Source: Elsinoe ampelina (taxonomy: Eukaryota). Taken from it: a stretch of DNA of 64,000 bases. The DNA lies in contig ML992501.1 of the NCBI GenBank assembly GCA_010093995.1, forward strand, positions 2,049,320 through 2,113,319, written 5' to 3'. The translations under genes were made by a program, and so were the position numbers. The notes beneath the pieces are model-generated. The model saw nothing but the letters and a program-made list of their open reading frames with translations, ran no database searches and was not told the DNA's origin. Shown here one piece after another: positions 1 to 64,000 of this stretch; position 1 is the stretch's first letter; each line of letters opens with the position of its first letter.

Positions 1-882
1 TGACTTCCCTGTCGACGCATGCTCGTTGGTGGATGTCATGCATGCAGGAAGCCCAAGTGAAGTGAAATTTGAAGGTGCTTGCTTGCAGTACTGTACCATG
101 CATTGTGATTTGTTGCTCGGGCCGCTCGCCACGGGCCTCCCCGATCCGTCTCAGCTCGCCACAATGGGACAATCCCCACGTTCGACTTTTCTTCTTCACC
201 ATATCTTGACTCTTCCGTTCCTTCTCCCCGCACAGGATCCCATGTTCGTAAGGTCGCACAGCTATGTCGAAGGGCAGAAGCGTTCTGCAGGGGCTCCCGA
301 AGACGACTACACCGCCGCTGGACTACTCAACTGTCCCCTTGTGCTTTTTCTGTCGCCCAGGACAGTATGACCCAACCTTACGGAAGCAGAAATGCGCCAT
401 GACCCCGTCTCCGTGCTTGCACAGCAGCAACGACTTGGCATATCCGACGACCAGACCCGTCTCGCTTCTCACGACTGGCTAGTCCATGCGAGTGCTGGCT
501 TGACCCACCCAGCAGCTTATCTGCACCTGTCAGGGATGATTGTGGTCAAATGAAGCTGTACTCTATCCAACACTCCATACCGTTGTAGCGAAATCAAGAC
601 AGGTTCTGCTCCGTACAGATCCAAGCTCGGAAACTTTTCTCTTTCACGAACAAATGTGCTGTCAATCGGCGATTCACATGCGGCACGCAGATCTCTAGAC
701 CATCTGTCGGCGTGAGAGCTCTGTCAGAGCGAGGCATCGACAGCACCTGCTTCTTACCTTGATCGACTGGGCGAACGATCGAACACGACAATGATGCTCC
801 AGATAAATACCAGCTTCGGTCCTCGAGGTAAGTCTATTTGTGTAAAGATATCTCAAGTTTCCCTTGCCTCTCCTCTACGAAT

Positions 883-3800
883 ATGAATCTTTCCAGCCGG
901 TCTGAGCTCATGAAGGGCCAGCGACATGCCACTATCATGTCGCCGGACAAAGCCTTCCAGACACTCGTCACCGAGACTGGTAGCTCTGTGTTCTTCTCCA
1001 TCGGAACCGACAATGCTTTCTACGTCACTCGTGAGACTGGCATCACAACGACGGGATGGTCTAGAATCGATCTTTCCAGTGCTCTGCCTGGCATCACCAC
1101 TGGAACCACCGTGACCGCAAAGACGTTCGCCGTAGCCCAGCAACAAAGCTTGTCAACCTTTCGCATCGTACTAGTGGTCACCATCGCTGGCTCTGACGCA
1201 TTGTTCGCAACAGAGGGGGATCTGGCTCGTATCGACAACTGGGTTGGAAACTTTACATGGACACAGATCCCTTTTGACGCTGCCGGAATCACACCGCCGA
1301 GCCCACTCGTCGTTGCAGACCTCGCTGTCATGGACTTATCCCACGGTACACAGGCTCCCACCTGTTTCATCGATATCCTTCGTGACGCATCCGATCCTCT
1401 GCAACTCCTTGACCGGTACTATATCAATCTGGATGCGGCCGTGAAGTGGGCACGACATACATTGGCCATCGACCTAAAATCTGGGTCCATATCCAATTTC
1501 TTAGGTCGTCGAACGAATGATCTTGTACCTGGGCTGTACACATTTGGCAAGATTCAAGATACGGTGGAACTGATTTTCACGCCACAAATGAATCCCTTCA
1601 AACCCTCCGCGCCGCCCAACGTTAGCCGGCTTACCCTTCCAAATGGATCCACGGCCATTGCAAGTGTTGCCAACCAGGATGGCACTACCCTGTTGTTAGT
1701 CGCTTCAGAAGATGGCATTTATCTGTTTACGCCGGACAATCAGCATGATGGTGCCATCGGGACCTTGATTATCTCCGCATTCACATTGGCCGGCCAAGAC
1801 ATAATTGGAGGTATCACCTCCATGTTTGCTAGTCAGATGTACGGCAAGACCGTCGTTTGCGCACTCAACTCTCAAGCCAGTCTTGTGCGAGCGAGCTGCG
1901 CAATAGGCTCGGAAGCTTCGCCGTCATCTTGGTCAACCCCAATACCGTTCTGTTTCGGTGTCGAGCAATTTACCTTTGCGCTCGACAACAGCAACGGCAA
2001 TGTGACCCTCTTCGCGCAGACATCTGGACAGACTTTGATTCAGCTTGTCGAGTCGCAGGTTGATGAATGGGTCCAGCGCAATATCATCTTACCTTCCACA
2101 GATGTCAATGACATGGTCGAGTTTGATAGTTTCACAACTCATTTGTCTCTCACCGACGAAAATGGGAGTGGAGCCATCAACACTCAGGTGTCTTTGACAT
2201 CCGATTCTCCAATTCCCGTCTACGTCAATAACTCTTACCAGGTGCTCACACCGTCGGTTCCCGTCATAGCCACCACAGACGAAACTGGAGCAATCGTTAT
2301 CATTCAAGAGACATCGTCGTTGTTCTCGCCCACGATCCAGGCCTCCACGACAGGGAAGAACCCCGTGACAACTACCGTCGTTGCACATCAAAATGTTACC
2401 AACACTCTTTCGACCATCCAGTCAGGTAATGACCTCAGCAAAGTCCAGATTACGACTGCCAGTGGAACGACCAAGAATCTCATTCCAGCCGGCGTCGCTT
2501 CGGGTGACACAGACACCGCTGCCAAGACGATCGTCCAGCTCATGGCGGTACACGCGAGCTTGACAACAGATACCGGCCCCGCGACTTCTGCTGAAGTCTC
2601 GTCCCACCAAGCAACCGCTGCAAATCCTAGGTCCAGCATCTCGGATGGTGCTAGTAAAGTCAACGACTTGCAGGTGATTGCGAAAGACCTCTTTAGGTGG
2701 TTGGAAAACGCCATTGAAGATGTTGAGCATTTCGTTGTCACACAAGTCGACAATGTATGGCAATTGATCGTCAAAATTGGTGACGCCATCATCACCGCAA
2801 TACTGGATACCGTTTCCGCCGTCGTGAACGCTGTGGTGACAGTCTTCAACAAGATCAAGGTCTTGTTTGAGGACTTGGTAGCCTGGCTCGGGTATCTGTT
2901 CGGCTGGGACGACATCATTCGCACTCATAAAGTCATCAAGTTCCACATCAAGGCCCAGGCTGCGGCTGCCGTCAACGCTCTCGATACTCTGGAAGGTGAG
3001 ATCACGGACTTTTTCCAGAGTCTTGAGAATAGGATCAATGCCTGGGGTGACATCACAGATCCGGCAAGTCAAAAAACTCTCGGGGGCCAGCAGAATCAAG
3101 CAAGATCTCAAGCCGTGGGCTCAGATACGCCTCAAAGCTCCTGGGCGATGAACCACACCAGAAATGGAATCGGTTCGGCTGAAACATCTGCTCAAATGAA
3201 CGAGGCCTCTGGTACTTTCGCAGATGATGTGACGAAAGACCTTGTGAACCTGTTGGAAGAAGAAGAAGACGCCGTCGAGACTGCCGTCAAGCAAATCAAA
3301 GACCAAGTGCTAGGGCAGATCTTCAATCTTAGTCCTGTGCAGATTGTGAAGAAGATCATGGCCATTGTTGCCGATGTTCTGGTCAAAACTGCCGAAAACA
3401 TCCTCACAACACTCGTCGATGTCGTTAAAGCAGTCCTGTCGAACATTATCACCCTTCTGGACGCCCCTCTTTCGATTCCGATCTTATCACCTCTCTACAA
3501 ACTGATTACCGGTGAGGATCTATCCATACTCGATCTGGTTTGCCTTGTCTCTGCGGTGCCGACGACCATCATCTACAAGATAGCCTTCAAGGCAGCTCCA
3601 TTCCCTGACGACACTTCGGCCAATGCAGCCATGGTAGTCCCGCAGACTCCGCCGAGTCTAGTACAATCTCAGCAATCTCGACTCACACAAACGAGCAGAG
3701 TCCAGTTTGCCGCCAAATCTCTTGCCCTCAATCTCGAGGCCGTGCCTCCAAACACTCCTGCTACTCGAGAGCTCGACCAGAAAGCATTAGACGGGGATGG

Positions 3801-4383
3801 AGCTACCGAAATACGGCCAGTAGCACCCAAAGCTGGCGATGTTACAGAAGACGGACCTACAACACCAACAGCTGTGATTGTGGTATTGTACATCGCAGCT
3901 CTACCGGCGTCAGGTCTGGTAGCTTTGATGTCAGTAGCAAAGCAAGCATTACCCGATGGCACGAAGCCTCCGCGCGCAATTGGGGCGACGGCATTCTGTA
4001 GTCACTTGGTCTATGTAGCACCAAACTTCACGACATGGAAGGGCACTCCTTGGGTGGGAGCAAACCTTGGCTTCACATTCATCAGCATTCTCAAAGCAGG
4101 TCTCGACAACTTCTACGGTCTCAAAGCGAGACTATCAAATCGTCTGGAGTTTATCATCAACGCAGGGTGGCTGGCGCCAGCTTTTGACGGTATCATCGAA
4201 ACAGATCCCAGGAAGGCTAGTGACTGGTCCATGTTCTTCGGCAATGTCTGCTTCGACGCATCAGGGGTACTTGCACCATGGTCTCCCGACAACGAAGATA
4301 TTTTTGCCGCCATGCAGGTACTCACGATCGGTTACGGAGTCTTTTGTCTCACAGCGGGCATAGCGGTAGGATCGGGGGCATGA
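883..4383 (+). CDS. Large intronless hypothetical protein (~1166 aa); beta-rich N-terminal half, helical/hydrophobic C-terminal half
   Basis: Uninterrupted ORF; first ATG at 883 (MNLSSRSELMK); protein-like composition with segments such as FFSIGTDN and WLGYLFGWDDIIRTH; no catalytic motif recognised. Confidence 0.8.
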   Translation: MNLSSRSELMKGQRHATIMSPDKAFQTLVTETGSSVFFSIGTDNAFYVTRETGITTTGWSRIDLSSALPGITTGTTVTAKTFAVAQQQSLSTFRIVLVVTIAGSDALFATEGDLARIDNWVGNFTWTQIPFDAAGITPPSPLVVADLAVMDLSHGTQAPTCFIDILRDASDPLQLLDRYYINLDAAVKWARHTLAIDLKSGSISNFLGRRTNDLVPGLYTFGKIQDTVELIFTPQMNPFKPSAPPNVSRLTLPNGSTAIASVANQDGTTLLLVASEDGIYLFTPDNQHDGAIGTLIISAFTLAGQDIIGGITSMFASQMYGKTVVCALNSQASLVRASCAIGSEASPSSWSTPIPFCFGVEQFTFALDNSNGNVTLFAQTSGQTLIQLVESQVDEWVQRNIILPSTDVNDMVEFDSFTTHLSLTDENGSGAINTQVSLTSDSPIPVYVNNSYQVLTPSVPVIATTDETGAIVIIQETSSLFSPTIQASTTGKNPVTTTVVAHQNVTNTLSTIQSGNDLSKVQITTASGTTKNLIPAGVASGDTDTAAKTIVQLMAVHASLTTDTGPATSAEVSSHQATAANPRSSISDGASKVNDLQVIAKDLFRWLENAIEDVEHFVVTQVDNVWQLIVKIGDAIITAILDTVSAVVNAVVTVFNKIKVLFEDLVAWLGYLFGWDDIIRTHKVIKFHIKAQAAAAVNALDTLEGEITDFFQSLENRINAWGDITDPASQKTLGGQQNQARSQAVGSDTPQSSWAMNHTRNGIGSAETSAQMNEASGTFADDVTKDLVNLLEEEEDAVETAVKQIKDQVLGQIFNLSPVQIVKKIMAIVADVLVKTAENILTTLVDVVKAVLSNIITLLDAPLSIPILSPLYKLITGEDLSILDLVCLVSAVPTTIIYKIAFKAAPFPDDTSANAAMVVPQTPPSLVQSQQSRLTQTSRVQFAAKSLALNLEAVPPNTPATRELDQKALDGDGATEIRPVAPKAGDVTEDGPTTPTAVIVVLYIAALPASGLVALMSVAKQALPDGTKPPRAIGATAFCSHLVYVAPNFTTWKGTPWVGANLGFTFISILKAGLDNFYGLKARLSNRLEFIINAGWLAPAFDGIIETDPRKASDWSMFFGNVCFDASGVLAPWSPDNEDIFAAMQVLTIGYGVFCLTAGIAVGSGA

Positions 4384-5029
4384 AGGGACAGAAAGGGCAG
4401 TGTTAAGCCCATTGAGCACGTTTCTCATGCGAAGCCAGTACCGTGTACAACCCCAATTCGGTGTGGCGAATGATTCATTGTACTACACAGAAAGAAATGT
4501 GATTCAATCACAGTCCGCACGTCTGAGACTGGCATTCTCCCATTCCGCTCCGCAGTCCCCGCTCCCTTCGAACTTTCCACCCCCATGACACCCCTCATCG
4601 TCATGCCGTTCCGCCGGTCGGACTTGGCATAAGGTCACAGAACCCTCTTCTCTTGCCAGATTGAACTTTCTCCATCCGTCAGCCTGACATTGAAGGTACG
4701 TTTAAGCATATGACGACGACTACCACGTGTCTCCGAAGCTGAGCAGGTCAATGCTCGTCAACGGGCCAAATGGTTAGGTATTCACCAGGGTAGGCCCCTC
4801 TACGCTCTTTCCTCCGCTTCAGAGACCAATGCATCGACGAACCTCGCCTTTAGCGACCGCTTCACGGACTTCATCAACTGTACAGCGATCCTATCATTCA
4901 CGCCCTGAGCTCATCACACATTCCCACCCGCATCAGCAACGCCACCAGACCACCCCTACCCGGCCCACACCCTCACTCCCCCACCACCGTAGACACCTGA
5001 CAACCACAGCCCTCATCCACCGCCACATA

Positions 5030-5877
5030 ATGACCCGCGACACAATTCGCATGCTCGTCCTGGAAACCGACGAAAACCACCCAGCCGACAAGCGCGAAAA
5101 GGGCGGATTCGGCGACATATTCACCACCCTCTTCCGCAACGCAGGGGACAAACACTCGCCCCCTCTCGGCATCGACGTAGAAAGGCACTACGTTGTCGAC
5201 GACCCCTCCGCCGGACACAACGGACACGTCCCTCACGCGTCCGAGATCCCCGCCTCCACCACCGCCATCCTAATCACCGGCTCCACGTACGACGCGCACG
5301 GCGACGACCCCTGGATCGAATCCCCGCTCGGTCTCCTCCGCGACCTCTGGACCACGAGGCCGGAGATGAAGTTTAGCGGGGTGTGTGTTTCGGGCACCAA
5401 CTCCTGTCCCGCATGTTGGGCGCCAAGGTCGAGGGGCATCCCGGGGAGAAGTGGGAGCTGAGCCACACGAGTATGGACTTGACGGCTGTCGGGCAGAAAC
5501 TGTTCAAGACGCAGCAAGGGAAACTGTCCTTGCATCAAATGCACCAGGATCAAGTGACTACCGTCCCGGACAGGGCGTCTGCGAACGGTCTGCTGCGCGA
5601 AGGGCAGAAGGTGCATGTCTGGGCGAGGAGCGAGCATACCGCGGTGCAGGGGTTGTATGTTAGGGATAGACTGTTTTCGAGCCAGGGTCATCTCGGGTTT
5701 GATGCGAAGATGGAGCATCGCCAGATTGAGTTGAGGCAGGCGAGTGGGGGCATTCCCGAGGAGGATGGGGATGAGGTGAGTGAGGCGGCGGAGAAGGCGC
5801 ATTTGGAGCATGATGGGGAGGTGGTGGCGGGGGCGATATTGAGGTTCTTTCGTGGGGATGATCATGATGTTGATTGA
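5030..5877 (+). pseudogene. Class I glutamine amidotransferase-like protein interrupted by a 2-nt frameshift (pseudogene or sequence error)
   Basis: ILITGSTYDA in frame 1, then GVC/FGHQ split across frames at gtgtgtgt (5381-5388), then MHQDQV and SQGHLGF in frame 2; removing one TG restores GVCFGHQ. Confidence 0.8.
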
Positions 5878-6223
5878 GGGGTGCTGGGAGCGTGCAGTAC
5901 TGTCCTAGGATTCCAAGCAAGGGAAACCCCGGCTTTGGTGCTCGTAGATGCGGATCCAGCTCGCCAAAAGTAATACCAGCGATGTTCCCTTTCACGGCCG
6001 ATGAGCTCCAGGTTTTCCTGTTGGCTGAATATGGATGATGAGCTTCAGTCGTTTCCCCTGCGGCATCGTTGCTGTCGCATTAGGTCTGACAATTCGAGGT
6101 CATGGCTAGGCAGCGCATCTATCGCTCGGATGGACCCAATTGACCTGCGTTTTCACTAGTCGAACCAGAATAAGATCTCGAAGCCATGTCCATCAAGGTA
6201 CCTGACAAGCAGGTCTTTCCTAC

Positions 6224-7434
6224 TCATGTAGTCAGATAGTTGCGAGGATCAAGCTCCTCAATATCAGCACTCTTCGCCCTCCCCTCCCAGATCAACTCAG
6301 CGACCACCTTCCCCGTGATCGGCGCATTCTGGATGCCCCACTGATTATGTCCAGCCGCCAAAATCATTCCTTCAATCCCAGTGAAGCCGAGGAGAGGTCC
6401 CAACTCGGGGTCACGTCCGTCGACCTTCACGATTGGACGGAAACAAGCTTGTTGGGTGACCACCTCGCTTTTTGCTAGAACAGGCGAGACCAATGCCACA
6501 TTGTTCATGAGTTTTTGGCATCGCTCGGGATCGGAGAGGACGTCGCTACTAGATGGTGGGAGGTCGAGGCCGTAGTCTGTTTGGCCGCTGAGGTAGACTG
6601 TGCCATCTGGGCGGGGATAGATCTCGAGTTGGTTTGCCTTGTCGGTGTCGATGTGGCTAGGGTCGAAGAAGAGGATGTGGGGTGATATAGGTCGCGGAGG
6701 TCGAATGACAATGGAGTGGCTTTTCTCGCCACCGATGGGTGCTTGAGGAAAGAGTATGCTCGTCCATGGTCCGGCCGCGAGAATCACGTTGGTCGCTATC
6801 ACTTCTGAGAATACGGAAGTAAGCCCGTCCTCCATGGTCACGGATTGTACCTCGGTGCCGTCTGCCGAGTAGTTGATGCATCGAGCGATGGCATTCTTGA
6901 TACTGACACCTCTTCGCTGAGCCAAAATTGCCAGACTGGTCGTGAACTGATGAGGATGTACTTGTGCAGTGTTTTCAAGGGGTTTGTACCATTTGAAGAC
7001 GCTGTGGTCGACCCAGTCTATCGCGGCTGACACGGCAGTTCTATCGTCAGAGTCACCTAAGCGGCCATGTGTAGTATCGCAATCCGCAGAGAAGACCTTT
7101 CGATACCCCCAGCCATCCTCACCCCCATGCTCTGCGGCGAGCTCTGCATGTAACTTGAAGCTTGCAGAGGCGAGACAGTGTGGATCAGCCCAGGCAGCGA
7201 GACAGCCGGCAGCTTTACCAGAAGATCCTCCAGCGATATCTGAGGCTTCAATCAATGTTATGGTGTGATTGGAGGGGTCGAAATGTTCGTGTGACGCTAT
7301 GTAGTACGCACAGCAGCAGCCTATGACTCCACCCCCTGCCCATGATTAGCTGGATCGATCAAGTGGGAAGAATATTGCATACCGACAATTATGATGTGTT
7401 GCTTCTGTTTGTGGGTGGGGAGCTCAGAAGTCAT
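6224..7434 (-). CDS. FAD-dependent oxidoreductase, DAO family (Tda3-like)
   Basis: Spliced N-terminus HIIIVG/GGVIGCCCAYY (intron 7336-7382, GTATGC..CTAAT..CAG), SSGKAAG, AAGPWT, QACFRP, AAGHNQWGIQNAPITG. Confidence 0.9.
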
Positions 7435-7714
7435 CACTTCAACGCAACAGAGATGAATGTTGGACCTTCATCCTGAGCTTGGTGGCCGGTTTGACGGAGA
7501 GCACGACCCGGTCGCACAAGGCGGGGTAGACTGGCGGGGGTCCATTTGACCAGTCGGAGTGGCGAAGCCCCCAAACTCCAAGCATTGTGGCCCCGTCGCC
7601 CCCCAACGTTCCAACGCGAGATTGTCGTTGCGAGCCAATCTCGTCCAGCATCACTCACTGTTTGCTTTCCATACGTCCACAAGGTCACCACCACAGTGTG
7701 TCGTGCCCATCAAT

Positions 7715-9142
7715 TCACTCGATATCATCTTCATCTTGATGATCCCACCCCCTCCGCACACTAATAGCAACCCCATTCTGCCTACCCAGCTGCACCAACC
7801 GCTCCTGCATAGCAGGAAGCCACTCTCCCTCCTGCATCTCATCTATTTTCAAATGTAACCGTCCAAGAAGAGGTTGTGTCCGCCCTACATCTTCGATCCA
7901 GAGCACTATGGCTTCGAACATGGCGTCATCATCCCACTTGCTCAGCCATACCTCGTGTCGGAACTCGTTGACGATGGGTTCGTAGAGGTCATCTCTGATC
8001 GTAAGCTGTTCCAGATTCTCGGGTAGGATGTCGGCTATTCGGTTGCTGGTGGAGGGCTGGAAGCCTAGTAGGAAGGCTATGGGGATCTCGAGCTTCTTCA
8101 AGCGGGTGAGGTCTCGAAGACCGGCGAAGGAGCCGCTTATGTCCAGCTCGGGCAGAGTATAGTCGTCGCCACCGAGATGACATGCTGCTGTCAAGCAGAT
8201 ATCTGTCAAGGTTTTGCTGACGTGGTTGAACGAGGCGGCCAAAGCTGACAGGTCGAGGCGATTCGTGTAGTGTCTTGATCGGAGATCTGGGTGGTAGGAC
8301 CAGTCGTAATGTAGCTTTTGGAGAGATGGGAGGCAAATCAGGATCTCTGGGAGATGTCTCTCGCGGACTTCGCTCAGAGAAAGGCTGGTCAGGTTTGTCA
8401 ATCGTGGTCTGCTTCCGGGCCAGCGGATCGTATCAGGATTGTCTAGGTCCACCGTGAGAGTCTCGAGGTGCGGCAGGTAGAAGAATGGGAGGAGGTTGTC
8501 GGTATTCTCGCCTTGACAAAATGAGCCAGTGCCGATAAAGTCCCAGTAGAGCATGCAAGACAGCTCTTTGAGGTGTCCAAATCGAGGCGAAGAAGAATCA
8601 GCGTGGTGCGCCGTTGTGAACATGATGAAGTCGCCCAGGATGGAGGTTGATCTGGTGAAAGCAGTCTTCATAATCAGACGTTTGAGATGATTCAATTGTG
8701 ATACCATGAGTGCTAGAAAAGCGTCCATTGTGCCTTGGGCGACCCGTGCTTTCCATACCTGGGCAAAGGGCACAGCAAGGTCGTCAATGGCATTATGTGC
8801 CTCCACGAGATCCAAATCATCAGTCGGTACCCTCAGAACTCTATGACGTGCAGGATAGCCAGGAGTCATGTCGCCTCCTAAGGTCACGCTTTGCACATGA
8901 GCAGCCAGGTCAGGTCTTCGCAATATCGTTCGGACGAACGCTGCGATTGGTGGCGTTGTTGTTTCTGTCCACGTCCAAGCAATATGAGCGTACAGTCTGT
9001 GGCGGACATCGAAGGTCGTGCCTTTGCTCACGAGGGAGAGTGCCTGAAGATCGGGAGTGTCCAAGTATTGGAGAATCGAGTGCTGAGCATGCCCAACGCA
9101 TGCGTAAAGAGAGAGACGTTCTTTCCTCGCTGGCCCTGTCAT
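7715..9142 (-). CDS. F-box-like protein with leucine-rich C-terminal region
   Basis: 475-aa ORF; degenerate F-box (ILQYLDTPDLQALSLVSK), RTILRRPDLAAHVQSV and repeated LxxLxL segments. Confidence 0.7.
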   Translation of the reverse strand: MTGPARKERLSLYACVGHAQHSILQYLDTPDLQALSLVSKGTTFDVRHRLYAHIAWTWTETTTPPIAAFVRTILRRPDLAAHVQSVTLGGDMTPGYPARHRVLRVPTDDLDLVEAHNAIDDLAVPFAQVWKARVAQGTMDAFLALMVSQLNHLKRLIMKTAFTRSTSILGDFIMFTTAHHADSSSPRFGHLKELSCMLYWDFIGTGSFCQGENTDNLLPFFYLPHLETLTVDLDNPDTIRWPGSRPRLTNLTSLSLSEVRERHLPEILICLPSLQKLHYDWSYHPDLRSRHYTNRLDLSALAASFNHVSKTLTDICLTAACHLGGDDYTLPELDISGSFAGLRDLTRLKKLEIPIAFLLGFQPSTSNRIADILPENLEQLTIRDDLYEPIVNEFRHEVWLSKWDDDAMFEAIVLWIEDVGRTQPLLGRLHLKIDEMQEGEWLPAMQERLVQLGRQNGVAISVRRGWDHQDEDDIE

Positions 9143-9522
9143 CGTTGCTTGCCTGAGTCTAATCAGAGGACATGGTCGCTCTGGGAGAATTGCAAGTCTT
9201 CGTTATGTCGGATTGCTCCAGTCCGCAGTGGCGATGCATGAAACGTGGTCGTTTGTGCGGCTGGCCTTAGCATGACGAGTTTTGACACAGGTGTTGGGCG
9301 GATGCACAGGGAATCAGTCGTTTTTCATCCGTCATCTTCCACAGCTGTGCACCAGATACTGTAGGATACGATGGGTTGTGTTGGCGGACAAGTGTCAGAC
9401 GAATTAGCTGCGGTGATTTGTCGAGAAAGAAGCAAAGGTCTAAATTGGAAACATCTATTTGAGAGGTCTGACTATGTAGCTTTCAACACGACATGTGCTG
9501 ATTTACGTAGGCTATCATGGTT

Positions 9523-10717
9523 TCACCCGCGTATGCAACGTCCATAAATGCCGTAGACAGTGATGGAGCATACCCAGATATTGAAGCACAAGACCCAAGT
9601 ATAGCCCAAGATACGCAGAGGTAAACTGGGTTGCGCTTCTGCCTTCTCCCCAGCTGGATATGCATCCGCTGCAGACTTTTCCACCACAGTGGCAGATTGC
9701 GGTACACGCTGCGAATGTCCCTTCCAGATGTCGTAGGCCTTGATGACGACGTCTTCGAGGATCATGGCTGCGATGATCGCCGTGTAGTAGCGGAATTGTG
9801 GATATGAGCAACAGCGCTCGAGACGAGGCATGGCCAGTATATGCATGATGCATGTGACATAGAATGCCAGCACACTTATGATGAATCGGGTAATTGGACT
9901 GCGCCGCGGCAACCCTATCAGCCGGCACAAAGCAACAGCAGGAGCGGTCAGCGCCTTGCGAGTTAGTTGATGCCAGAATTTACTTGTACAATCAGCATGC
10001 GCCCATGGAAGGTCACTTTGTATTGACTCACGTGTAATACCTGCGGACAGTGTATGCTTCCAAGGGACTGCCAAACAGAGGCGGCCACGCTCTGGGATCT
10101 CCGCCTCCAACCATGGCCACGCAAGTGCCAAAGCTGTGGCATGCTCTGATAGTGACATACTCATGCAGAATACCAGAGAGCGCTGTGTAGGTCCTGATCG
10201 TCATTTCGTACTGCGAGACGTCTCCGATGCGGTTGATAAAGTCGTCGGGTGTGTATATGAAGTGCCGCACGGGTGTGCGCGGTTTGTACTTTGCAAGAGC
10301 CCATGCAATGGCGCTGCACCACGCCAGATCCCAGAGTCTCGAGAAGAAGAGCTCAAATCGAGTGGGAACATAATTGGGATCCCTGGGTCGGAATCGAAGA
10401 CCATGGTTCGTTCCCCAGCGGGGATCGACGGTCTGGCCTATAGCCCACCAGTTCTTCTCGCCAACAGTCAGTTTTGGATCTGGACGAATCTTGTTGAAGA
10501 TTAAAAAATTGTTCGAGTGCAACAAGAGTGCGATGATGTAGCGTCGACCGACCGAGAAGGGGATCAGCCCAGCAACGCTGCTCCTTACAGATAGCAGACA
10601 GCAACAAGTGATGAGAAGGGTGATCAGCATGCGAAGTCCAGATGAAGGTGCTGTGTAGGCCAATCCAAAGGCCAGGAGGCCATTCGCGAGATAGAAAGGG
10701 ATGATTGTGTCAATCAT
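9523..10717 (-). CDS. Membrane-bound O-acyltransferase (MBOAT_2 / wax synthase / Tri7-like)
   Basis: WPPLFGSPLEAYTVRRY then, after a short intron near 9985-10032, FWHQ and AFYVTCIMH; multiple hydrophobic segments; LGYTWV at the C-terminus. Confidence 0.85.
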
Positions 10718-11344
10718 AACGAGTGATGGTGGGAATGTCGTGGTGAACCTTTAGTCTTGGGAGTGGAGAGACAAAGAGCTTGAGACTTGTTGGTGTTTTC
10801 ATATAGAACATCAGAAGAAGACACGCCGTCCGCAACACTTGCCTTGCCTTGCGTGCATTCTCTGCTTGCTGTCTCACTGGCGACGTGGCGGACGCGGCCA
10901 GGTGCTAGCAAGGCTGGGAGCGAGAACCTGCCTCATGACACTGTCCGGTCATTTCATCACTCCTCATACGCAAGATATTGAAATTCACACATCCTAGTCA
11001 GCGTGTATAATGTGTAGCCTCAATTCAACAAAAGGTGTGAGCGTAAGGAGGAAGAGCTGTGCTGGACATCAGGAAGGTTGCAAAAGGACATCAACAAGTG
11101 GGGCTGACATGTGGGGCAAGTCTTTACCGAGGATGGAAGGCAACCTCACTTCATTCAGCCTGGCTTGCACTTCTCAATCACTCTCTTTTCCTCCACTCCT
11201 CAGACATGTGAACTCTCCGGCGAGAACAAGATCATTCCACAACGAGGAACTACAAAACTACAATAACTTAACAGCAAAGTGTCTCTCTCCGAGTCGGCCG
11301 ACCCTAGCTCCAGCAATGTCGGACCAAGTCGCGCATCGTGACTT

Positions 11345-12418
11345 CTACTTTGGTGGAGTATCCGAGGTTGTCACCCCCTTGTCGCCGTCCACTGTGACAT
11401 AGTCGTCCTGGTAATCTCTCGAATCGTAACCCTGAGCTGTACTGATGACGACTCCCTGCGCGACCGTAAAGCTCCTAGCACCGGCACCAGGATTGTCCTT
11501 TTTGGCCTGTTCTTGAGCCGCGGCGTCCTTCTTCGCAGCTTCCTCGTTGGCCTTGGCACCCTCGGCATTCATGGCATCTTGCTGCTTCTGCATCTCTTCT
11601 AGCTGTTTCTCAGCCTCGGTCTTTTCTGGGGCAGGAGGTGCCGCGCCGTCCTTTGGAGGCTCATCCTTTGGAGGATCCTCACGACGAACCCGGCGGAACC
11701 GGGCGGGGACTTGTGAATCTTGCTTCTGGTTTGCCAGGTCTTGCTGTTTCTTCTGGATTTCCGCCACCGCATCAGGATTATCTTTATGACGCTGCATCTC
11801 TGCCTGAAGGTCGACCTGGGCCTCCTGGAAACCATCGCCGCGCTTCTTGAAAGGTATAGACCGAGTGTTCAACATTGAGTCTTGCTTTTGACTGGCGAGG
11901 TCTTGCTGTTTCAATTGTATTTCCTTTACAGCTTCCGGATTATCCTTGTTGCGCTCCATCTCGGCCTGGAGATCGACTTGAGCCTGTTTGAAACCATCGT
12001 CACGTTTCATGGACCGAAGAGATCGGGTGCTTAACATTGAGTCTTGCTTTTGATTGGCGAGGTCTTGTTGCTTGAGCTGAATCTCTTTGACAGCCTCTGG
12101 GTTGTCCTTGTTGCGCTCCATCTCGGCCTGAAGATCGAGTTGAGCTTCTTTGAAACCATCGTCACGCTTCCATGCTGGCTTTGTGATAGATCTAGTGACC
12201 AAAGAAGCCTGTTGTTCACTCTGCAGATCGAGCTGCTTCTGTTGGATATCTTTCACAGCATCCGCATTGTCCTTGTGCTTCTGCATGTCCGCTTGTAAAT
12301 CGAGCTGCGCATCCTTGAAGCCGTCACTCCGCGATCGTAGAGGATTGGTGTGCGTGTGGGCGCTGACTGCAGCGACCGAGAGGGCCAAACAGATGGCCGA
12401 AGAGGTGGAGAACTTCAT
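11345..12418 (-). CDS. Secreted Kex2-processed repeat protein (four ~54-aa repeats)
   Basis: Signal peptide MKFSTSSAICLALSVAAVSA; four DGFxxAQxDLQAxM...KDNxxAVxxIQxKQxDL units separated by KR and followed by RRVRR. Confidence 0.85.
   Translation of the reverse strand: MKFSTSSAICLALSVAAVSAHTHTNPLRSRSDGFKDAQLDLQADMQKHKDNADAVKDIQQKQLDLQSEQQASLVTRSITKPAWKRDDGFKEAQLDLQAEMERNKDNPEAVKEIQLKQQDLANQKQDSMLSTRSLRSMKRDDGFKQAQVDLQAEMERNKDNPEAVKEIQLKQQDLASQKQDSMLNTRSIPFKKRGDGFQEAQVDLQAEMQRHKDNPDAVAEIQKKQQDLANQKQDSQVPARFRRVRREDPPKDEPPKDGAAPPAPEKTEAEKQLEEMQKQQDAMNAEGAKANEEAAKKDAAAQEQAKKDNPGAGARSFTVAQGVVISTAQGYDSRDYQDDYVTVDGDKGVTTSDTPPK
11690..12330 (-). repeat. Coding tandem repeat, four units of about 162 bp
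   Basis: aaaccatc recurs at 11829, 11991 and 12153 (162-bp spacing), with a diverged copy near 12318. Confidence 0.9.
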
Positions 12419-13343
12419 GTTGTAAAAGGGTCTGTTGTACGGAGACGCGGCTAGCACAGCTATCCGGACGACTCAGTTCAGTTGGCTTGGCTTAGAACGA
12501 CACAGTACTAGAAAGTATAGAGTGTTCTTGTGTTTACAAGACCAGGCTGACCGGATGATTTATGGCCAGCAACATTTTCCCCAGAGTCTGCTTGAAATCC
12601 GCAGAAGTGGTAACGTAGCTATCCCAAGTTTCTCCATTGAATGGATGCACAGTCAGATGGTCCTTCACAGGAATACTGCTATCCTACAGGCATGATTTGG
12701 CCGGACTTGGCCATTTTACAAAGCTGCAATTCTGTGGGAATAGACTTGAAACGGGACAGAACCCGTGGTCTTCTGGAAAGCGTTTGGTGTTAGTAGGATG
12801 GAGGATTGGTGAGATCAGGTCAGCCAAGGAATAGGCCACTTGACAGTGTTTGACCATGAACAGACGAGGCTGGCCAATCTCCGAACCCGATTTCAGCCTT
12901 ACCAAGGATTGCGGGCCATCCTACATAGGACAAACAATGCCACATCATCTCCAACTTGACTCCAACTATCTTCAGCGATGGACTGATTGATCCTGAACGT
13001 CGGCCCTTTCAAGGCGCCTGTCTGGGTCTGTCTCAGTGGCCGGCCTCCATCTGGTCTCACTGGACGTCGTTATGGGACCGAGCTCCTCTCTCAGGCGGCG
13101 TCGTGACATGTGGTCAGTCCTTCCGAACATTCCACGAGATGTCCCACGTTACGCCAAACGTCGACGGTCTGAGACCATCATCACGACCGCATATAAGGGA
13201 TGCGTGGAATCGCTCCAAGCATCAAATCATCAAACCAATCCAATCCACTTCACTAGCAAAGCTTCCTACTTTCAGCCTTCACCACAAATCACTTCCAATC
13301 AACAACACTCAGCTTCCATTCCCAAGCAAAACCTACAATCAAA

Positions 13344-14126
13344 ATGAAGGTCACACTCGTTGCCGCTCTCATCGCCTCCATGGCTCTTTCTGTCGCCGCT
13401 GGTGGATCCAGTGGTGGCATTGAGGCTGCCCCCAGCGGCGACGGTGGCGCTGGCGGTGAAGGTGGCGAGGGCGGTGGTGCTGCCGGTGGCGATCAAAAGC
13501 AAGGCGACACCGGCAAGGGTGGCAACATCTCCACCCAGCAGGATGGCGGCAACAGCAAGGGTGGCGATGGTGGCGATGCCAGCATTAACGGAGACATCGA
13601 CCTTAACAAGGGAGCCAGCATGAACGTCGGTGATGGCTCTTACGACGACAGCATCAACATTGGTGGTAACGCCAACGGAGGAGCCAACGGCGGCAACACC
13701 AACGTCGGCGAGACCAAGGGTGAGGCCAACGGTGGCAGCAACGACGCCAAGTCCGAGGGTGGTGTCGGTGGTGACGGCGCTGAGGGCGGCTCTGGTGGCA
13801 AGACTGGCATGGAGACCGTCTCGTCCGGCACTGGCGCCGGGGGTGGCAGCACCGCTAGCTTGAACCCCTCTCTCTACAGGCGTCGCTCTATCCTGCCCAC
13901 CCATCTCTACGTCCGCGCCACTGTGCCCGAGTCCGAGGCTCTCGATTATCTCAAGAGCGGCAAGCCAGTCCCAGAGGAGTACAAGGCCGACCTCGAGGCG
14001 CAGGGCTGGTCGAAGCCCGCCGTGAAGAAGCGATCCGCCACCGTCACCCCCGCCATTGCCGAGGCGTTGAAGGAGCAGGGCTGGACCCAGGGCAACAAGA
14101 AGAGGTCCGTCCCTTACCAGGGATAA
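13344..14126 (+). CDS. Secreted glycine-rich protein with C-terminal dibasic sites
   Basis: Signal peptide MKVTLVAALIASMALSVAA; long Gly/Asn/Asp-rich tract; RRR and two QGW....KKRS units; strongly biased codon use. Confidence 0.85.
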   Translation: MKVTLVAALIASMALSVAAGGSSGGIEAAPSGDGGAGGEGGEGGGAAGGDQKQGDTGKGGNISTQQDGGNSKGGDGGDASINGDIDLNKGASMNVGDGSYDDSINIGGNANGGANGGNTNVGETKGEANGGSNDAKSEGGVGGDGAEGGSGGKTGMETVSSGTGAGGGSTASLNPSLYRRRSILPTHLYVRATVPESEALDYLKSGKPVPEEYKADLEAQGWSKPAVKKRSATVTPAIAEALKEQGWTQGNKKRSVPYQG

Positions 14127-14441
14127 GCCATCAGCCATTGAGCAGCGAGAGTAGCAAGAGGTGTCCACTTCCGGGCAATTACGGTCCTTTCCCACAAATG
14201 GCACGGTCCATTTACTTTGATAGCTTAGCCAGCATTGATAGCTCTCTGCCGCAGCAGGCAGAGATGAAGATTAGGTAGCACGATGAGCTTTGAATTGAGA
14301 TGGGCGAAAGCAGGGCTTTCCCCACATTGATCATCTGACGTCGCTCCCTCGACTGGTGGTGGTGATCTGACCTTGACAACCTTGCCGCCTTCCCTTCTCT
14401 TCTCCTCTCTCCTCTTCACAACCCCCCTCCTCAACCCAATC

Positions 14442-15081
14442 ATGCCTCAACTCCCCCCCGACACCGACGACGAAACCACCGATCCCCGCTCCCACCTCTC
14501 CGACTTCGCAGCCGACGCCCGCCGCCGCGCCTCCAGCTTCTGGGACAGCTTCTCCAACTTTGCCCTGCGCGACAACGTCCTCGAAGTCGCCGTCGGTCTC
14601 ATGTTCGTGACTCTTCTCCTCTGTCCCCCTTCCCCTCCCTCTCGTCCTGGACTAATCCCCACCTTCCCCTCCCAGATTCGCAACCTCCTTCACAACCCTC
14701 ACCACCTCCTTCGTCTCGGACATCCTCCTCCCCCTCCTCTCCCTCCTCCCCTTCATCTCCCACTCCCTCCCGGACGTCTTCCTCGTCCTCCGCCGCGGGG
14801 TCCTCTACTCGCAACACAAAATCCCGCGCTACAACACCGTGGAACAAGGCCTCGATGACGGGGCGGTGCTCTGGGCGTACGGACGCTTCCTCGACGCCGT
14901 GTTGAGGTTTGTCCTCGTGGCGTTGAGTTTGTTCCTCATCGCAAAGGCGTATGAGTGGGTGAGCAAGGACAAGGTGGTCAAGAGGCAGGTCAAGTGTAGG
15001 TATTGTAGGAAGTATATCAGTGAGAAGGCGAGGAGGTGTGTGAATTGCACGAGTTGGTTGGATGGGAGGGAGGATAAGTGA
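14442..15081 (+). CDS. mscL: Fungal MscL-like large-conductance mechanosensitive channel
   Basis: FALRDNVLEVAVGLI/FATSFT across intron 14603-14675; YGRFLDAVLRFVLV; C-terminal CxxC...CxxC. Confidence 0.88.
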
Positions 15082-15325
15082 TGATGGGTAGAGGGGAGGG
15101 GAGGGGAGGGGAGGGGGATGGTTGGCGAGATACCCAGATATGAATGATGAACCTGTTACAAAAGCAAGATCGCGGAACAGGGTGCGGCGAATGGGGGAGA
15201 TGGTCGAGGAAGAGTGCTAGTGCTTTGAGGATGCATACTGTCTATTCCACTCTTCATACTGTTATACTCGAGACATGCCCTCACAATCTGCTACTCATCC
15301 CCAGCGACTCAGGCACGTCCCACCT

Positions 15326-15790
15326 CTAGTAAGCCACCATCTCATTCAAACCATCCATCTCGCGATCAAAGTTCTTGTGCTGACTGATGGCAAAGAAGAA
15401 CTGCTCGACAAAGCTCTCGCCACCCTTCACAATCTGCGCCGGCTCCTTGAACGCGCTCTCCTCCGCCTTGGTAGCGGTAACAACACCATAGCTGTTCACC
15501 ACGTCCGCGCTCTGACTGAATTGCACGCCCGGGAGCTGGGCCGCGTCCTGCACCAGCTTGACGGCCTCGCCTGTAGCGCCAATGGCCTTGAGATGACCAA
15601 ATGCCTCCCGAACATAATGTAGCGCGCGGCCATTCTTGCGCAGGGTGGCGACACTGTCCGCTCCGCCTGGGATGAAGATGGCGTCGTACATGGTGCTACG
15701 CTGGTCCTCGAGGTGATGGTCTGGCTTGACGCCTTTCCCAGATCCTTTTGGCTGCCCAGCAGGAAAGACTTCGCTGTGTCGAGGAGCCAT
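15326..15790 (-). pseudogene. Isolated C-terminal DJ-1/GATase-like domain of a large-subunit catalase (no heme domain)
   Basis: QRSTMYDAIFIPGG, VREAFGHLKAIGATGEAV, SYGVVT and DREMDGLNEMVAY match the end of fungal CatA-type catalases; in-frame TGA TGA just upstream of the ATG. Confidence 0.75.
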
Positions 15791-16218
15791 GGGTCATCAT
15801 TGCACATATGTCCATGGGGCATGTGTAATCTTTACAGCTCACGTGTGCGTGGTGAGAGGCGCCTATCAGGAATGACGTTCAGATGAATGTATCCTCACAG
15901 TCCCGGGAGGCGGCGGTTCGCTGAGTATCCGGACACACAGTGTCGTTGGCCATGCCAGAGCAAGGATTGAGAACAGAAAGGCCAATAAGCATATTCATGA
16001 TTGTACACTCGTCGTCTGGCGATATCCAGTTTCATGATGCTGTGGCAGGAGGGTAAAAATTTCACTCCATGGACTCCCCCTGATATACTACAGTGGGCCC
16101 CACATGTTCAGTCACTGAGGTGCATAAATAGATGCATAGGCTGAGTAGTTCGCATCCTGATTCTGCATTCTTCTGTCGCTGACTGCATTATATATACAAC
16201 AACGGACTCAATCTACAC

Positions 16219-17859
16219 TCAGAGCAAAGCGAACAGCATGCCCAATCCAACCATAGCCACCAGCACGTTGTTACTGCGAGCTCCCATCATGCTCGACGCC
16301 GCACCCTTTACCGTGCCGTTCGCACTGCCATTCACTGGTGCATCATTGCCGATGCCGCCCGGTAAGTTTTGATATCCGAAAGTCAAGTTTTGCGCGATAC
16401 TCTGGTTGTAGCACTGTCCGTTCGCAATGTCCAAGTTGTAGAGATCATCTGCGTTGACAAAGAACATGTATTTGTCCTGCGGGATACCCTCGAAGCCACT
16501 TGTATCGTACGGGAAGCGATTGCCTGAGTCAGTAGCGGAAGTGTTGCGGAGGAAGATGCACTGGACTTGGTCTGGGAAGTCCTTGGCCAATTGTGGGTAA
16601 TCTTTCATGACATCGGAGTTGGTCGTGTCTGCGATGAGGATGAACTTGCGTTGGCGGAATGTCTCGAACACCTTGTTGAGGAGGAAGGCTCGAATGGACA
16701 GGGTCGCTGAGATATCGCTGAAGTTGAGCGGTCGGGTGTCAAAGGAGCCGCCTGGGTAGGTCGCATAGATGAATTGCATGTACTAGATGAGGTTAGGAAG
16801 TCATTCTCAGAATGTCCGCAACTCTCTTACAGTGCGAGTCACCTGCTCGGGTGTGGTGGTCAGGTAGTGGAAATGCAGGTTTGGCACTGTATCGCTCCAT
16901 TTGCGATAGATGTCCGGCATGTTCTCCCATGCCGTGAAAGGCCGAGCGAACGAGTTGAGAAGACCCTCCTTTGGCTCGTAGATCTTCGTGACACGGAGAA
17001 TATCATCGATGTCACTGATGACAGTCAGACCAGTTGGAGGCACCAAGTAAGCGGTCGAGTTTCCGATCGACGCTCCTTCGACGTGGGTGTTGAGCTTCTG
17101 AATAGCATCGGTCTCGTTACCCGCAGTAAGTCCATTGCTCTGAATTGGGATAAAGACATCGAAGTCACCCTGGTCCGTTGTTGGGTATGGAAGGGTCACG
17201 CGTTGGCTGCCTCCAGACGCCGGCGATCCTCCACCACCGGTGTTGTCTCCGCTAGACCCAGCATTGGGCGCAGGTTCAAGTGTAATTCCGCTGACGTTGA
17301 CGTTTCCCTGCTGCAATACGAAAATTGAAGCGGTAACATTCCTTGCCTGATCTTGCTGGTCCTGCGGCAAGCTCTCAATGTCGGTGTCAATGAGGAAAAT
17401 GTTGGCCAGGTCGTTGAGCTTCTCCGTCGACGTGTTTGGCTGCTTGTAGACATTGCCGTGGAATCTTACGTTCCAGCCCTGGTCGGTCCAATTCGCGTAG
17501 GGATCAATGTTGAGCACTTGGGTAGGTAAGGCTCTCACTTGATCATCATCCAGACCCAACGAGCTCTGAACTTTGTCGCCGGTGGGAAAGTCCTGGAAGA
17601 ATTGCGGAATACCAGACGCTACCCACGAAGGCAGATTCGAGCCTAGTTCGGAAAGGACATTGTCGACGCCGCTCTTGATGTCACTGAGAATCTGGCGTCT
17701 CTCGAGCGTCTTTGTAGCCTCGTAAAGGACTGGCGAGGGAGTGATCTTTGGTGCCCGCGCTTCGACCACAGCATTTGCTCTCTGTGTCGGCGCTGGTGAA
17801 GCAGAAGTGAGTGTTGCCGCGACCAACACGGCCGCACTGTACCTGATAGAAGCTTTCAT
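16219..17859 (-). CDS. Secreted App1-family phosphatidate phosphatase-like protein (DUF2183), possibly GPI-anchored
   Basis: Signal peptide; VISDIDDILRVT (DxD-type motif); FHYLTTTPEQ; intron ~16783-16830; FILIADT; hydrophobic C-terminal tail. Confidence 0.85.
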
Positions 17860-18173
17860 GTTTGACGTGGGAAAGCAAGGTCTGGGCGAAAAGTAGTCAA
17901 GCTGGGATAAGCTCGTACATATAGTGGTAGGCATCGCCAGTAATCAAGGATCGACCTGGGCGTTTCCAGGGCGAAACTCCGAAATGACGTCGGCGCGCAG
18001 GTGAAACACTGGATCCACTGTGCCGCAGAGCCGCATGGAGAAGCTTGAACGCGATCCGATGCGATTTACATTCGTCGATTGAGCCAGCAGCCACAACCTC
18101 ATTGATGCCGTGCAACCGGTGCGCCATACACACTAGCCACAGCTGAGCTTGATAGATCAAACTCAGCAGCGAC

Positions 18174-18771
18174 ATGGCTTTGTCGGACCCAATCATCTTT
18201 GACCCGGACAGACACTTCCATCTCATTCCACAAATCACAAGGATACACATCCAAGCAGTACTACAGGATAACGCCGTTGCCACATTTCTGCCTCCTTTCG
18301 ATCTAGACAGTGATGGCATTGATCCCAAAGTGCTCGACTACTGGACAGCCAACGTAGCACAAATCAGAACTGGATCTCGTTTCATTGTCTTCCTACTGGC
18401 TGAAGGAGACGAGGTTGCGGGCTATGTTACAGTATCGTTGGCCTCCGTGCCTACCATTGCCCACCGAGCAGGCGTAGAGAAGCTCTTCGTCAGTCCGAAG
18501 CATCGCAGGAAGGGTATCGCTGCGACTCTGATGCGAGCGATCGAGGTCGAGGCCAGGTCGCGCGGCAAGACAATGCTGGTATGTGTGACTGTTGCCTCTG
18601 CGTTCGAAGTGTGCTGACTGCTTCCAGCTACTAGACGCTATTCGCGGCTTCCCAGCCGAGCATATGTATAGTAAGCTGGGCTACATCACCATTGGCGAAG
18701 TTCCAGATGGCGTCGTCCTCCCAAACACTGGCGAGCTTAGGACCGAGGTATTGATGTACAAGAAGATTTGA
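18174..18771 (+). CDS. GNAT acetyltransferase
   Basis: VEKLFVSPKHRRKGIA acetyl-CoA motif; intron ~18580-18628; second exon AEHMYSKLGY ending MYKKI*. Confidence 0.9.
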
Positions 18772-18798
18772 CGGGTGAAAGCTGAGTATATCGTGTGC

Positions 18799-20123
18799 TC
18801 AAGACGACCTTTCGAACGCCACTTTGCCGTCTCCACCAACACTCGCGTAGCTCGTCCTCGTTGGTCGGACAGGTACCGGCTTTGGCTCCGAAGCCTTCTC
18901 AGCAGCCTCGTCGCTGGCAGTCCGGGCATACTTGGTCTGGAGTACAGCTCCAGCTGGTGCATCAGCTATCTCGTTGACATCCCTGTTGGTCAACGACTCT
19001 GATATGCTGTTTCCTCGAGCCTGCAGAAGGATGTTTGCCGGTCCCTCGAACCGGAGGAATAGCCGGTCGCCGAATATAGATCTCCGCGTCCACGTCCGAA
19101 CTGTAAAGGCAAATGCCGATAGAAATCTCCAGATTTGTGATTCTCTAATCGTTCGAAGGAACCTTGTGTCTGGTAGAAGAGTCGTTGGGTTCGGAATCTG
19201 GAAGCGCAAGCTTGACGACTTGAATCTGTATGGCTGCGGAGCATTCTTCATGATGCTATACGCAACGACATTCCTATCCCGAGTCAGCATCTAAGGAGAG
19301 CGCTTGCTTCGGTCACAGCATACCCAGGATGTACCACATACTCCTCCCCCGAGCGAACCATGACCTGATAGATCTGCCCCTTGCCCGACAGACATATCAA
19401 GCCCCGTCCTGTCACTCTTGTGTTTCCCCAATGTGCAACGCTCATCTTCGTGTTGATCTGCGGCTTCAGTGACAGCGTATGTCCTGTCCATGCTAAAAGC
19501 GCATTTCTCTGTGCAATCATCCAATCTAATCGGCCGTCGAGGTGTACCACTGTAAAGGTCGCGAGCTGTGACTTTGTCGCTATGAGAGCTGTGAAGGGCG
19601 TCGTGGACGTGATCTAGCCAAGTCAGCTTGCTGTGCGTCTGGATTACATGCATTGCGCAGTACTTTTTGATATAGGAAAGGTATCCCGCCCGCGGCTCTT
19701 CGGAACGGTTCTAGCAGAGACAAGGTAGACACAGCCTGCAGATGTTCAGTCATTGCATTCTCTTGGGGATTCTCCTGCTCATACATTCTCTGCCTTGCCA
19801 TTGAAGCCAACTAATGATCCCCTTCTGGTGTATATTGTTTGCGAGGCCGACACTGACGCTGAGAGAAGGGACGAAGGTCCACCAAGGACTTCGAATTGCG
19901 CATCTGGAAGATCTCAGGCTATGCAATCAGCAATTACCTCTTTCAGCATACCTGGAGTATCCTGCGAAGACGAGGGATCTGGTATGTTTATGTTTGCGGA
20001 GCTCGGTGTTGAGGATGCGGGTGTCGAATTGATCTGAATTGTGCGTATTTGTCGCGCAAAGAATTGTCGGGAGACTCCATGCGGCCGCAATGGAGCAGGC
20101 ACTCCGAGTACCCGAGAGCGCAT
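18799..20123 (-). CDS. AIM24: Mitochondrial AIM24 protein (multi-exon)
   Basis: Arg-rich presequence; exons [64 protein letters not shown]. Confidence 0.85.
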
Positions 20124-20325
20124 TACAGGAGAATGTGTGAGAGGTGCGAGGTGGGAAAGTTGGCTGGGAGCTGTGAAGCTCGAAAAAGTTCGGAGGTGAC
20201 GATGGGAAGCCGACATCAGCCGAAGCATGCATAGGGGGAATTCACAGATTGACACGGAGGTGTGCACAAAGTCAATCCCCTGAGGTGAGATTCTCTCTAG
20301 ATGCTCTATATGATTCCCAGATCGT

Positions 20326-22494
20326 CTACGTCTCTTTACTCGATTCCTTCGTCTTGCCGCCATCGTCCTTTTCCTCCTCCAAGAAGAGCATCTCTTGGGC
20401 ACTCCAAAGCTCAGAGTACAAGCCGGCACTGTCCACAAGCTTCTCATGGGTGCCTTGCTCTACCATATGACCATCCTTGAGGACTATGATGACGTCCGAG
20501 TCAAAGATTGTCCGAAGTCTATGTGCGACAAAGACACTGGTTCTTGCCTTTTCCCGCAGAATGCTATTGATATTGACTAGGAGCGCTTGCTCAGTATGCG
20601 TGTCAAGTGCTGAGGTCTGCACTACGTTAGTCGAGACCTTCCGATGATTTGTTCAAGCGTTACTTACGGCTTCGTCAAAGAACAGCAGAGGTGGGTCCTT
20701 CAGTAGTAGTCTCGAGATCGCAAGCCTTTGCTTCTCCCCACCAGAAATCATCATACCTCGCTCGCCCACCTTCGTCTGGTACTTTTCAGGAAAGTTCTGG
20801 ATAATGTCGTGTACCTGTGCACGTTTGGCTGCAGCTTCAAACTCTTGATCTGTGGCTTCGAGATTGCCATACTTGATGTTGTGCTCAATCGTGTCATTGA
20901 ACAGAGGTGTGTCCTGAGGAACCACTCCAATTGCCTTCCGCAAAGTCTCGAGCTGAACATCCCTGATGTCTTGCCCATCAATCAGGATCCGACCTTCCTG
21001 CACATCGTAGGACCGAAAGAGGAGTCGAAGGATGGTCGACTTGCCGCATCCACTAGGTCCGACAATAGCCACCTTCTTGCCGGCTGGAATGGTCAAGTTG
21101 AGATTCTTCAGAATCGGTCGATCTTGTCGATATCCGAAAGTGACATTTTCAAACTTGATTTCGCCGCCAGTCAATGCCAGTGGCTTTGCATTGGGCTTAT
21201 CCTGGATCGTGACATGCACTTTCTGCAGGTTGAACAAGGTCTCCATGTCTAGCAAACTCTGCCTTAGCTCTCGGTAGACCGACCCCAAAAAGTTCAGCGG
21301 TACTGAAAGCTGGAACACCAGTTGGTTGACCATAACAAGATCGCCGACAGTCAGACTACCCTCTGCAACGCCCTGCGCCGCAAAGTACATCATCGCAGTC
21401 AGAGCGCTGGAGAAGATGAGGTTCTGGCCGCTGTTGAGCAAAGACAGTGAAGTGGCGACCTTGATAGACGCAGTCTCATAGTCCTTGAGCGCTTTGTCGT
21501 ACCTTTGGAGTTCATATCGCTCATTGTTGAAGTACTTTACCGCTTCGTAATTGATGAGCGAGTCAACCGCCACAGTAGCGCCTCGATTGTCTGCCGCATT
21601 CGCTTGCTTTCGGAACTTGGTTCTCCATGAAGTCGTCAGGATCGTGAAAGCCGTATAAGCCACCATCGTCGCTGCCGTAACCATGGCGAACTTCAAGCCA
21701 TACTGATAAGTCAAGATGCCACAGACCAATGAGATCTCCAGTGCCGTGGGGATGATATGAAACACCATCGATGTCAACAAGAAGCTGATGCCCTTGGTAC
21801 CCCTATCAATCGCCCTCGTCAATCCGCCCGTCTGCCGCGACAGATGGAATGTCAAATCCAGCTTCATCAAGTGCTCAAACACACTCGCGGCCACCCTTCG
21901 TATTGCTTTCTGCGCCACACTTGCAAATACCGCATTCCTGACCTCCTGGAACACCGCCGCACCAATCCTCGTTGCTCCGTACGCAAAGATCGTAGCCCCT
22001 GCCACCGTCATCGCCGTTCCCCCGACAGCCGCAAAGTCAATGTTCATAGAATCCACAATGCTCTTGAAGTAGAACGGCACCTGCACGTTCAACACCTTCG
22101 CTCCGACGAGCAGCGCCACGGACAGCCCAACCCTGAATCGTGTCCCCAGATCGTCCTTGGGCCAGAGGTACTTCGCCATGTCCCTGATGATGGCCCAGTC
22201 TGCTTTCCGCTGCTCTTTGTTCGATACCGTTTGCTCCGAGAGGAAGGCATCTTGCTTTGCTGGCGTCGCGGGTCTGGGTTTCGTTACTGTCTCTGGCTTT
22301 ACGCCCTCCGGCGCATCCGTCTTCCGTTGGGCTGCTTGAGCAATCGTGCGTGCGCGGGCGTCATCTTTCCTCCATACTGAGCTTGTCGCGAAGACTCGCC
22401 GTACGAGTGTCGATGCGAGTGTGTGTCTAGCTAGACATGCTGATTGGTGTGGTATGTGCTGGCATGTTGCTCGTCCGAGGTGGTGGAGGAGCAT
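20326..22494 (-). CDS. ATM1: Mitochondrial ABC half-transporter Atm1 (Fe-S precursor export)
   Basis: [13 protein letters not shown], Walker [27 protein letters not shown] across an intron near 20618-20668. Confidence 0.96.
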
Positions 22495-22815
22495 CTAGTT
22501 GGTGGGGGTCGGAGGGGTAGCCTGTCACCGGTTCATGGTCTGGCAGAAGACAAATGCTCAGGGACTCGCAGGAATCGGAAGCTGGTATGTACCTTAGAAA
22601 CTAGTGCGCCTAAATTGGGAGCGAGAAGGTTCAAGCTGAGTCCGCGTGAGATTTGTCCATCTTTCTAGCTGATGATGTGATGTTGGAGACAGCCAATCAG
22701 CGCGGGGTGGGTAACTTCCCTCGCACGACCATGACCAAGTCAGGGGCAATAACCAAATCGGACCGATACTTGTTTTGAACTATGTACATTATGTATGAGT
22801 ATCAAAATATCATGT

Positions 22816-25300
22816 CTATAAGCCAGCAAGACTCAAGTTTCCAAGGCCCGGGGCTACCGACTCTTTGCTCTTCAGAGACATCACAGCTGCTTTCTGAGCC
22901 AGGGGAACCAAGTCCTCAATGTGCTCGGTGGATCCCTTGGCTAGCCCAGCTACTACTGCTCCCAGAAAAGTATCTCCGACGCCATTGACACTGACGATCT
23001 CATGCTCAGGTACTTGCTCGGCCGGAGGGAAGAGCCTCATGTAAAGCCCACCTACGTTACGTACATCCTCAGTCTCGTTTCGACATCGACTGATGATGTA
23101 CGGTGCATGTTCTCCACTACTGAATCTTGGGTCCCCTGCTGGTATGATTTGTGTCAAAAGCACTCCTTGAGAACCAAGCTTGGTGAGAATCTGCGGGATG
23201 AAAGGTAGCAGTTGGATGCTTTGTTGGGGAATGCCAGCATCGACCAGTGCTGGACTTGTCGCGAGTGAGAGCTTCGTTCGAGCTCCAGAGGATGGAATGC
23301 CTAGAGCATCGATCACTTGCCACCAATCCTGCCGGTCGAAGAGACCAGCTTCTCGGGCAGCCGCATGCATAGCATTAAGCTCGTAGCTATTTGGAGTCGC
23401 CAAATGAAGATCGACGCGTGGGAATGCACCAAGGTGGGATCCAGTTGGTAAAGAGAAAAGCTGAACCGATTTGGCGGTACTGACGGGCTCGTAGACTGTT
23501 GTCGCGGATATGGACTTGGCCAATCGAAGCCATTCAGCAAGTAGCTGCGCACTCCAATTGGCATCTATGACCACAGTCTTTGGACGAGCGTCCTGCAATT
23601 GTGGTGACCAAAACGATATCGAATCCTGAGTCTTTTGCGAATGACCCGCTGCTCCTTCCAGGATCGCCATATCCGCCATGGCCATGACGAGGCTCTTCTC
23701 CGCGTCGTTCACTGCGACATACTGTGGAGTTCGTCCATCGGGTACAGTGCACACTCCAGTGACGTCCATCTCCACAGCTCGGAGAGCAGCCTTCGCCGTG
23801 TCGCCAGCTGCGTCATCGCCGACAAGAGTGCATAATCGCACAGGCGCGCCCAGCAAGTGAAGTGCTCGGGCAACATTGTGGCCAACGCCACCCACAGATT
23901 GTGATATCGCAGCAGGGTTCGACGTATGTACGACAGGTTGCGGCCCTAACGATGCTGACCGCGGCAAATAGTCACATGCTAGATCAATGGCCAGCGAGCC
24001 GGCAACAAACACAGATGGTACTGAAGTCGAAAGTGTGGAGGATGAGATTGGTGATGATGGCTTAACAAAGCTTTGGTCGAGCACATCACGATGTGGCGCC
24101 CGCACTCCTTTCGAAACACCGTTCGGGCGGAAGTTGGATGCACCTGGGCCCGTCATCACACCACTGAATGAATTGGTCAAAAGCCTTGAAAGCATCAGTT
24201 GCATTGACAGGCTATCAAACCGAATTCACTCACAACTCCCCTCGCTCTTGGAGACTTTCAAGCCTGGCTAGTTCTACAGCAACAAGAGTACCACGTTTTG
24301 CGTTTGATGCGATGAGTGCTCGATTCGAGGTCACGCTCGTTGAACCGGTAAGTTCCTTGATCCTCTTGAGCACAAACGGCGTATTTGCGCTGCCATGAAC
24401 ACCTGCATCTCGTGCTTCTTTGACAGCGCCTGCAATGGCTTCATCAATCTCAGCTTTCGGGATGCTGTGCTCTTCTGGGATCGGATTGCTGATGACAAGT
24501 CCTGTTTGTATGCCCAAAGAATGTTGGGCGTGGATGACAGCAGCAGCTTCGGCCTCTGTCTGTATCGTCATTGGTGATTTGACACCACTGTCTCGAGACC
24601 AAAAGCCAGGGAAGTCTACTTGTCCGCTCCTGCCATCTGCGAAAGTTGCCACCGGTACGCCTTGCGTCTCCAGATACTCCAGTGTTCGTGGCAAGTCAAG
24701 GAAGCTCTTACAACCACTGCTGATCACAGCGACTGGAGTCCGTCCCAACTCGGTGAGATCTGCAGAGACATCCATTGTATGCTCGCCTCCTCGATGAACG
24801 CCACCAAGACCGCCAGTCGCGAACACCTTGATTCCGGCCATATGAGCAAGAACCATTGTACCTGCGATCGTGGTCCCTCCATGGAAACGCCTCCCTGGCG
24901 AGCCCAGTCCACACATGAATGCCAGATCTCGGCGCGAGACCTTCCGCGTGTTTTCATGGCCAGCAGATCCTGCCAGGCGGATGAGTTCCTCGGACTCAAG
25001 TCCAACCTTTGCGACACCATCTAGCACGCCGATGGTCGCCGGAACACCTCCATTCGTCCTTACAACACTCTCCAGCAAGGATGCGAGGGCGACATTGTCG
25101 GGGTAGGGGAAGCCATGGGTGTATATGGCAGTCTCCAGCGCAACAACAGGTCTACGTTCGGCAAGAGCCTGTTGTACCTCCTCAGACACCCGGAAGTATG
25201 GCGATGCAATATGTAGATGTCGTGACCGTCCTCGTTGGCGAGTGAGTAAGCATTGTGTCTTCAATGTAGCTCGCAGCCTGGGAAGTGAGGCAAACGACAT
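22816..25300 (-). CDS. Pseudouridine-5'-phosphate glycosidase (IndA/PsuG) fused to PfkB-family kinase
   Basis: VVALETAIYTHG, ATGGLGGVHRG, DVSADLTELG, TPFVL; after an intron (~24166-24234) GGVGHNVA and VNGVGDTFLG. Confidence 0.92.
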
Positions 25301-25570
25301 TAGTACTTGGCAAGGAGATGGCACACCAGGGAATTTCAATCAGAAGAGGAACGACATCAATGCGAACCTATCGCTTTATATGCTGTGCTAGTTTTGCAGT
25401 GGACAAGAACGATAGGGCGTGAGTGACCGCCACCGGAGCTGGCAGAGGGCGGCAACTTTAGCCGAGCATCCAAGTGTCCAGCTGGAGCTTCATGATTTCT
25501 GGAAACCGTACACTCGTCAAACCACGTCGCCAATCCTCCCACAGCATCCAATTGGGGCAAGAACGGCATC

Positions 25571-27144
25571 ATGAGATCAATTGGCTTCTTCGCCAGCTGT
25601 CTCATAGCTTCGGCGGTACCATGTCTCGCGGAAATCAACGTCACTGAGCAGGTATCGCGGCAGATTCTCCCTAGCTCCTTCACTCCACCACAAGTCTTTC
25701 AACATGCCAACTTGGTCCGGACCATTTCGTTAGCAAAGTCATACACGAAAGAGACCGTCAATGTGGTGGTAGAGAATGTCGACAAGAGAGAGCAATCCGA
25801 ATACTACATTCCCTTCGAAGCATCAACCATCTCGCGGATAGGGAATCTGGAGGTTAGGGACAAGAACAATGCTGCATCGCGGTTTCCCGATGTCACCAAT
25901 GTCGAATACGATGCGACGAGTGCGACGCAATACTATCGTGTCAGGTTGCCCAAGGCTTTGGCACCCAAGGAGAAGATTACTTTGTCGATCAGCTGGGTGA
26001 CATTGGCTTCGTTGAACCCCCTTCCGGCCAAGATTGAGCAATCAGGAAAGCAGTACGTCCAATACAGCTTGTCCGCATATACGCCATCCGCCTACAAGAC
26101 TGTCAAGCAGAAGACAAACATCAAGCTTCCCACTGTCGATGTGCCAGACTATACCAAGCTCGACAAGAACGCAGACGGCAAGGAGGACCCGCAGAAGCAG
26201 GGAACGACTTTCACATACGGTCCATACGCAGACATTCCTGCCGGCGCTACCCAACAAGTTTCTCTGAGATACGAGTTCACCAAGCCTTTGCTTCACGCAA
26301 CTCTGTTGGAACGTGACATTGAAGTCAGTCACTGGGGTGGCAATCTTGCGACTGAAGAGCGGTTCTGGCTGGAGAACCGTGGTGCGGCACTCGAAAGCCA
26401 ATTCTCCCGTGTCAAATGGCAACAGATGCAATATTACAACCCACCGACCTCGGCTGCAAAAGAGCTACAAGTCCCCTTGGCTATCGGTAGCTTGAACCCG
26501 TACTTTATTGACGACATTGGCAACGTCAGCACTTCCAGATTCAGGAGCAACTCCCGCGAGTCACTTCTCCAATTGAAGCCTCGCTATCCATTATTTGGTG
26601 GATGGAAGTACAAATTCAGGATCGGCTGGGACGCGGATCTCAAGAAGTCGCTGCGCAAGACAAAGACCGGCGACGGCTACGTACTGAAGGTGCCTTTTGT
26701 GGAAGGTCCCAAGGCGGCTGAAGGTATCGAATATGAGCGTGTGGTGCTCAACATCATTCTGCCCGAGGGCGCGACGTATGTATTCCCGTTCGCGACTATG
26801 TCATCCATCACTAACACGGATGCAGCAATGTCAAATATGAGACTGAGGCACATGTCATCTCCACCGAGACCACCAACCACAAGACCTTCATGGACACCCT
26901 TGGCCGAACCACATTGAAGCTGACTGCTATCAACGTGGTTGACGAGGCTCGTGAGAAGGGCGTCGTTGTAAGTCTGATTGAGCTGAGATATGCCGACCAT
27001 TATTGACCTCCCCAGGTGACCTACGACTATCCCTTCCTCGCCGGCTTCCGCAAGCCCATCGTCATCACGTCCTCCATCTTCGGCATCTTCGCCGCTGCGT
27101 GGCTTGTTTCGCAGCTCGACGTCAGCATTGGTCGTAAGCGGTGA
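25571..27144 (+). CDS. OST1: Oligosaccharyltransferase subunit ribophorin I
   Basis: Signal peptide, IEVSHWGGN, DDIGNVSTS, PRYPLFGGW, ILPEGA; two 3' introns; C-terminal TM ending VSIGRKR*. Confidence 0.95.
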
Positions 27145-27316
27145 GACCAGACCGCGCGTGGAGCGTGAGACTCAGCGGGCATTTGCCCAGCCACCGGCGC
27201 CGTGAAGGCTTGCTTCTTCCAGCCCAGATATGCTTGGCGGTGTATTGGAGCGCGAAATCTTTCGCAGAACCCCGCGCGATGTGTAACATCTGTACCTCTA
27301 GAATATGAAAAGTTCT

Positions 27317-27820
27317 TCATGTCCGCTTCGTCTCTGTCCCATCGTCCCAGAATTCCACGTCTCCCTCTGCGCTCAGGCTGCCTCTTTTCAAGAATTGGCC
27401 CTTCTCTTTCAACAGATCCTCGAGCGTGATAGACTTATCCGAGAAGATCTTGAGATGGTCGCTGATCAAATGACGGTTCTTGCAGCCTGGGCAAGTGATC
27501 AAGGTCGTGCCGTGGTGATATGCCTGTTTCGAGATACGATGTGACGAACGATTGAGGCATTTGCGGCAGGTGAACGTCATCTGGTACTGTGGCACTTCTT
27601 CCCGTTCGGTATTTGGCTCCGCTGCCTGGTCTGGTCGGTCGCTGAGAGGCCTCGGTGTTGACGATGACTCAAATCGATGTTGAACAAATGATGCGACTCG
27701 TGGTTGCTGCAGTCGAATGATCGCTGGGCTGGCAAGGGATCCGCTCTGCCACGTGCGCGGCGCACGTGAGAGCAAGCATCTTGAGGCGACAGCACGGCTA
27801 GCGAAGGATCGTGATATCAT
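27317..27820 (-). CDS. ZIM17: Mitochondrial DNL zinc-finger Hsp70 escort protein
   Basis: FTCRKC...AYHHGT..ITCPGCKNRHLISDHL; mitochondrial presequence. Confidence 0.92.
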   Translation of the reverse strand: MISRSFASRAVASRCLLSRAPRTWQSGSLASPAIIRLQQPRVASFVQHRFESSSTPRPLSDRPDQAAEPNTEREEVPQYQMTFTCRKCLNRSSHRISKQAYHHGTTLITCPGCKNRHLISDHLKIFSDKSITLEDLLKEKGQFLKRGSLSAEGDVEFWDDGTETKRT

Positions 27821-28209
27821 GCTGACCACAAAGAGGGTGATGTTGTTTGTGCTTCTTTTGCAATTGTCTCCCAAGCAAAGAGATTCCTGGCCGCGAACTT
27901 TCGGAGCGGTTCCGTCGGTGAAAGTTTTGCCGACGTCATTTGCAGCTTGGGCTTGGCGGCTCTGAACCTCGAATTCGCCGCAAACGGAAAGAAAGCTGCA
28001 GTCACAAACTAAAACAATCCACCATATCTGCTGAACACAAAGAGCCGATCGCGTTCATTTTCACCTCAGCTCTTTGTCACACATTTATACACCTTCTGAA
28101 GCCACGAGAAATCTCACACCCCAGCACATGACGCAGAATCAGCCAGGAATAGGACTGCCGGCTTCACATCTCTTCCCCGCCTGAGCAGCACTCCGCAGGC
28201 AGCATACGG

Positions 28210-30884
28210 ATGGCCATGCAGATGTCGGGCAGAGGCAAGACGAAAATTAGAGCTCCCAGGAGGGTAAGTCTATCCACCTGCTACTTCTCCTTGTGATTCA
28301 CACACTTCACTTCGCTTCAACACCGCCGGCATCACCGGGCTCCACTTGCGCACTGCGGGGCACTAGCTGACAGATGGCACTACAGGGGCTCAACACTGCG
28401 GCCGACGTCGACTTCGATGCCACCTGGCAGGTTCTGGAGGCAGCCTTTCACGAGATTCACACCAAGAATGCTTCGAAATTGAGCTTTGAAACACTTTACC
28501 GCAATGCTTACAAACTGGTTCTCAAGAAGCAGGGCGAGGGACTATACCTCAAGGTGGCTGAGTTCGAGACACGCTGGCTCAGTACAGAGGTGAGGAGCAA
28601 GGTGGTGCAGAATCTCACACAAGAGCTACTGGACCTGGGTGCCAATCCTTCTTCGAGCGTCACACAGAGGCGGGAGTCGGAACAGCGCTTCCTGAAAGAG
28701 CTTCGTCAGGTCTGGCAGGATCACCAGGTGTCTATGAGCATGTTGACGGACGTCATGATGTACATGGATAGGGTATACTGCGCAGACAACCGCCGCCCGT
28801 CAATATTCTCAAAGGCAATGAGCCTGTTCCGCGACCACATTCTCTATGCGCAGCTCGACACTTCCACAGGAGACAAGCGCACGCTACTTCAGGTCCTCAC
28901 CAACATCATCTTGGATCAGGTGAAGCAAGACCGGGATGGAGACACGATCGATCCAGCTCTGGTCCGTGCAAACGTCTACATGCTGGAGGGCTTATTCGAG
29001 ACCAACGTCGAAGCAGAGGATGAGAAATTATACCTGAAGAAGTTTGAGGAGCATTTTCTGCGCGACAGCATAGAATTCTACCATAGCGAAGGCGAGCGAC
29101 TCATCAGTGAGAACGATGCAGGTAGCTACTGCAGAAGCACGACCAAGCGAATCAAGGAGGAGCAGGAGAGATGCCGTCACACGATCTCAGACCTCACGAC
29201 AGCGAAGATCACAAAGGTTGTTGAAGATCAGCTGATACGCAAGAACATCAAGCTTGTCATCGAGATGGACAGCGGCGTGAATTTCATGATTGCCAATGAC
29301 AAGTTCTCCGACCTCAAGCTCATCTTTGACCTGGAGGCGCGAGTCGACAACAAGAAGACAGAGCTCACCAGGACGATACAAAAGATCATCTCGGACCTGG
29401 GATCCGCGGTCAATAAGGCTGCCTTTGACGCCACTGCAAACCCAACGGCCGCTCCAGCTGGAGCAGATGAAGGCGAGGACAAGGCGAACAAACCTGGCCA
29501 AGATCGCGTGCTCAATATCCAGACCGCGGCAGCTCTGAAGTGGGTGGAGGATGTTCTGGCGCTCAAGGACAAATTCGACAACATCTGGAAGCTTTCACTC
29601 AGCGAAGATCAAGTCCTCCAGACAGTACTCACTCGCAGCCTCGGAGATGTCATCAACTCCTTCAGCCGATGTAGCGAATACATCTCCTTGTTCATTGACG
29701 AGAATATGAAGAAGGGCCTGAAGGGCAAGACGGAGCAGGAGGTCGACCAAGTGCTGGAAAAGGCCATTACCCTGCTACGTTATGTCCAGGACAAGGATCT
29801 GTTCGAGAACTACTACAAGAAGCATCTCTGCCGCCGCCTGATTATGGGCAAGTCACTCAGTATAGAAGCGGAGCGCTCGATGATTCTACGCATGAAGATT
29901 GAGCTTGGCAACGCCTTTACGTCGAAGCTGGAGGCCATGTTCAAGGACATGAACTTGTCCGATGAGCTGACGGCTGGCTACAAGACCCATATCAGCGGTC
30001 TTGGTCAGCACGACATCAAGCGCATTGATCTTGCGATTCATGTGCTTACGTCCATGACCTGGCCTCTCGATACGATGCGCGGTCTCGACGACGAGCGCGA
30101 CTCCCGCATGAAGACTATCTATCCGCCGACGATCGAGAAGCTGAAGACGTCTTTTGAGCAGTTCTACGCGCAAAGGTATAGTGGTCGTGTGCTCAGCTGG
30201 CAGGGCAACATGGGCACAGCGGACATCAAGGCTACCTTTCCAAAGGTGCCACAAAAGGAAGGATCTACTCGCGCACGCACACACGAGATCAACGTCTCTA
30301 CCTACGCAATGATCATCTTACTCCTCTTCAACGAGCTTCCGGCAGACCAGAGTCTCAGCTTCGAGGACATTCAAGGTCGTACCAACATCCCCACGAATGA
30401 GCTCATCCGCAACCTGCAATCCCTGGCCGTTGCGCCTAAGACCAGGATCTTGCTGAAGCAGCCTATGAGCAAGGACGTCAAGCCCACAGACCGGTTCAGC
30501 TTCAACGAAGGCTTCGTGAGCAAGTTCATTAAGATCAAGGTTGGCGTCGTCAGTGCTAGCAACCGTGTCGAGAGCGATCGTGAGAGGAAGGAAACGGAGA
30601 AAAAGAACAACGACAGCAGAGGCTTTGTAGTTGAGGCGGCGATTGTGAGGATCATGAAGTATGTTTCTCTGACACAGATGTTGCTCAAGACGATACTGAC
30701 CATTCGCAGACAACGCAAAGAGCTCCCGCACGCTCAGGTCATTACCGAAACACTTTCGCAGCTGAGCAGTCAGTTCAAGCCCGACGTGACCATGATCAAG
30801 AAGAAGATTGAGAGTCTGATTGAGCGCGAGTACCTCGAGAGGGTGGAGGAGGCGCCGGTGGCCACATACAGATATCTGGCATGA
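28210..30884 (+). CDS. CUL3: Cullin-3
   Basis: Exon 1 GRGKTKIRAPRR then GTAAGT; LSFETLYRNAY, YMDRVY, DKDLFENYYKKHL, neddylation motif AAIVRIMK, IESLIEREYLER. Confidence 0.95.
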
Positions 30885-32670
30885 GGATAGGAGAGCACAG
30901 CATGGCGGGAAGCTCAGCATAGCGTGTGTTCAGCGGGTAGGACTTTAGCATGGACGACAGTCATAGCCTCGGGAGCAAAGGAGATGGCGATCACGATGGC
31001 TTGGGAAATCATAGCGAGGCGTTGTTGAAGTCTCTCGGGTTATGGGAGTATACCATGCATACTTAGCGACGGCGGTGAAAAGCTTGGGTCAATGAATGCA
31101 TTCGTTCAGATGAACATATTTAATGGATAGTTTGGGTGGCAGGTCGTCGTGACCTCATATTGTTCGCCCTTGCTTCGTCCAGCCAGACTTCATGCGTTGA
31201 CAGCTTCGTATCCGCAGCAATACTCCCTCGCGCACACAAGTGCTCGTCATATTATTCTCGCACGAAAGGGTGACCTCGTACGGAAACTCACGGCACCAGC
31301 TTATCCGGCCCCCTGATTAGTACTTACTGCTTGCGAGATTGCGCCCACGCAGCTGCGTCAAGCCCTCATCTCGCGTCCTTTTGCCCTTGCCCGATCACGA
31401 CAGCCTCACACGGCCAGTAGGGCTCAAATTTGTCCTGCAAAAACCAGGTCCGATCCCAGGAGCACGGCATGGACAACGACAGTGCAACAAGGACGATGGG
31501 GCCAAGAAATGGCCATGCAGGACACTCCCGTCCGTTGAGACCCATGTGCCACCTGGGCAGTGCCAGCACAGCAAGCGGGCCTGGCAATCTCACCTCACTG
31601 CGATTGTGAGATGCAGGAACAGGACGGGACAGAGGCACAGGAACCCACAACGCACGTCCAACGACCGGGCTTGATCCCTGTCTTCGAATAATGTCGAAAA
31701 AAGTGCTCGCTCTCTCTCGGCCACAGAAAAGAGTTTCTTGGTTTCCAAGCCTGTTCCTTTTTCTGTTGGGACCTTGGGACCGGGGGGGCGATCTGCCTGT
31801 GCCTGTGCCGCTCGCGTGGGCTTTTGGTGGGTTGGGGGGTGTGTGATTGGTTGGGGGATTGGAGGATTTTGTGCTTTTAATTTGCTGGACTTAACTGGGA
31901 TGGGTTACAGTACGAGTACATAGGGGGGAGAGGGCATTGGGGGTGTGGATCGCGCTCGAAAGATGTTGTTATTACTTGGTGAGGCTTATCGGGGATATGA
32001 GGGACGAGGCAGGTGATGATTTGTTGCTGGTGATGGACTCCTCGTGAGCGAGCATGAGGTGTACGGCACTGCTGCCGACGGTTGGACGATGGATGCTTGT
32101 TGATCTGTCTGTTGCAGCCTGCGGCGAACTGTTTCCCATCACAAACGGGTTGCCATGTTTCAGCGTGCTCTGCACTGCTCGGCGCACGTTCTTCAAGGTG
32201 GTCGAGCTCGGCGTAAACACATGGGAAAGGACCACAAGAAGGACGGGCAAACACGAGGTGTCAACGCCATCGGAGATGAGCGGCTGGGGACATCAATACA
32301 GTCTTCTACTGCGCAGCATGGATGGAGCAGATTCTTCTCGTGGGGTCCACCTTCGGCCTTGTATACCACATGCAGGCATTGTTGTGTGGGAGGACAAGAA
32401 ATGCTTTTCGCCTGATGATGTGGCATTTTCTTTTTCTTTTGGCAACAGAGCACACACGGGAAAGCGACAAACAGGGATCATCAGGTACGACACGGGCGAG
32501 GCGCACGGAAAGAGGATTGAGTGTGGCGCTAGTACCTGCAGACCCGCAGACCACGTCAAGCCAGACCCTCTCTTTGTGGTAATCTCATTGGCCTTTCTCA
32601 GCGCTAACGCAGATCTCCATCATTCAACAGGCCAGGCACGGGCACAGACGTCGACGGAGGCCCACCAAGG

Positions 32671-32694
32671 CCTGAGCCTGAGCCTGAGCCTGAG
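32671..32694 (+). repeat. (CCTGAG)4 hexamer repeat
   Basis: Read directly; followed by degenerate aagccg/aagcca/aagcctgagcc units. Confidence 0.85.
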
Positions 32695-32999
32695 AAGCCG
32701 AAGCCAAAGCCTGAGCCTCCTTTTCCTACTCGACCTCTGCACACGTCTTCTGTTTCTTTCCTCCCTCACACACGTCTCACAGCCTTTCACTCCACCAAGA
32801 GCTATCTGCTCGTCCATTCCCTCGTCTTCACGACAAACCACATTCATTACCGACAACGACAAGAGCCCTGGTTGGCCGATATCGAAAAAAGCGCTCTAGC
32901 AGCAGCATCGCCGTTTAGTCGAGCACACGAGATTTCGCAGCAGAGCATCGATACCCATTTTTCGCATATCGCCAATTCACATCCCACATTACTCACACA

Positions 33000-34520
33000 A
33001 TGGCCCCAGTCACTCAACTGGGTCTGGTCTTTTTGACCATCGCCTCTGTCGCTTTTGCTGAGCGTCACGCACACGTTCGCGGCCACCGTCATGTCAACAG
33101 GCGCCAGAACAGGCCCTACCTCACTGCGCCATATGGCTTCACCAACGGCACCGTTACGGTTGGGCCGACCGGAACTGGCTCCGTTCCTGATCAGACCTCC
33201 ACTCGCACCGAGACTCTGACCAGCACTCTCACCCAGACTCTCACTGCTCCTGGCGGTGGTGAGACTGGCGGTGCCGGTGATGTCCCCGTCGGTGGTGATA
33301 GCGCACCGACCTGCGGCGGCACCCAGTACGTCACCGTCACCGAGTCCGTTACCGTCACTGCCTCTGCTGGTACTCCCAGCACCACCCCTGACGCTGGTGA
33401 GGATGAGGGCGATGATGAGGAGGAGGACTCTCCAGTGCCTTCCTCTTCTTCTGCCCTCCCATCCTACGCCGCTCCCTCCTCCCCTGCTGCCGCTTACGTT
33501 AGCACTGAGTCGTCAGCACCTGTCGCAGAGGTCACTCCCTCATCCTACGTGGCTCCGGCTCCGGCACCCACCACATCCTCATCCACCTCGGAGCTCCCGG
33601 CCTACACTCCTCCCGCTTCATACGAGGCCCCAGCCCCGGCTCCTAGCAGCTCCGCAGTCACCACCCGTGACCTCCCAAGCGCCACCAGCTCCTCCTCCGC
33701 AGCCGCTAGTCCCACTGGAGGCTACTCTGGTGGCAACACTGGCAGCACCGGTCTTCGCACCAAGCGTGGCTGCCTTTACGAGTACGGCCTGAACGACTGC
33801 GCTGAGCTCGCCTCTGGTGGCAAGCTCTCCTGGATCACCAACTGGTCCGATAAGCCCGATGACAAGACCTCTGGGTTGACCTTCATTCCTCAGCTCTGGG
33901 GTCACACCAAGGTTGGTGGTGACGGCAAGGTCCACGATTACACAGTCGGCTGGCAGGACAACTGCAAGGCTGCTCTCGACGCCGGCTCCCCCGCCATTCT
34001 TGGTTTCAACGAGCCTAACATCGCCAGCCAAGCCGCTCTCGACGCCGGTGCCGCCGCCTCTCTCTGGCAAGAACAGATCGTCAAGCCGTTTGGCTCCTCC
34101 GGCAAGATCCTCGTCTCCCCCGGTGTGACCTCCGAGCAGAATGGCCCAGACGACAACAAGGTCTACCCTGGTCTCGACTGGCTCAGCTCCTTCCGCTCCG
34201 CCGGTGCCCAATGGGACGCCACCGCCGTCCACATGTACGCCAACTGCAACGCCGACGCCCAGGACCAGCTCGGCTACCTCAAGAACATGGTCAACGAGGC
34301 CGGCAAGCGCTTCGGCCCCAACGTCTGGGTCACCGAGTTCGGCTGCGAGCTCTCCACCCCCGCCCCGGCCGACAAGCAGGCCGCCTTCATCTCCGCCGCG
34401 ATCGAGTACCTCGAGAACGAGCCCAGCGTCAAGCAATACGCTGCTTTCAAGGCCGACACCCTCGCCGGTAACGCCGCGGGTAGCGCCTACGCCAGTATGG
34501 ATTCCAAGGCTGCTTCCTAG
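33000..34520 (+). CDS. Secreted GH128 (Asl1-like) beta-1,3-glucanase with Ser/Thr/Pro-rich linker
   Basis: Signal peptide; TKRG, FIPQLWG, ILGFNEPN, AVHMY, WVTEFG catalytic Glu motifs. Confidence 0.9.
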   Translation: MAPVTQLGLVFLTIASVAFAERHAHVRGHRHVNRRQNRPYLTAPYGFTNGTVTVGPTGTGSVPDQTSTRTETLTSTLTQTLTAPGGGETGGAGDVPVGGDSAPTCGGTQYVTVTESVTVTASAGTPSTTPDAGEDEGDDEEEDSPVPSSSSALPSYAAPSSPAAAYVSTESSAPVAEVTPSSYVAPAPAPTTSSSTSELPAYTPPASYEAPAPAPSSSAVTTRDLPSATSSSSAAASPTGGYSGGNTGSTGLRTKRGCLYEYGLNDCAELASGGKLSWITNWSDKPDDKTSGLTFIPQLWGHTKVGGDGKVHDYTVGWQDNCKAALDAGSPAILGFNEPNIASQAALDAGAAASLWQEQIVKPFGSSGKILVSPGVTSEQNGPDDNKVYPGLDWLSSFRSAGAQWDATAVHMYANCNADAQDQLGYLKNMVNEAGKRFGPNVWVTEFGCELSTPAPADKQAAFISAAIEYLENEPSVKQYAAFKADTLAGNAAGSAYASMDSKAAS

Positions 34521-34831
34521 ATGGTTTCTGGTCTGACGAGCATACTATATGGCGTCGGGCACGGACGGGAGGTTTGGTCTTCTTGGTTCACGGCACTCTC
34601 ATGATGAAATTTGTTTCCGAGTGGATAAGAAAGGGGAGGATCTGCATTCCATCGAGCAACGGGCTCATGGATATCTTGGGATGGTACAAAACGGCTCTAG
34701 CCAGAGCGGCTTTTTAATTCGCTTCAATGTTTAGATACCTTTAGTGGAGAAGATGAATTTCGAACTTTTTTTCCCTTATGACTTTACTTCTGTCTTCTCA
34801 TGTCCTATTCTGCATCTGCTGTCTCATCACC

Positions 34832-37411
34832 CTAAACCCCAGCTCCTCCCCTCTCCCCCTCCCACAATATCCCATTCCTCACCACCCCCCTCTTCGTCCA
34901 ATGCTCATCCCCCTGTATAAAATCCCCCCTGACCACCTTGCCCCTCCCCGTCGTCCTCCTCCCCTCCCCGTCCTCGAACCGGACATACACCCCCTCGACC
35001 CTCCCCTCCCCGAACCGACTGCGCCTCTGCACCAACCCCCTCAGCTCGCCCTCCCCCACCCCGCGCCCGACCTCCCTCTCCTCCAAAACCGGCACGGCGT
35101 ACACCCCCGTCCCCTCCAGCGCCCGAACCAGCAATCTCCGCGACACGAACACCCTCTCCACGCGATCGTACAGGTCGAACGCCAGGAACGGCGCGGGGAG
35201 CGAGGTGTACGCCACGCTGTGCCGCGCGACGAGCCACTCGCCGTACAGCGTCCAGCGGTCGGGCATGTGTCCGTCCCGGCCCAGCACCCGCTTCAGGGCG
35301 GCCGAGTGGGTCGCGACCCAGGCGTCGAGGGGCCGGAATTGTTCGTGGTAGGACGAGGTGACGTGGTGCGAGCGGTTTTGGGCGAGGATGCGGGTGCCGC
35401 ATGAGGTGAGGGAGAGGCCGAGGTTGGCGCCGTCGAGTTTCTCTTCGATTGTGAGGCGGGATTGTTGGGCGTGGGTCTGGGTGGGGAGGGGGGAGAGGAT
35501 GTCGTCGGGCGTTGTGGCGCCGAGGTCGAGGAGGTGTGGGGTGCGGGGGAATTTGGTTAGTGGGAGGGTTGGGGTGGTGAGGAGGTGGAGGGCGGAGATG
35601 GAGGCGGGGAAGGAGGGGAGGGTGAGGATGGCGGAGAAGGGTTCGGTGAGGGTTGGTGGGGTGAGGGCGCGGGACATGGAGGTAAGGGCGTGGTGACCTG
35701 AACCGATGGGGATGGTGGGGTGGGAGAGGCGGGTGGCGATGCGTTGGGTGCAGATGGGAGGGGGAGAGGAGAGGTGGATGGCGATGACGAGGGAGGGGGA
35801 GGGGAGGAGGGAGAGGAAAGCCTGACGGTCGGAGGTGGAGGGGTTGCAGCGGTCTAGGATGACTAGGGCTGGGGAGTGAGAGCGGCCGATGGCTTCTTCG
35901 CAGGCTGAGCGGGAGCGGGTGGTGTCCTGGTTGATGATGACGGTTTTGAGCCCAAGGGCTTTGCGTCGTTTGGCGATTGCGATGCTGAGCCATGACTTGC
36001 CGGAACCAGGAAGGCCGACAAGGAAGATGTGAGTGACATCTGTGTTGAAGGCAACGTTGGAGCCCGGTGGCGTCGCGATGGTCATTGGCTCGGATGATTC
36101 TTCTGGGGTTGCTTCGGATTGAGCTACAAGCCATCGGTTTTGGATCCATTGACCGACGAAGTGCTCCTGGTCCTGACTTTCGATGCTTCCAGGCCGTAGT
36201 GATCGGATGGTAGATATGGCTGCGGTGGTGTCAAACTGCGGAAATGGTGTCGGCTCTTCTCCTGCTTCAGCATGCATGGCAATAAGGCAAGCAAGGACAG
36301 TGCCAGCACGACCTTTTCCACCGCCACAGTGAACAAGCCATACTGAGTCGGGTGAGTCAATGAAGCGAGAGTAGATGTAATCCATCTCTCCTCGAGTAGG
36401 AGCTTTCCAGTTTTCGACAGGTACGTAAACATTGGATATTGTCCTGAACTCAAACCACTGAACCGGCAGAGGTTCTTCTTTGGTGAGGGTAAGGACCGTG
36501 GTAATACCCAATCGTTGCAGAGTTTCAATATCCTCTTCTGACCGAGGCGTGCTCATTCCCGCTAAGCGATTCGGCAGTATCCAAGAGAAAAAACGTGGTA
36601 ATTCTACTTGATCAAGCCATTGGGGTTCGCGCGAGTGCTGAGGTGTCGTCCATAGAGTATGATTGCACGTCTTTAAATCAAGTAAAGGTCTTGGATCGAG
36701 TAGAGAAGCTCTGAGGCTAGTAGGCACACCAAGGAGTTCTAATTCTGTCAACGTGGGACCCCATGAGACAGTCCCATTGAGCTTCAGTAATTGCTTCATA
36801 ACGTATGCTACCAGCGAAGGGTCCAGATGGTAAGCACGAGCGTATGCCAGCATGGAAAGCTTAGGTTGGTCGTTCCTATTCATATCGGCGAGGCGAATGA
36901 ATGCTCTATGTGATTCTGGAAATCGTGCCGCCATCCATTCAGCGATGGTTGGATGAAGCTTGGTGCAGCTTGACAGAAGTATATGATCAAAAACGTCCTC
37001 AGACCAAGTATGTGATAAGCTTTCCGTGTCAATGAGACTGTTTATGCTTTTATCCAAATTGTGATTGTTGTTAGGCGTAATGGATATATGCAGGTGTGAG
37101 GGTAATATTCCCAGAGACCGCCGCCACTTGTCGACATGGTACCATACCACGACTATCCATCTGACATCAGGTCTTTCAGATTGTTGGCCTAGACCAAGAG
37201 CATGTAGGTACCTGACGTCCAAGGAGTCTCGAGACAATCGCGGCAGTTGCGGCTTGCCACATGTGACGTACTCGTCCTTGGTCAATAGAGTGATGTGTAA
37301 AGGATATCCCCGCTGGTTTGTGTCCTGCTCGGGAGCAAAATTTGACACTATCGTTGTCAAAGCAGCGTCGCCAACGAGGGCTACACCGCCTCGGTATTTT
37401 ATTACCTCCAT
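34832..37411 (-). CDS. Multidomain RNA repair protein: 2H phosphoesterase + CX5R phosphatase + P-loop polynucleotide kinase + ATP-dependent RNA ligase
   Basis: HITL and HISI; LVHCGGGKGRAGT and RPGSIE; GLPGSGKS and ILDRCN; KFPRTPHL, EEKLDGAN, YGEW, FDLYD, EGVYVR, KVVR; 859 aa, no intron. Confidence 0.9.
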   Translation of the reverse strand: MEVIKYRGGVALVGDAALTTIVSNFAPEQDTNQRGYPLHITLLTKDEYVTCGKPQLPRLSRDSLDVRYLHALGLGQQSERPDVRWIVVVWYHVDKWRRSLGILPSHLHISITPNNNHNLDKSINSLIDTESLSHTWSEDVFDHILLSSCTKLHPTIAEWMAARFPESHRAFIRLADMNRNDQPKLSMLAYARAYHLDPSLVAYVMKQLLKLNGTVSWGPTLTELELLGVPTSLRASLLDPRPLLDLKTCNHTLWTTPQHSREPQWLDQVELPRFFSWILPNRLAGMSTPRSEEDIETLQRLGITTVLTLTKEEPLPVQWFEFRTISNVYVPVENWKAPTRGEMDYIYSRFIDSPDSVWLVHCGGGKGRAGTVLACLIAMHAEAGEEPTPFPQFDTTAAISTIRSLRPGSIESQDQEHFVGQWIQNRWLVAQSEATPEESSEPMTIATPPGSNVAFNTDVTHIFLVGLPGSGKSWLSIAIAKRRKALGLKTVIINQDTTRSRSACEEAIGRSHSPALVILDRCNPSTSDRQAFLSLLPSPSLVIAIHLSSPPPICTQRIATRLSHPTIPIGSGHHALTSMSRALTPPTLTEPFSAILTLPSFPASISALHLLTTPTLPLTKFPRTPHLLDLGATTPDDILSPLPTQTHAQQSRLTIEEKLDGANLGLSLTSCGTRILAQNRSHHVTSSYHEQFRPLDAWVATHSAALKRVLGRDGHMPDRWTLYGEWLVARHSVAYTSLPAPFLAFDLYDRVERVFVSRRLLVRALEGTGVYAVPVLEEREVGRGVGEGELRGLVQRRSRFGEGRVEGVYVRFEDGEGRRTTGRGKVVRGDFIQGDEHWTKRGVVRNGILWEGERGGAGV

Positions 37412-37693
37412 GTTGCGGTCTGCCTGTGGTATATTCTACTGTGTGATGATATATAGAGGAAAGGCGCGAAGTTGAATGACAATCGTGGAACAGAGGATTT
37501 GAACGGAGACCTGACTCACATGGCTGTCGGAAGTTCAGGATGAAGAAGCACAGGCACAGGTCCAAAGCTGAAGTCCGGGACGATGAGGCTGTGGAAGAAG
37601 AATGAGTCAACGAGCTGGCAATGCGGTGACCATTCTAGATCATGCATACTATCGTGCACAATTCTTAGATCCTGTAAAGCCAAACAGTGCAGA

Positions 37694-37720
37694 TGCTGCT
37701 GCTGCTGCTGCTGCTGCTGC
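37694..37720 (+). repeat. (TGC)9 microsatellite
   Basis: Read directly, in the intergenic region between the RNA repair gene and VTC4. Confidence 0.95.
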
Positions 37721-38206
37721 ATATCGTGTGCGATCATTGTTGAAACGCTGACCCGGATGACCAGGTATCGGCTGCTGCGTATGACGATCGACTCAAGCTG
37801 CCTACCTTGGGCTTATCATTGTCGAGATATTGCCAAACTCGCATTCAGGTACTTGAGCAAGCAATGATGCTGGAATCGTACTAGAATCTATGTCAATGTC
37901 GTCGCTACGGAAATCTGCGATGGCGGGGGTTTGTTGAAAAGAGCATGCCCACGTGCGTCTCTTGGGCCCGATTCTGCGTGTCTGGTTGGTCAAATCGTGC
38001 AGGGCGATCAACCAAAGTTTGGCCATGGTCTTTCAAAGACAGAAGCAGGGCCAACAAACCTTTTATTCGGTTCCTCCAAGTAATAATACCCTCGTCCTTG
38101 GCTGCGAGACGGGACTTTGCAATGTTTCGATAACAATGTCCTGTCCTTGGCCGACAAATAATTCATAATCTCCAGGGCTGCTGTCTCGCGCAGCATTCAG
38201 GCAAAC

Positions 38207-40785
38207 ATGAGGTACGACAGCCAATAGCACCATCCCACCCTCGCGGGACATGTGCCGTGTAGCGACTGACACAATCTCGGCAGGTTTGGAGCTCAGCTCA
38301 AGTCTTCTCTGATCCAGAACTGGCTGTACTACTACATCGATTATGACGAGCTTAAGAAGCGACTGAAGCCCAGCCCTGCACGCGCTCCGTCTGCTTCAGA
38401 ACCGAACCCGCCTCGCAGACAGTGGAACGATGAAGATGAAGCTCGCTTCTACGAGACTCTCGAGTCGGAGCTGGACAAGGTCTTTACCTTTCAAAAGGTC
38501 AAAAGCCAGGAGATTATTAGGCGTATAAGAGCGTCGGAGAAGGAGGTAGACGAGGTCATCAAGAGACACGAAGCTGCCAGAGAACAACCGAACAACGATC
38601 AAGCAGTTCTCAATGCGCCGACCGAGGAAGAATACGATGTACTCGAGGAGGACCTCAGCGACATTATTGCCGACGTGCATGACCTGGCAAAGTTCGTCCA
38701 GCTCAACTACACTGGCTTCCAGAAGATCATCAAGAAGCACGACAAGACCTACCCGGACAAACAGCTGAAGCCTCTGTTCGCAGCTCGACTCAATGCCAAA
38801 CCATTCTTCAAGGACAACTACGACGCATTCATTGTCAGGCTCTCAAAAGCCTACGACGACGTCAGGACTCGAGGTAACCCGACAAAGGGCGACAGCAGCG
38901 CAGGAGGTGGCCAGCAGAATTTTGTTCGCCAGACCACAAAGTATTGGGTCCACCCAGACAATATCACCGAGCTGAAATTGATCGTCCTCAAGCATCTTCC
39001 CGTGCTCGTCTTCAACCCCAGCAAGGAGTTTGATCAAAAGGACAGTGCCATCAGCAGTATTTACTATGACAACACCGACACTTGGGAGCTGTATGCTGGG
39101 CGTCTGAAGAAGACTGAGGGTGCTGAGGCTATACGATTACGGTGGTACGGAGGCATGGACACGGACACCATCTTCGTGGAGCGGAAGACCCATCGAGAGG
39201 ACTGGACGGGCGAAAAGAGTGTCAAGGCTCGATTCTCTCTCAAGGAGAAGAACGTGAACGCTTTTATGCGTGGCGACTACACCGTTGAGCAAGCCTTTGA
39301 GAAGATGCGCAGGGACGGCAAGAAGAGTGAGAAGGAGATCCAAGACCTCGAACAGCTGGCTCGTGAGATACAGTACAGGGTCATTGCTCGCAAGCTCGTG
39401 CCAGTCACACGCAGCTTCTATAACCGTACAGCGTTCCAACTTCCCGGCGATGCACGCGTGCGTATCTCTCTCGACACCGAGTTGACTATGACTCGTGAAG
39501 ACAATCTGGATGGCAAGTCGCGTAGCGGAAACAATTGGCGGCGAATGGATATCGGCATCGACTTTCCATTTCGGCAATTACCCCCAGAGGACGTCGAGCG
39601 CTTCCCTTACGCTGTGCTTGAGGTCAAGCTGCAGACTCAGGCCGGACAGCAGCCACCAGAATGGATTAGGGAACTATGTGCTTCACATCTGGTCGAAGCC
39701 GTCCCGAAATTCTCGAAGTTCATTCATGGAACAGCAGTCCTGAACCCCACTCGCATCAAGCTACTCCCCTTCTGGATGCCACAGATGGACGTTGATATTC
39801 GCAAACCTGTTAGTCACAAATTCGGCATCGAGCGGCCAGGTCAAAGCACGGATCTGTCTACTTCTGAAAATCTGGACGATGACTCGGATGACGAGGGCGC
39901 CGAGCTCTTGGACGGAGCCGACGAGCGTGATCCTAACGAGGCACAGTCAGTCGGTGACGACGACGAGAATCCGAATGTGCGACGACTCCGAGCGGCTAGA
40001 GATGCACTGGAACAGCACGAGCAGGATAGACTTCTGGACTATGCGAACGGCCACGATCCGAATGTCATGGATGAGGAAGAGCGGACGGCGGCTAAGATCT
40101 CCACTGTGGAAGACGACTATCCCATCTACGATAGCGATGACGAGAGTGACGACCTGGAAGAGGCGAAACGCGAAGGAGGCTGGCGGTATTACCAGCTCTT
40201 AGCCAAAAAGCACGTCATCCTGGTAGGGACCGCTGTTGGCAAAGGACTAAGCGCTATCGCGCCTGTGCCCCGAGCAACGCCTATACCCCCAAGAGAGGCT
40301 GGTATGGGCATTCCACGACCAGGTGCTGCCGGAAGACTTGGCCAGATCACCGAGAAGAGATACAAGGCGCCAAAGGGCAAGAAGATCCACGTCCCTGTGA
40401 GAGTAGAGCCAAAGGTCAACTTTGCCAATGAGAGGACCTTTCTCAGCTGGGTGAGTGCTCCGAGATGCGCAAGTATGGTCACACACTAACAAGCATGCAG
40501 CTCGAGTTCTCCATCATCCTCGGCTCCATTGCCGCCACCCTCCTCAACTTTGGCGACAACGTATCTCTTGCATCAGCGTGGGCCTTTACTATTGTGGCTC
40601 TCGTCTCACTCGTGTACAGCCTCTTCATTTATCTGTGGCGTGTGGACAAGATCAGGAAGCGGCGTGCAGTTTCGTATCATGACAAGATCGGTCCTACGGT
40701 GCTTTGTTTCGGGCTCCTAGCGGCCGTTGGAGTCAGCTTCGGCTTTAGGTTGGACAAGGGAAGTCATGGTGGATTGAAGGGGTAA
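38207..40785 (+). CDS. VTC4: Vacuolar polyphosphate polymerase (SPX-VTC-DUF202)
   Basis: Spliced [20 protein letters not shown] start; [42 protein letters not shown]; introns ~38212-38283 and 40451-40500. Confidence 0.95.
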
Positions 40786-41380
40786 TGTGTAGATAGTCAC
40801 TGTCAATAGTGTCCATAAATGACCAGAACTCAACGTTCGAGCATGACTCGATTTCGGCGGAAGATGTGCTGGAGCGGTGACCGGCATTGTGTGGTCTGGC
40901 CCGCTGCACGGCGGTGAGCGACATACTGAGGTGCACTTTGCCCGCTGCCTACGATTTAGGTTACCCCGCGATGCTTGATTACCGATTGGCGTTTACCTGT
41001 CACGTCACTCAAAGGTGCGACTCCCGTTCCCGCGATCAATCACGCGCCCCCTCCTCCAGCACTTCCATCGACTGATAGATTGGTTGCTCACCTAATGCCT
41101 GGCCCTTTGTGATACACCACCCTTTCTATTCCTTCCGCCGCCCTGCCTATCTCTTTTACTCCTCTGCTACGACGAGTGGGCCAGGACATCAATCGCTGTC
41201 ATGACTTGATCATTTGCTTACCCCGCCATATCCGCTTCCGCCCTATCCCTTGATACCGACATCTCCGCTTCTCTATCGTAGCGCGGATCAGACCGCCCGA
41301 CTCATACAGTGATCCGGCTATATATCGAGGCTTTTCAACTCCTACTGCGCCTTCTACATCCGCCTCTACCACCACCAACA

Positions 41381-42124
41381 ATGCCCTTTCCCACCCTACC
41401 CTCTCCACCGACTCTCTTCCCCACCTACCTCACTTCCCCACTCTCCTTCCGCCGCAAATCCAGCAGCGCCAGCACCAGCACCACCTCCAGCACCCTCTCC
41501 ACCTCACCGACTCTGTCCTCCTCACCGCCCGTCTCCCCCACCACACCAACTCCCACCTACCTCTCCGGCTCCACCTCCCGCCTCCGCTGCGCCCGCTGCC
41601 TCAGCGACCTCGCCCTCTCCTCCCAAATCATCAGCAAAGGCTTCACCGGCCGCCACGGGCGCGCATACCTAGTCGCACCCTCATCATCACTCACCTCCCC
41701 CCTCCCAATCCAGAACCCCTTCGCCTCCTCCCCGCCGAATCCTCGACACAAAAAGGGCGACCTCCCGAACACGTACACCCACCGCGCCGTGCCCCGCCAA
41801 CTCGTCACGGGCCAGCATACCGTGGGGGATATATCGTGCGCGCAATGCGGGAGCGTGCTGGGGTGGAAGTACGTGGCTGCCGAGGAGGAGGCGCAGAAGT
41901 ATAAGGTTGGGAAGTTTATCCTCGAGGGGAAGAGGGTGGTGAGTTGGGGGGGATGGGATGGGGAGGTGGAGGGGTTGGGAGGGGAGGGGGAGAGGGGGAA
42001 GGGGACGGAGGAGGAGGTGGAGTTTGATAGTCAGGATGAGGACGAGTGTGAGGATTTGTTTATGGGGGTTTGGACGCCTGAGACGGCGAGGAGGAGGAGG
42101 AAGGGGAGGTTTGGGAGGGTTTGA
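41381..42124 (+). CDS. Yippee/Mis18-family zinc-binding protein
   Basis: CARC..IISKGFTGRHGRAYL; QLVTGQHTVGDISCAQC..LGWKY..QKYKVGKFILE. Confidence 0.92.
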   Translation: MPFPTLPSPPTLFPTYLTSPLSFRRKSSSASTSTTSSTLSTSPTLSSSPPVSPTTPTPTYLSGSTSRLRCARCLSDLALSSQIISKGFTGRHGRAYLVAPSSSLTSPLPIQNPFASSPPNPRHKKGDLPNTYTHRAVPRQLVTGQHTVGDISCAQCGSVLGWKYVAAEEEAQKYKVGKFILEGKRVVSWGGWDGEVEGLGGEGERGKGTEEEVEFDSQDEDECEDLFMGVWTPETARRRRKGRFGRV

Positions 42125-42601
42125 CTGGGTGATTGGTGAAGGGATGGTGGGCATATTACATGACAGAGATACCCTACTTACGATTGGATGTTGTTTCTTT
42201 GGGTGTTTATGGTCGGGTATGGTGGGAGGCGTTGGAAAGGATACACTAATCAGATTGATGGCATCGATACCCCTGATGAATATACGAAACATTGCTTAAC
42301 GCCACTGTATTTGACTGCGAGCTCATAATGGTGTTCATAGGTCATCCGAAAATCTTGAATTGGTAGTCATGTTGTGTTTATGTGAAAGTAAGTCATCGAC
42401 TCTCTGCCAAAAATTCCCCCAGCACCTCACCGCCAAGACACCCCACTCACGACATCACTCATCCCACTTCTGCCTGAGGTCCATCTAGAAACAAGTCACA
42501 CAACCCTCTCTGATCAACATTACCTTTCGCACACTTGACCCAACATCTTCTTCAGCTCACAATCCGACACAACCTCTCATACGAAGTAACAGAACATCGA
42601 G

Positions 42602-43328
42602 ATGCAGATCAAGTATGTCCTCCCCTCCTCATGAGTCCTCATTCCCGCCTGCGCCTAATTAAGACCCCACCATACCTCTCATCATCCCTCCTCACCACCT
42701 TCTTCCTCTCTTCATGCCTTCGCCATACTTTCTCCCTGCCTCCCCCTACCTTCGCCTACCAAGCCTTCCCGATCCCATCCGCCACTGACATATCCCCCCC
42801 AGAGTCCGCACCCTCACGGGCAAAGAAATCGAGCTGGACATCGAGCCCGACTACAAAGTCAGCAGGATCAAGGAGCGCGTCGAGGAAAAGGAAGGCATCC
42901 CGCCTGTACAGCAGAGGTTGATCTACGGGGGGAAGCAGATGTAGGTTCCTCTTTTACTTGCACACACACTTGGGAAGGGGTGGAGTTGTCGGAGGGGGAG
43001 TGAGATGACTAGAGAAGGAGGGAGAGGGAGAGGGAGGAAGTGCATAGTTGGCCAAGAGGAGGAGGGAGATGTGCGTGAGGTGGAAGTCTATCGGGGCGTT
43101 CGGGAGGAGGGGGAGTGCCAGATGGGGACGAAGAGGGAGGCGAGACAGATCGGTCGACGAGGGAGGCTTTCAAACGCCCTTCTAATTCAATGGACAGGTG
43201 TAGACCGGGAGTCGTAGACTACGGGACTGACTTTGCATAACAGGAACGACGACAAGACGGCCGCAGAGTACCAGCTCGAAGGCGGCGCCACCCTGCATCT
43301 GGTCCTGGCGCTGAGAGGCGGACGATGA
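42602..43328 (+). CDS. NEDD8: NEDD8/Rub1 ubiquitin-like protein (3 exons, not in the ORF track)
   Basis: Exons 42602-42612, 42803-42940, 43244-43328 give [77 protein letters not shown]. Confidence 0.97.
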
Positions 43329-43768
43329 TCGAGCACGATGAGCACGATGGAAAGGCCTGAGGGACATTCGAGAGGCAGGGAAGGACGAAGCTACAGTGAT
43401 GGAGCTACAGTGATGGAGACGTCTACGCTTGGTCCTGCAGTCAAGATGGCTCAAACATGACGAGAGCACGGCAGTGACGGAGGCTAGCTAAGGAGGCATA
43501 CATGGCGTTCGGATATCTGAGCGAATCTATTCGACATTGACATTGACTATTCTTTCTCTAGTGAGATGTCTTGTTCTTGTCCAAATTGACAGGTGTGATT
43601 TCTACAAAAGACCGATACAAAACTCGCTACAAGACTCCGCCGATTTTCTGGCTAAGCATGCCCCAAAGCCTTACCGCAATGCATCCAATGCCCAGGCCCG
43701 AACCAAACACCGCCCATGCAGTCATCACTCATTTACACCCTCCCTCCTTCCCCCGCCCCGCCACACCC

Positions 43769-44932
43769 CTACCCAACCTTCCTCTTCTTCTGCGCCATGA
43801 AAATATTCGGCGCCTTCCTCTTCACCGCCTGCCCCGTCGCCACCACCGGCGGAGGCTGCGGCGACCTACTCTTCTCCCCGTCCTCCACTCCCTGCCTCTT
43901 CTCCGGCGAAGCAGACACTCCCGGCGATGGTCCGCTCGCCCCTTTCCCCATCCCTCCCGCCTTCGGCACCCCCAGCCTCCCCTTCCCCTCGGGAGACGAC
44001 GCCCTCTTCTCCGCCTTGGCAGCGATCAACCTCTCCGCCTCCTTTGTCTGCCTCGCTCGGTTCTCCTTCTCGATCTTGATGGCCAGGTTCAACGCCTCCT
44101 GCCCCGAGCGATTCGAGGACGCAGTGCCCCGGAAGGGGTTGCGCATCTGTGCCCGCGAAACAGGTTGCGGGCGAGAGGCGGCTTGGTATTTGGCCGTGAG
44201 ATGCGCGGCCGAGGGAATGTGCACGCTTGAGGCTGGCAGGCCGGCGCGTTTGGCGTAGTCTTGGACCATTTTGGCGGGAGCTTGGGAGACGGTGCCGCGG
44301 TTGGCGGCGAGGTCGAGGTGGGCGGGGCGGACGGGTTGGGCGTTGCGTGAGGCGGAGGGTTTGGTGAATTTTTTGGCGATGGAGCGGGTCATGGCTGTGA
44401 CGGCGGTTTGGCGGCGGAGGGTTTTGAGGGCGTCCATGCCGACGGTGCGCCGGGAGACGCCGTGGTCGAGCTTGGTAGTGGTGCGGGCTTCGGGGAGGAC
44501 GGAGTGGAGGATGGTGGACTTGTTGGATTCTTTCTTTGCTGCTTGGGCGCCGAGGGCGTTGCGGAGCTGGTCTTCGGCGTCTTTTTGGGCGGCTTCATCT
44601 TCGCGCTTGAGTTTGCGGTAGACTTTCCACCAGAGAGCGGCGTTCTTGGGTTCGACCTTCTTCTTCTCCCAGTCGGGAATGTCTCGGCGGATGAGAGCTT
44701 TCCAGGCCTCAGCCGTGGCGGGCAGGCCAACGATCTGAGGGGATTCGATTTCGAGGTTTCGGAGTTGTGTTGGCGAGGAGACTTTCTTGATGATTTGTGG
44801 TAGTAGATGGGGAGCCAGGTCGGCAAAGGTCATGATGTCGTCCACATGCTTGATTGCTACTCGTCGAGACATGGAGACTAGTGATGGCACCCCTTTGGTC
44901 GAGTTTTCTTGATAATGCATAGAGGAAGCCAT
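43769..44932 (-). CDS. ELA1: Elongin A (RNA polymerase II elongation factor SIII subunit A family)
   Basis: BC-box-like VPSLVSMSRR, QLRNLEIESPQI, WKALIRRD, WWKVYRKLKRE; basic C-terminus. Confidence 0.8.
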   Translation of the reverse strand: MASSMHYQENSTKGVPSLVSMSRRVAIKHVDDIMTFADLAPHLLPQIIKKVSSPTQLRNLEIESPQIVGLPATAEAWKALIRRDIPDWEKKKVEPKNAALWWKVYRKLKREDEAAQKDAEDQLRNALGAQAAKKESNKSTILHSVLPEARTTTKLDHGVSRRTVGMDALKTLRRQTAVTAMTRSIAKKFTKPSASRNAQPVRPAHLDLAANRGTVSQAPAKMVQDYAKRAGLPASSVHIPSAAHLTAKYQAASRPQPVSRAQMRNPFRGTASSNRSGQEALNLAIKIEKENRARQTKEAERLIAAKAEKRASSPEGKGRLGVPKAGGMGKGASGPSPGVSASPEKRQGVEDGEKSRSPQPPPVVATGQAVKRKAPNIFMAQKKRKVG

Positions 44933-45349
44933 CTTGGAAGAAGTCACTCTTCAGCTCTGATCTATGAGATTTCTAGGCGCCCTGGTCACAAGGATGCAGT
45001 CGTACAACTCCGTCGAGCTGAGTACAAAGAGATCCTACGACCGGTCGACGTGGCTGACTATGGCGGGAATGGAAAGGTGAGAACAAAGAAGTACTCGTAC
45101 AGATCATTGTTGATACATAATTATACCGGAAGAGTATATCACATGATGAGGAAATACAAATGTGGGTGATGCGAAAAGGAACGTAGCAAAAGAAGTGTGA
45201 TCTGAATTGATGAAGTTGAGTTGCTGTTGGACCTCGACATGTGCTCCCCGACCAGCTGGCGCCCAGTCGCTAGCGCAAAGCCAAATTGCAGAAGCTCACA
45301 TCTTCTCCAGTACTCGGCATACCACAACCTTCTACACAACCAGGAAATC

Positions 45350-46381
45350 ATGTCAGCTGCCGACTTTGGCCTATTGGATCCCGCTGAGGAGGATGCATTG
45401 CATCTTCGTCGCCTTCTTACAGTCGATGAACGTCCTTTCCAGCGCATAAGCAAGCGTCTACTGGCAAAGGACGCGTTGATTCGAAAGTTTCCTGTTCAGC
45501 TACCCACACCGCCGCCGGATGCGACAGCAGAGTCCGAAGCGGCAGCGGAGAGTGAGGCAAATCCATCATCTGGCCAAGAGTTGAGTGATGCCGAGCGACA
45601 AAAATACCATGACGATATCCTACTCGACTTTCAGGGTCTCGAAGCGACACTGATACGAATCCAATTGCTCAAAAATGCAAACGACCGAGAACAGGAACGA
45701 TATGCAGCCGAGAAGAGCAAGATCCTGGCGACTGCAGAAGCTGTGCGAGCCAATACCGCAGAGCTGAGGGTGCAACTCGAAGAGGCACAGCACGAGTTGA
45801 AGCTGAAGAAAGAGTATGATAGTCTTGCGGATGCAATACTCAAGGACAAAGCCTTGAAGCCGCGCGATATTCTCGAAGCAGAGAACGATAAACTTCGAAA
45901 TGAAATTGAGGATCTAGAGCAGGAAGCCAAGGACTTTGCTGGACTGTGGCAGGAAAGGCGAGACAGATTCACTCGAGTGGTGGAGGAGGGTAAATCCCTC
46001 GTGAGATTCATCAAGGGCGAGAAGGACGAGCCGGAGGAGGGTGAAGATGAAGGTAGTCAGGAGGGTGGTATTAGTGAGCGCAAAGGTGACAGCAGCAACG
46101 TGGGCACGCCGCGACCGGACGCCGGCAATTCAACTCCATTGCACGCAGGGTTGGATGGCGAAGAAGGCGCACACGCTGCACAACAAGCTATCACGCAGCG
46201 TGCTCTAGGATCATCTCTGCAGGTACCTGGGATGGAGAGAAGCAGGAGCAGTTCACCTGCTCCACAATCATTCACGGAGGGATCGAAAGACACGGAGATG
46301 AAAGGAGCCGAGGACCCAGCATTGGACAACGCCACTTCAGGTACCGGTAATGAGGGCGCAGAAAAGATGGACACCACGTAG
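45350..46381 (+). CDS. THO7: THO complex subunit 7 (Mft1/Thoc7-like)
   Basis: EEDALH.RRLLTVDERPFQRISKRLL, ILLDF, EQERY, KKEYDSLA, coiled coil. Confidence 0.82.
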   Translation: MSAADFGLLDPAEEDALHLRRLLTVDERPFQRISKRLLAKDALIRKFPVQLPTPPPDATAESEAAAESEANPSSGQELSDAERQKYHDDILLDFQGLEATLIRIQLLKNANDREQERYAAEKSKILATAEAVRANTAELRVQLEEAQHELKLKKEYDSLADAILKDKALKPRDILEAENDKLRNEIEDLEQEAKDFAGLWQERRDRFTRVVEEGKSLVRFIKGEKDEPEEGEDEGSQEGGISERKGDSSNVGTPRPDAGNSTPLHAGLDGEEGAHAAQQAITQRALGSSLQVPGMERSRSSSPAPQSFTEGSKDTEMKGAEDPALDNATSGTGNEGAEKMDTT

Positions 46382-46524
46382 TCACGTCAAGCATGGAAGT
46401 CTTGCTTCAAATCTTCATTCAAGCTGACTCTTGGTCGCTACATGGTATCATTCGCTCTGAGGAGTATATCGATCGGTCGTGTGGTCGCAGTGAGGTGTGC
46501 TTGTGTGTGCTCTAGGCGTTGTGG

Positions 46525-46968
46525 TCATCCTGTCTTGCGAATAGTCTCCCAGCCGGAAGCGATGGCGGCGGTGGCTTTCTGGATCTCATCATGCGGAGTG
46601 TCTGGGAGGGTCCTGTCGTTCTCCTTTGATACAATTAGTATGCCATTACACTAATGTGCAAAGGTTGGGCTCACAAGCTGCTGCTCCAACTTGTAGACGG
46701 CGCCTTTGATCTTGTCATGCAAGGTGGGAAAGACTTTGTAAGTCTCCTCGATAGCCTGCTTCTATCGCAGTATTAGCATAAACTCAAACAACCACTTGGT
46801 TGCCAAGTTACATGCCTCCTGCTTGATCTCATACTCGTCCTCAGCACTGCGCTCGAGCCTTGCCACTCTCTGCTTCTGGCTGGCGAGCTCACGGTGGTAA
46901 GAGCCCTCCTCCTTCACAAGGCGGACTACCGCACCAGTCGCAATGGAGAGCTGCGATGGTGGTGGCAT
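46525..46968 (-). CDS. RBL2: Tubulin-binding cofactor A
   Basis: SQLSIATGAVVRLVKEEGSYHREL, EYEIKQE/KQAIEETYKVFP; introns 46762-46815 (GC-AG) and ~46624-46674. Confidence 0.9.
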
Positions 46969-47132
46969 TTTGGATGATCTCTTGTGAATTTGTGAGGTGT
47001 GGGAAGGTAATTGTGAATGTGACTGAGGTGTTGTCCTTGGAGGAGAAACAAATATTTCTCGAAGCTTGCCCCACTATTGTTCCATTGTCATGCAGGCACT
47101 TCGGCTAAAAATCACGCTAGAGGCACGTCTTG

Positions 47133-47148
47133 ACGCGTCGCGCGTAAA
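47133..47148 (+). promoter_or_regulatory. MluI cell-cycle box (MCB) cluster upstream of MCM4
   Basis: acgcgtcgcgcgtaaa about 110 bp before the MCM4 ATG; ACGCGT is the known G1/S element of fungal replication genes. Confidence 0.65.
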
Positions 47149-47253
47149 GTGGCAGACGGAAACCCCTGTCCTCAATTATACAGCGCTTCCAGAAGTTCAT
47201 GCTCGCTATCGCTCTCCTACACCATCTTCCACCGCCAATTCTCACAGCATACA

Positions 47254-50200
47254 ATGTCGTCGCCGGCTTCACGTCGCACTGCGACTCCACGAAGATCGAA
47301 TCAGTCTGCTGCCCCTGAAAGCAGCCCTCTCCAACCCGGCTTTGGACCGGACGACCAGCTCAGATCAGAAGCCTCACAAGCATCAAATCGCCAGCAATCA
47401 CAAGAGACGCCACGAGGGAACCGCACATCACAAGAGACATCGCAGAATCCTCCGACCTCATCGCCTCTATTCTACCAATCTTCTCCGGCTAATGGAGCTG
47501 CCTCGAGGTCGCTCAATGGAGCGCTCAACGTTGCCAATGGCATCGGTATGAGCTCGCCCCTGCGCATGTCATCCGAGCCACCCGTCGATGATGCTCAGAC
47601 ACCAAGACCGAGCGGCATCACAAATGGAGGTGAGTATAAAAATGTCAAAACCTGGCCGACAAGGCTGACCTGAAGCGCAGAATCCTCTCCAATTAGATAC
47701 ACATCAAGCTCGAGTGTTGTTGGCGCGCCTCGAACGAACGGAAACCGCACAGATGCCCTTCGTAGCGAGAGCTCTGGTCTCTTCGTACGATCTCCAGGTA
47801 ATTCTGCTCGCAACCGACGACATGACATTCAGTCAGATATTCTCGGCTCAGGAGGAGCTAGGAGGCGGCAAGTATTTGTCGACGAGAATGGCATGCCGGT
47901 CCCAGAAGGCTCGGATGCCCCGACCTTTTCAAATCTTGATCCGACCACATCTGATGCTGAGGGCATGTCTGGACATCCGAAGAAGATGGTGTGGGGAACA
48001 AATATCAACTTGGACGAGACGATGAGCAACATGAGAGACTTTCTCCGCAACTTTACCAGAAAATACCGCATGTACGCAGATGGAGAGCTCGAGAGTCTGG
48101 AGGGTTTACCACAAGATCATCCAGGTAACGAGAAGGTATACATGCCTTTGTTGGAAACGTTACTGGATCTTGGTACGCTGGCCGTCAATCTCGATCTGAA
48201 GAATCTGAAGGCGTATCCTCCGACGTTCAAGTTGTGGCATCAATTGCAGAACTATCCTGCTGAGATCGTTCCCGCTTTCGATGTTGCTGTAAAGGACATC
48301 ATGTACGAACTCGCAGGGAAGAGGATGAACGAGATGGCGGCAGCTGCTCGGGCCGCGCTGAACGATGATCGTGGTAGTTCAATGCCTCCAGCACCAAGCT
48401 CAGAAGCTGGCAATCAGCCACCGGCTAATGCTCAGATCGCCCCACTGAATGATATTCCCAACCTGAGACTGGAGGTCGAGAATCGGCCATACAAGATTCG
48501 CCCCTTTGGACTGGAAAAGACGATAAACCTCCGAGATTTAAATCCAGAAGACATGGACAAGCTTGTCAGCATCAAAGGACTCGTGATTCGGACGACACCA
48601 ATCATCCCAGACATGAAAGAGGGTAGGTCTCATCGCTCAAAGGTCTTCCATATCCACTGACGATCAAACAGCCTTCTTCAAATGTGCTCTCTGCGCACAT
48701 GCTCTTTTGGTGGACATCGACAGAGGCAAGATCACCGAGCCGACTCAGTGTGACCGATGCAAGAAGCCAAACACGTTCCAGATTGTGCACAATCGCTCAC
48801 ACTTCTCGAACAAGCAAGTCATCAAGCTTCAGGAGACTCCTGACAGTGTCCCGGATGGGCAAACACCGCACTCGGTATCGCTTTGCACGTACGACGAGCT
48901 TGTTGACGTGTGCAAAGCTGGAGACAGGGTTGAGATCACTGGCGTATTCCGCTGCAATCAAGTCAGAATCAATCCCCGACAACGGTCGGTGAAGAACATT
49001 TTCAAGACATACGTTGATGCAGTGCATATTCAGAAGGTCGACAAACGACGGATGGGCATCGACGTGTCGACTATTGACGAGGAGATGACCGAGCTCACAG
49101 CTGGCAAGATCCAAGAGTCTCGGAAGGTCAGCGAGGAGGAAGAGGCGAAGATCAAGGAGGTTGCAGCTCGCCCTGACGTATACGAGCTTTTATCACGCTC
49201 CCTCGGGCCCAGCATCTATGAGTTGGACGACGTCAAGAAGGGCATCCTCCTTCAGCTGTTTGGCGGCACCAACAAATCATTCGAGAAAGGCGGGTCACCC
49301 AAATACCGTGGCGACATCAACGTCCTACTTTGTGGCGACCCTTCTACGGCCAAGTCTCAGCTCCTTCAATACGTCCACAAGATCGCACCTCGCGGCGTCT
49401 ACACGTCAGGCAAAGGCTCCTCCGCCGTCGGTCTCACAGCCTACGTGACCCGCGACCCAGAAACCCGCCAACTCGTCCTCGAATCCGGTGCTCTCGTCCT
49501 CTCCGACGGCGGAGTCTGCTGCATCGACGAATTCGACAAAATGTCCGACGCCACTCGCTCCGTCCTCCACGAAGTCATGGAACAACAAACCGTCTCCATC
49601 GCCAAAGCCGGCATCATCACGACCCTAAACGCCCGCACCTCGATCCTCGCCTCCGCCAACCCCATCGGCTCCAAATACAACCCCGCCCTCCCCGTCCCGC
49701 AAAACATCGACCTCCCCCCCACCCTCCTCTCCCGGTTCGACCTCGTCTACCTCGTCCTCGACCGCATCGACGAAATGAACGACCGCCGCCTCGCCAAGCA
49801 TCTCGTGGGGATGTACCTCGAGGACACGCCCGACCACGCACAAACCACCTCGGACATCCTCCCCGTCGACTTCCTCACGGCGTACATCTCCTACGCCCGC
49901 TCCAACATCCAGCCCCGCATCGGCGCCGCCGCCGCCGACGCCCTCGTCACGCACTACGTCGCCATGCGCGCGCTGGGCACGGACGTTTCGGCGTCCGAGA
50001 AGCGAATCACCGCCACGACGCGGCAGTTGGAGTCTATGATTCGGCTCAGCGAGGCGCACGCGAAGATGCGCCTCAGCGAACGGGTCGAGGAGAGTGACGT
50101 CCTGGAAGCAGTGAGGCTTATCAAAGCGGCGCTCAAGCAGGCCGCGACGGACGCGCGCACGGGGCTGATTGATATGAGTTTGTTGACCGAGGGGACGAGT

Positions 50201-50452
50201 AGTGGGGAGCGGAGAAGGAAGGAGGACCTCAAGGGGGCGGTGGTGGGGTGGTTGGATGAGGGGCTGAGGACGGGGCAGGGGAGTGTGAGGGTCGTGGATT
50301 TGGTCAAGGGGATTAGTGAGAGGAGTTCGGTCGGGGTGGAGAAGGGGGAGGTGGAGGAGGCGTTGAGGGCGTTGGAGGGGGAGGGGAGGGTGGTGGTTAG
50401 TGGGGAGGGGGGGAGGAGGAGTGTGAGGCGGGTGACGGGGGTTAATGGTTGA
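47254..50452 (+). CDS. MCM4: DNA replication licensing factor MCM4
   Basis: S/TP-rich N-terminus, KGLVIRTTPIIPDMKE, GDPSTAKSQ, CCIDEFDKM, LLSRFDL, TTRQLESMIRLSEAHA; introns ~47629-47680 and ~48623-48671. Confidence 0.97.
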
Positions 50453-50781
50453 TCGTCTAGCGTGGGAGATGTTGTGTAATGATGCATGGGAGGTGTTGGT
50501 TGGAAGGGTCACGTGTAATGCATGAATATATGGCTTGATATCCTGCTGATACTACCAAAGTGCAGTCACTGTCCAAATAGAGGTCATAGTTGCGAAGGAC
50601 ATATCTTGATCTTGAGTGATACTTTTACACGAGTACTACAAGCGCATGAGAAGAGTTTCATTGACCCCGTCCCCATACCAGACGCCACTGCGCTTGATGC
50701 GAGCTTCCCTCCCTGCCGCTATTTATGTGCATTTTGCCCCTTTCGCCATCGCCTTCTCCCGTTTCCGCATCACCCGCCGCC

Positions 50782-51896
50782 TTAATTCTCCCTCTTCTTC
50801 GCCTTGTCGCTATTGCTCATGGCCACGTTCAACCCCAAACCTTCCGTATCCAAGTACACTCTGTTCTGACTCTTCTCCAACACACTCGCGATCTGCTTGG
50901 CGTTCTCAAACTCCCTCAGATCTACATACGTCCTGCTCTTCTTGATCGCGTCACCGATGAGCTGCGCCGAGCGAGCCTCACCCTGCGCCCTGACCACCGT
51001 GGCCTGCTTCTCCTGCCGCGCCTTGTCGACGACGAACGCCGCCCTTTGCGCCTCTTGCTGCGCGACCTGCTTCGCCTCGACTGCGGCGGTGAATTCGGGG
51101 GAGAAGGCGAGGTGCGTGAGCGAGACGTCGTCGAGGAGGATGTTGAAGCGGGCGGCGCGCTTTGTGAGTTGGTCGCGCACGAGACGGGAGACGTTCTCGC
51201 GCTGGGTGATGAGTTGGGAGGCGTTGAATTGGGCGACGACGGATTTGAGGACTTCGTTGACGATCGAGGGGAGGACGCGCTCGTCGTAGTCTGTGCCGAG
51301 GGTGCGGTAGATTTGGGGGAGGGCGTCGACTCGTGGCCGTGAGAGCACGCGGCAGGTGATGTTCACCATTTGGAGATCTTTGGTGCCGGTGAGAGAGGCG
51401 ACGTTGCGTGGTTTGGCGCGGACGTCGTAGACGATGGGCGTCTCGAACCAGGGGAGTCGCAGGTGGGTGCCTTCGTTGTAGATCTCTTGTTGCACGCCGC
51501 CTAGGCGGGAGTATTTGACTGCTCTGCAACCACCGTCGACTGTAGAGGATTAGAATGGATATCTTGGCGTTGCTGCCGGAGGAGAAGCCTTCGTACCGTT
51601 GAATAGAGCATTTTGGAAGACCCATACGCCTCCCAAACCCGCCGCGAGTACTGCGAAGCCACCTAGTGCCCGTAGAGGTCCTGGTCCACCACCTCCTCCA
51701 CCGAATCTGCGAGCAGCGTCAGCAAATGTCTTCATATATCCACTACACCACCACGTCCAGGAACGAAGCAATAGTCCCGCTAAAGTGTCCCGAGACAGTC
51801 CGCTTCTGCAGGAAGGTTGACGTACCTGGCTCCTTGCTTTTGCAACTGGTTGACCCTGTCTTGCATCGTCTTCCACATCTCCTGGGGATCCGACAT
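50782..51896 (-). CDS. PHB2: Prohibitin 2
   Basis: NALFN/VDGG, EGTHLRLPWFETP, TGTKDLQMV, AVEAKQVAQQEAQRAAFVV, AQGEARSAQLIG; two 5' introns. Confidence 0.93.
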
Positions 51897-52462
51897 TTTG
51901 AGGGCGTTGTATGAAGTTCAAGCGGGGCGTGGTAGGTGAGAATGGAGTGCAAAGAGGCGTTCGGGCGATGGATTATATCGTGAGGTAATGCAAGAGCTCG
52001 CTAGCTCGAAGTCGGGGCGGCGTTTTGGAAATTTTGCCCCGATGGTCTTGGCAAAATGATGGTCCTTCGACATCAGTTGCACATGATCCTGGGGAGGCAT
52101 AATGAGAGAGAAGTGACAAGGTGAAAAGTTGCGGGTATTCATACGAATGTCTAAATATGTCTCAAATGCAATCGCTCCATCCAGGAGATCTGGATATGTC
52201 CTATCCTGTCCTGTTGCTCCATAAACCCCTCGTCCAAGAGCCCACCTTTCTAATTCTCCTAAACGCGCAAATGATGTATATATAGTCGCCAGTAATCCAA
52301 AACGATCGTCGTGACCTCGTGTCCAATGCTTATACTCGCGACTCCTCGAAGCATACAGCTTTCTACAGCTGCTCGATACAGGTTGGGTGATTGCGCGACA
52401 TGTTCTCTACAAAAGTCGTGCTAAAATTATTTGCGGTACAAGTGGGTCGTACAGGACATGGT

Positions 52463-55400
52463 CTATGCCAATATCCATTCAGTGCTGCGTTTGACATGCT
52501 TGTCGATGAGAGAGCCAATGTCGGCCAGCAGGAAGCGGCAGACATAGAAGGCGAAGAACTCCGAGGCGTGTCGGGTACTAAACTCGAGGCCAATGTGAGT
52601 GGAGGATGAGTGCTTGAGACCGGGATCCTCGACCTGGCGTGCTACCTGATCTGTTGACTCGTTAGTGACGATCCCACACAATATTGATGTGGCCGAGCTT
52701 GACTGACCGAGTATTTGGACTGCCTCACAGAGCTTGGCGATGGCAGCCATGTAGTCCTTGTGTGGGCCTTCAAACAGCGCATCTCTCAGTGCTTCCCTTC
52801 TGTGGGCCGTCCGCTTCTCAACACCAACGAAGCTAGTCATTGGTACTGTCTGCATGGTCGCAGACTCTGTGCTGCCAGTCTTTGCTGGGTTGGTGGCGCC
52901 TTGCGTGCTTGATACAGATGGCTTGCCACGAAGCTTGCGCCAGGAGAACTTGCCCGAGTTCTTTGACTCTTTCATACCGTCCGGAGGACTGTCCACACCA
53001 CCCTTGTCGGCGGCCTTGAAGAGGTCATTGGCATTGTTGACACCGACCTCATTCCCGAGCTTCTTCACAAGCATGCCTTGTACTCGCTCCATGATCTCCT
53101 CGAATTGCTGAAGCTCGGAAAGCACAGCATCGGCATCGTATGTGTCCACTTCTTCGAGTCTTGCCAGTCCGGCCGTCAACATGTCGCAAGCTGCAATCTT
53201 GTCCTCCAGATTCTTCAGCTTGGCGGATCGATTCAGCCACGCTTCATGCGGCATGAAAAGTCTGGTGGTAATGTAAGCACCACGGGGATGTGTGGTGGTA
53301 TTTGAAATCAGCCGCATGAGCCAAAATGGTCGCAGCAATGCTGAGTCCGGACACGGCTCGAAGGGTGCTGGAGGTGATGACTCTTTTGATGTTCGTGGCG
53401 ACGAAGATAGACCTTGCTCGATCGATCGACCAAGAGTAGTGTCGAAGAGGTAGTATCCTCCCTGCTGGCCAGCGTCAGGCAAAGGAGGCACTGAACTGGA
53501 TGCGACTGTTGGTCCAGAACGATTGCTCAAGTGACTGGTCGAGTCGTTTCGTCGAGTGTAGTGATGAGGAAAGGTTGCTGAGGTTGGAGTGGGTGTAGGA
53601 TAATCGCTCTCGGTCGGTGTCATGGCGCCTAGTGCAGTTTCCCGTAGGCTGACCGACGACTTCTGGTTCCGCAGGTAGCGTGCTCGGGGAGACGAGACAT
53701 CACCAAGCTGTGAGCTTCCTGAATCTGAGACCGCCGAAGACGGATTCGCCGCCCAGACATCCTTGTCCTGCTGCTTCCTTAGACTACCCATGCGGCCGGG
53801 CTTAAAGTCTCCTGGAGCTGCTTGTGTCTCCCATGGCGTCACTTCAGCTGATTTGTCCTGCGTTTCCCAAGGTGTAACTTCGGACGGCTTTTCTTGCGAT
53901 TCCCAGGGAGTCGGATCAAGCTCGCGCTGACTGTTGGTGGTCATCCTGCTAGCCGACGACGGCGCTCTACGGCGTTGAGGCGAAGACGCTGTCTCAATGG
54001 TCAGAGGCTTCAAGCTTTGACCTGACAGGCGGTTTCTTCTTTCCAGGATTTGACTCGTTCCATTCACAGCGGCACCGTCGAAACTGCTTGATGGCAAGTT
54101 GATCGTACTGTCAGTGGTCTGGACAGTTGATGTAGACGATTGTGGTTGGTGACGGGGGAAAACTGCTCCGGGACCGCTATCTTCTGACAAAGTTGACAAC
54201 GATGTTGCTGCCGTGTTTCTGTCCGCGTTCCCGACCGAGCTTTGCCACGTACTTCTGGTGTATGCTGTGGAAGCAGACTCACGAGGTATCGAGGACTTTG
54301 ACTTGAGGTTGAAGTTGAAATCGTCCATAAGGTCTTTGGCAATGTCATCCATCATCTGTTGCTCCTCATCCCCGTGATCTGGTTCATAACCTTCTTCGTA
54401 CGCGGCCTCTACGGCTTCGTCAAAGGCTGTGTCGAAGTCCATAAGCTGTGACTTGCCATTGCTCAGATCCTTGCGGTGAAGAGCTCCGTGCTTGGCAGAG
54501 TGCAGAGAAGACCCGTCGTCAGAGTCAGACTCATCGATGGTATTCAGCCATGATCCTGGCTCTGCGCCTTCCTTCTTCTGGGCGTCAGCAGGTGGCGCTG
54601 GCACATCTTTTGGAGGTGGTTGCGGCGATTGTGAGCGATTTGGTGTTAGTGGAAGTGGTGCGTCTGGGCTGTGTAGATCGTCTCTTGATCGTGAATCTTC
54701 CGATAGCAACCCCAGAGGTGACTTTGATCGCTCCCAAAGAGGACCGAGGAAGCCGTGATCACCACCACCTTCGACCTGACGAATGGCATCCGTCAAGAAC
54801 GAGTCACGTGTACGGCCAGCAGTCTGAGCATTGGCTCGCGGTACTTCAGCGGGGAGCTCAATAGGTTTCGTGTTCAGCTGCTGTGCCACTAACGGAGAGA
54901 CTGGGCTCAGCAGGTCGAGCTGGGGTACAAAATCATCAGAGCCATTGCTGGTAGGTCGCGGTGGTAATTGCTTCTCTTCTGCTGCAGCTTGAGGATTTTG
55001 TAATGCGTGTAGTTCTACTATCCGAGTGGCGTATGTGTTCCGAATCGCATCCAGTTTTGCCTTGTCTTCTGGACCCGTTGTTCGGTCCATGACGTGTTCC
55101 AGCAGTTTACAAGCATCTCGGTAGGCGGAGAGCGCACCTGCAAAGTTCTGTGCATTGTCCAGGAGTACGGCGGTATTCGCCTTCTCCAGGGCTTTGGACA
55201 ACATGTTCTTCTTGTCCTTCTCTTTCCTCTCCTTGCCACGGGATGTGCGTCTGTCTGATGTTGGACTCTCTGTCACTTCCTTGGGCTTCTTATTCGAGTA
55301 TCGCGAATGACCGGCAGGACTCAGTGGACTCGCTTCGGTCGGTCGAGGAGTACGATCCTTGTTGACTGCGATACCGAGTCCGAAATAGTCGTCCGGTTCG

Positions 55401-56056
55401 GTCGCGCTCGTGGGGGTAAGTAGACCGGTATTACCTGGTGTAAGCGGTCGCATGGCAGAGGGCGAGAGAGGAGATGATACGTAGTTGCGCACCACCGCGT
55501 CGCGAGGAGGTAGCTTGAGCTTAGGAAGTGCTCCAGCCCCAAGTTTCGGTGTGGTCGATCGGGACGAATTACCTGACCCAGGCCTTCTTCGACTACCGTC
55601 GACCTTGCCCGGCAGGTACTCTCCAAGCCTATCCTTTGAGGACGGCTGCTTGTAGCGCGAAGGACTACCGCCCGGTGATGAATGCTTAACACGTGGAGAC
55701 GCAGTCGGTGAGCCTTTTCTCCAGGGCTTTTCTCTCTCTTCGAGCACTCCTCTACTACTTGCAGTGCTCCGGCCCCTTTGTGTCGGTGTAGTCGAGCTCG
55801 TTGATTGTGACCAAGACCTGTCTATGCTTCCAGCTCCTTCTACGCTCGACGAGTCGTCCTGGTCATTTGAAGCGCTGTTCCGTTGCGATCGATGTCCGGC
55901 GCTTGCCTTGATAGCTCTGGCTGCAAGGATAGCGCCTTCAGCTGGAGAAGCTGAGCGAATATGAATTGAGTCGGGACCTTGTCCAGATCCGCGTTGTACG
56001 GTGATGACCGATCCAGAGGACAGTGATGTGTGAGCCGACTGTGCAGAAGTCGACAT
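52463..56056 (-). CDS. Fungal MIT-domain protein with long disordered regions
   Basis: MLSKALEKANTAVLLDNAQNF..A..AY..AC.LL MIT-type helices; C-terminal LRPFWLMR..HPRGAY; probable in-frame intron ~52650-52709. Confidence 0.82.
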   Translation of the reverse strand: MSTSAQSAHTSLSSGSVITVQRGSGQGPDSIHIRSASPAEGAILAARAIKASAGHRSQRNSASNDQDDSSSVEGAGSIDRSWSQSTSSTTPTQRGRSTASSRGVLEEREKPWRKGSPTASPRVKHSSPGGSPSRYKQPSSKDRLGEYLPGKVDGSRRRPGSGNSSRSTTPKLGAGALPKLKLPPRDAVVRNYVSSPLSPSAMRPLTPGNTGLLTPTSATEPDDYFGLGIAVNKDRTPRPTEASPLSPAGHSRYSNKKPKEVTESPTSDRRTSRGKERKEKDKKNMLSKALEKANTAVLLDNAQNFAGALSAYRDACKLLEHVMDRTTGPEDKAKLDAIRNTYATRIVELHALQNPQAAAEEKQLPPRPTSNGSDDFVPQLDLLSPVSPLVAQQLNTKPIELPAEVPRANAQTAGRTRDSFLTDAIRQVEGGGDHGFLGPLWERSKSPLGLLSEDSRSRDDLHSPDAPLPLTPNRSQSPQPPPKDVPAPPADAQKKEGAEPGSWLNTIDESDSDDGSSLHSAKHGALHRKDLSNGKSQLMDFDTAFDEAVEAAYEEGYEPDHGDEEQQMMDDIAKDLMDDFNFNLKSKSSIPRESASTAYTRSTWQSSVGNADRNTAATSLSTLSEDSGPGAVFPRHQPQSSTSTVQTTDSTINLPSSSFDGAAVNGTSQILERRNRLSGQSLKPLTIETASSPQRRRAPSSASRMTTNSQRELDPTPWESQEKPSEVTPWETQDKSAEVTPWETQAAPGDFKPGRMGSLRKQQDKDVWAANPSSAVSDSGSSQLGDVSSPRARYLRNQKSSVSLRETALGAMTPTESDYPTPTPTSATFPHHYTRRNDSTSHLSNRSGPTVASSSVPPLPDAGQQGGYYLFDTTLGRSIEQGLSSSPRTSKESSPPAPFEPCPDSALLRPFWLMRLISNTTTHPRGAYITTRLFMPHEAWLNRSAKLKNLEDKIAACDMLTAGLARLEEVDTYDADAVLSELQQFEEIMERVQGMLVKKLGNEVGVNNANDLFKAADKGGVDSPPDGMKESKNSGKFSWRKLRGKPSVSSTQGATNPAKTGSTESATMQTVPMTSFVGVEKRTAHRREALRDALFEGPHKDYMAAIAKLCEAVQILGQSSSATSILCGIVTNESTDQVARQVEDPGLKHSSSTHIGLEFSTRHASEFFAFYVCRFLLADIGSLIDKHVKRSTEWILA

Positions 56057-58063
56057 TTCCCGAATTATGCGGTGTTGTTGTGTATCTGAGATACAGATAC
56101 AGACAAAGGGTGCTTCCGAGTGTGCAAAGACGTACAGTAAAAATGCAGCCTAAGGATAATCTAAGCGCAAGACCGTGGGATGCGTCCGAGCCCTGGATGA
56201 GTCTTGCAAAACGGGATGGTTTGTTCCTGTGCTACGACTTGACCCGAAGTAACGAGACTTGACGTAGCGATATGCGGTGCAACACGGAAGAGCTGCAGTA
56301 TGCAAGATCCCGAGCCGGCAAGCGGGTGCAAGTGCTCGCGCGCGATGCAGGAGGATACGCAGCCTCGTGTGATACACAGATGATAGAGAGGGCGGGGCCC
56401 TGGCAACAGGAGTCGCAGAGTTACAATGTCGCGACCAGAGGTATCAGTATTCAGCGTCCTTCTCTTTGCTCATGTTGGCATTCGGATCAATTGGAGAAGA
56501 GGGGGCGGTCAACGAGGCGCTAAATGTTGACGGCGATCTTATTCTTCCTCGTCGTCGTTCTTGCTCTGGGATGCAGTGCTTCGTATCCAGAGACTTGTCG
56601 CAAACCGAAATCCTCGCTCCAATCGACCAGAATTGATGTAAAGAGTTGGTCTCCCTTCGATATGCGGGCCAGGGAGCAGTTGGTGTAGAGAGCGACGTGT
56701 GTGCGGCGTGTGAAAGTCTCGCGCGACAGACGGACGAGACTATCGTCGACGAGGAACTCGAGGAGGTTGGAAAAGCCAACGTCTCTCCCGGAAGGGGATA
56801 TCTCAAGGGGAGGGTGCAGTGAGAGGGCGTGATCGCAAAACGCACGTCTCTGGTCTTCAGGTTCCCCTGGGAATCCCTGAGATAGGCTTGGCCGGCACTA
56901 GAGCGGGAGTGTCCACTGGGAGAAGCCACTCCAGCGTCGACGGGTGCCACATCTGGCAATTGACCGTTGTTATTGAAGGCCTACCCAACCTCAATTGCTA
57001 GCCTGGTACTCGTGGAAGCACCGTTGCATAACGCTATATTCCCTGTTGGGGTTTCACTCTATCGCACATTGACAATGCAGTTTCCCATAGGTGCTGACGT
57101 AGCGATAGATACTATGGTACTGCACAGCAGCTCATACAAGGATCCCTTTTGCGGTACGGGTAGGATCATAGCTTCGATTCTACAGTTATCGAGGAACCAC
57201 TTCTCTCTGCGGCCTCTGCCCTGTAGTCGCGCGGATACTTCCATGCCGACCCGCTGTCGGTCCTTGACATCTTGACAGCAATTTCATCGGACCAGGTCAT
57301 GGTTGTTGCGGTCATGTTTTAAAACATCAATGTTGTCATGGATTTGCCAGGTCCGCCGAGCAGGGAGGCAGATGAGGGGCTGTCTGAGAGGGTGTGCCCA
57401 GTCATTCATCACACTCGTGTTGCCGCCTTCATGTTCTGGAAGAGGGATCAGTCAATCCTGCAGTGTCTCTGCTTCAAAGAGTGTGGCTGTATCAAGATGC
57501 GGGCAGGATCTGGCACCGTCGCAATAGACGATGCATCGTGTCCGGCAGACGGCTCAAGAGCCATGCTTAAATGTGTGCAGATCCAGAAGGCGTCAGTGTC
57601 CGTATCGAAAGGCATCATAAAACGTCCAAGATTGAAGCATGACTTCTCAGGACTTGTCACCAGTAAAGACCCTTGGCGCCGCTGCCGCCCTGCACATGTT
57701 CTGCGCGATTGCTGGCATTCATCTGCAGGAACCTGGTTGATCCGCCACTGCGAGCTCACTGTTCCGGCTTGCTTCGGTCCAAAACTTGTCCACACAATCG
57801 TGTTGTGCTCGTCTAAAACTGCGCTTAACGATCGCCATCATCTCACCAGCCCAAAACCTTCATCTCTTCCGTAATCGATTTTCCCCTAAGTACAGGTGCA
57901 GGCGAAACAGCGCACCACGGGTTTCGCTATCTATCATGGCTGAGTATCGCCTGGCTCCAGGCTACGGCGACGAGGCTTCACTTCTTCATCCACCGTGACC
58001 GTTGACACATCTTCCGTCCATCAAAGCCTCACTTTCCCAAACCGCTTCAGCTTGAACATCGCC

Positions 58064-59104
58064 ATGTCGCACACACCAACCATGGATCCGTCAACAATAC
58101 GTCCAAAATTCCTACCGACTCACAATGATCTGGGTCTGGTCGCAGTCGGTTTCTCTGGCGGACAGGTACTTGGCTCCAGAACACAATTTGCGGCTGACCA
58201 ATGCTAACTCGAGTAGTGCAAAGATGGCGTCGATGCTGCACCCATGGCCTTGATCGAGTCAGGCTTGATTGACCAACTCAAGGATGAGCTCGAATACAAA
58301 GTGCACTACGATGGGCAGGTCCACGCTTACACCGAGCTCATGCCAAAAGACGACCCAGATCACCGTGGGATGAAGAAGCCAAAGGCGGTCAGTGCGGTCA
58401 CGCAAGCCCTCAGCAAGCAGGTTTACGAACATGCGCGGGAAGGACGCTTTGTTCTCACACTGGGAGGTGATCATTCCATTGCTGTTGGCACCATCTCCGG
58501 GACTGCCAAAGCCATCAGGGAAAGACTCGGTAGAGAAATGGCTGTGATTTGGGTCGATGCTCATGCAGACATCAACACACCAGAAACGTCGGACAGCGGA
58601 AACATACATGGCATGCCGGTAGCCTTCCTTGCAGGTTTGGCAACGGAGAAGAGGGAGGATATCTTTGGCTGGCTCAAAGATGAACATCGTATCAGCACCA
58701 AGAAACTTGTCTACATGGGTCTGCGTGATGTGGACAGGGGCGAGAAGAGAATTCTGCGAGAGAACGGCATCAAGGCCTTCTCCATGCATGATATCGACAG
58801 GCACGGAATTGGCAAGGTCATGGACATGGCGTTGGGCTGGATTGGTAGCGACACGCCCATCCATTTGTCCTTCGACATTGATGCACTTGACCCGATGTGG
58901 GCTCCCAGTACCGGTACAGCTGTGAGAGGAGGTCTGACTCTCCGCGAAGGCGATTTCATCGCCGAGTGCGTGCACGAGACTGGCAGTCTGGTGGCATTGG
59001 ACCTTGTCGAAGTCAACCCGAGCTTGGAGAGTCAGGGCGCAAGTGAGACCATTCGAGCAGGCTGCTCTATTGTGAGGTGTGCTTTGGGCGACACTCTCTT
59101 GTAG
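58064..59104 (+). CDS. CAR1: Arginase
   Basis: GFSGGQ/C across an intron ~58166-58216; LGGDHS, WVDAHADIN, SGNIHGMP, SFDIDALDP, VEVNP. Confidence 0.97.
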
Positions 59105-59616
59105 ACGAGGACTTTCGTTGTGCTTCATGACGGGCATAGACATGAATAGACAGGGGCGGCACTCGTCTTCCTAGCTCCAGAATACTCTCTTAATGCATAC
59201 AGCTTTCCAGCTTACCAACCGCTAGTACACAAGGTCCTGCATCACCACGCGGCTCGACGGATGATCGACAACTGCAAGGTACAATTTTCGAAGGGCTCGT
59301 CTTTGGGGGCTTGTCTTCGGCTCCTCATTGCAATCTATCCCCGCATCTCACCGATCGTGCTGGAGGGTGAATCGGAACTTGCTTGGGTCAAAACGTCATA
59401 CCGAGAGCACTTTTACTGCATCTCTCGACCCATCACGGCAGGGGATCACAGATGTGCAGCATTACGACTATTGCCCTTTAGCTCACGACTTTTCGTCATG
59501 GTAGGTGCAATTTGACAAGGTATTACAAATTGATCTGCTTCTTTTGAGCATTACTTGAGGATGGGCTCCCCTCACTGGTGCTCGAGCCAGTACTCGACAG
59601 GTCTTTTGAGCTCAAG

Positions 59617-60944
59617 ATGCATTTCTCAATCGTCCTTGCTGCCACTGCCTTGGCTTCAGCATCCAGTGCTCAGAACATAATCACAGACTCTGGTCGGGCT
59701 GGACCTCCTCTCGACTTGGTTTTCCTCTTTAACAACCAATGGCCGACTGGAATCGCCGTCTCTGCCACGGGCCGCAAGTTCGCCAACTACCCAGCAGGTC
59801 TTGATGGCAACAACACCAACAATGGAAGCAACGGTAGATATCAGGTAGCAGAGCTGACAGGCAACTCAACCGAGACTCCCTATCCCAGCGCCGACTTCAA
59901 CAATCCACCGGGAGGAGCCATCAACTTCACCACCACGCCGCCCTCTGGCGCGAATTACCAAGACCGCTTGATCGGTGTGCAAAGCGTCGTCATTGACAGT
60001 GCTGATCGTCTCTGGATCCTCGACACAGGGCGAGCACTTACCGAGGAAGGTGTCCTTGCTACGGCTGCCATCGGCGGAGCAAAGCTCGTTGGTATCGACC
60101 TCACGACTGACTCTGTCATCAAGACAATCACGTTCCCAAATACAGTTGCCTACCCTGACACCTACCTGAATGATGTGCGTTTCGACCTCAATCCCGACTT
60201 GACCGACAGTGGAGAGGGTGTCGCCTACATCACTGACTCGTCTGTCGAGGGTAGGACAGGCCTCATTGTCGTTGATTTGGGATCAGGGGAGTCCTGGAGA
60301 CATTTGGATAATAGTCCATACGTACAAGGTGACCGACAGTTCCTTGGCTATGTATGGGGCCGCGAGCTGTACGCCTTCCAAGCTGGCAAGCCCGCGACCT
60401 TCCTTACTTTCGGTGCCGATGGTATTGCACTCGGCGCCGACGGAAAGGATCTGTACTTTGGCGGTGTCGGAAACAGATACTTGTACAGCATTCCAACCGA
60501 GAGGCTCCTCGACAATGGACCATTTTCAGAGATCCAAGCTCAGGCATCTGTCGTGACAAGGAGCCAGAAGGGTCTCGCTGACGGCTTCGAAACGGACACG
60601 AATGGCTTCATCTACCACGGCAACTTGGAATTCAATGCCATCAGTTTCTTCAACCCTGCGAATGGTACCGACCAAGTGTTTGTCAGAGACCCGCGGCTGA
60701 ACTGGGTAGATACGGTAAGCCCAGCCACCTCATTTTTTCTTATCGTTTCACATCTGACCGCAAGCAGTTCTCTGTGGCGGCAGACGGCTACATCTATTTT
60801 ACGAACAACCAGTTGTGTTTCGGACCGGCCATTTACCCCGGCCAAGATGACCGCGTGAGGCCTTTCACGCTGTACCGGGCAAGATTGCCTAACGGTGGCA
60901 CCAAGGTGGGAAGCGGCTCGAATAGCACTCGTAGGGCGGGTTGA
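59617..60944 (+). CDS. Secreted major royal jelly / Yellow family beta-propeller protein
   Basis: Signal peptide; VQSVVIDSADRLWILDTG, YLNDVRFD, AYITDS, GADGIAL, DPRLNWVDT; intron ~60715-60767. Confidence 0.92.
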
Positions 60945-61365
60945 ATTGCTTTGTAGAGGTTACATATGCCGTGTAGGCGTCGTGCACTCGAGTGAGGAAG
61001 CATGGAATAACACCAAGAATAACTGTACCTTGACAAAATGTTCCTGTCCATCAGCTTGATGCATATCCTTCTTCGGATCAGATCGGGCCAGGTACAATCG
61101 ACGCTGTCGGCAGGAACGCTTGCCGTATTTGGCGTTAGCGTAAACCGTGCGTTGCTCGGCCAGCTCCTGCGGCAGACGAGAATGGACGTGCGAAATGTGG
61201 GAGCCTTGGGAATCGCCGTGGTGACGCAAGAGAGCCGGTCCACTCCCTCGCAGCTCTCGGTCCTGGGTGTGGGCTTCGGTTGATCGTCTGACCTTCCAGC
61301 TCTGCTCTTCTTCAACAAACACTCCATCTCCCTCTTCCACCTTTCCTGTTCACAACACAGTCATC

Positions 61366-62660
<1,295 letters not shown>

Positions 62661-63462
62661 ATGTGTACTGTACGAGCATGATGGAATGGGAATGAGAATG
62701 ATATCCTGAAAGCCAGAGTGTGACGTCCTCGAATGGACCGGAGTGGAATAGGAATACAGCGCTCCAATTTCTTCTTTGTAATCACTGTTCGATAGTCCCG
62801 GGAATCTCAGATATAATTGAATCAAACGTATATGCCGAAAGGCCAGCGTTGGCGGTGACGAAAGTGGAAGTATCTATACGCGTACAGCGAAGGATGAATT
62901 TCCAACTGTCACATGCAGAACCCATACGAAGCCCCCCTACCCACATGTTGCGTCGGTTATCCGCTAAAAAGAACATTCAAGCAGAACGATTATTGGGCCT
63001 CCCAGATCTGATCAGCCAGAAGCGACTTTCGCTTAGGCAAGAAACTTCAAACCAAGCTCATTCGCAGAGACCCATCCGAGCGAATGAGCTGCCAGCTTTG
63101 ATATTGTCGTCAGCGATTTTGAACAACTCTTGGATAGCTAGCTCTGGACGAGGGGGAAACAACAGATATGTCAGTTTATCCATGTGCTTAAGACCCATGT
63201 TACCTTTCTCTACTTTGCTGTGACGTTCTCTGCTCCCACTCTGTATGATCCGTTGAGAAGTCCAATCCTAGGGCTCTTTGAACCAACGGTTGCAAGCTAC
63301 GACCGATCCACGATAGTGACGTTTCCACGAGTCCACGAGCTAGCGACCTCTACCAACAAGTTACTGCTAGGTCTGCCGTTCACTACATTTCATACTAAAC
63401 AACTCTTGGACCCCTTCGCATTCGACCGGCTGCTCTCTGCTGCAGTCACACAGCTCAGAACA

Positions 63463-64000
63463 ATGTCAGCCATCGGGTGGGGCCTATTAGGGCTCTTCGT
63501 CCTCTACTGGGGAAACTACTTTCGCTGTCTTCAGAAGAACTTGAACGATGCAAGACAGTCTGGACTACCATATGTCATTACACCAATCTACTTTCTCAAT
63601 CGCAAATGGCTTGTTCAGTCGAGACTATGGCTGCCTCTCCTGCGCAAGCTCCCCGCTCCCCTGCGCGGACTCTGGGTAGAGTACGAGATGTTCCCTTCAC
63701 CTCCTTAGATTGGTCTAACCTCGCACAGCATGCTCGACAACGAATGGGTCTGGAAGATCAAGCGGAAGCCCTTTGATATGCTCAACTGCAACGCCTTCCT
63801 CGTCGTCGCTCCAGGCAAGAACTCCCTCTTTGTAGCCGACGCCGAAGCCATCTCCCAGATCGCGATTCGACGCAACGACTTTCCCAAGCCTGTACAAATC
63901 TACACGTCAGTCGACATCTTTGGCAAGAATGTGGTCAGCACGGAAGGGAGCATCTGGCGGCATCATAGGAAGATCACATCCCCACCATTCACGGAGAAGA
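63463..64000 (+). CDS. Cytochrome P450, 5' part (runs off the window)
   Basis: N-terminal membrane anchor; after an intron RRNDFPKP..IFGKNVVSTEGSIWRHHRKITSPPFTEK (WxxxR C-helix). Confidence 0.8.

Follow-up and report, generated by a model that had tools for sequence, protein, structure and literature searches.

Sharp C-to-G strand flips near the 3' ends of genes in Elsinoe ampelina, a probable extreme form of fungal gene polarity

Introduction

In a 64 kb stretch of the genome of the grapevine-pathogenic fungus Elsinoe ampelina (hereafter the window), eight units of about 1 kb change sharply from C-rich to G-rich at a point inside a gene and a few hundred nucleotides before its stop codon. 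These units are a gene-anchored compositional polarity and not free-standing sites. They probably represent an extreme, sharply two-part and GC3-rich form of the gene polarity described in fungi by McLean & Tirosh (2011; PMC3315797), with strand-asymmetric mutation or repair coupled to RNA polymerase II as the likeliest cause. The cause of the fungal 5'-C/3'-G polarity has been open since 2011, and the polarity itself has so far been a genome-wide average, the exceptions in the portion of that paper drawn on here being a single C. albicans region given as an illustration and counts of genes with a significant skew. In E. ampelina, it comes near to saturation in single genes and the flip can be placed to tens of bases. 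Together with the adjacency of affected and unaffected genes in the window and a possible link to convergent packing, this makes the competing causes, namely a transcription-coupled mutation regime, R-loop-based termination and recombination, directly testable.

Results

Flips were called with 400-nt flanks, D being the right minus the left value of (G-C)/W. The eight C-to-G peaks obtained (Table 1) have D values of 0.40-0.77 and lie close to the positions proposed in the earlier note (5350, 14870, 35250, 41820, 42900, 44140, 49970 and 51070; largest offset 83 nt), so that the sharp flips are confirmed as real and fixed in place. The C arms contain C at 0.40-0.52 and G at 0.10-0.20, and the G arms G at 0.37-0.55 and C at 0.09-0.22, the window average being 0.27 per base. 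With a threshold for strong flips of at most -0.2 in the left arm and at least +0.2 in the right arm, seven C-to-G and two G-to-C flips were called, the flip at 5348 narrowly failing (right arm 0.15). Both strong G-to-C flips (~42300 and ~50600) are junctions of neighbouring units; the remaining G-to-C peaks found with 400-nt flanks are outer borders of units. Permutation of 25-, 50- or 100-nt blocks (500 each) yielded means of 0.00-0.03 flips, while that of 400-nt blocks with random strand (2000 times) yielded means of 0.53 and 0.40 and never attained eight.

The shape about each flip is roughly odd-symmetric, with peaks ~200-300 nt from the flip and a balanced, CpG-rich centre, and the skew is gone within 0.4-0.8 kb. 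In the affected genes, the coding strand is C-rich for ~400-800 nt before the flip. The G+C content of the eight units is 0.55-0.68, compared with ~0.52 in their surroundings, and their GC3 is 0.78-0.93; G+C falls sharply to 36-47% in the spacer and decays gradually on the upstream side. A blastn comparison among the eight units revealed no repeat family, the only matches being low-complexity stretches of 27-103 nt and overlaps of adjacent extracts.

Table 1. C-to-G units and G-to-C junctions in the window. The flip is the C-to-G peak obtained with 400-nt flanks.
Feature	Positions	Strand	Host gene or location	Flip	Flip to stop (nt)
Unit 1	4550..5980	+	glutamine-amidotransferase-like gene, stop 5877	5348	529
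Unit 2	14340..15240	+	MscL-like gene, ~14440-15081, one inferred intron	14838	243
Unit 3	34790..36050	-	3'-terminal 1.2 kb of 'Swiss Army Knife' (SAK) gene, 34832-37435	35295	463
Unit 4	41020..42250	+	whole Yippee-family gene, CDS 41381-42124	41821	303
Unit 5	42390..43546	+	whole NEDD8/Rub1-like gene, ATG 42602, stop 43330	42817	
Unit 6	43600..44950	-	Elongin A-like gene, 43769-44950	44107	338
Unit 7	49350..50520	+	3'-terminal 1.1 kb of MCM4, stop 50452	50021	431
Unit 8	50611..51540	-	terminal exon of Band 7/SPFH gene, stop 50782	51081	299
Weaker unit, same kind	7715..8500	-	unnamed 495-codon ORF (orf495), stop 7715	7966	251
G-to-C junction	42250..42390	.	between Yippee G arm and NEDD8 C arm		
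G-to-C junctions, same kind	~43550-43600; 50520-50610	.	spacers between convergent 3' ends		

The gene models and the classification of neighbours are manual and draw on ORFs, Pfam matches and a small number of RNA contigs. Unit 1, the sense strand of which is C-rich up to 5347 and G-rich from 5348, has a Pfam GATase match on the ORF 5377-5874, the start of the gene being undefined, and unit 2 has a Pfam MscL match (E=7.5e-10) on the ORF 14656-15078. The SAK gene contains 2H, PTP, kinase and RNA-ligase domains, and its GC3 is 0.81-0.88 within unit 3 versus 0.48 upstream. The flip of unit 4 falls within the conserved Yippee domain, and the locus is covered from 41125 to 41921 by a contig that is probably RNA. 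The NEDD8/Rub1-like gene has a C-rich intron (42613-42802) and a G-rich intron (42941-43243), and an RNA contig with GT..AG intron joints ends there in a loose A-run, marking poly(A) at 43546. The C arm of unit 7 sits in the AAA+ core of MCM4, which is 97-100% conserved. Further upstream introns are present in the Band 7/SPFH gene (51540-51596 and 51707-51825), where an RNA contig with CT..AC joints ends at 50611. The weaker unit in orf495 has a third-position skew difference of +0.81. The G-to-C junctions are AT-richer spacers and not features of their own.

The earlier note had described the switches as independent of gene orientation. A C-then-G unit is its own reverse complement and reads the same on both strands, for which reason the constant polarity is uninformative on this point, and the independence itself did not hold once the flips were placed in sense orientation: all eight strong flips are intragenic, 243-529 nt upstream of the stop codon of the host gene. 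The chance of eight random positions each landing 200-600 nt upstream of some stop among the 30 is ~1.6e-6, for a range picked after seeing the data. Stop-anchored sense profiles have the identical C-then-G shape for + and - genes. Over the 30 genes, the 3' minus upstream skew averages +0.153 (null s.d. 0.029; 0/20000 random anchor sets as high) and is positive in 22, ranging from +0.29 to +0.70 in the eight strong genes. The G arms terminate ~100-200 nt past the stop; the G skew of the NEDD8 gene stops at the poly(A) loose end, and the arm of the Band 7 gene that is C-rich on the + strand begins at the RNA-contig end. The units are therefore anchored both at stop codons and at transcript ends.

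Protein constraint does not explain the pattern, which, as had been claimed, covers synonymous sites, introns and UTRs. At third positions, C reaches 0.53-0.75 in the C arms and G 0.54-0.75 in the G arms (~70% C and then ~70% G), the values in the upstream controls of MCM4 and SAK being 0.26-0.38 for C and 0.22-0.29 for G. The order of the bases at these positions is C>>A>G>T in the C arms, with A3 above T3 in 5/5 genes, and G>>T>=C>A in the G arms, with T3 above A3 in 6/6 genes, and the two spectra are mirror images; over all sites, unlike at third positions, the A/T asymmetry is inconsistent. The introns and the 3' UTR of the NEDD8 gene are skewed in the same sense as the flanking exons (intron 1, C 0.48 and G 0.09; intron 2, G 0.42 and C 0.15; 3' UTR, G 0.33 and C 0.19). 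The codon-shuffle control that the earlier note had asked for agrees with this: for each of the five genes tested, the observed flip was reached in 0/2000 synonymous-codon shuffles, and the 35-65% of the flip that remains in the shuffles is the portion carried by the protein.

The skew also measurably alters protein ends. For the MCM4 tail, the amino acids imply a G skew of 0.42 in the window, as against 0.35-0.38 in proteins of Elsinoe and Sphaceloma and 0.29 in Myriangium, with 0.25 +/- 0.06 over 120 homologues, and the implied skews of the MCM4 tail and of the Yippee ends each lie beyond those of nearly all of 120 homologues. The C-rich arms are, in addition, an annotation hazard, giving rise to long spurious ORFs in several frames.

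Strong polarity is found in about a quarter of the genes (~8/30), with orf495, DAO and Cullin intermediate at third positions. The mean skew difference of the other 22 genes is +0.031 (Wilcoxon p=0.06), and the third positions of 14 other genes give +0.11 (p=0.14). Strength is correlated with GC3, the strong units having the highest values (Spearman 0.61, p=0.006, 19 ORFs). The impression that most switches lie beside convergent gene ends was correct for 7/8 strong genes: 7/14 genes with convergent neighbours carry a strong unit, compared with 1/16 in tandem (Fisher p=0.01, Mann-Whitney p=0.003), and the 3' ends of the enriched convergent neighbours are 245-439 bp apart. In the window, units are absent from the convergent pairs involving Ribophorin/zf-DNL, THOC7 and GHcc, the last being GC3-rich and C-skewed all the way to its stop and lacking a G arm. 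In MCM4 and SAK, the two long genes, the strong C arm does not begin at the 5' end; it begins mid-gene, 1.1-1.2 kb from the 3' end, together with a jump in GC3.

In the syntenic contig of a relative, 723/8792 positions (8.2%) differ over a long block and 78/925 (8.4%) in the Yippee unit. Of 901 differences recorded, 40 were considered one by one; the stretch 41407-41677 contains 27 differences, 22 of which are at third positions, with a net G-C change of only 7. The polarity units are thus old and persist in a relative that is ~8% diverged.

Discussion

The arrangement of the units would be accounted for if mutation or repair coupled to RNA polymerase II were strand-asymmetric and AT-to-GC-biased, with a strand preference that reverses once the polymerase reaches the final ~0.5 kb of the transcription unit. 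On the coding strand, such a process would favour T>C upstream and A>G in the terminal part, and its strength would vary by gene, being greater where convergent 3' ends lie 250-440 bp apart. Transcription is the most likely cause, and a mutational origin of the bias is likewise more probable than selection. The suggestion of fixed sites of strand-asymmetric mutation or repair, made in the earlier note, is sound in that the sites are fixed in place and an asymmetric process is their likeliest cause; they are, however, anchored to genes and are not origins. Since only ~8/30 genes are strong, a general transcription-coupled process must be strongly gene-specific. The mid-gene start of the C arm in MCM4 and SAK counts against a process of this type, and so does the odd symmetry of the profiles, which is what a point source would give. 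The GHcc gene with its missing G arm, and the GC3 richness of the strong units, opposite to the correlation in the part of McLean & Tirosh (2011) used here, are further observations on the same side.

A possible, if unlikely, alternative sees the units as modules based on R-loops or G-quadruplexes, either selected or self-reinforcing, that terminate transcription where genes are tightly packed. Over the last 0.5 kb, the sense polymerase would encounter a non-template strand rich in G and slow down ahead of the poly(A) site. Antisense read-through from a convergent neighbour would pass first through C-rich and next through G-rich sequence, as the C arm has a G-rich complement, and would be halted before the gene body; if the displaced strand were exposed, a mutational feedback could come in addition and lead to an all-or-none state. 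The enrichment of strong units in convergent pairs fits such modules, as do the mirror-image arms, which present C and then G to both directions of transcription, and an all-or-none distribution compatible with feedback. Moreover, all 19 clusters of canonical G4 motifs in the window fall in skewed arms, 18 in the eight strong units and one at a weak flip near 31724, although G4 motifs follow from composition alone. R-loop or G-quadruplex potential, in line with the structures proposed in the earlier note, is present; specific fold-back pairing, proposed there too, found no support. Against the modules, selection would be required at hundreds of silent and intronic positions in each gene, most of the G arm precedes the poly(A) site and falls within the coding region, and several convergent pairs lack units. 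Humans offer an analogue in ~2000 closely spaced genes that are GC-skewed and form R-loops at the 3' end (Ginno et al., 2013; Genome Res 23:1590; PMC3787257), but their enrichment is stronger for tandem than for convergent neighbours. It is distinctly unlikely that the units act as two-way transcription roadblocks that have arisen from a self-reinforcing loop of R-loop/G4 formation and strand-biased mutation. RNA polymerase II would then face a C-rich and subsequently a G-rich non-template strand from either direction, sense transcripts would end at the gene end, convergent read-through would be stopped ~1 kb in and the feedback would render the state all-or-none and heritable across species splits. 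If true, this would provide a mechanism, tied to gene packing, for the unexplained fungal 5'-C/3'-G polarity.

Stable meiotic (or mitotic) double-strand-break or recombination hotspots, at which GC-biased gene conversion would raise G+C and the strand identity of single-stranded or heteroduplex DNA would reverse at the break to leave a mirror-image skew, are a very unlikely source. Mutation clusters that switch strand as a result of bidirectional resection at double-strand breaks, and the nucleotide skew around mouse meiotic hotspots, share with the units a mirror-image strand asymmetry extending a few hundred bases either side of a point, and the discreteness of the units, present in some genes and absent from others, their raised G+C and GC3, their roughly odd-symmetric shape with its balanced centre and the conservation of position in the relative, which is expected of hotspots not governed by PRDM9, all conform to this type of origin. 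The units are also local G+C peaks of 1-2 kb, as hotspots or GC-biased gene conversion would produce, but such peaks are not specific to hotspots. On the other hand, the model offers no reason for a break to fall 243-529 nt 5' of the stop in 8/8 cases, in GC-rich coding DNA instead of AT-rich, nucleosome-poor spacers, and the centres appear to go with stop codons and not with open chromatin. The polarity appears to be opposite to that left by cytosine loss on 3' single-stranded tails, because, given the established direction of resection, the C-rich strand is the one with its 3' end pointing to the flip. Whereas the C arm fades gradually, the G arm ends abruptly at the transcript end. The signal is a composition at a fixed equilibrium and not a recent mutation cluster, and divergence is 8.4% in the one Yippee unit and 8.2% over the long block. 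The hotspot suggestion of the earlier note has nothing specific in its favour. Bidirectional replication origins with a G-rich leading strand, also suggested there, are practically untenable. C followed by G on the + strand is the skew polarity at bacterial origins, and the G arms combine T>A with G>C at third positions; however, bacterial switches operate on the scale of replichores and not of 1 kb, and the flips at 41821, 42817 and 44107, and those at 50021 and 51081, are merely 1.0-1.3 kb apart. All flips are within coding exons or introns, at positions that go with those of stop codons, and none displays what is expected of an origin, namely a single switch per replicon or per tens of kilobases, in non-coding DNA, with skew reaching the next terminus. 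Selection for a long hairpin, in which the C arm folds back on the G arm in mRNA or DNA, is scarcely credible. For the 800-nt units, highly stable folds are predicted (-266 to -376 kcal/mol, with 56-84% of pairs inter-arm), but base shuffles within the arms give nearly equal energies (z +0.09 to -3.1, for 25 mononucleotide shuffles per unit that ignore the extra stacking of G and C runs) and the inter-arm pairs average 179 in the real units against ~180 in the shuffled ones. No inverted-repeat homology between arms was detected by blastn among the eight units beyond low-complexity matches.

Comparison with known systems

The human terminal GC skew resembles the units in that a subset of genes, enriched where neighbours are close, has a coding strand with positive skew at its 3' end, and the skew may start before the poly(A) signal (Ginno et al., 2013). 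In the part of that study considered here, the human skew has its maximum near or past the transcript end and lacks a strong C-rich arm ahead of it, and R-loops were measured, whereas the units of E. ampelina are known from sequence composition.

The closest counterpart is the pattern in which the two ends of genes, 5' and 3', have opposite GC skews, averaged over ~60 fungi (McLean & Tirosh, 2011; BMC Genomics 12:638; PMC3315797), a data set that includes filamentous Dothideomycetes and in whose species list Elsinoe is absent. The strong part of the polarity in the long genes of the window is limited to the last 1.1-1.2 kb, and it is seen gene by gene, with a very high amplitude at third positions and a sharp flip. 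The units are GC3-rich and their third-position A/T asymmetry reverses at the flip, whereas in the account given by McLean & Tirosh skew correlates negatively with G+C content and AT skew is flat along genes; these mismatches concern secondary correlates and not the defining pattern. The association with convergent neighbours lies outside the scope of that account. In both cases, the coding strand of the gene body is C-biased and gives way to a short G-biased 3' region that reaches into the UTR, fourfold or other degenerate sites, amino-acid usage and non-coding transcribed DNA are all affected, and the polarity belongs to a fraction of genes, described as 'many but not all genes' in the fungal survey, which amounts to 33% in C. 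albicans and to 8/30 with strong polarity in E. ampelina.

Compositional flips

The GC skew of a sliding profile passes from about −0.5 to +0.6 inside 1 kb at several places in the window, with the G+C content reaching 0.60–0.69. Eight strong C-to-G flips were located using 400 nt flanks, together with four weaker ones (see the table), and every strong peak lies within 83 nt of a switch reported in an earlier note, the observation of which is real and striking. Each unit comprises a C-rich arm (C 0.40–0.52, G 0.10–0.20) and a G-rich arm of mirror-image composition, with arm lengths of about 400–800 nt. At a cut-off of at least 0.2 on both sides there are seven C-to-G and two G-to-C flips; the two G-to-C cases are mere junctions at which adjacent units meet. 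Block shuffles produced practically no flips at this cut-off, and permutation of 400 nt blocks with random strand gave means of 0.5 (C-to-G) and 0.4 (G-to-C) and never eight. A repeat or mobile-element origin was rejected: matches between units are of low complexity only, and the units are therefore compositional rather than copies of an element.

Flips and other features of the window (positions in nt; arms free of stop codons are examples)
Feature	Position	Strand	Gene or content	Flip to stop (nt)
Strong flip	5348		GATase-like	529
Strong flip	14838	+	MscL-like	243
Strong flip	35295	−	SAK	463
Strong flip	41821		Yippee	303
Strong flip	42817		NEDD8/Rub1-like	513
Strong flip	44107		Elongin A-like	338
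Strong flip	50021		MCM4	431
Strong flip	51081		Band 7/SPFH	299
Weak flip	7966
Weak flip	13399
Weak flip (region 21500–22750)	22237	−	ABC-transporter ORF
Weak flip	31724
Arms without stop codons	4778–5461, 34757–35404, 41254–41904, 43565–44258, 49222–50097
AT-skew domain	11250–12250		orf375, −0.27 to −0.39
AT-skew domain	28750–29750		inside cullin gene, +0.21 to +0.31
ORF	13344–14126	+	Gly/Asn/Ser-rich repetitive protein
Two ORFs	22816–25339	−	Indigoidine_A-like; PfkB kinase
Gene	32919–34520	+	GHcc
ORF	34832–37435	−	SAK, 867 codons
Two genes	41381–43330		Yippee and NEDD8
Intron	42940–43244		NEDD8 intron 2
Exon	48617–50449		MCM4

Anchoring to stop codons and transcript ends

The polarity shared by + and − genes, which had been taken as independence from gene orientation, was observed, but the independence does not follow. 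C-then-G is its own reverse complement, so equal polarity in + and − genes is no sign of gene independence; a pattern that follows the coding strand would look precisely like this. When 29 hand-made gene models were aligned in the sense orientation at their stop codons, the strong genes displayed about 500 nt of C-rich sequence, the flip and 250–500 nt of G-rich sequence ending 100–200 nt beyond the stop. The unit at 14838, at first without a known gene, lies in an ORF that matches the Pfam family MscL and stops at 15081. Eight random positions would all fall 200–600 nt upstream of any of 30 stops, a range chosen post hoc, with a probability of about 1.6 × 10⁻⁶. Subtracting the skew of the upstream part from that of the 3′ end gives a mean of +0.153 over 30 genes, a value reached by 0 of 20 000 random anchor sets. 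At the 3′ edge of the units the G+C content falls abruptly to 36–47%, while upstream it decays gradually, and the G skew of NEDD8 ends at a poly(A) loose end at 43546. The latter comes from run X3, probably RNA, of which GT..AG joints and this one A-run loose end were used, whereas depth and stretches lacking coverage were left out of the interpretation.

The weak flip near the 5′ end of an ABC-transporter ORF, away from stops, breaks the 3′-anchored rule. That at 13399 arises because a GGN-rich coding sequence follows a C-rich leader; the ORF concerned begins with a signal-peptide-like segment and matches no Pfam family.

Site classes

Codon third positions, introns and the 3′ UTR are all affected. 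In clean frames, third positions are 53–75% C in the C arms and 54–75% G in the G arms, against 26–38% C and 22–29% G in the upstream parts of the same genes. The C arm of MCM4 falls in the AAA+ core, which is 97–100% identical across Elsinoe-group proteins, and its skew is thus synonymous. NEDD8 intron 1 has C 0.48 and G 0.09, intron 2 has G 0.42 and C 0.15 (limits of both introns from GT..AG joints of the probable RNA run) and the 3′ UTR has G 0.33 and C 0.19. Within-gene synonymous-codon shuffles reached the observed flip in 0 of 2000 cases in each of five genes and retained 35–65% of it, which indicates that amino-acid usage is shifted too. An artefact of protein composition is rejected by these lines of evidence, which bear out the earlier view that protein constraint does not explain the flips.

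A contig of run X16, from a relative referred to as organism D, joins the exons on either side of NEDD8 intron 2 at its exact GT..AG limits, so that X16 must contain spliced RNA or cDNA from a relative 92–97% alike. Organism D, with its short, low-depth contigs, was left out of the comparisons.

Distribution among genes

A universal pattern across the genes of the window was not supported: the flip is strong in eight genes, takes intermediate values at third positions in orf495, DAO and cullin and is near zero in the remainder. The other 22 genes average +0.031 (p = 0.06), and the value for third positions in 14 ORFs is +0.11 (p = 0.14). The strong units have the highest GC3, 0.78–0.93 (Spearman 0.61, p = 0.006). 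In two long genes the strong part occupies only the last 1.1–1.2 kb; the GC3 of SAK rises from 0.48 upstream to 0.81–0.88 in the last 1.2 kb. The reported proximity to convergent gene ends was confirmed, with seven of the eight strong genes in convergent pairs whose stops are 245–439 bp apart. According to neighbour classes from the hand-made gene models, strong units mark 7 of 14 convergent and 1 of 16 tandem genes (Fisher p = 0.01, Mann–Whitney p = 0.003). GHcc, a GC3-rich glycosyl-hydrolase-core gene (G+C 0.62–0.66), maintains a uniform C skew of about −0.2 to its stop; a G arm is missing, even though the gene forms a convergent pair with SAK, which is strongly flipped. Two domains of AT skew without GC skew were also observed.

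Age of the units

The units have persisted across a species split. A 66.7 kb contig of a relative, organism C (runs X12 and X13), is syntenic on 41013–51999 with about 840 substitutions, too few to erase arms in which G and C differ by about 150 per 400 nt. Differences were tallied by base for 40 of 901 rows, all in 41065–41677 and from one C arm; in 41407–41677 of this arm, 27 differences, 22 of them at third codon positions, shift G−C by 7. Together, these figures indicate that the units are older than the split from organism C. The NEDD8 introns did not align with this relative. For the MCM4 tail, the amino acids imply a G skew of 0.42 in this window, compared with 0.35–0.38 for proteins under the names Elsinoe and Sphaceloma, 0.29 for Myriangium and 0.25 ± 0.06 across 120 homologues. 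The Yippee protein is S/T/P-rich at its start and G/E/D/R-rich at its end throughout the Dothideomycetes, a bias that here exceeds all but 3–4 of 120 homologues.

Gene content and gene models

The window is gene-dense and comes from a filamentous ascomycete. Pfam searches on 59 ORFs returned ordinary eukaryotic housekeeping genes, including MCM4, cullin, ribophorin I, VTC, NEDD8 neighbours, Elongin A, THOC7, Band 7 and arginase. Over its whole length the MCM4 exon shares 98% identity with a protein named E. ampelina by its source, and all 40-residue bins are 100% identical apart from the first, where residues derived from an intron are included; identities to proteins named E. fawcettii, E. 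australis, Sphaceloma murrayae and Myriangium duriaei are 92, 91, 88 and 85%, respectively.

Several arms are free of stop codons in multiple frames and on both strands, giving long overlapping spurious ORFs that are a hazard for automatic gene calling. The SAK ('Swiss Army Knife') ORF combines 2H phosphoesterase, dual-specificity phosphatase, P-loop kinase and RNA ligase domains (PF22547, PF22784 and PF09414). A 311-residue protein named S. murrayae (P0122) carries both ubiquitin and Yippee domains, and its gene model is probably a fusion of the Yippee gene with the adjoining NEDD8 gene; if so, the two are neighbours in that species too. The adjoining same-strand Indigoidine_A-like and PfkB ORFs are probably a single fused pseudouridine-metabolism gene.

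Possible mechanisms

The tie to stops and transcript ends, the involvement of every site class, the mirror-image spectra of the arms and their survival through a species split are established here, whereas the cause is inferred. On balance, the units are probably the product of mutation or repair coupled to RNA polymerase II, which would be strand-asymmetric and AT-to-GC-biased and would come to favour the opposite strand over the last ~0.5 kb of the transcription unit. Such a process does not account well for three features, the all-or-none distribution, the rise in GC3 and the point-like symmetry, and these lend weight to two rivals. The units may be putative R-loop/G4 roadblocks, selected or self-reinforcing, as the enrichment in convergent pairs and the location of all 19 of the window's 19 G4-motif clusters in arms would suggest, and yet we consider this rather unlikely. 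Stable recombination hotspots are improbable, since nothing in that model would place them at a constant distance from stops, and the polarity is opposite to that of cytosine loss on resected 3′ tails.

The gene-independent origins or hotspots proposed in the earlier note were not supported; the flips are tied to stops, and their spacing of about 1 kb inside exons excludes replication origins in practice. Selection for fold-back, another of its proposals, fared no better: after mononucleotide shuffling within arms (25 per unit) the sequences fold almost equally well and form as many inter-arm pairs, and a specific hairpin, rejected against this control, is very improbable.

Comparison with known systems

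According to the main text of McLean & Tirosh (2011; PMC3315797), most of some 60 fungi share a polarity of the coding strand: C prevails at the 5′ end or along the greater part of the gene, and G in a short 3′ stretch that often extends into the UTR. Degenerate sites, amino-acid usage and the noncoding DNA alongside all carry this polarity, and the share of genes in which it is significant is limited (33% in C. albicans). Filamentous Dothideomycetes were surveyed, Elsinoe not among them, and literature searches turned up no description of the pattern in Elsinoe or another Dothideomycete beyond that paper. Its authors weigh mutation regimes that differ between initiation, elongation and termination, or else selection related to CTP supply, without settling on a cause.

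All of the defining features set out there occur in the window, which very probably displays the same phenomenon; the polymerase-coupled cause is less secure than this identity. Compared with the main text, the window stands out in amplitude and sharpness, in the 3′-anchored length scale in long genes, in its high GC3, in a third-position A/T asymmetry that reverses and in the tie to convergent neighbours. In humans, closely spaced genes offer an analogue, namely terminal GC skew accompanied by 3′ R-loops (Ginno 2013). The flips provide a strong new example of a fungal gene polarity that has been described before but not explained.
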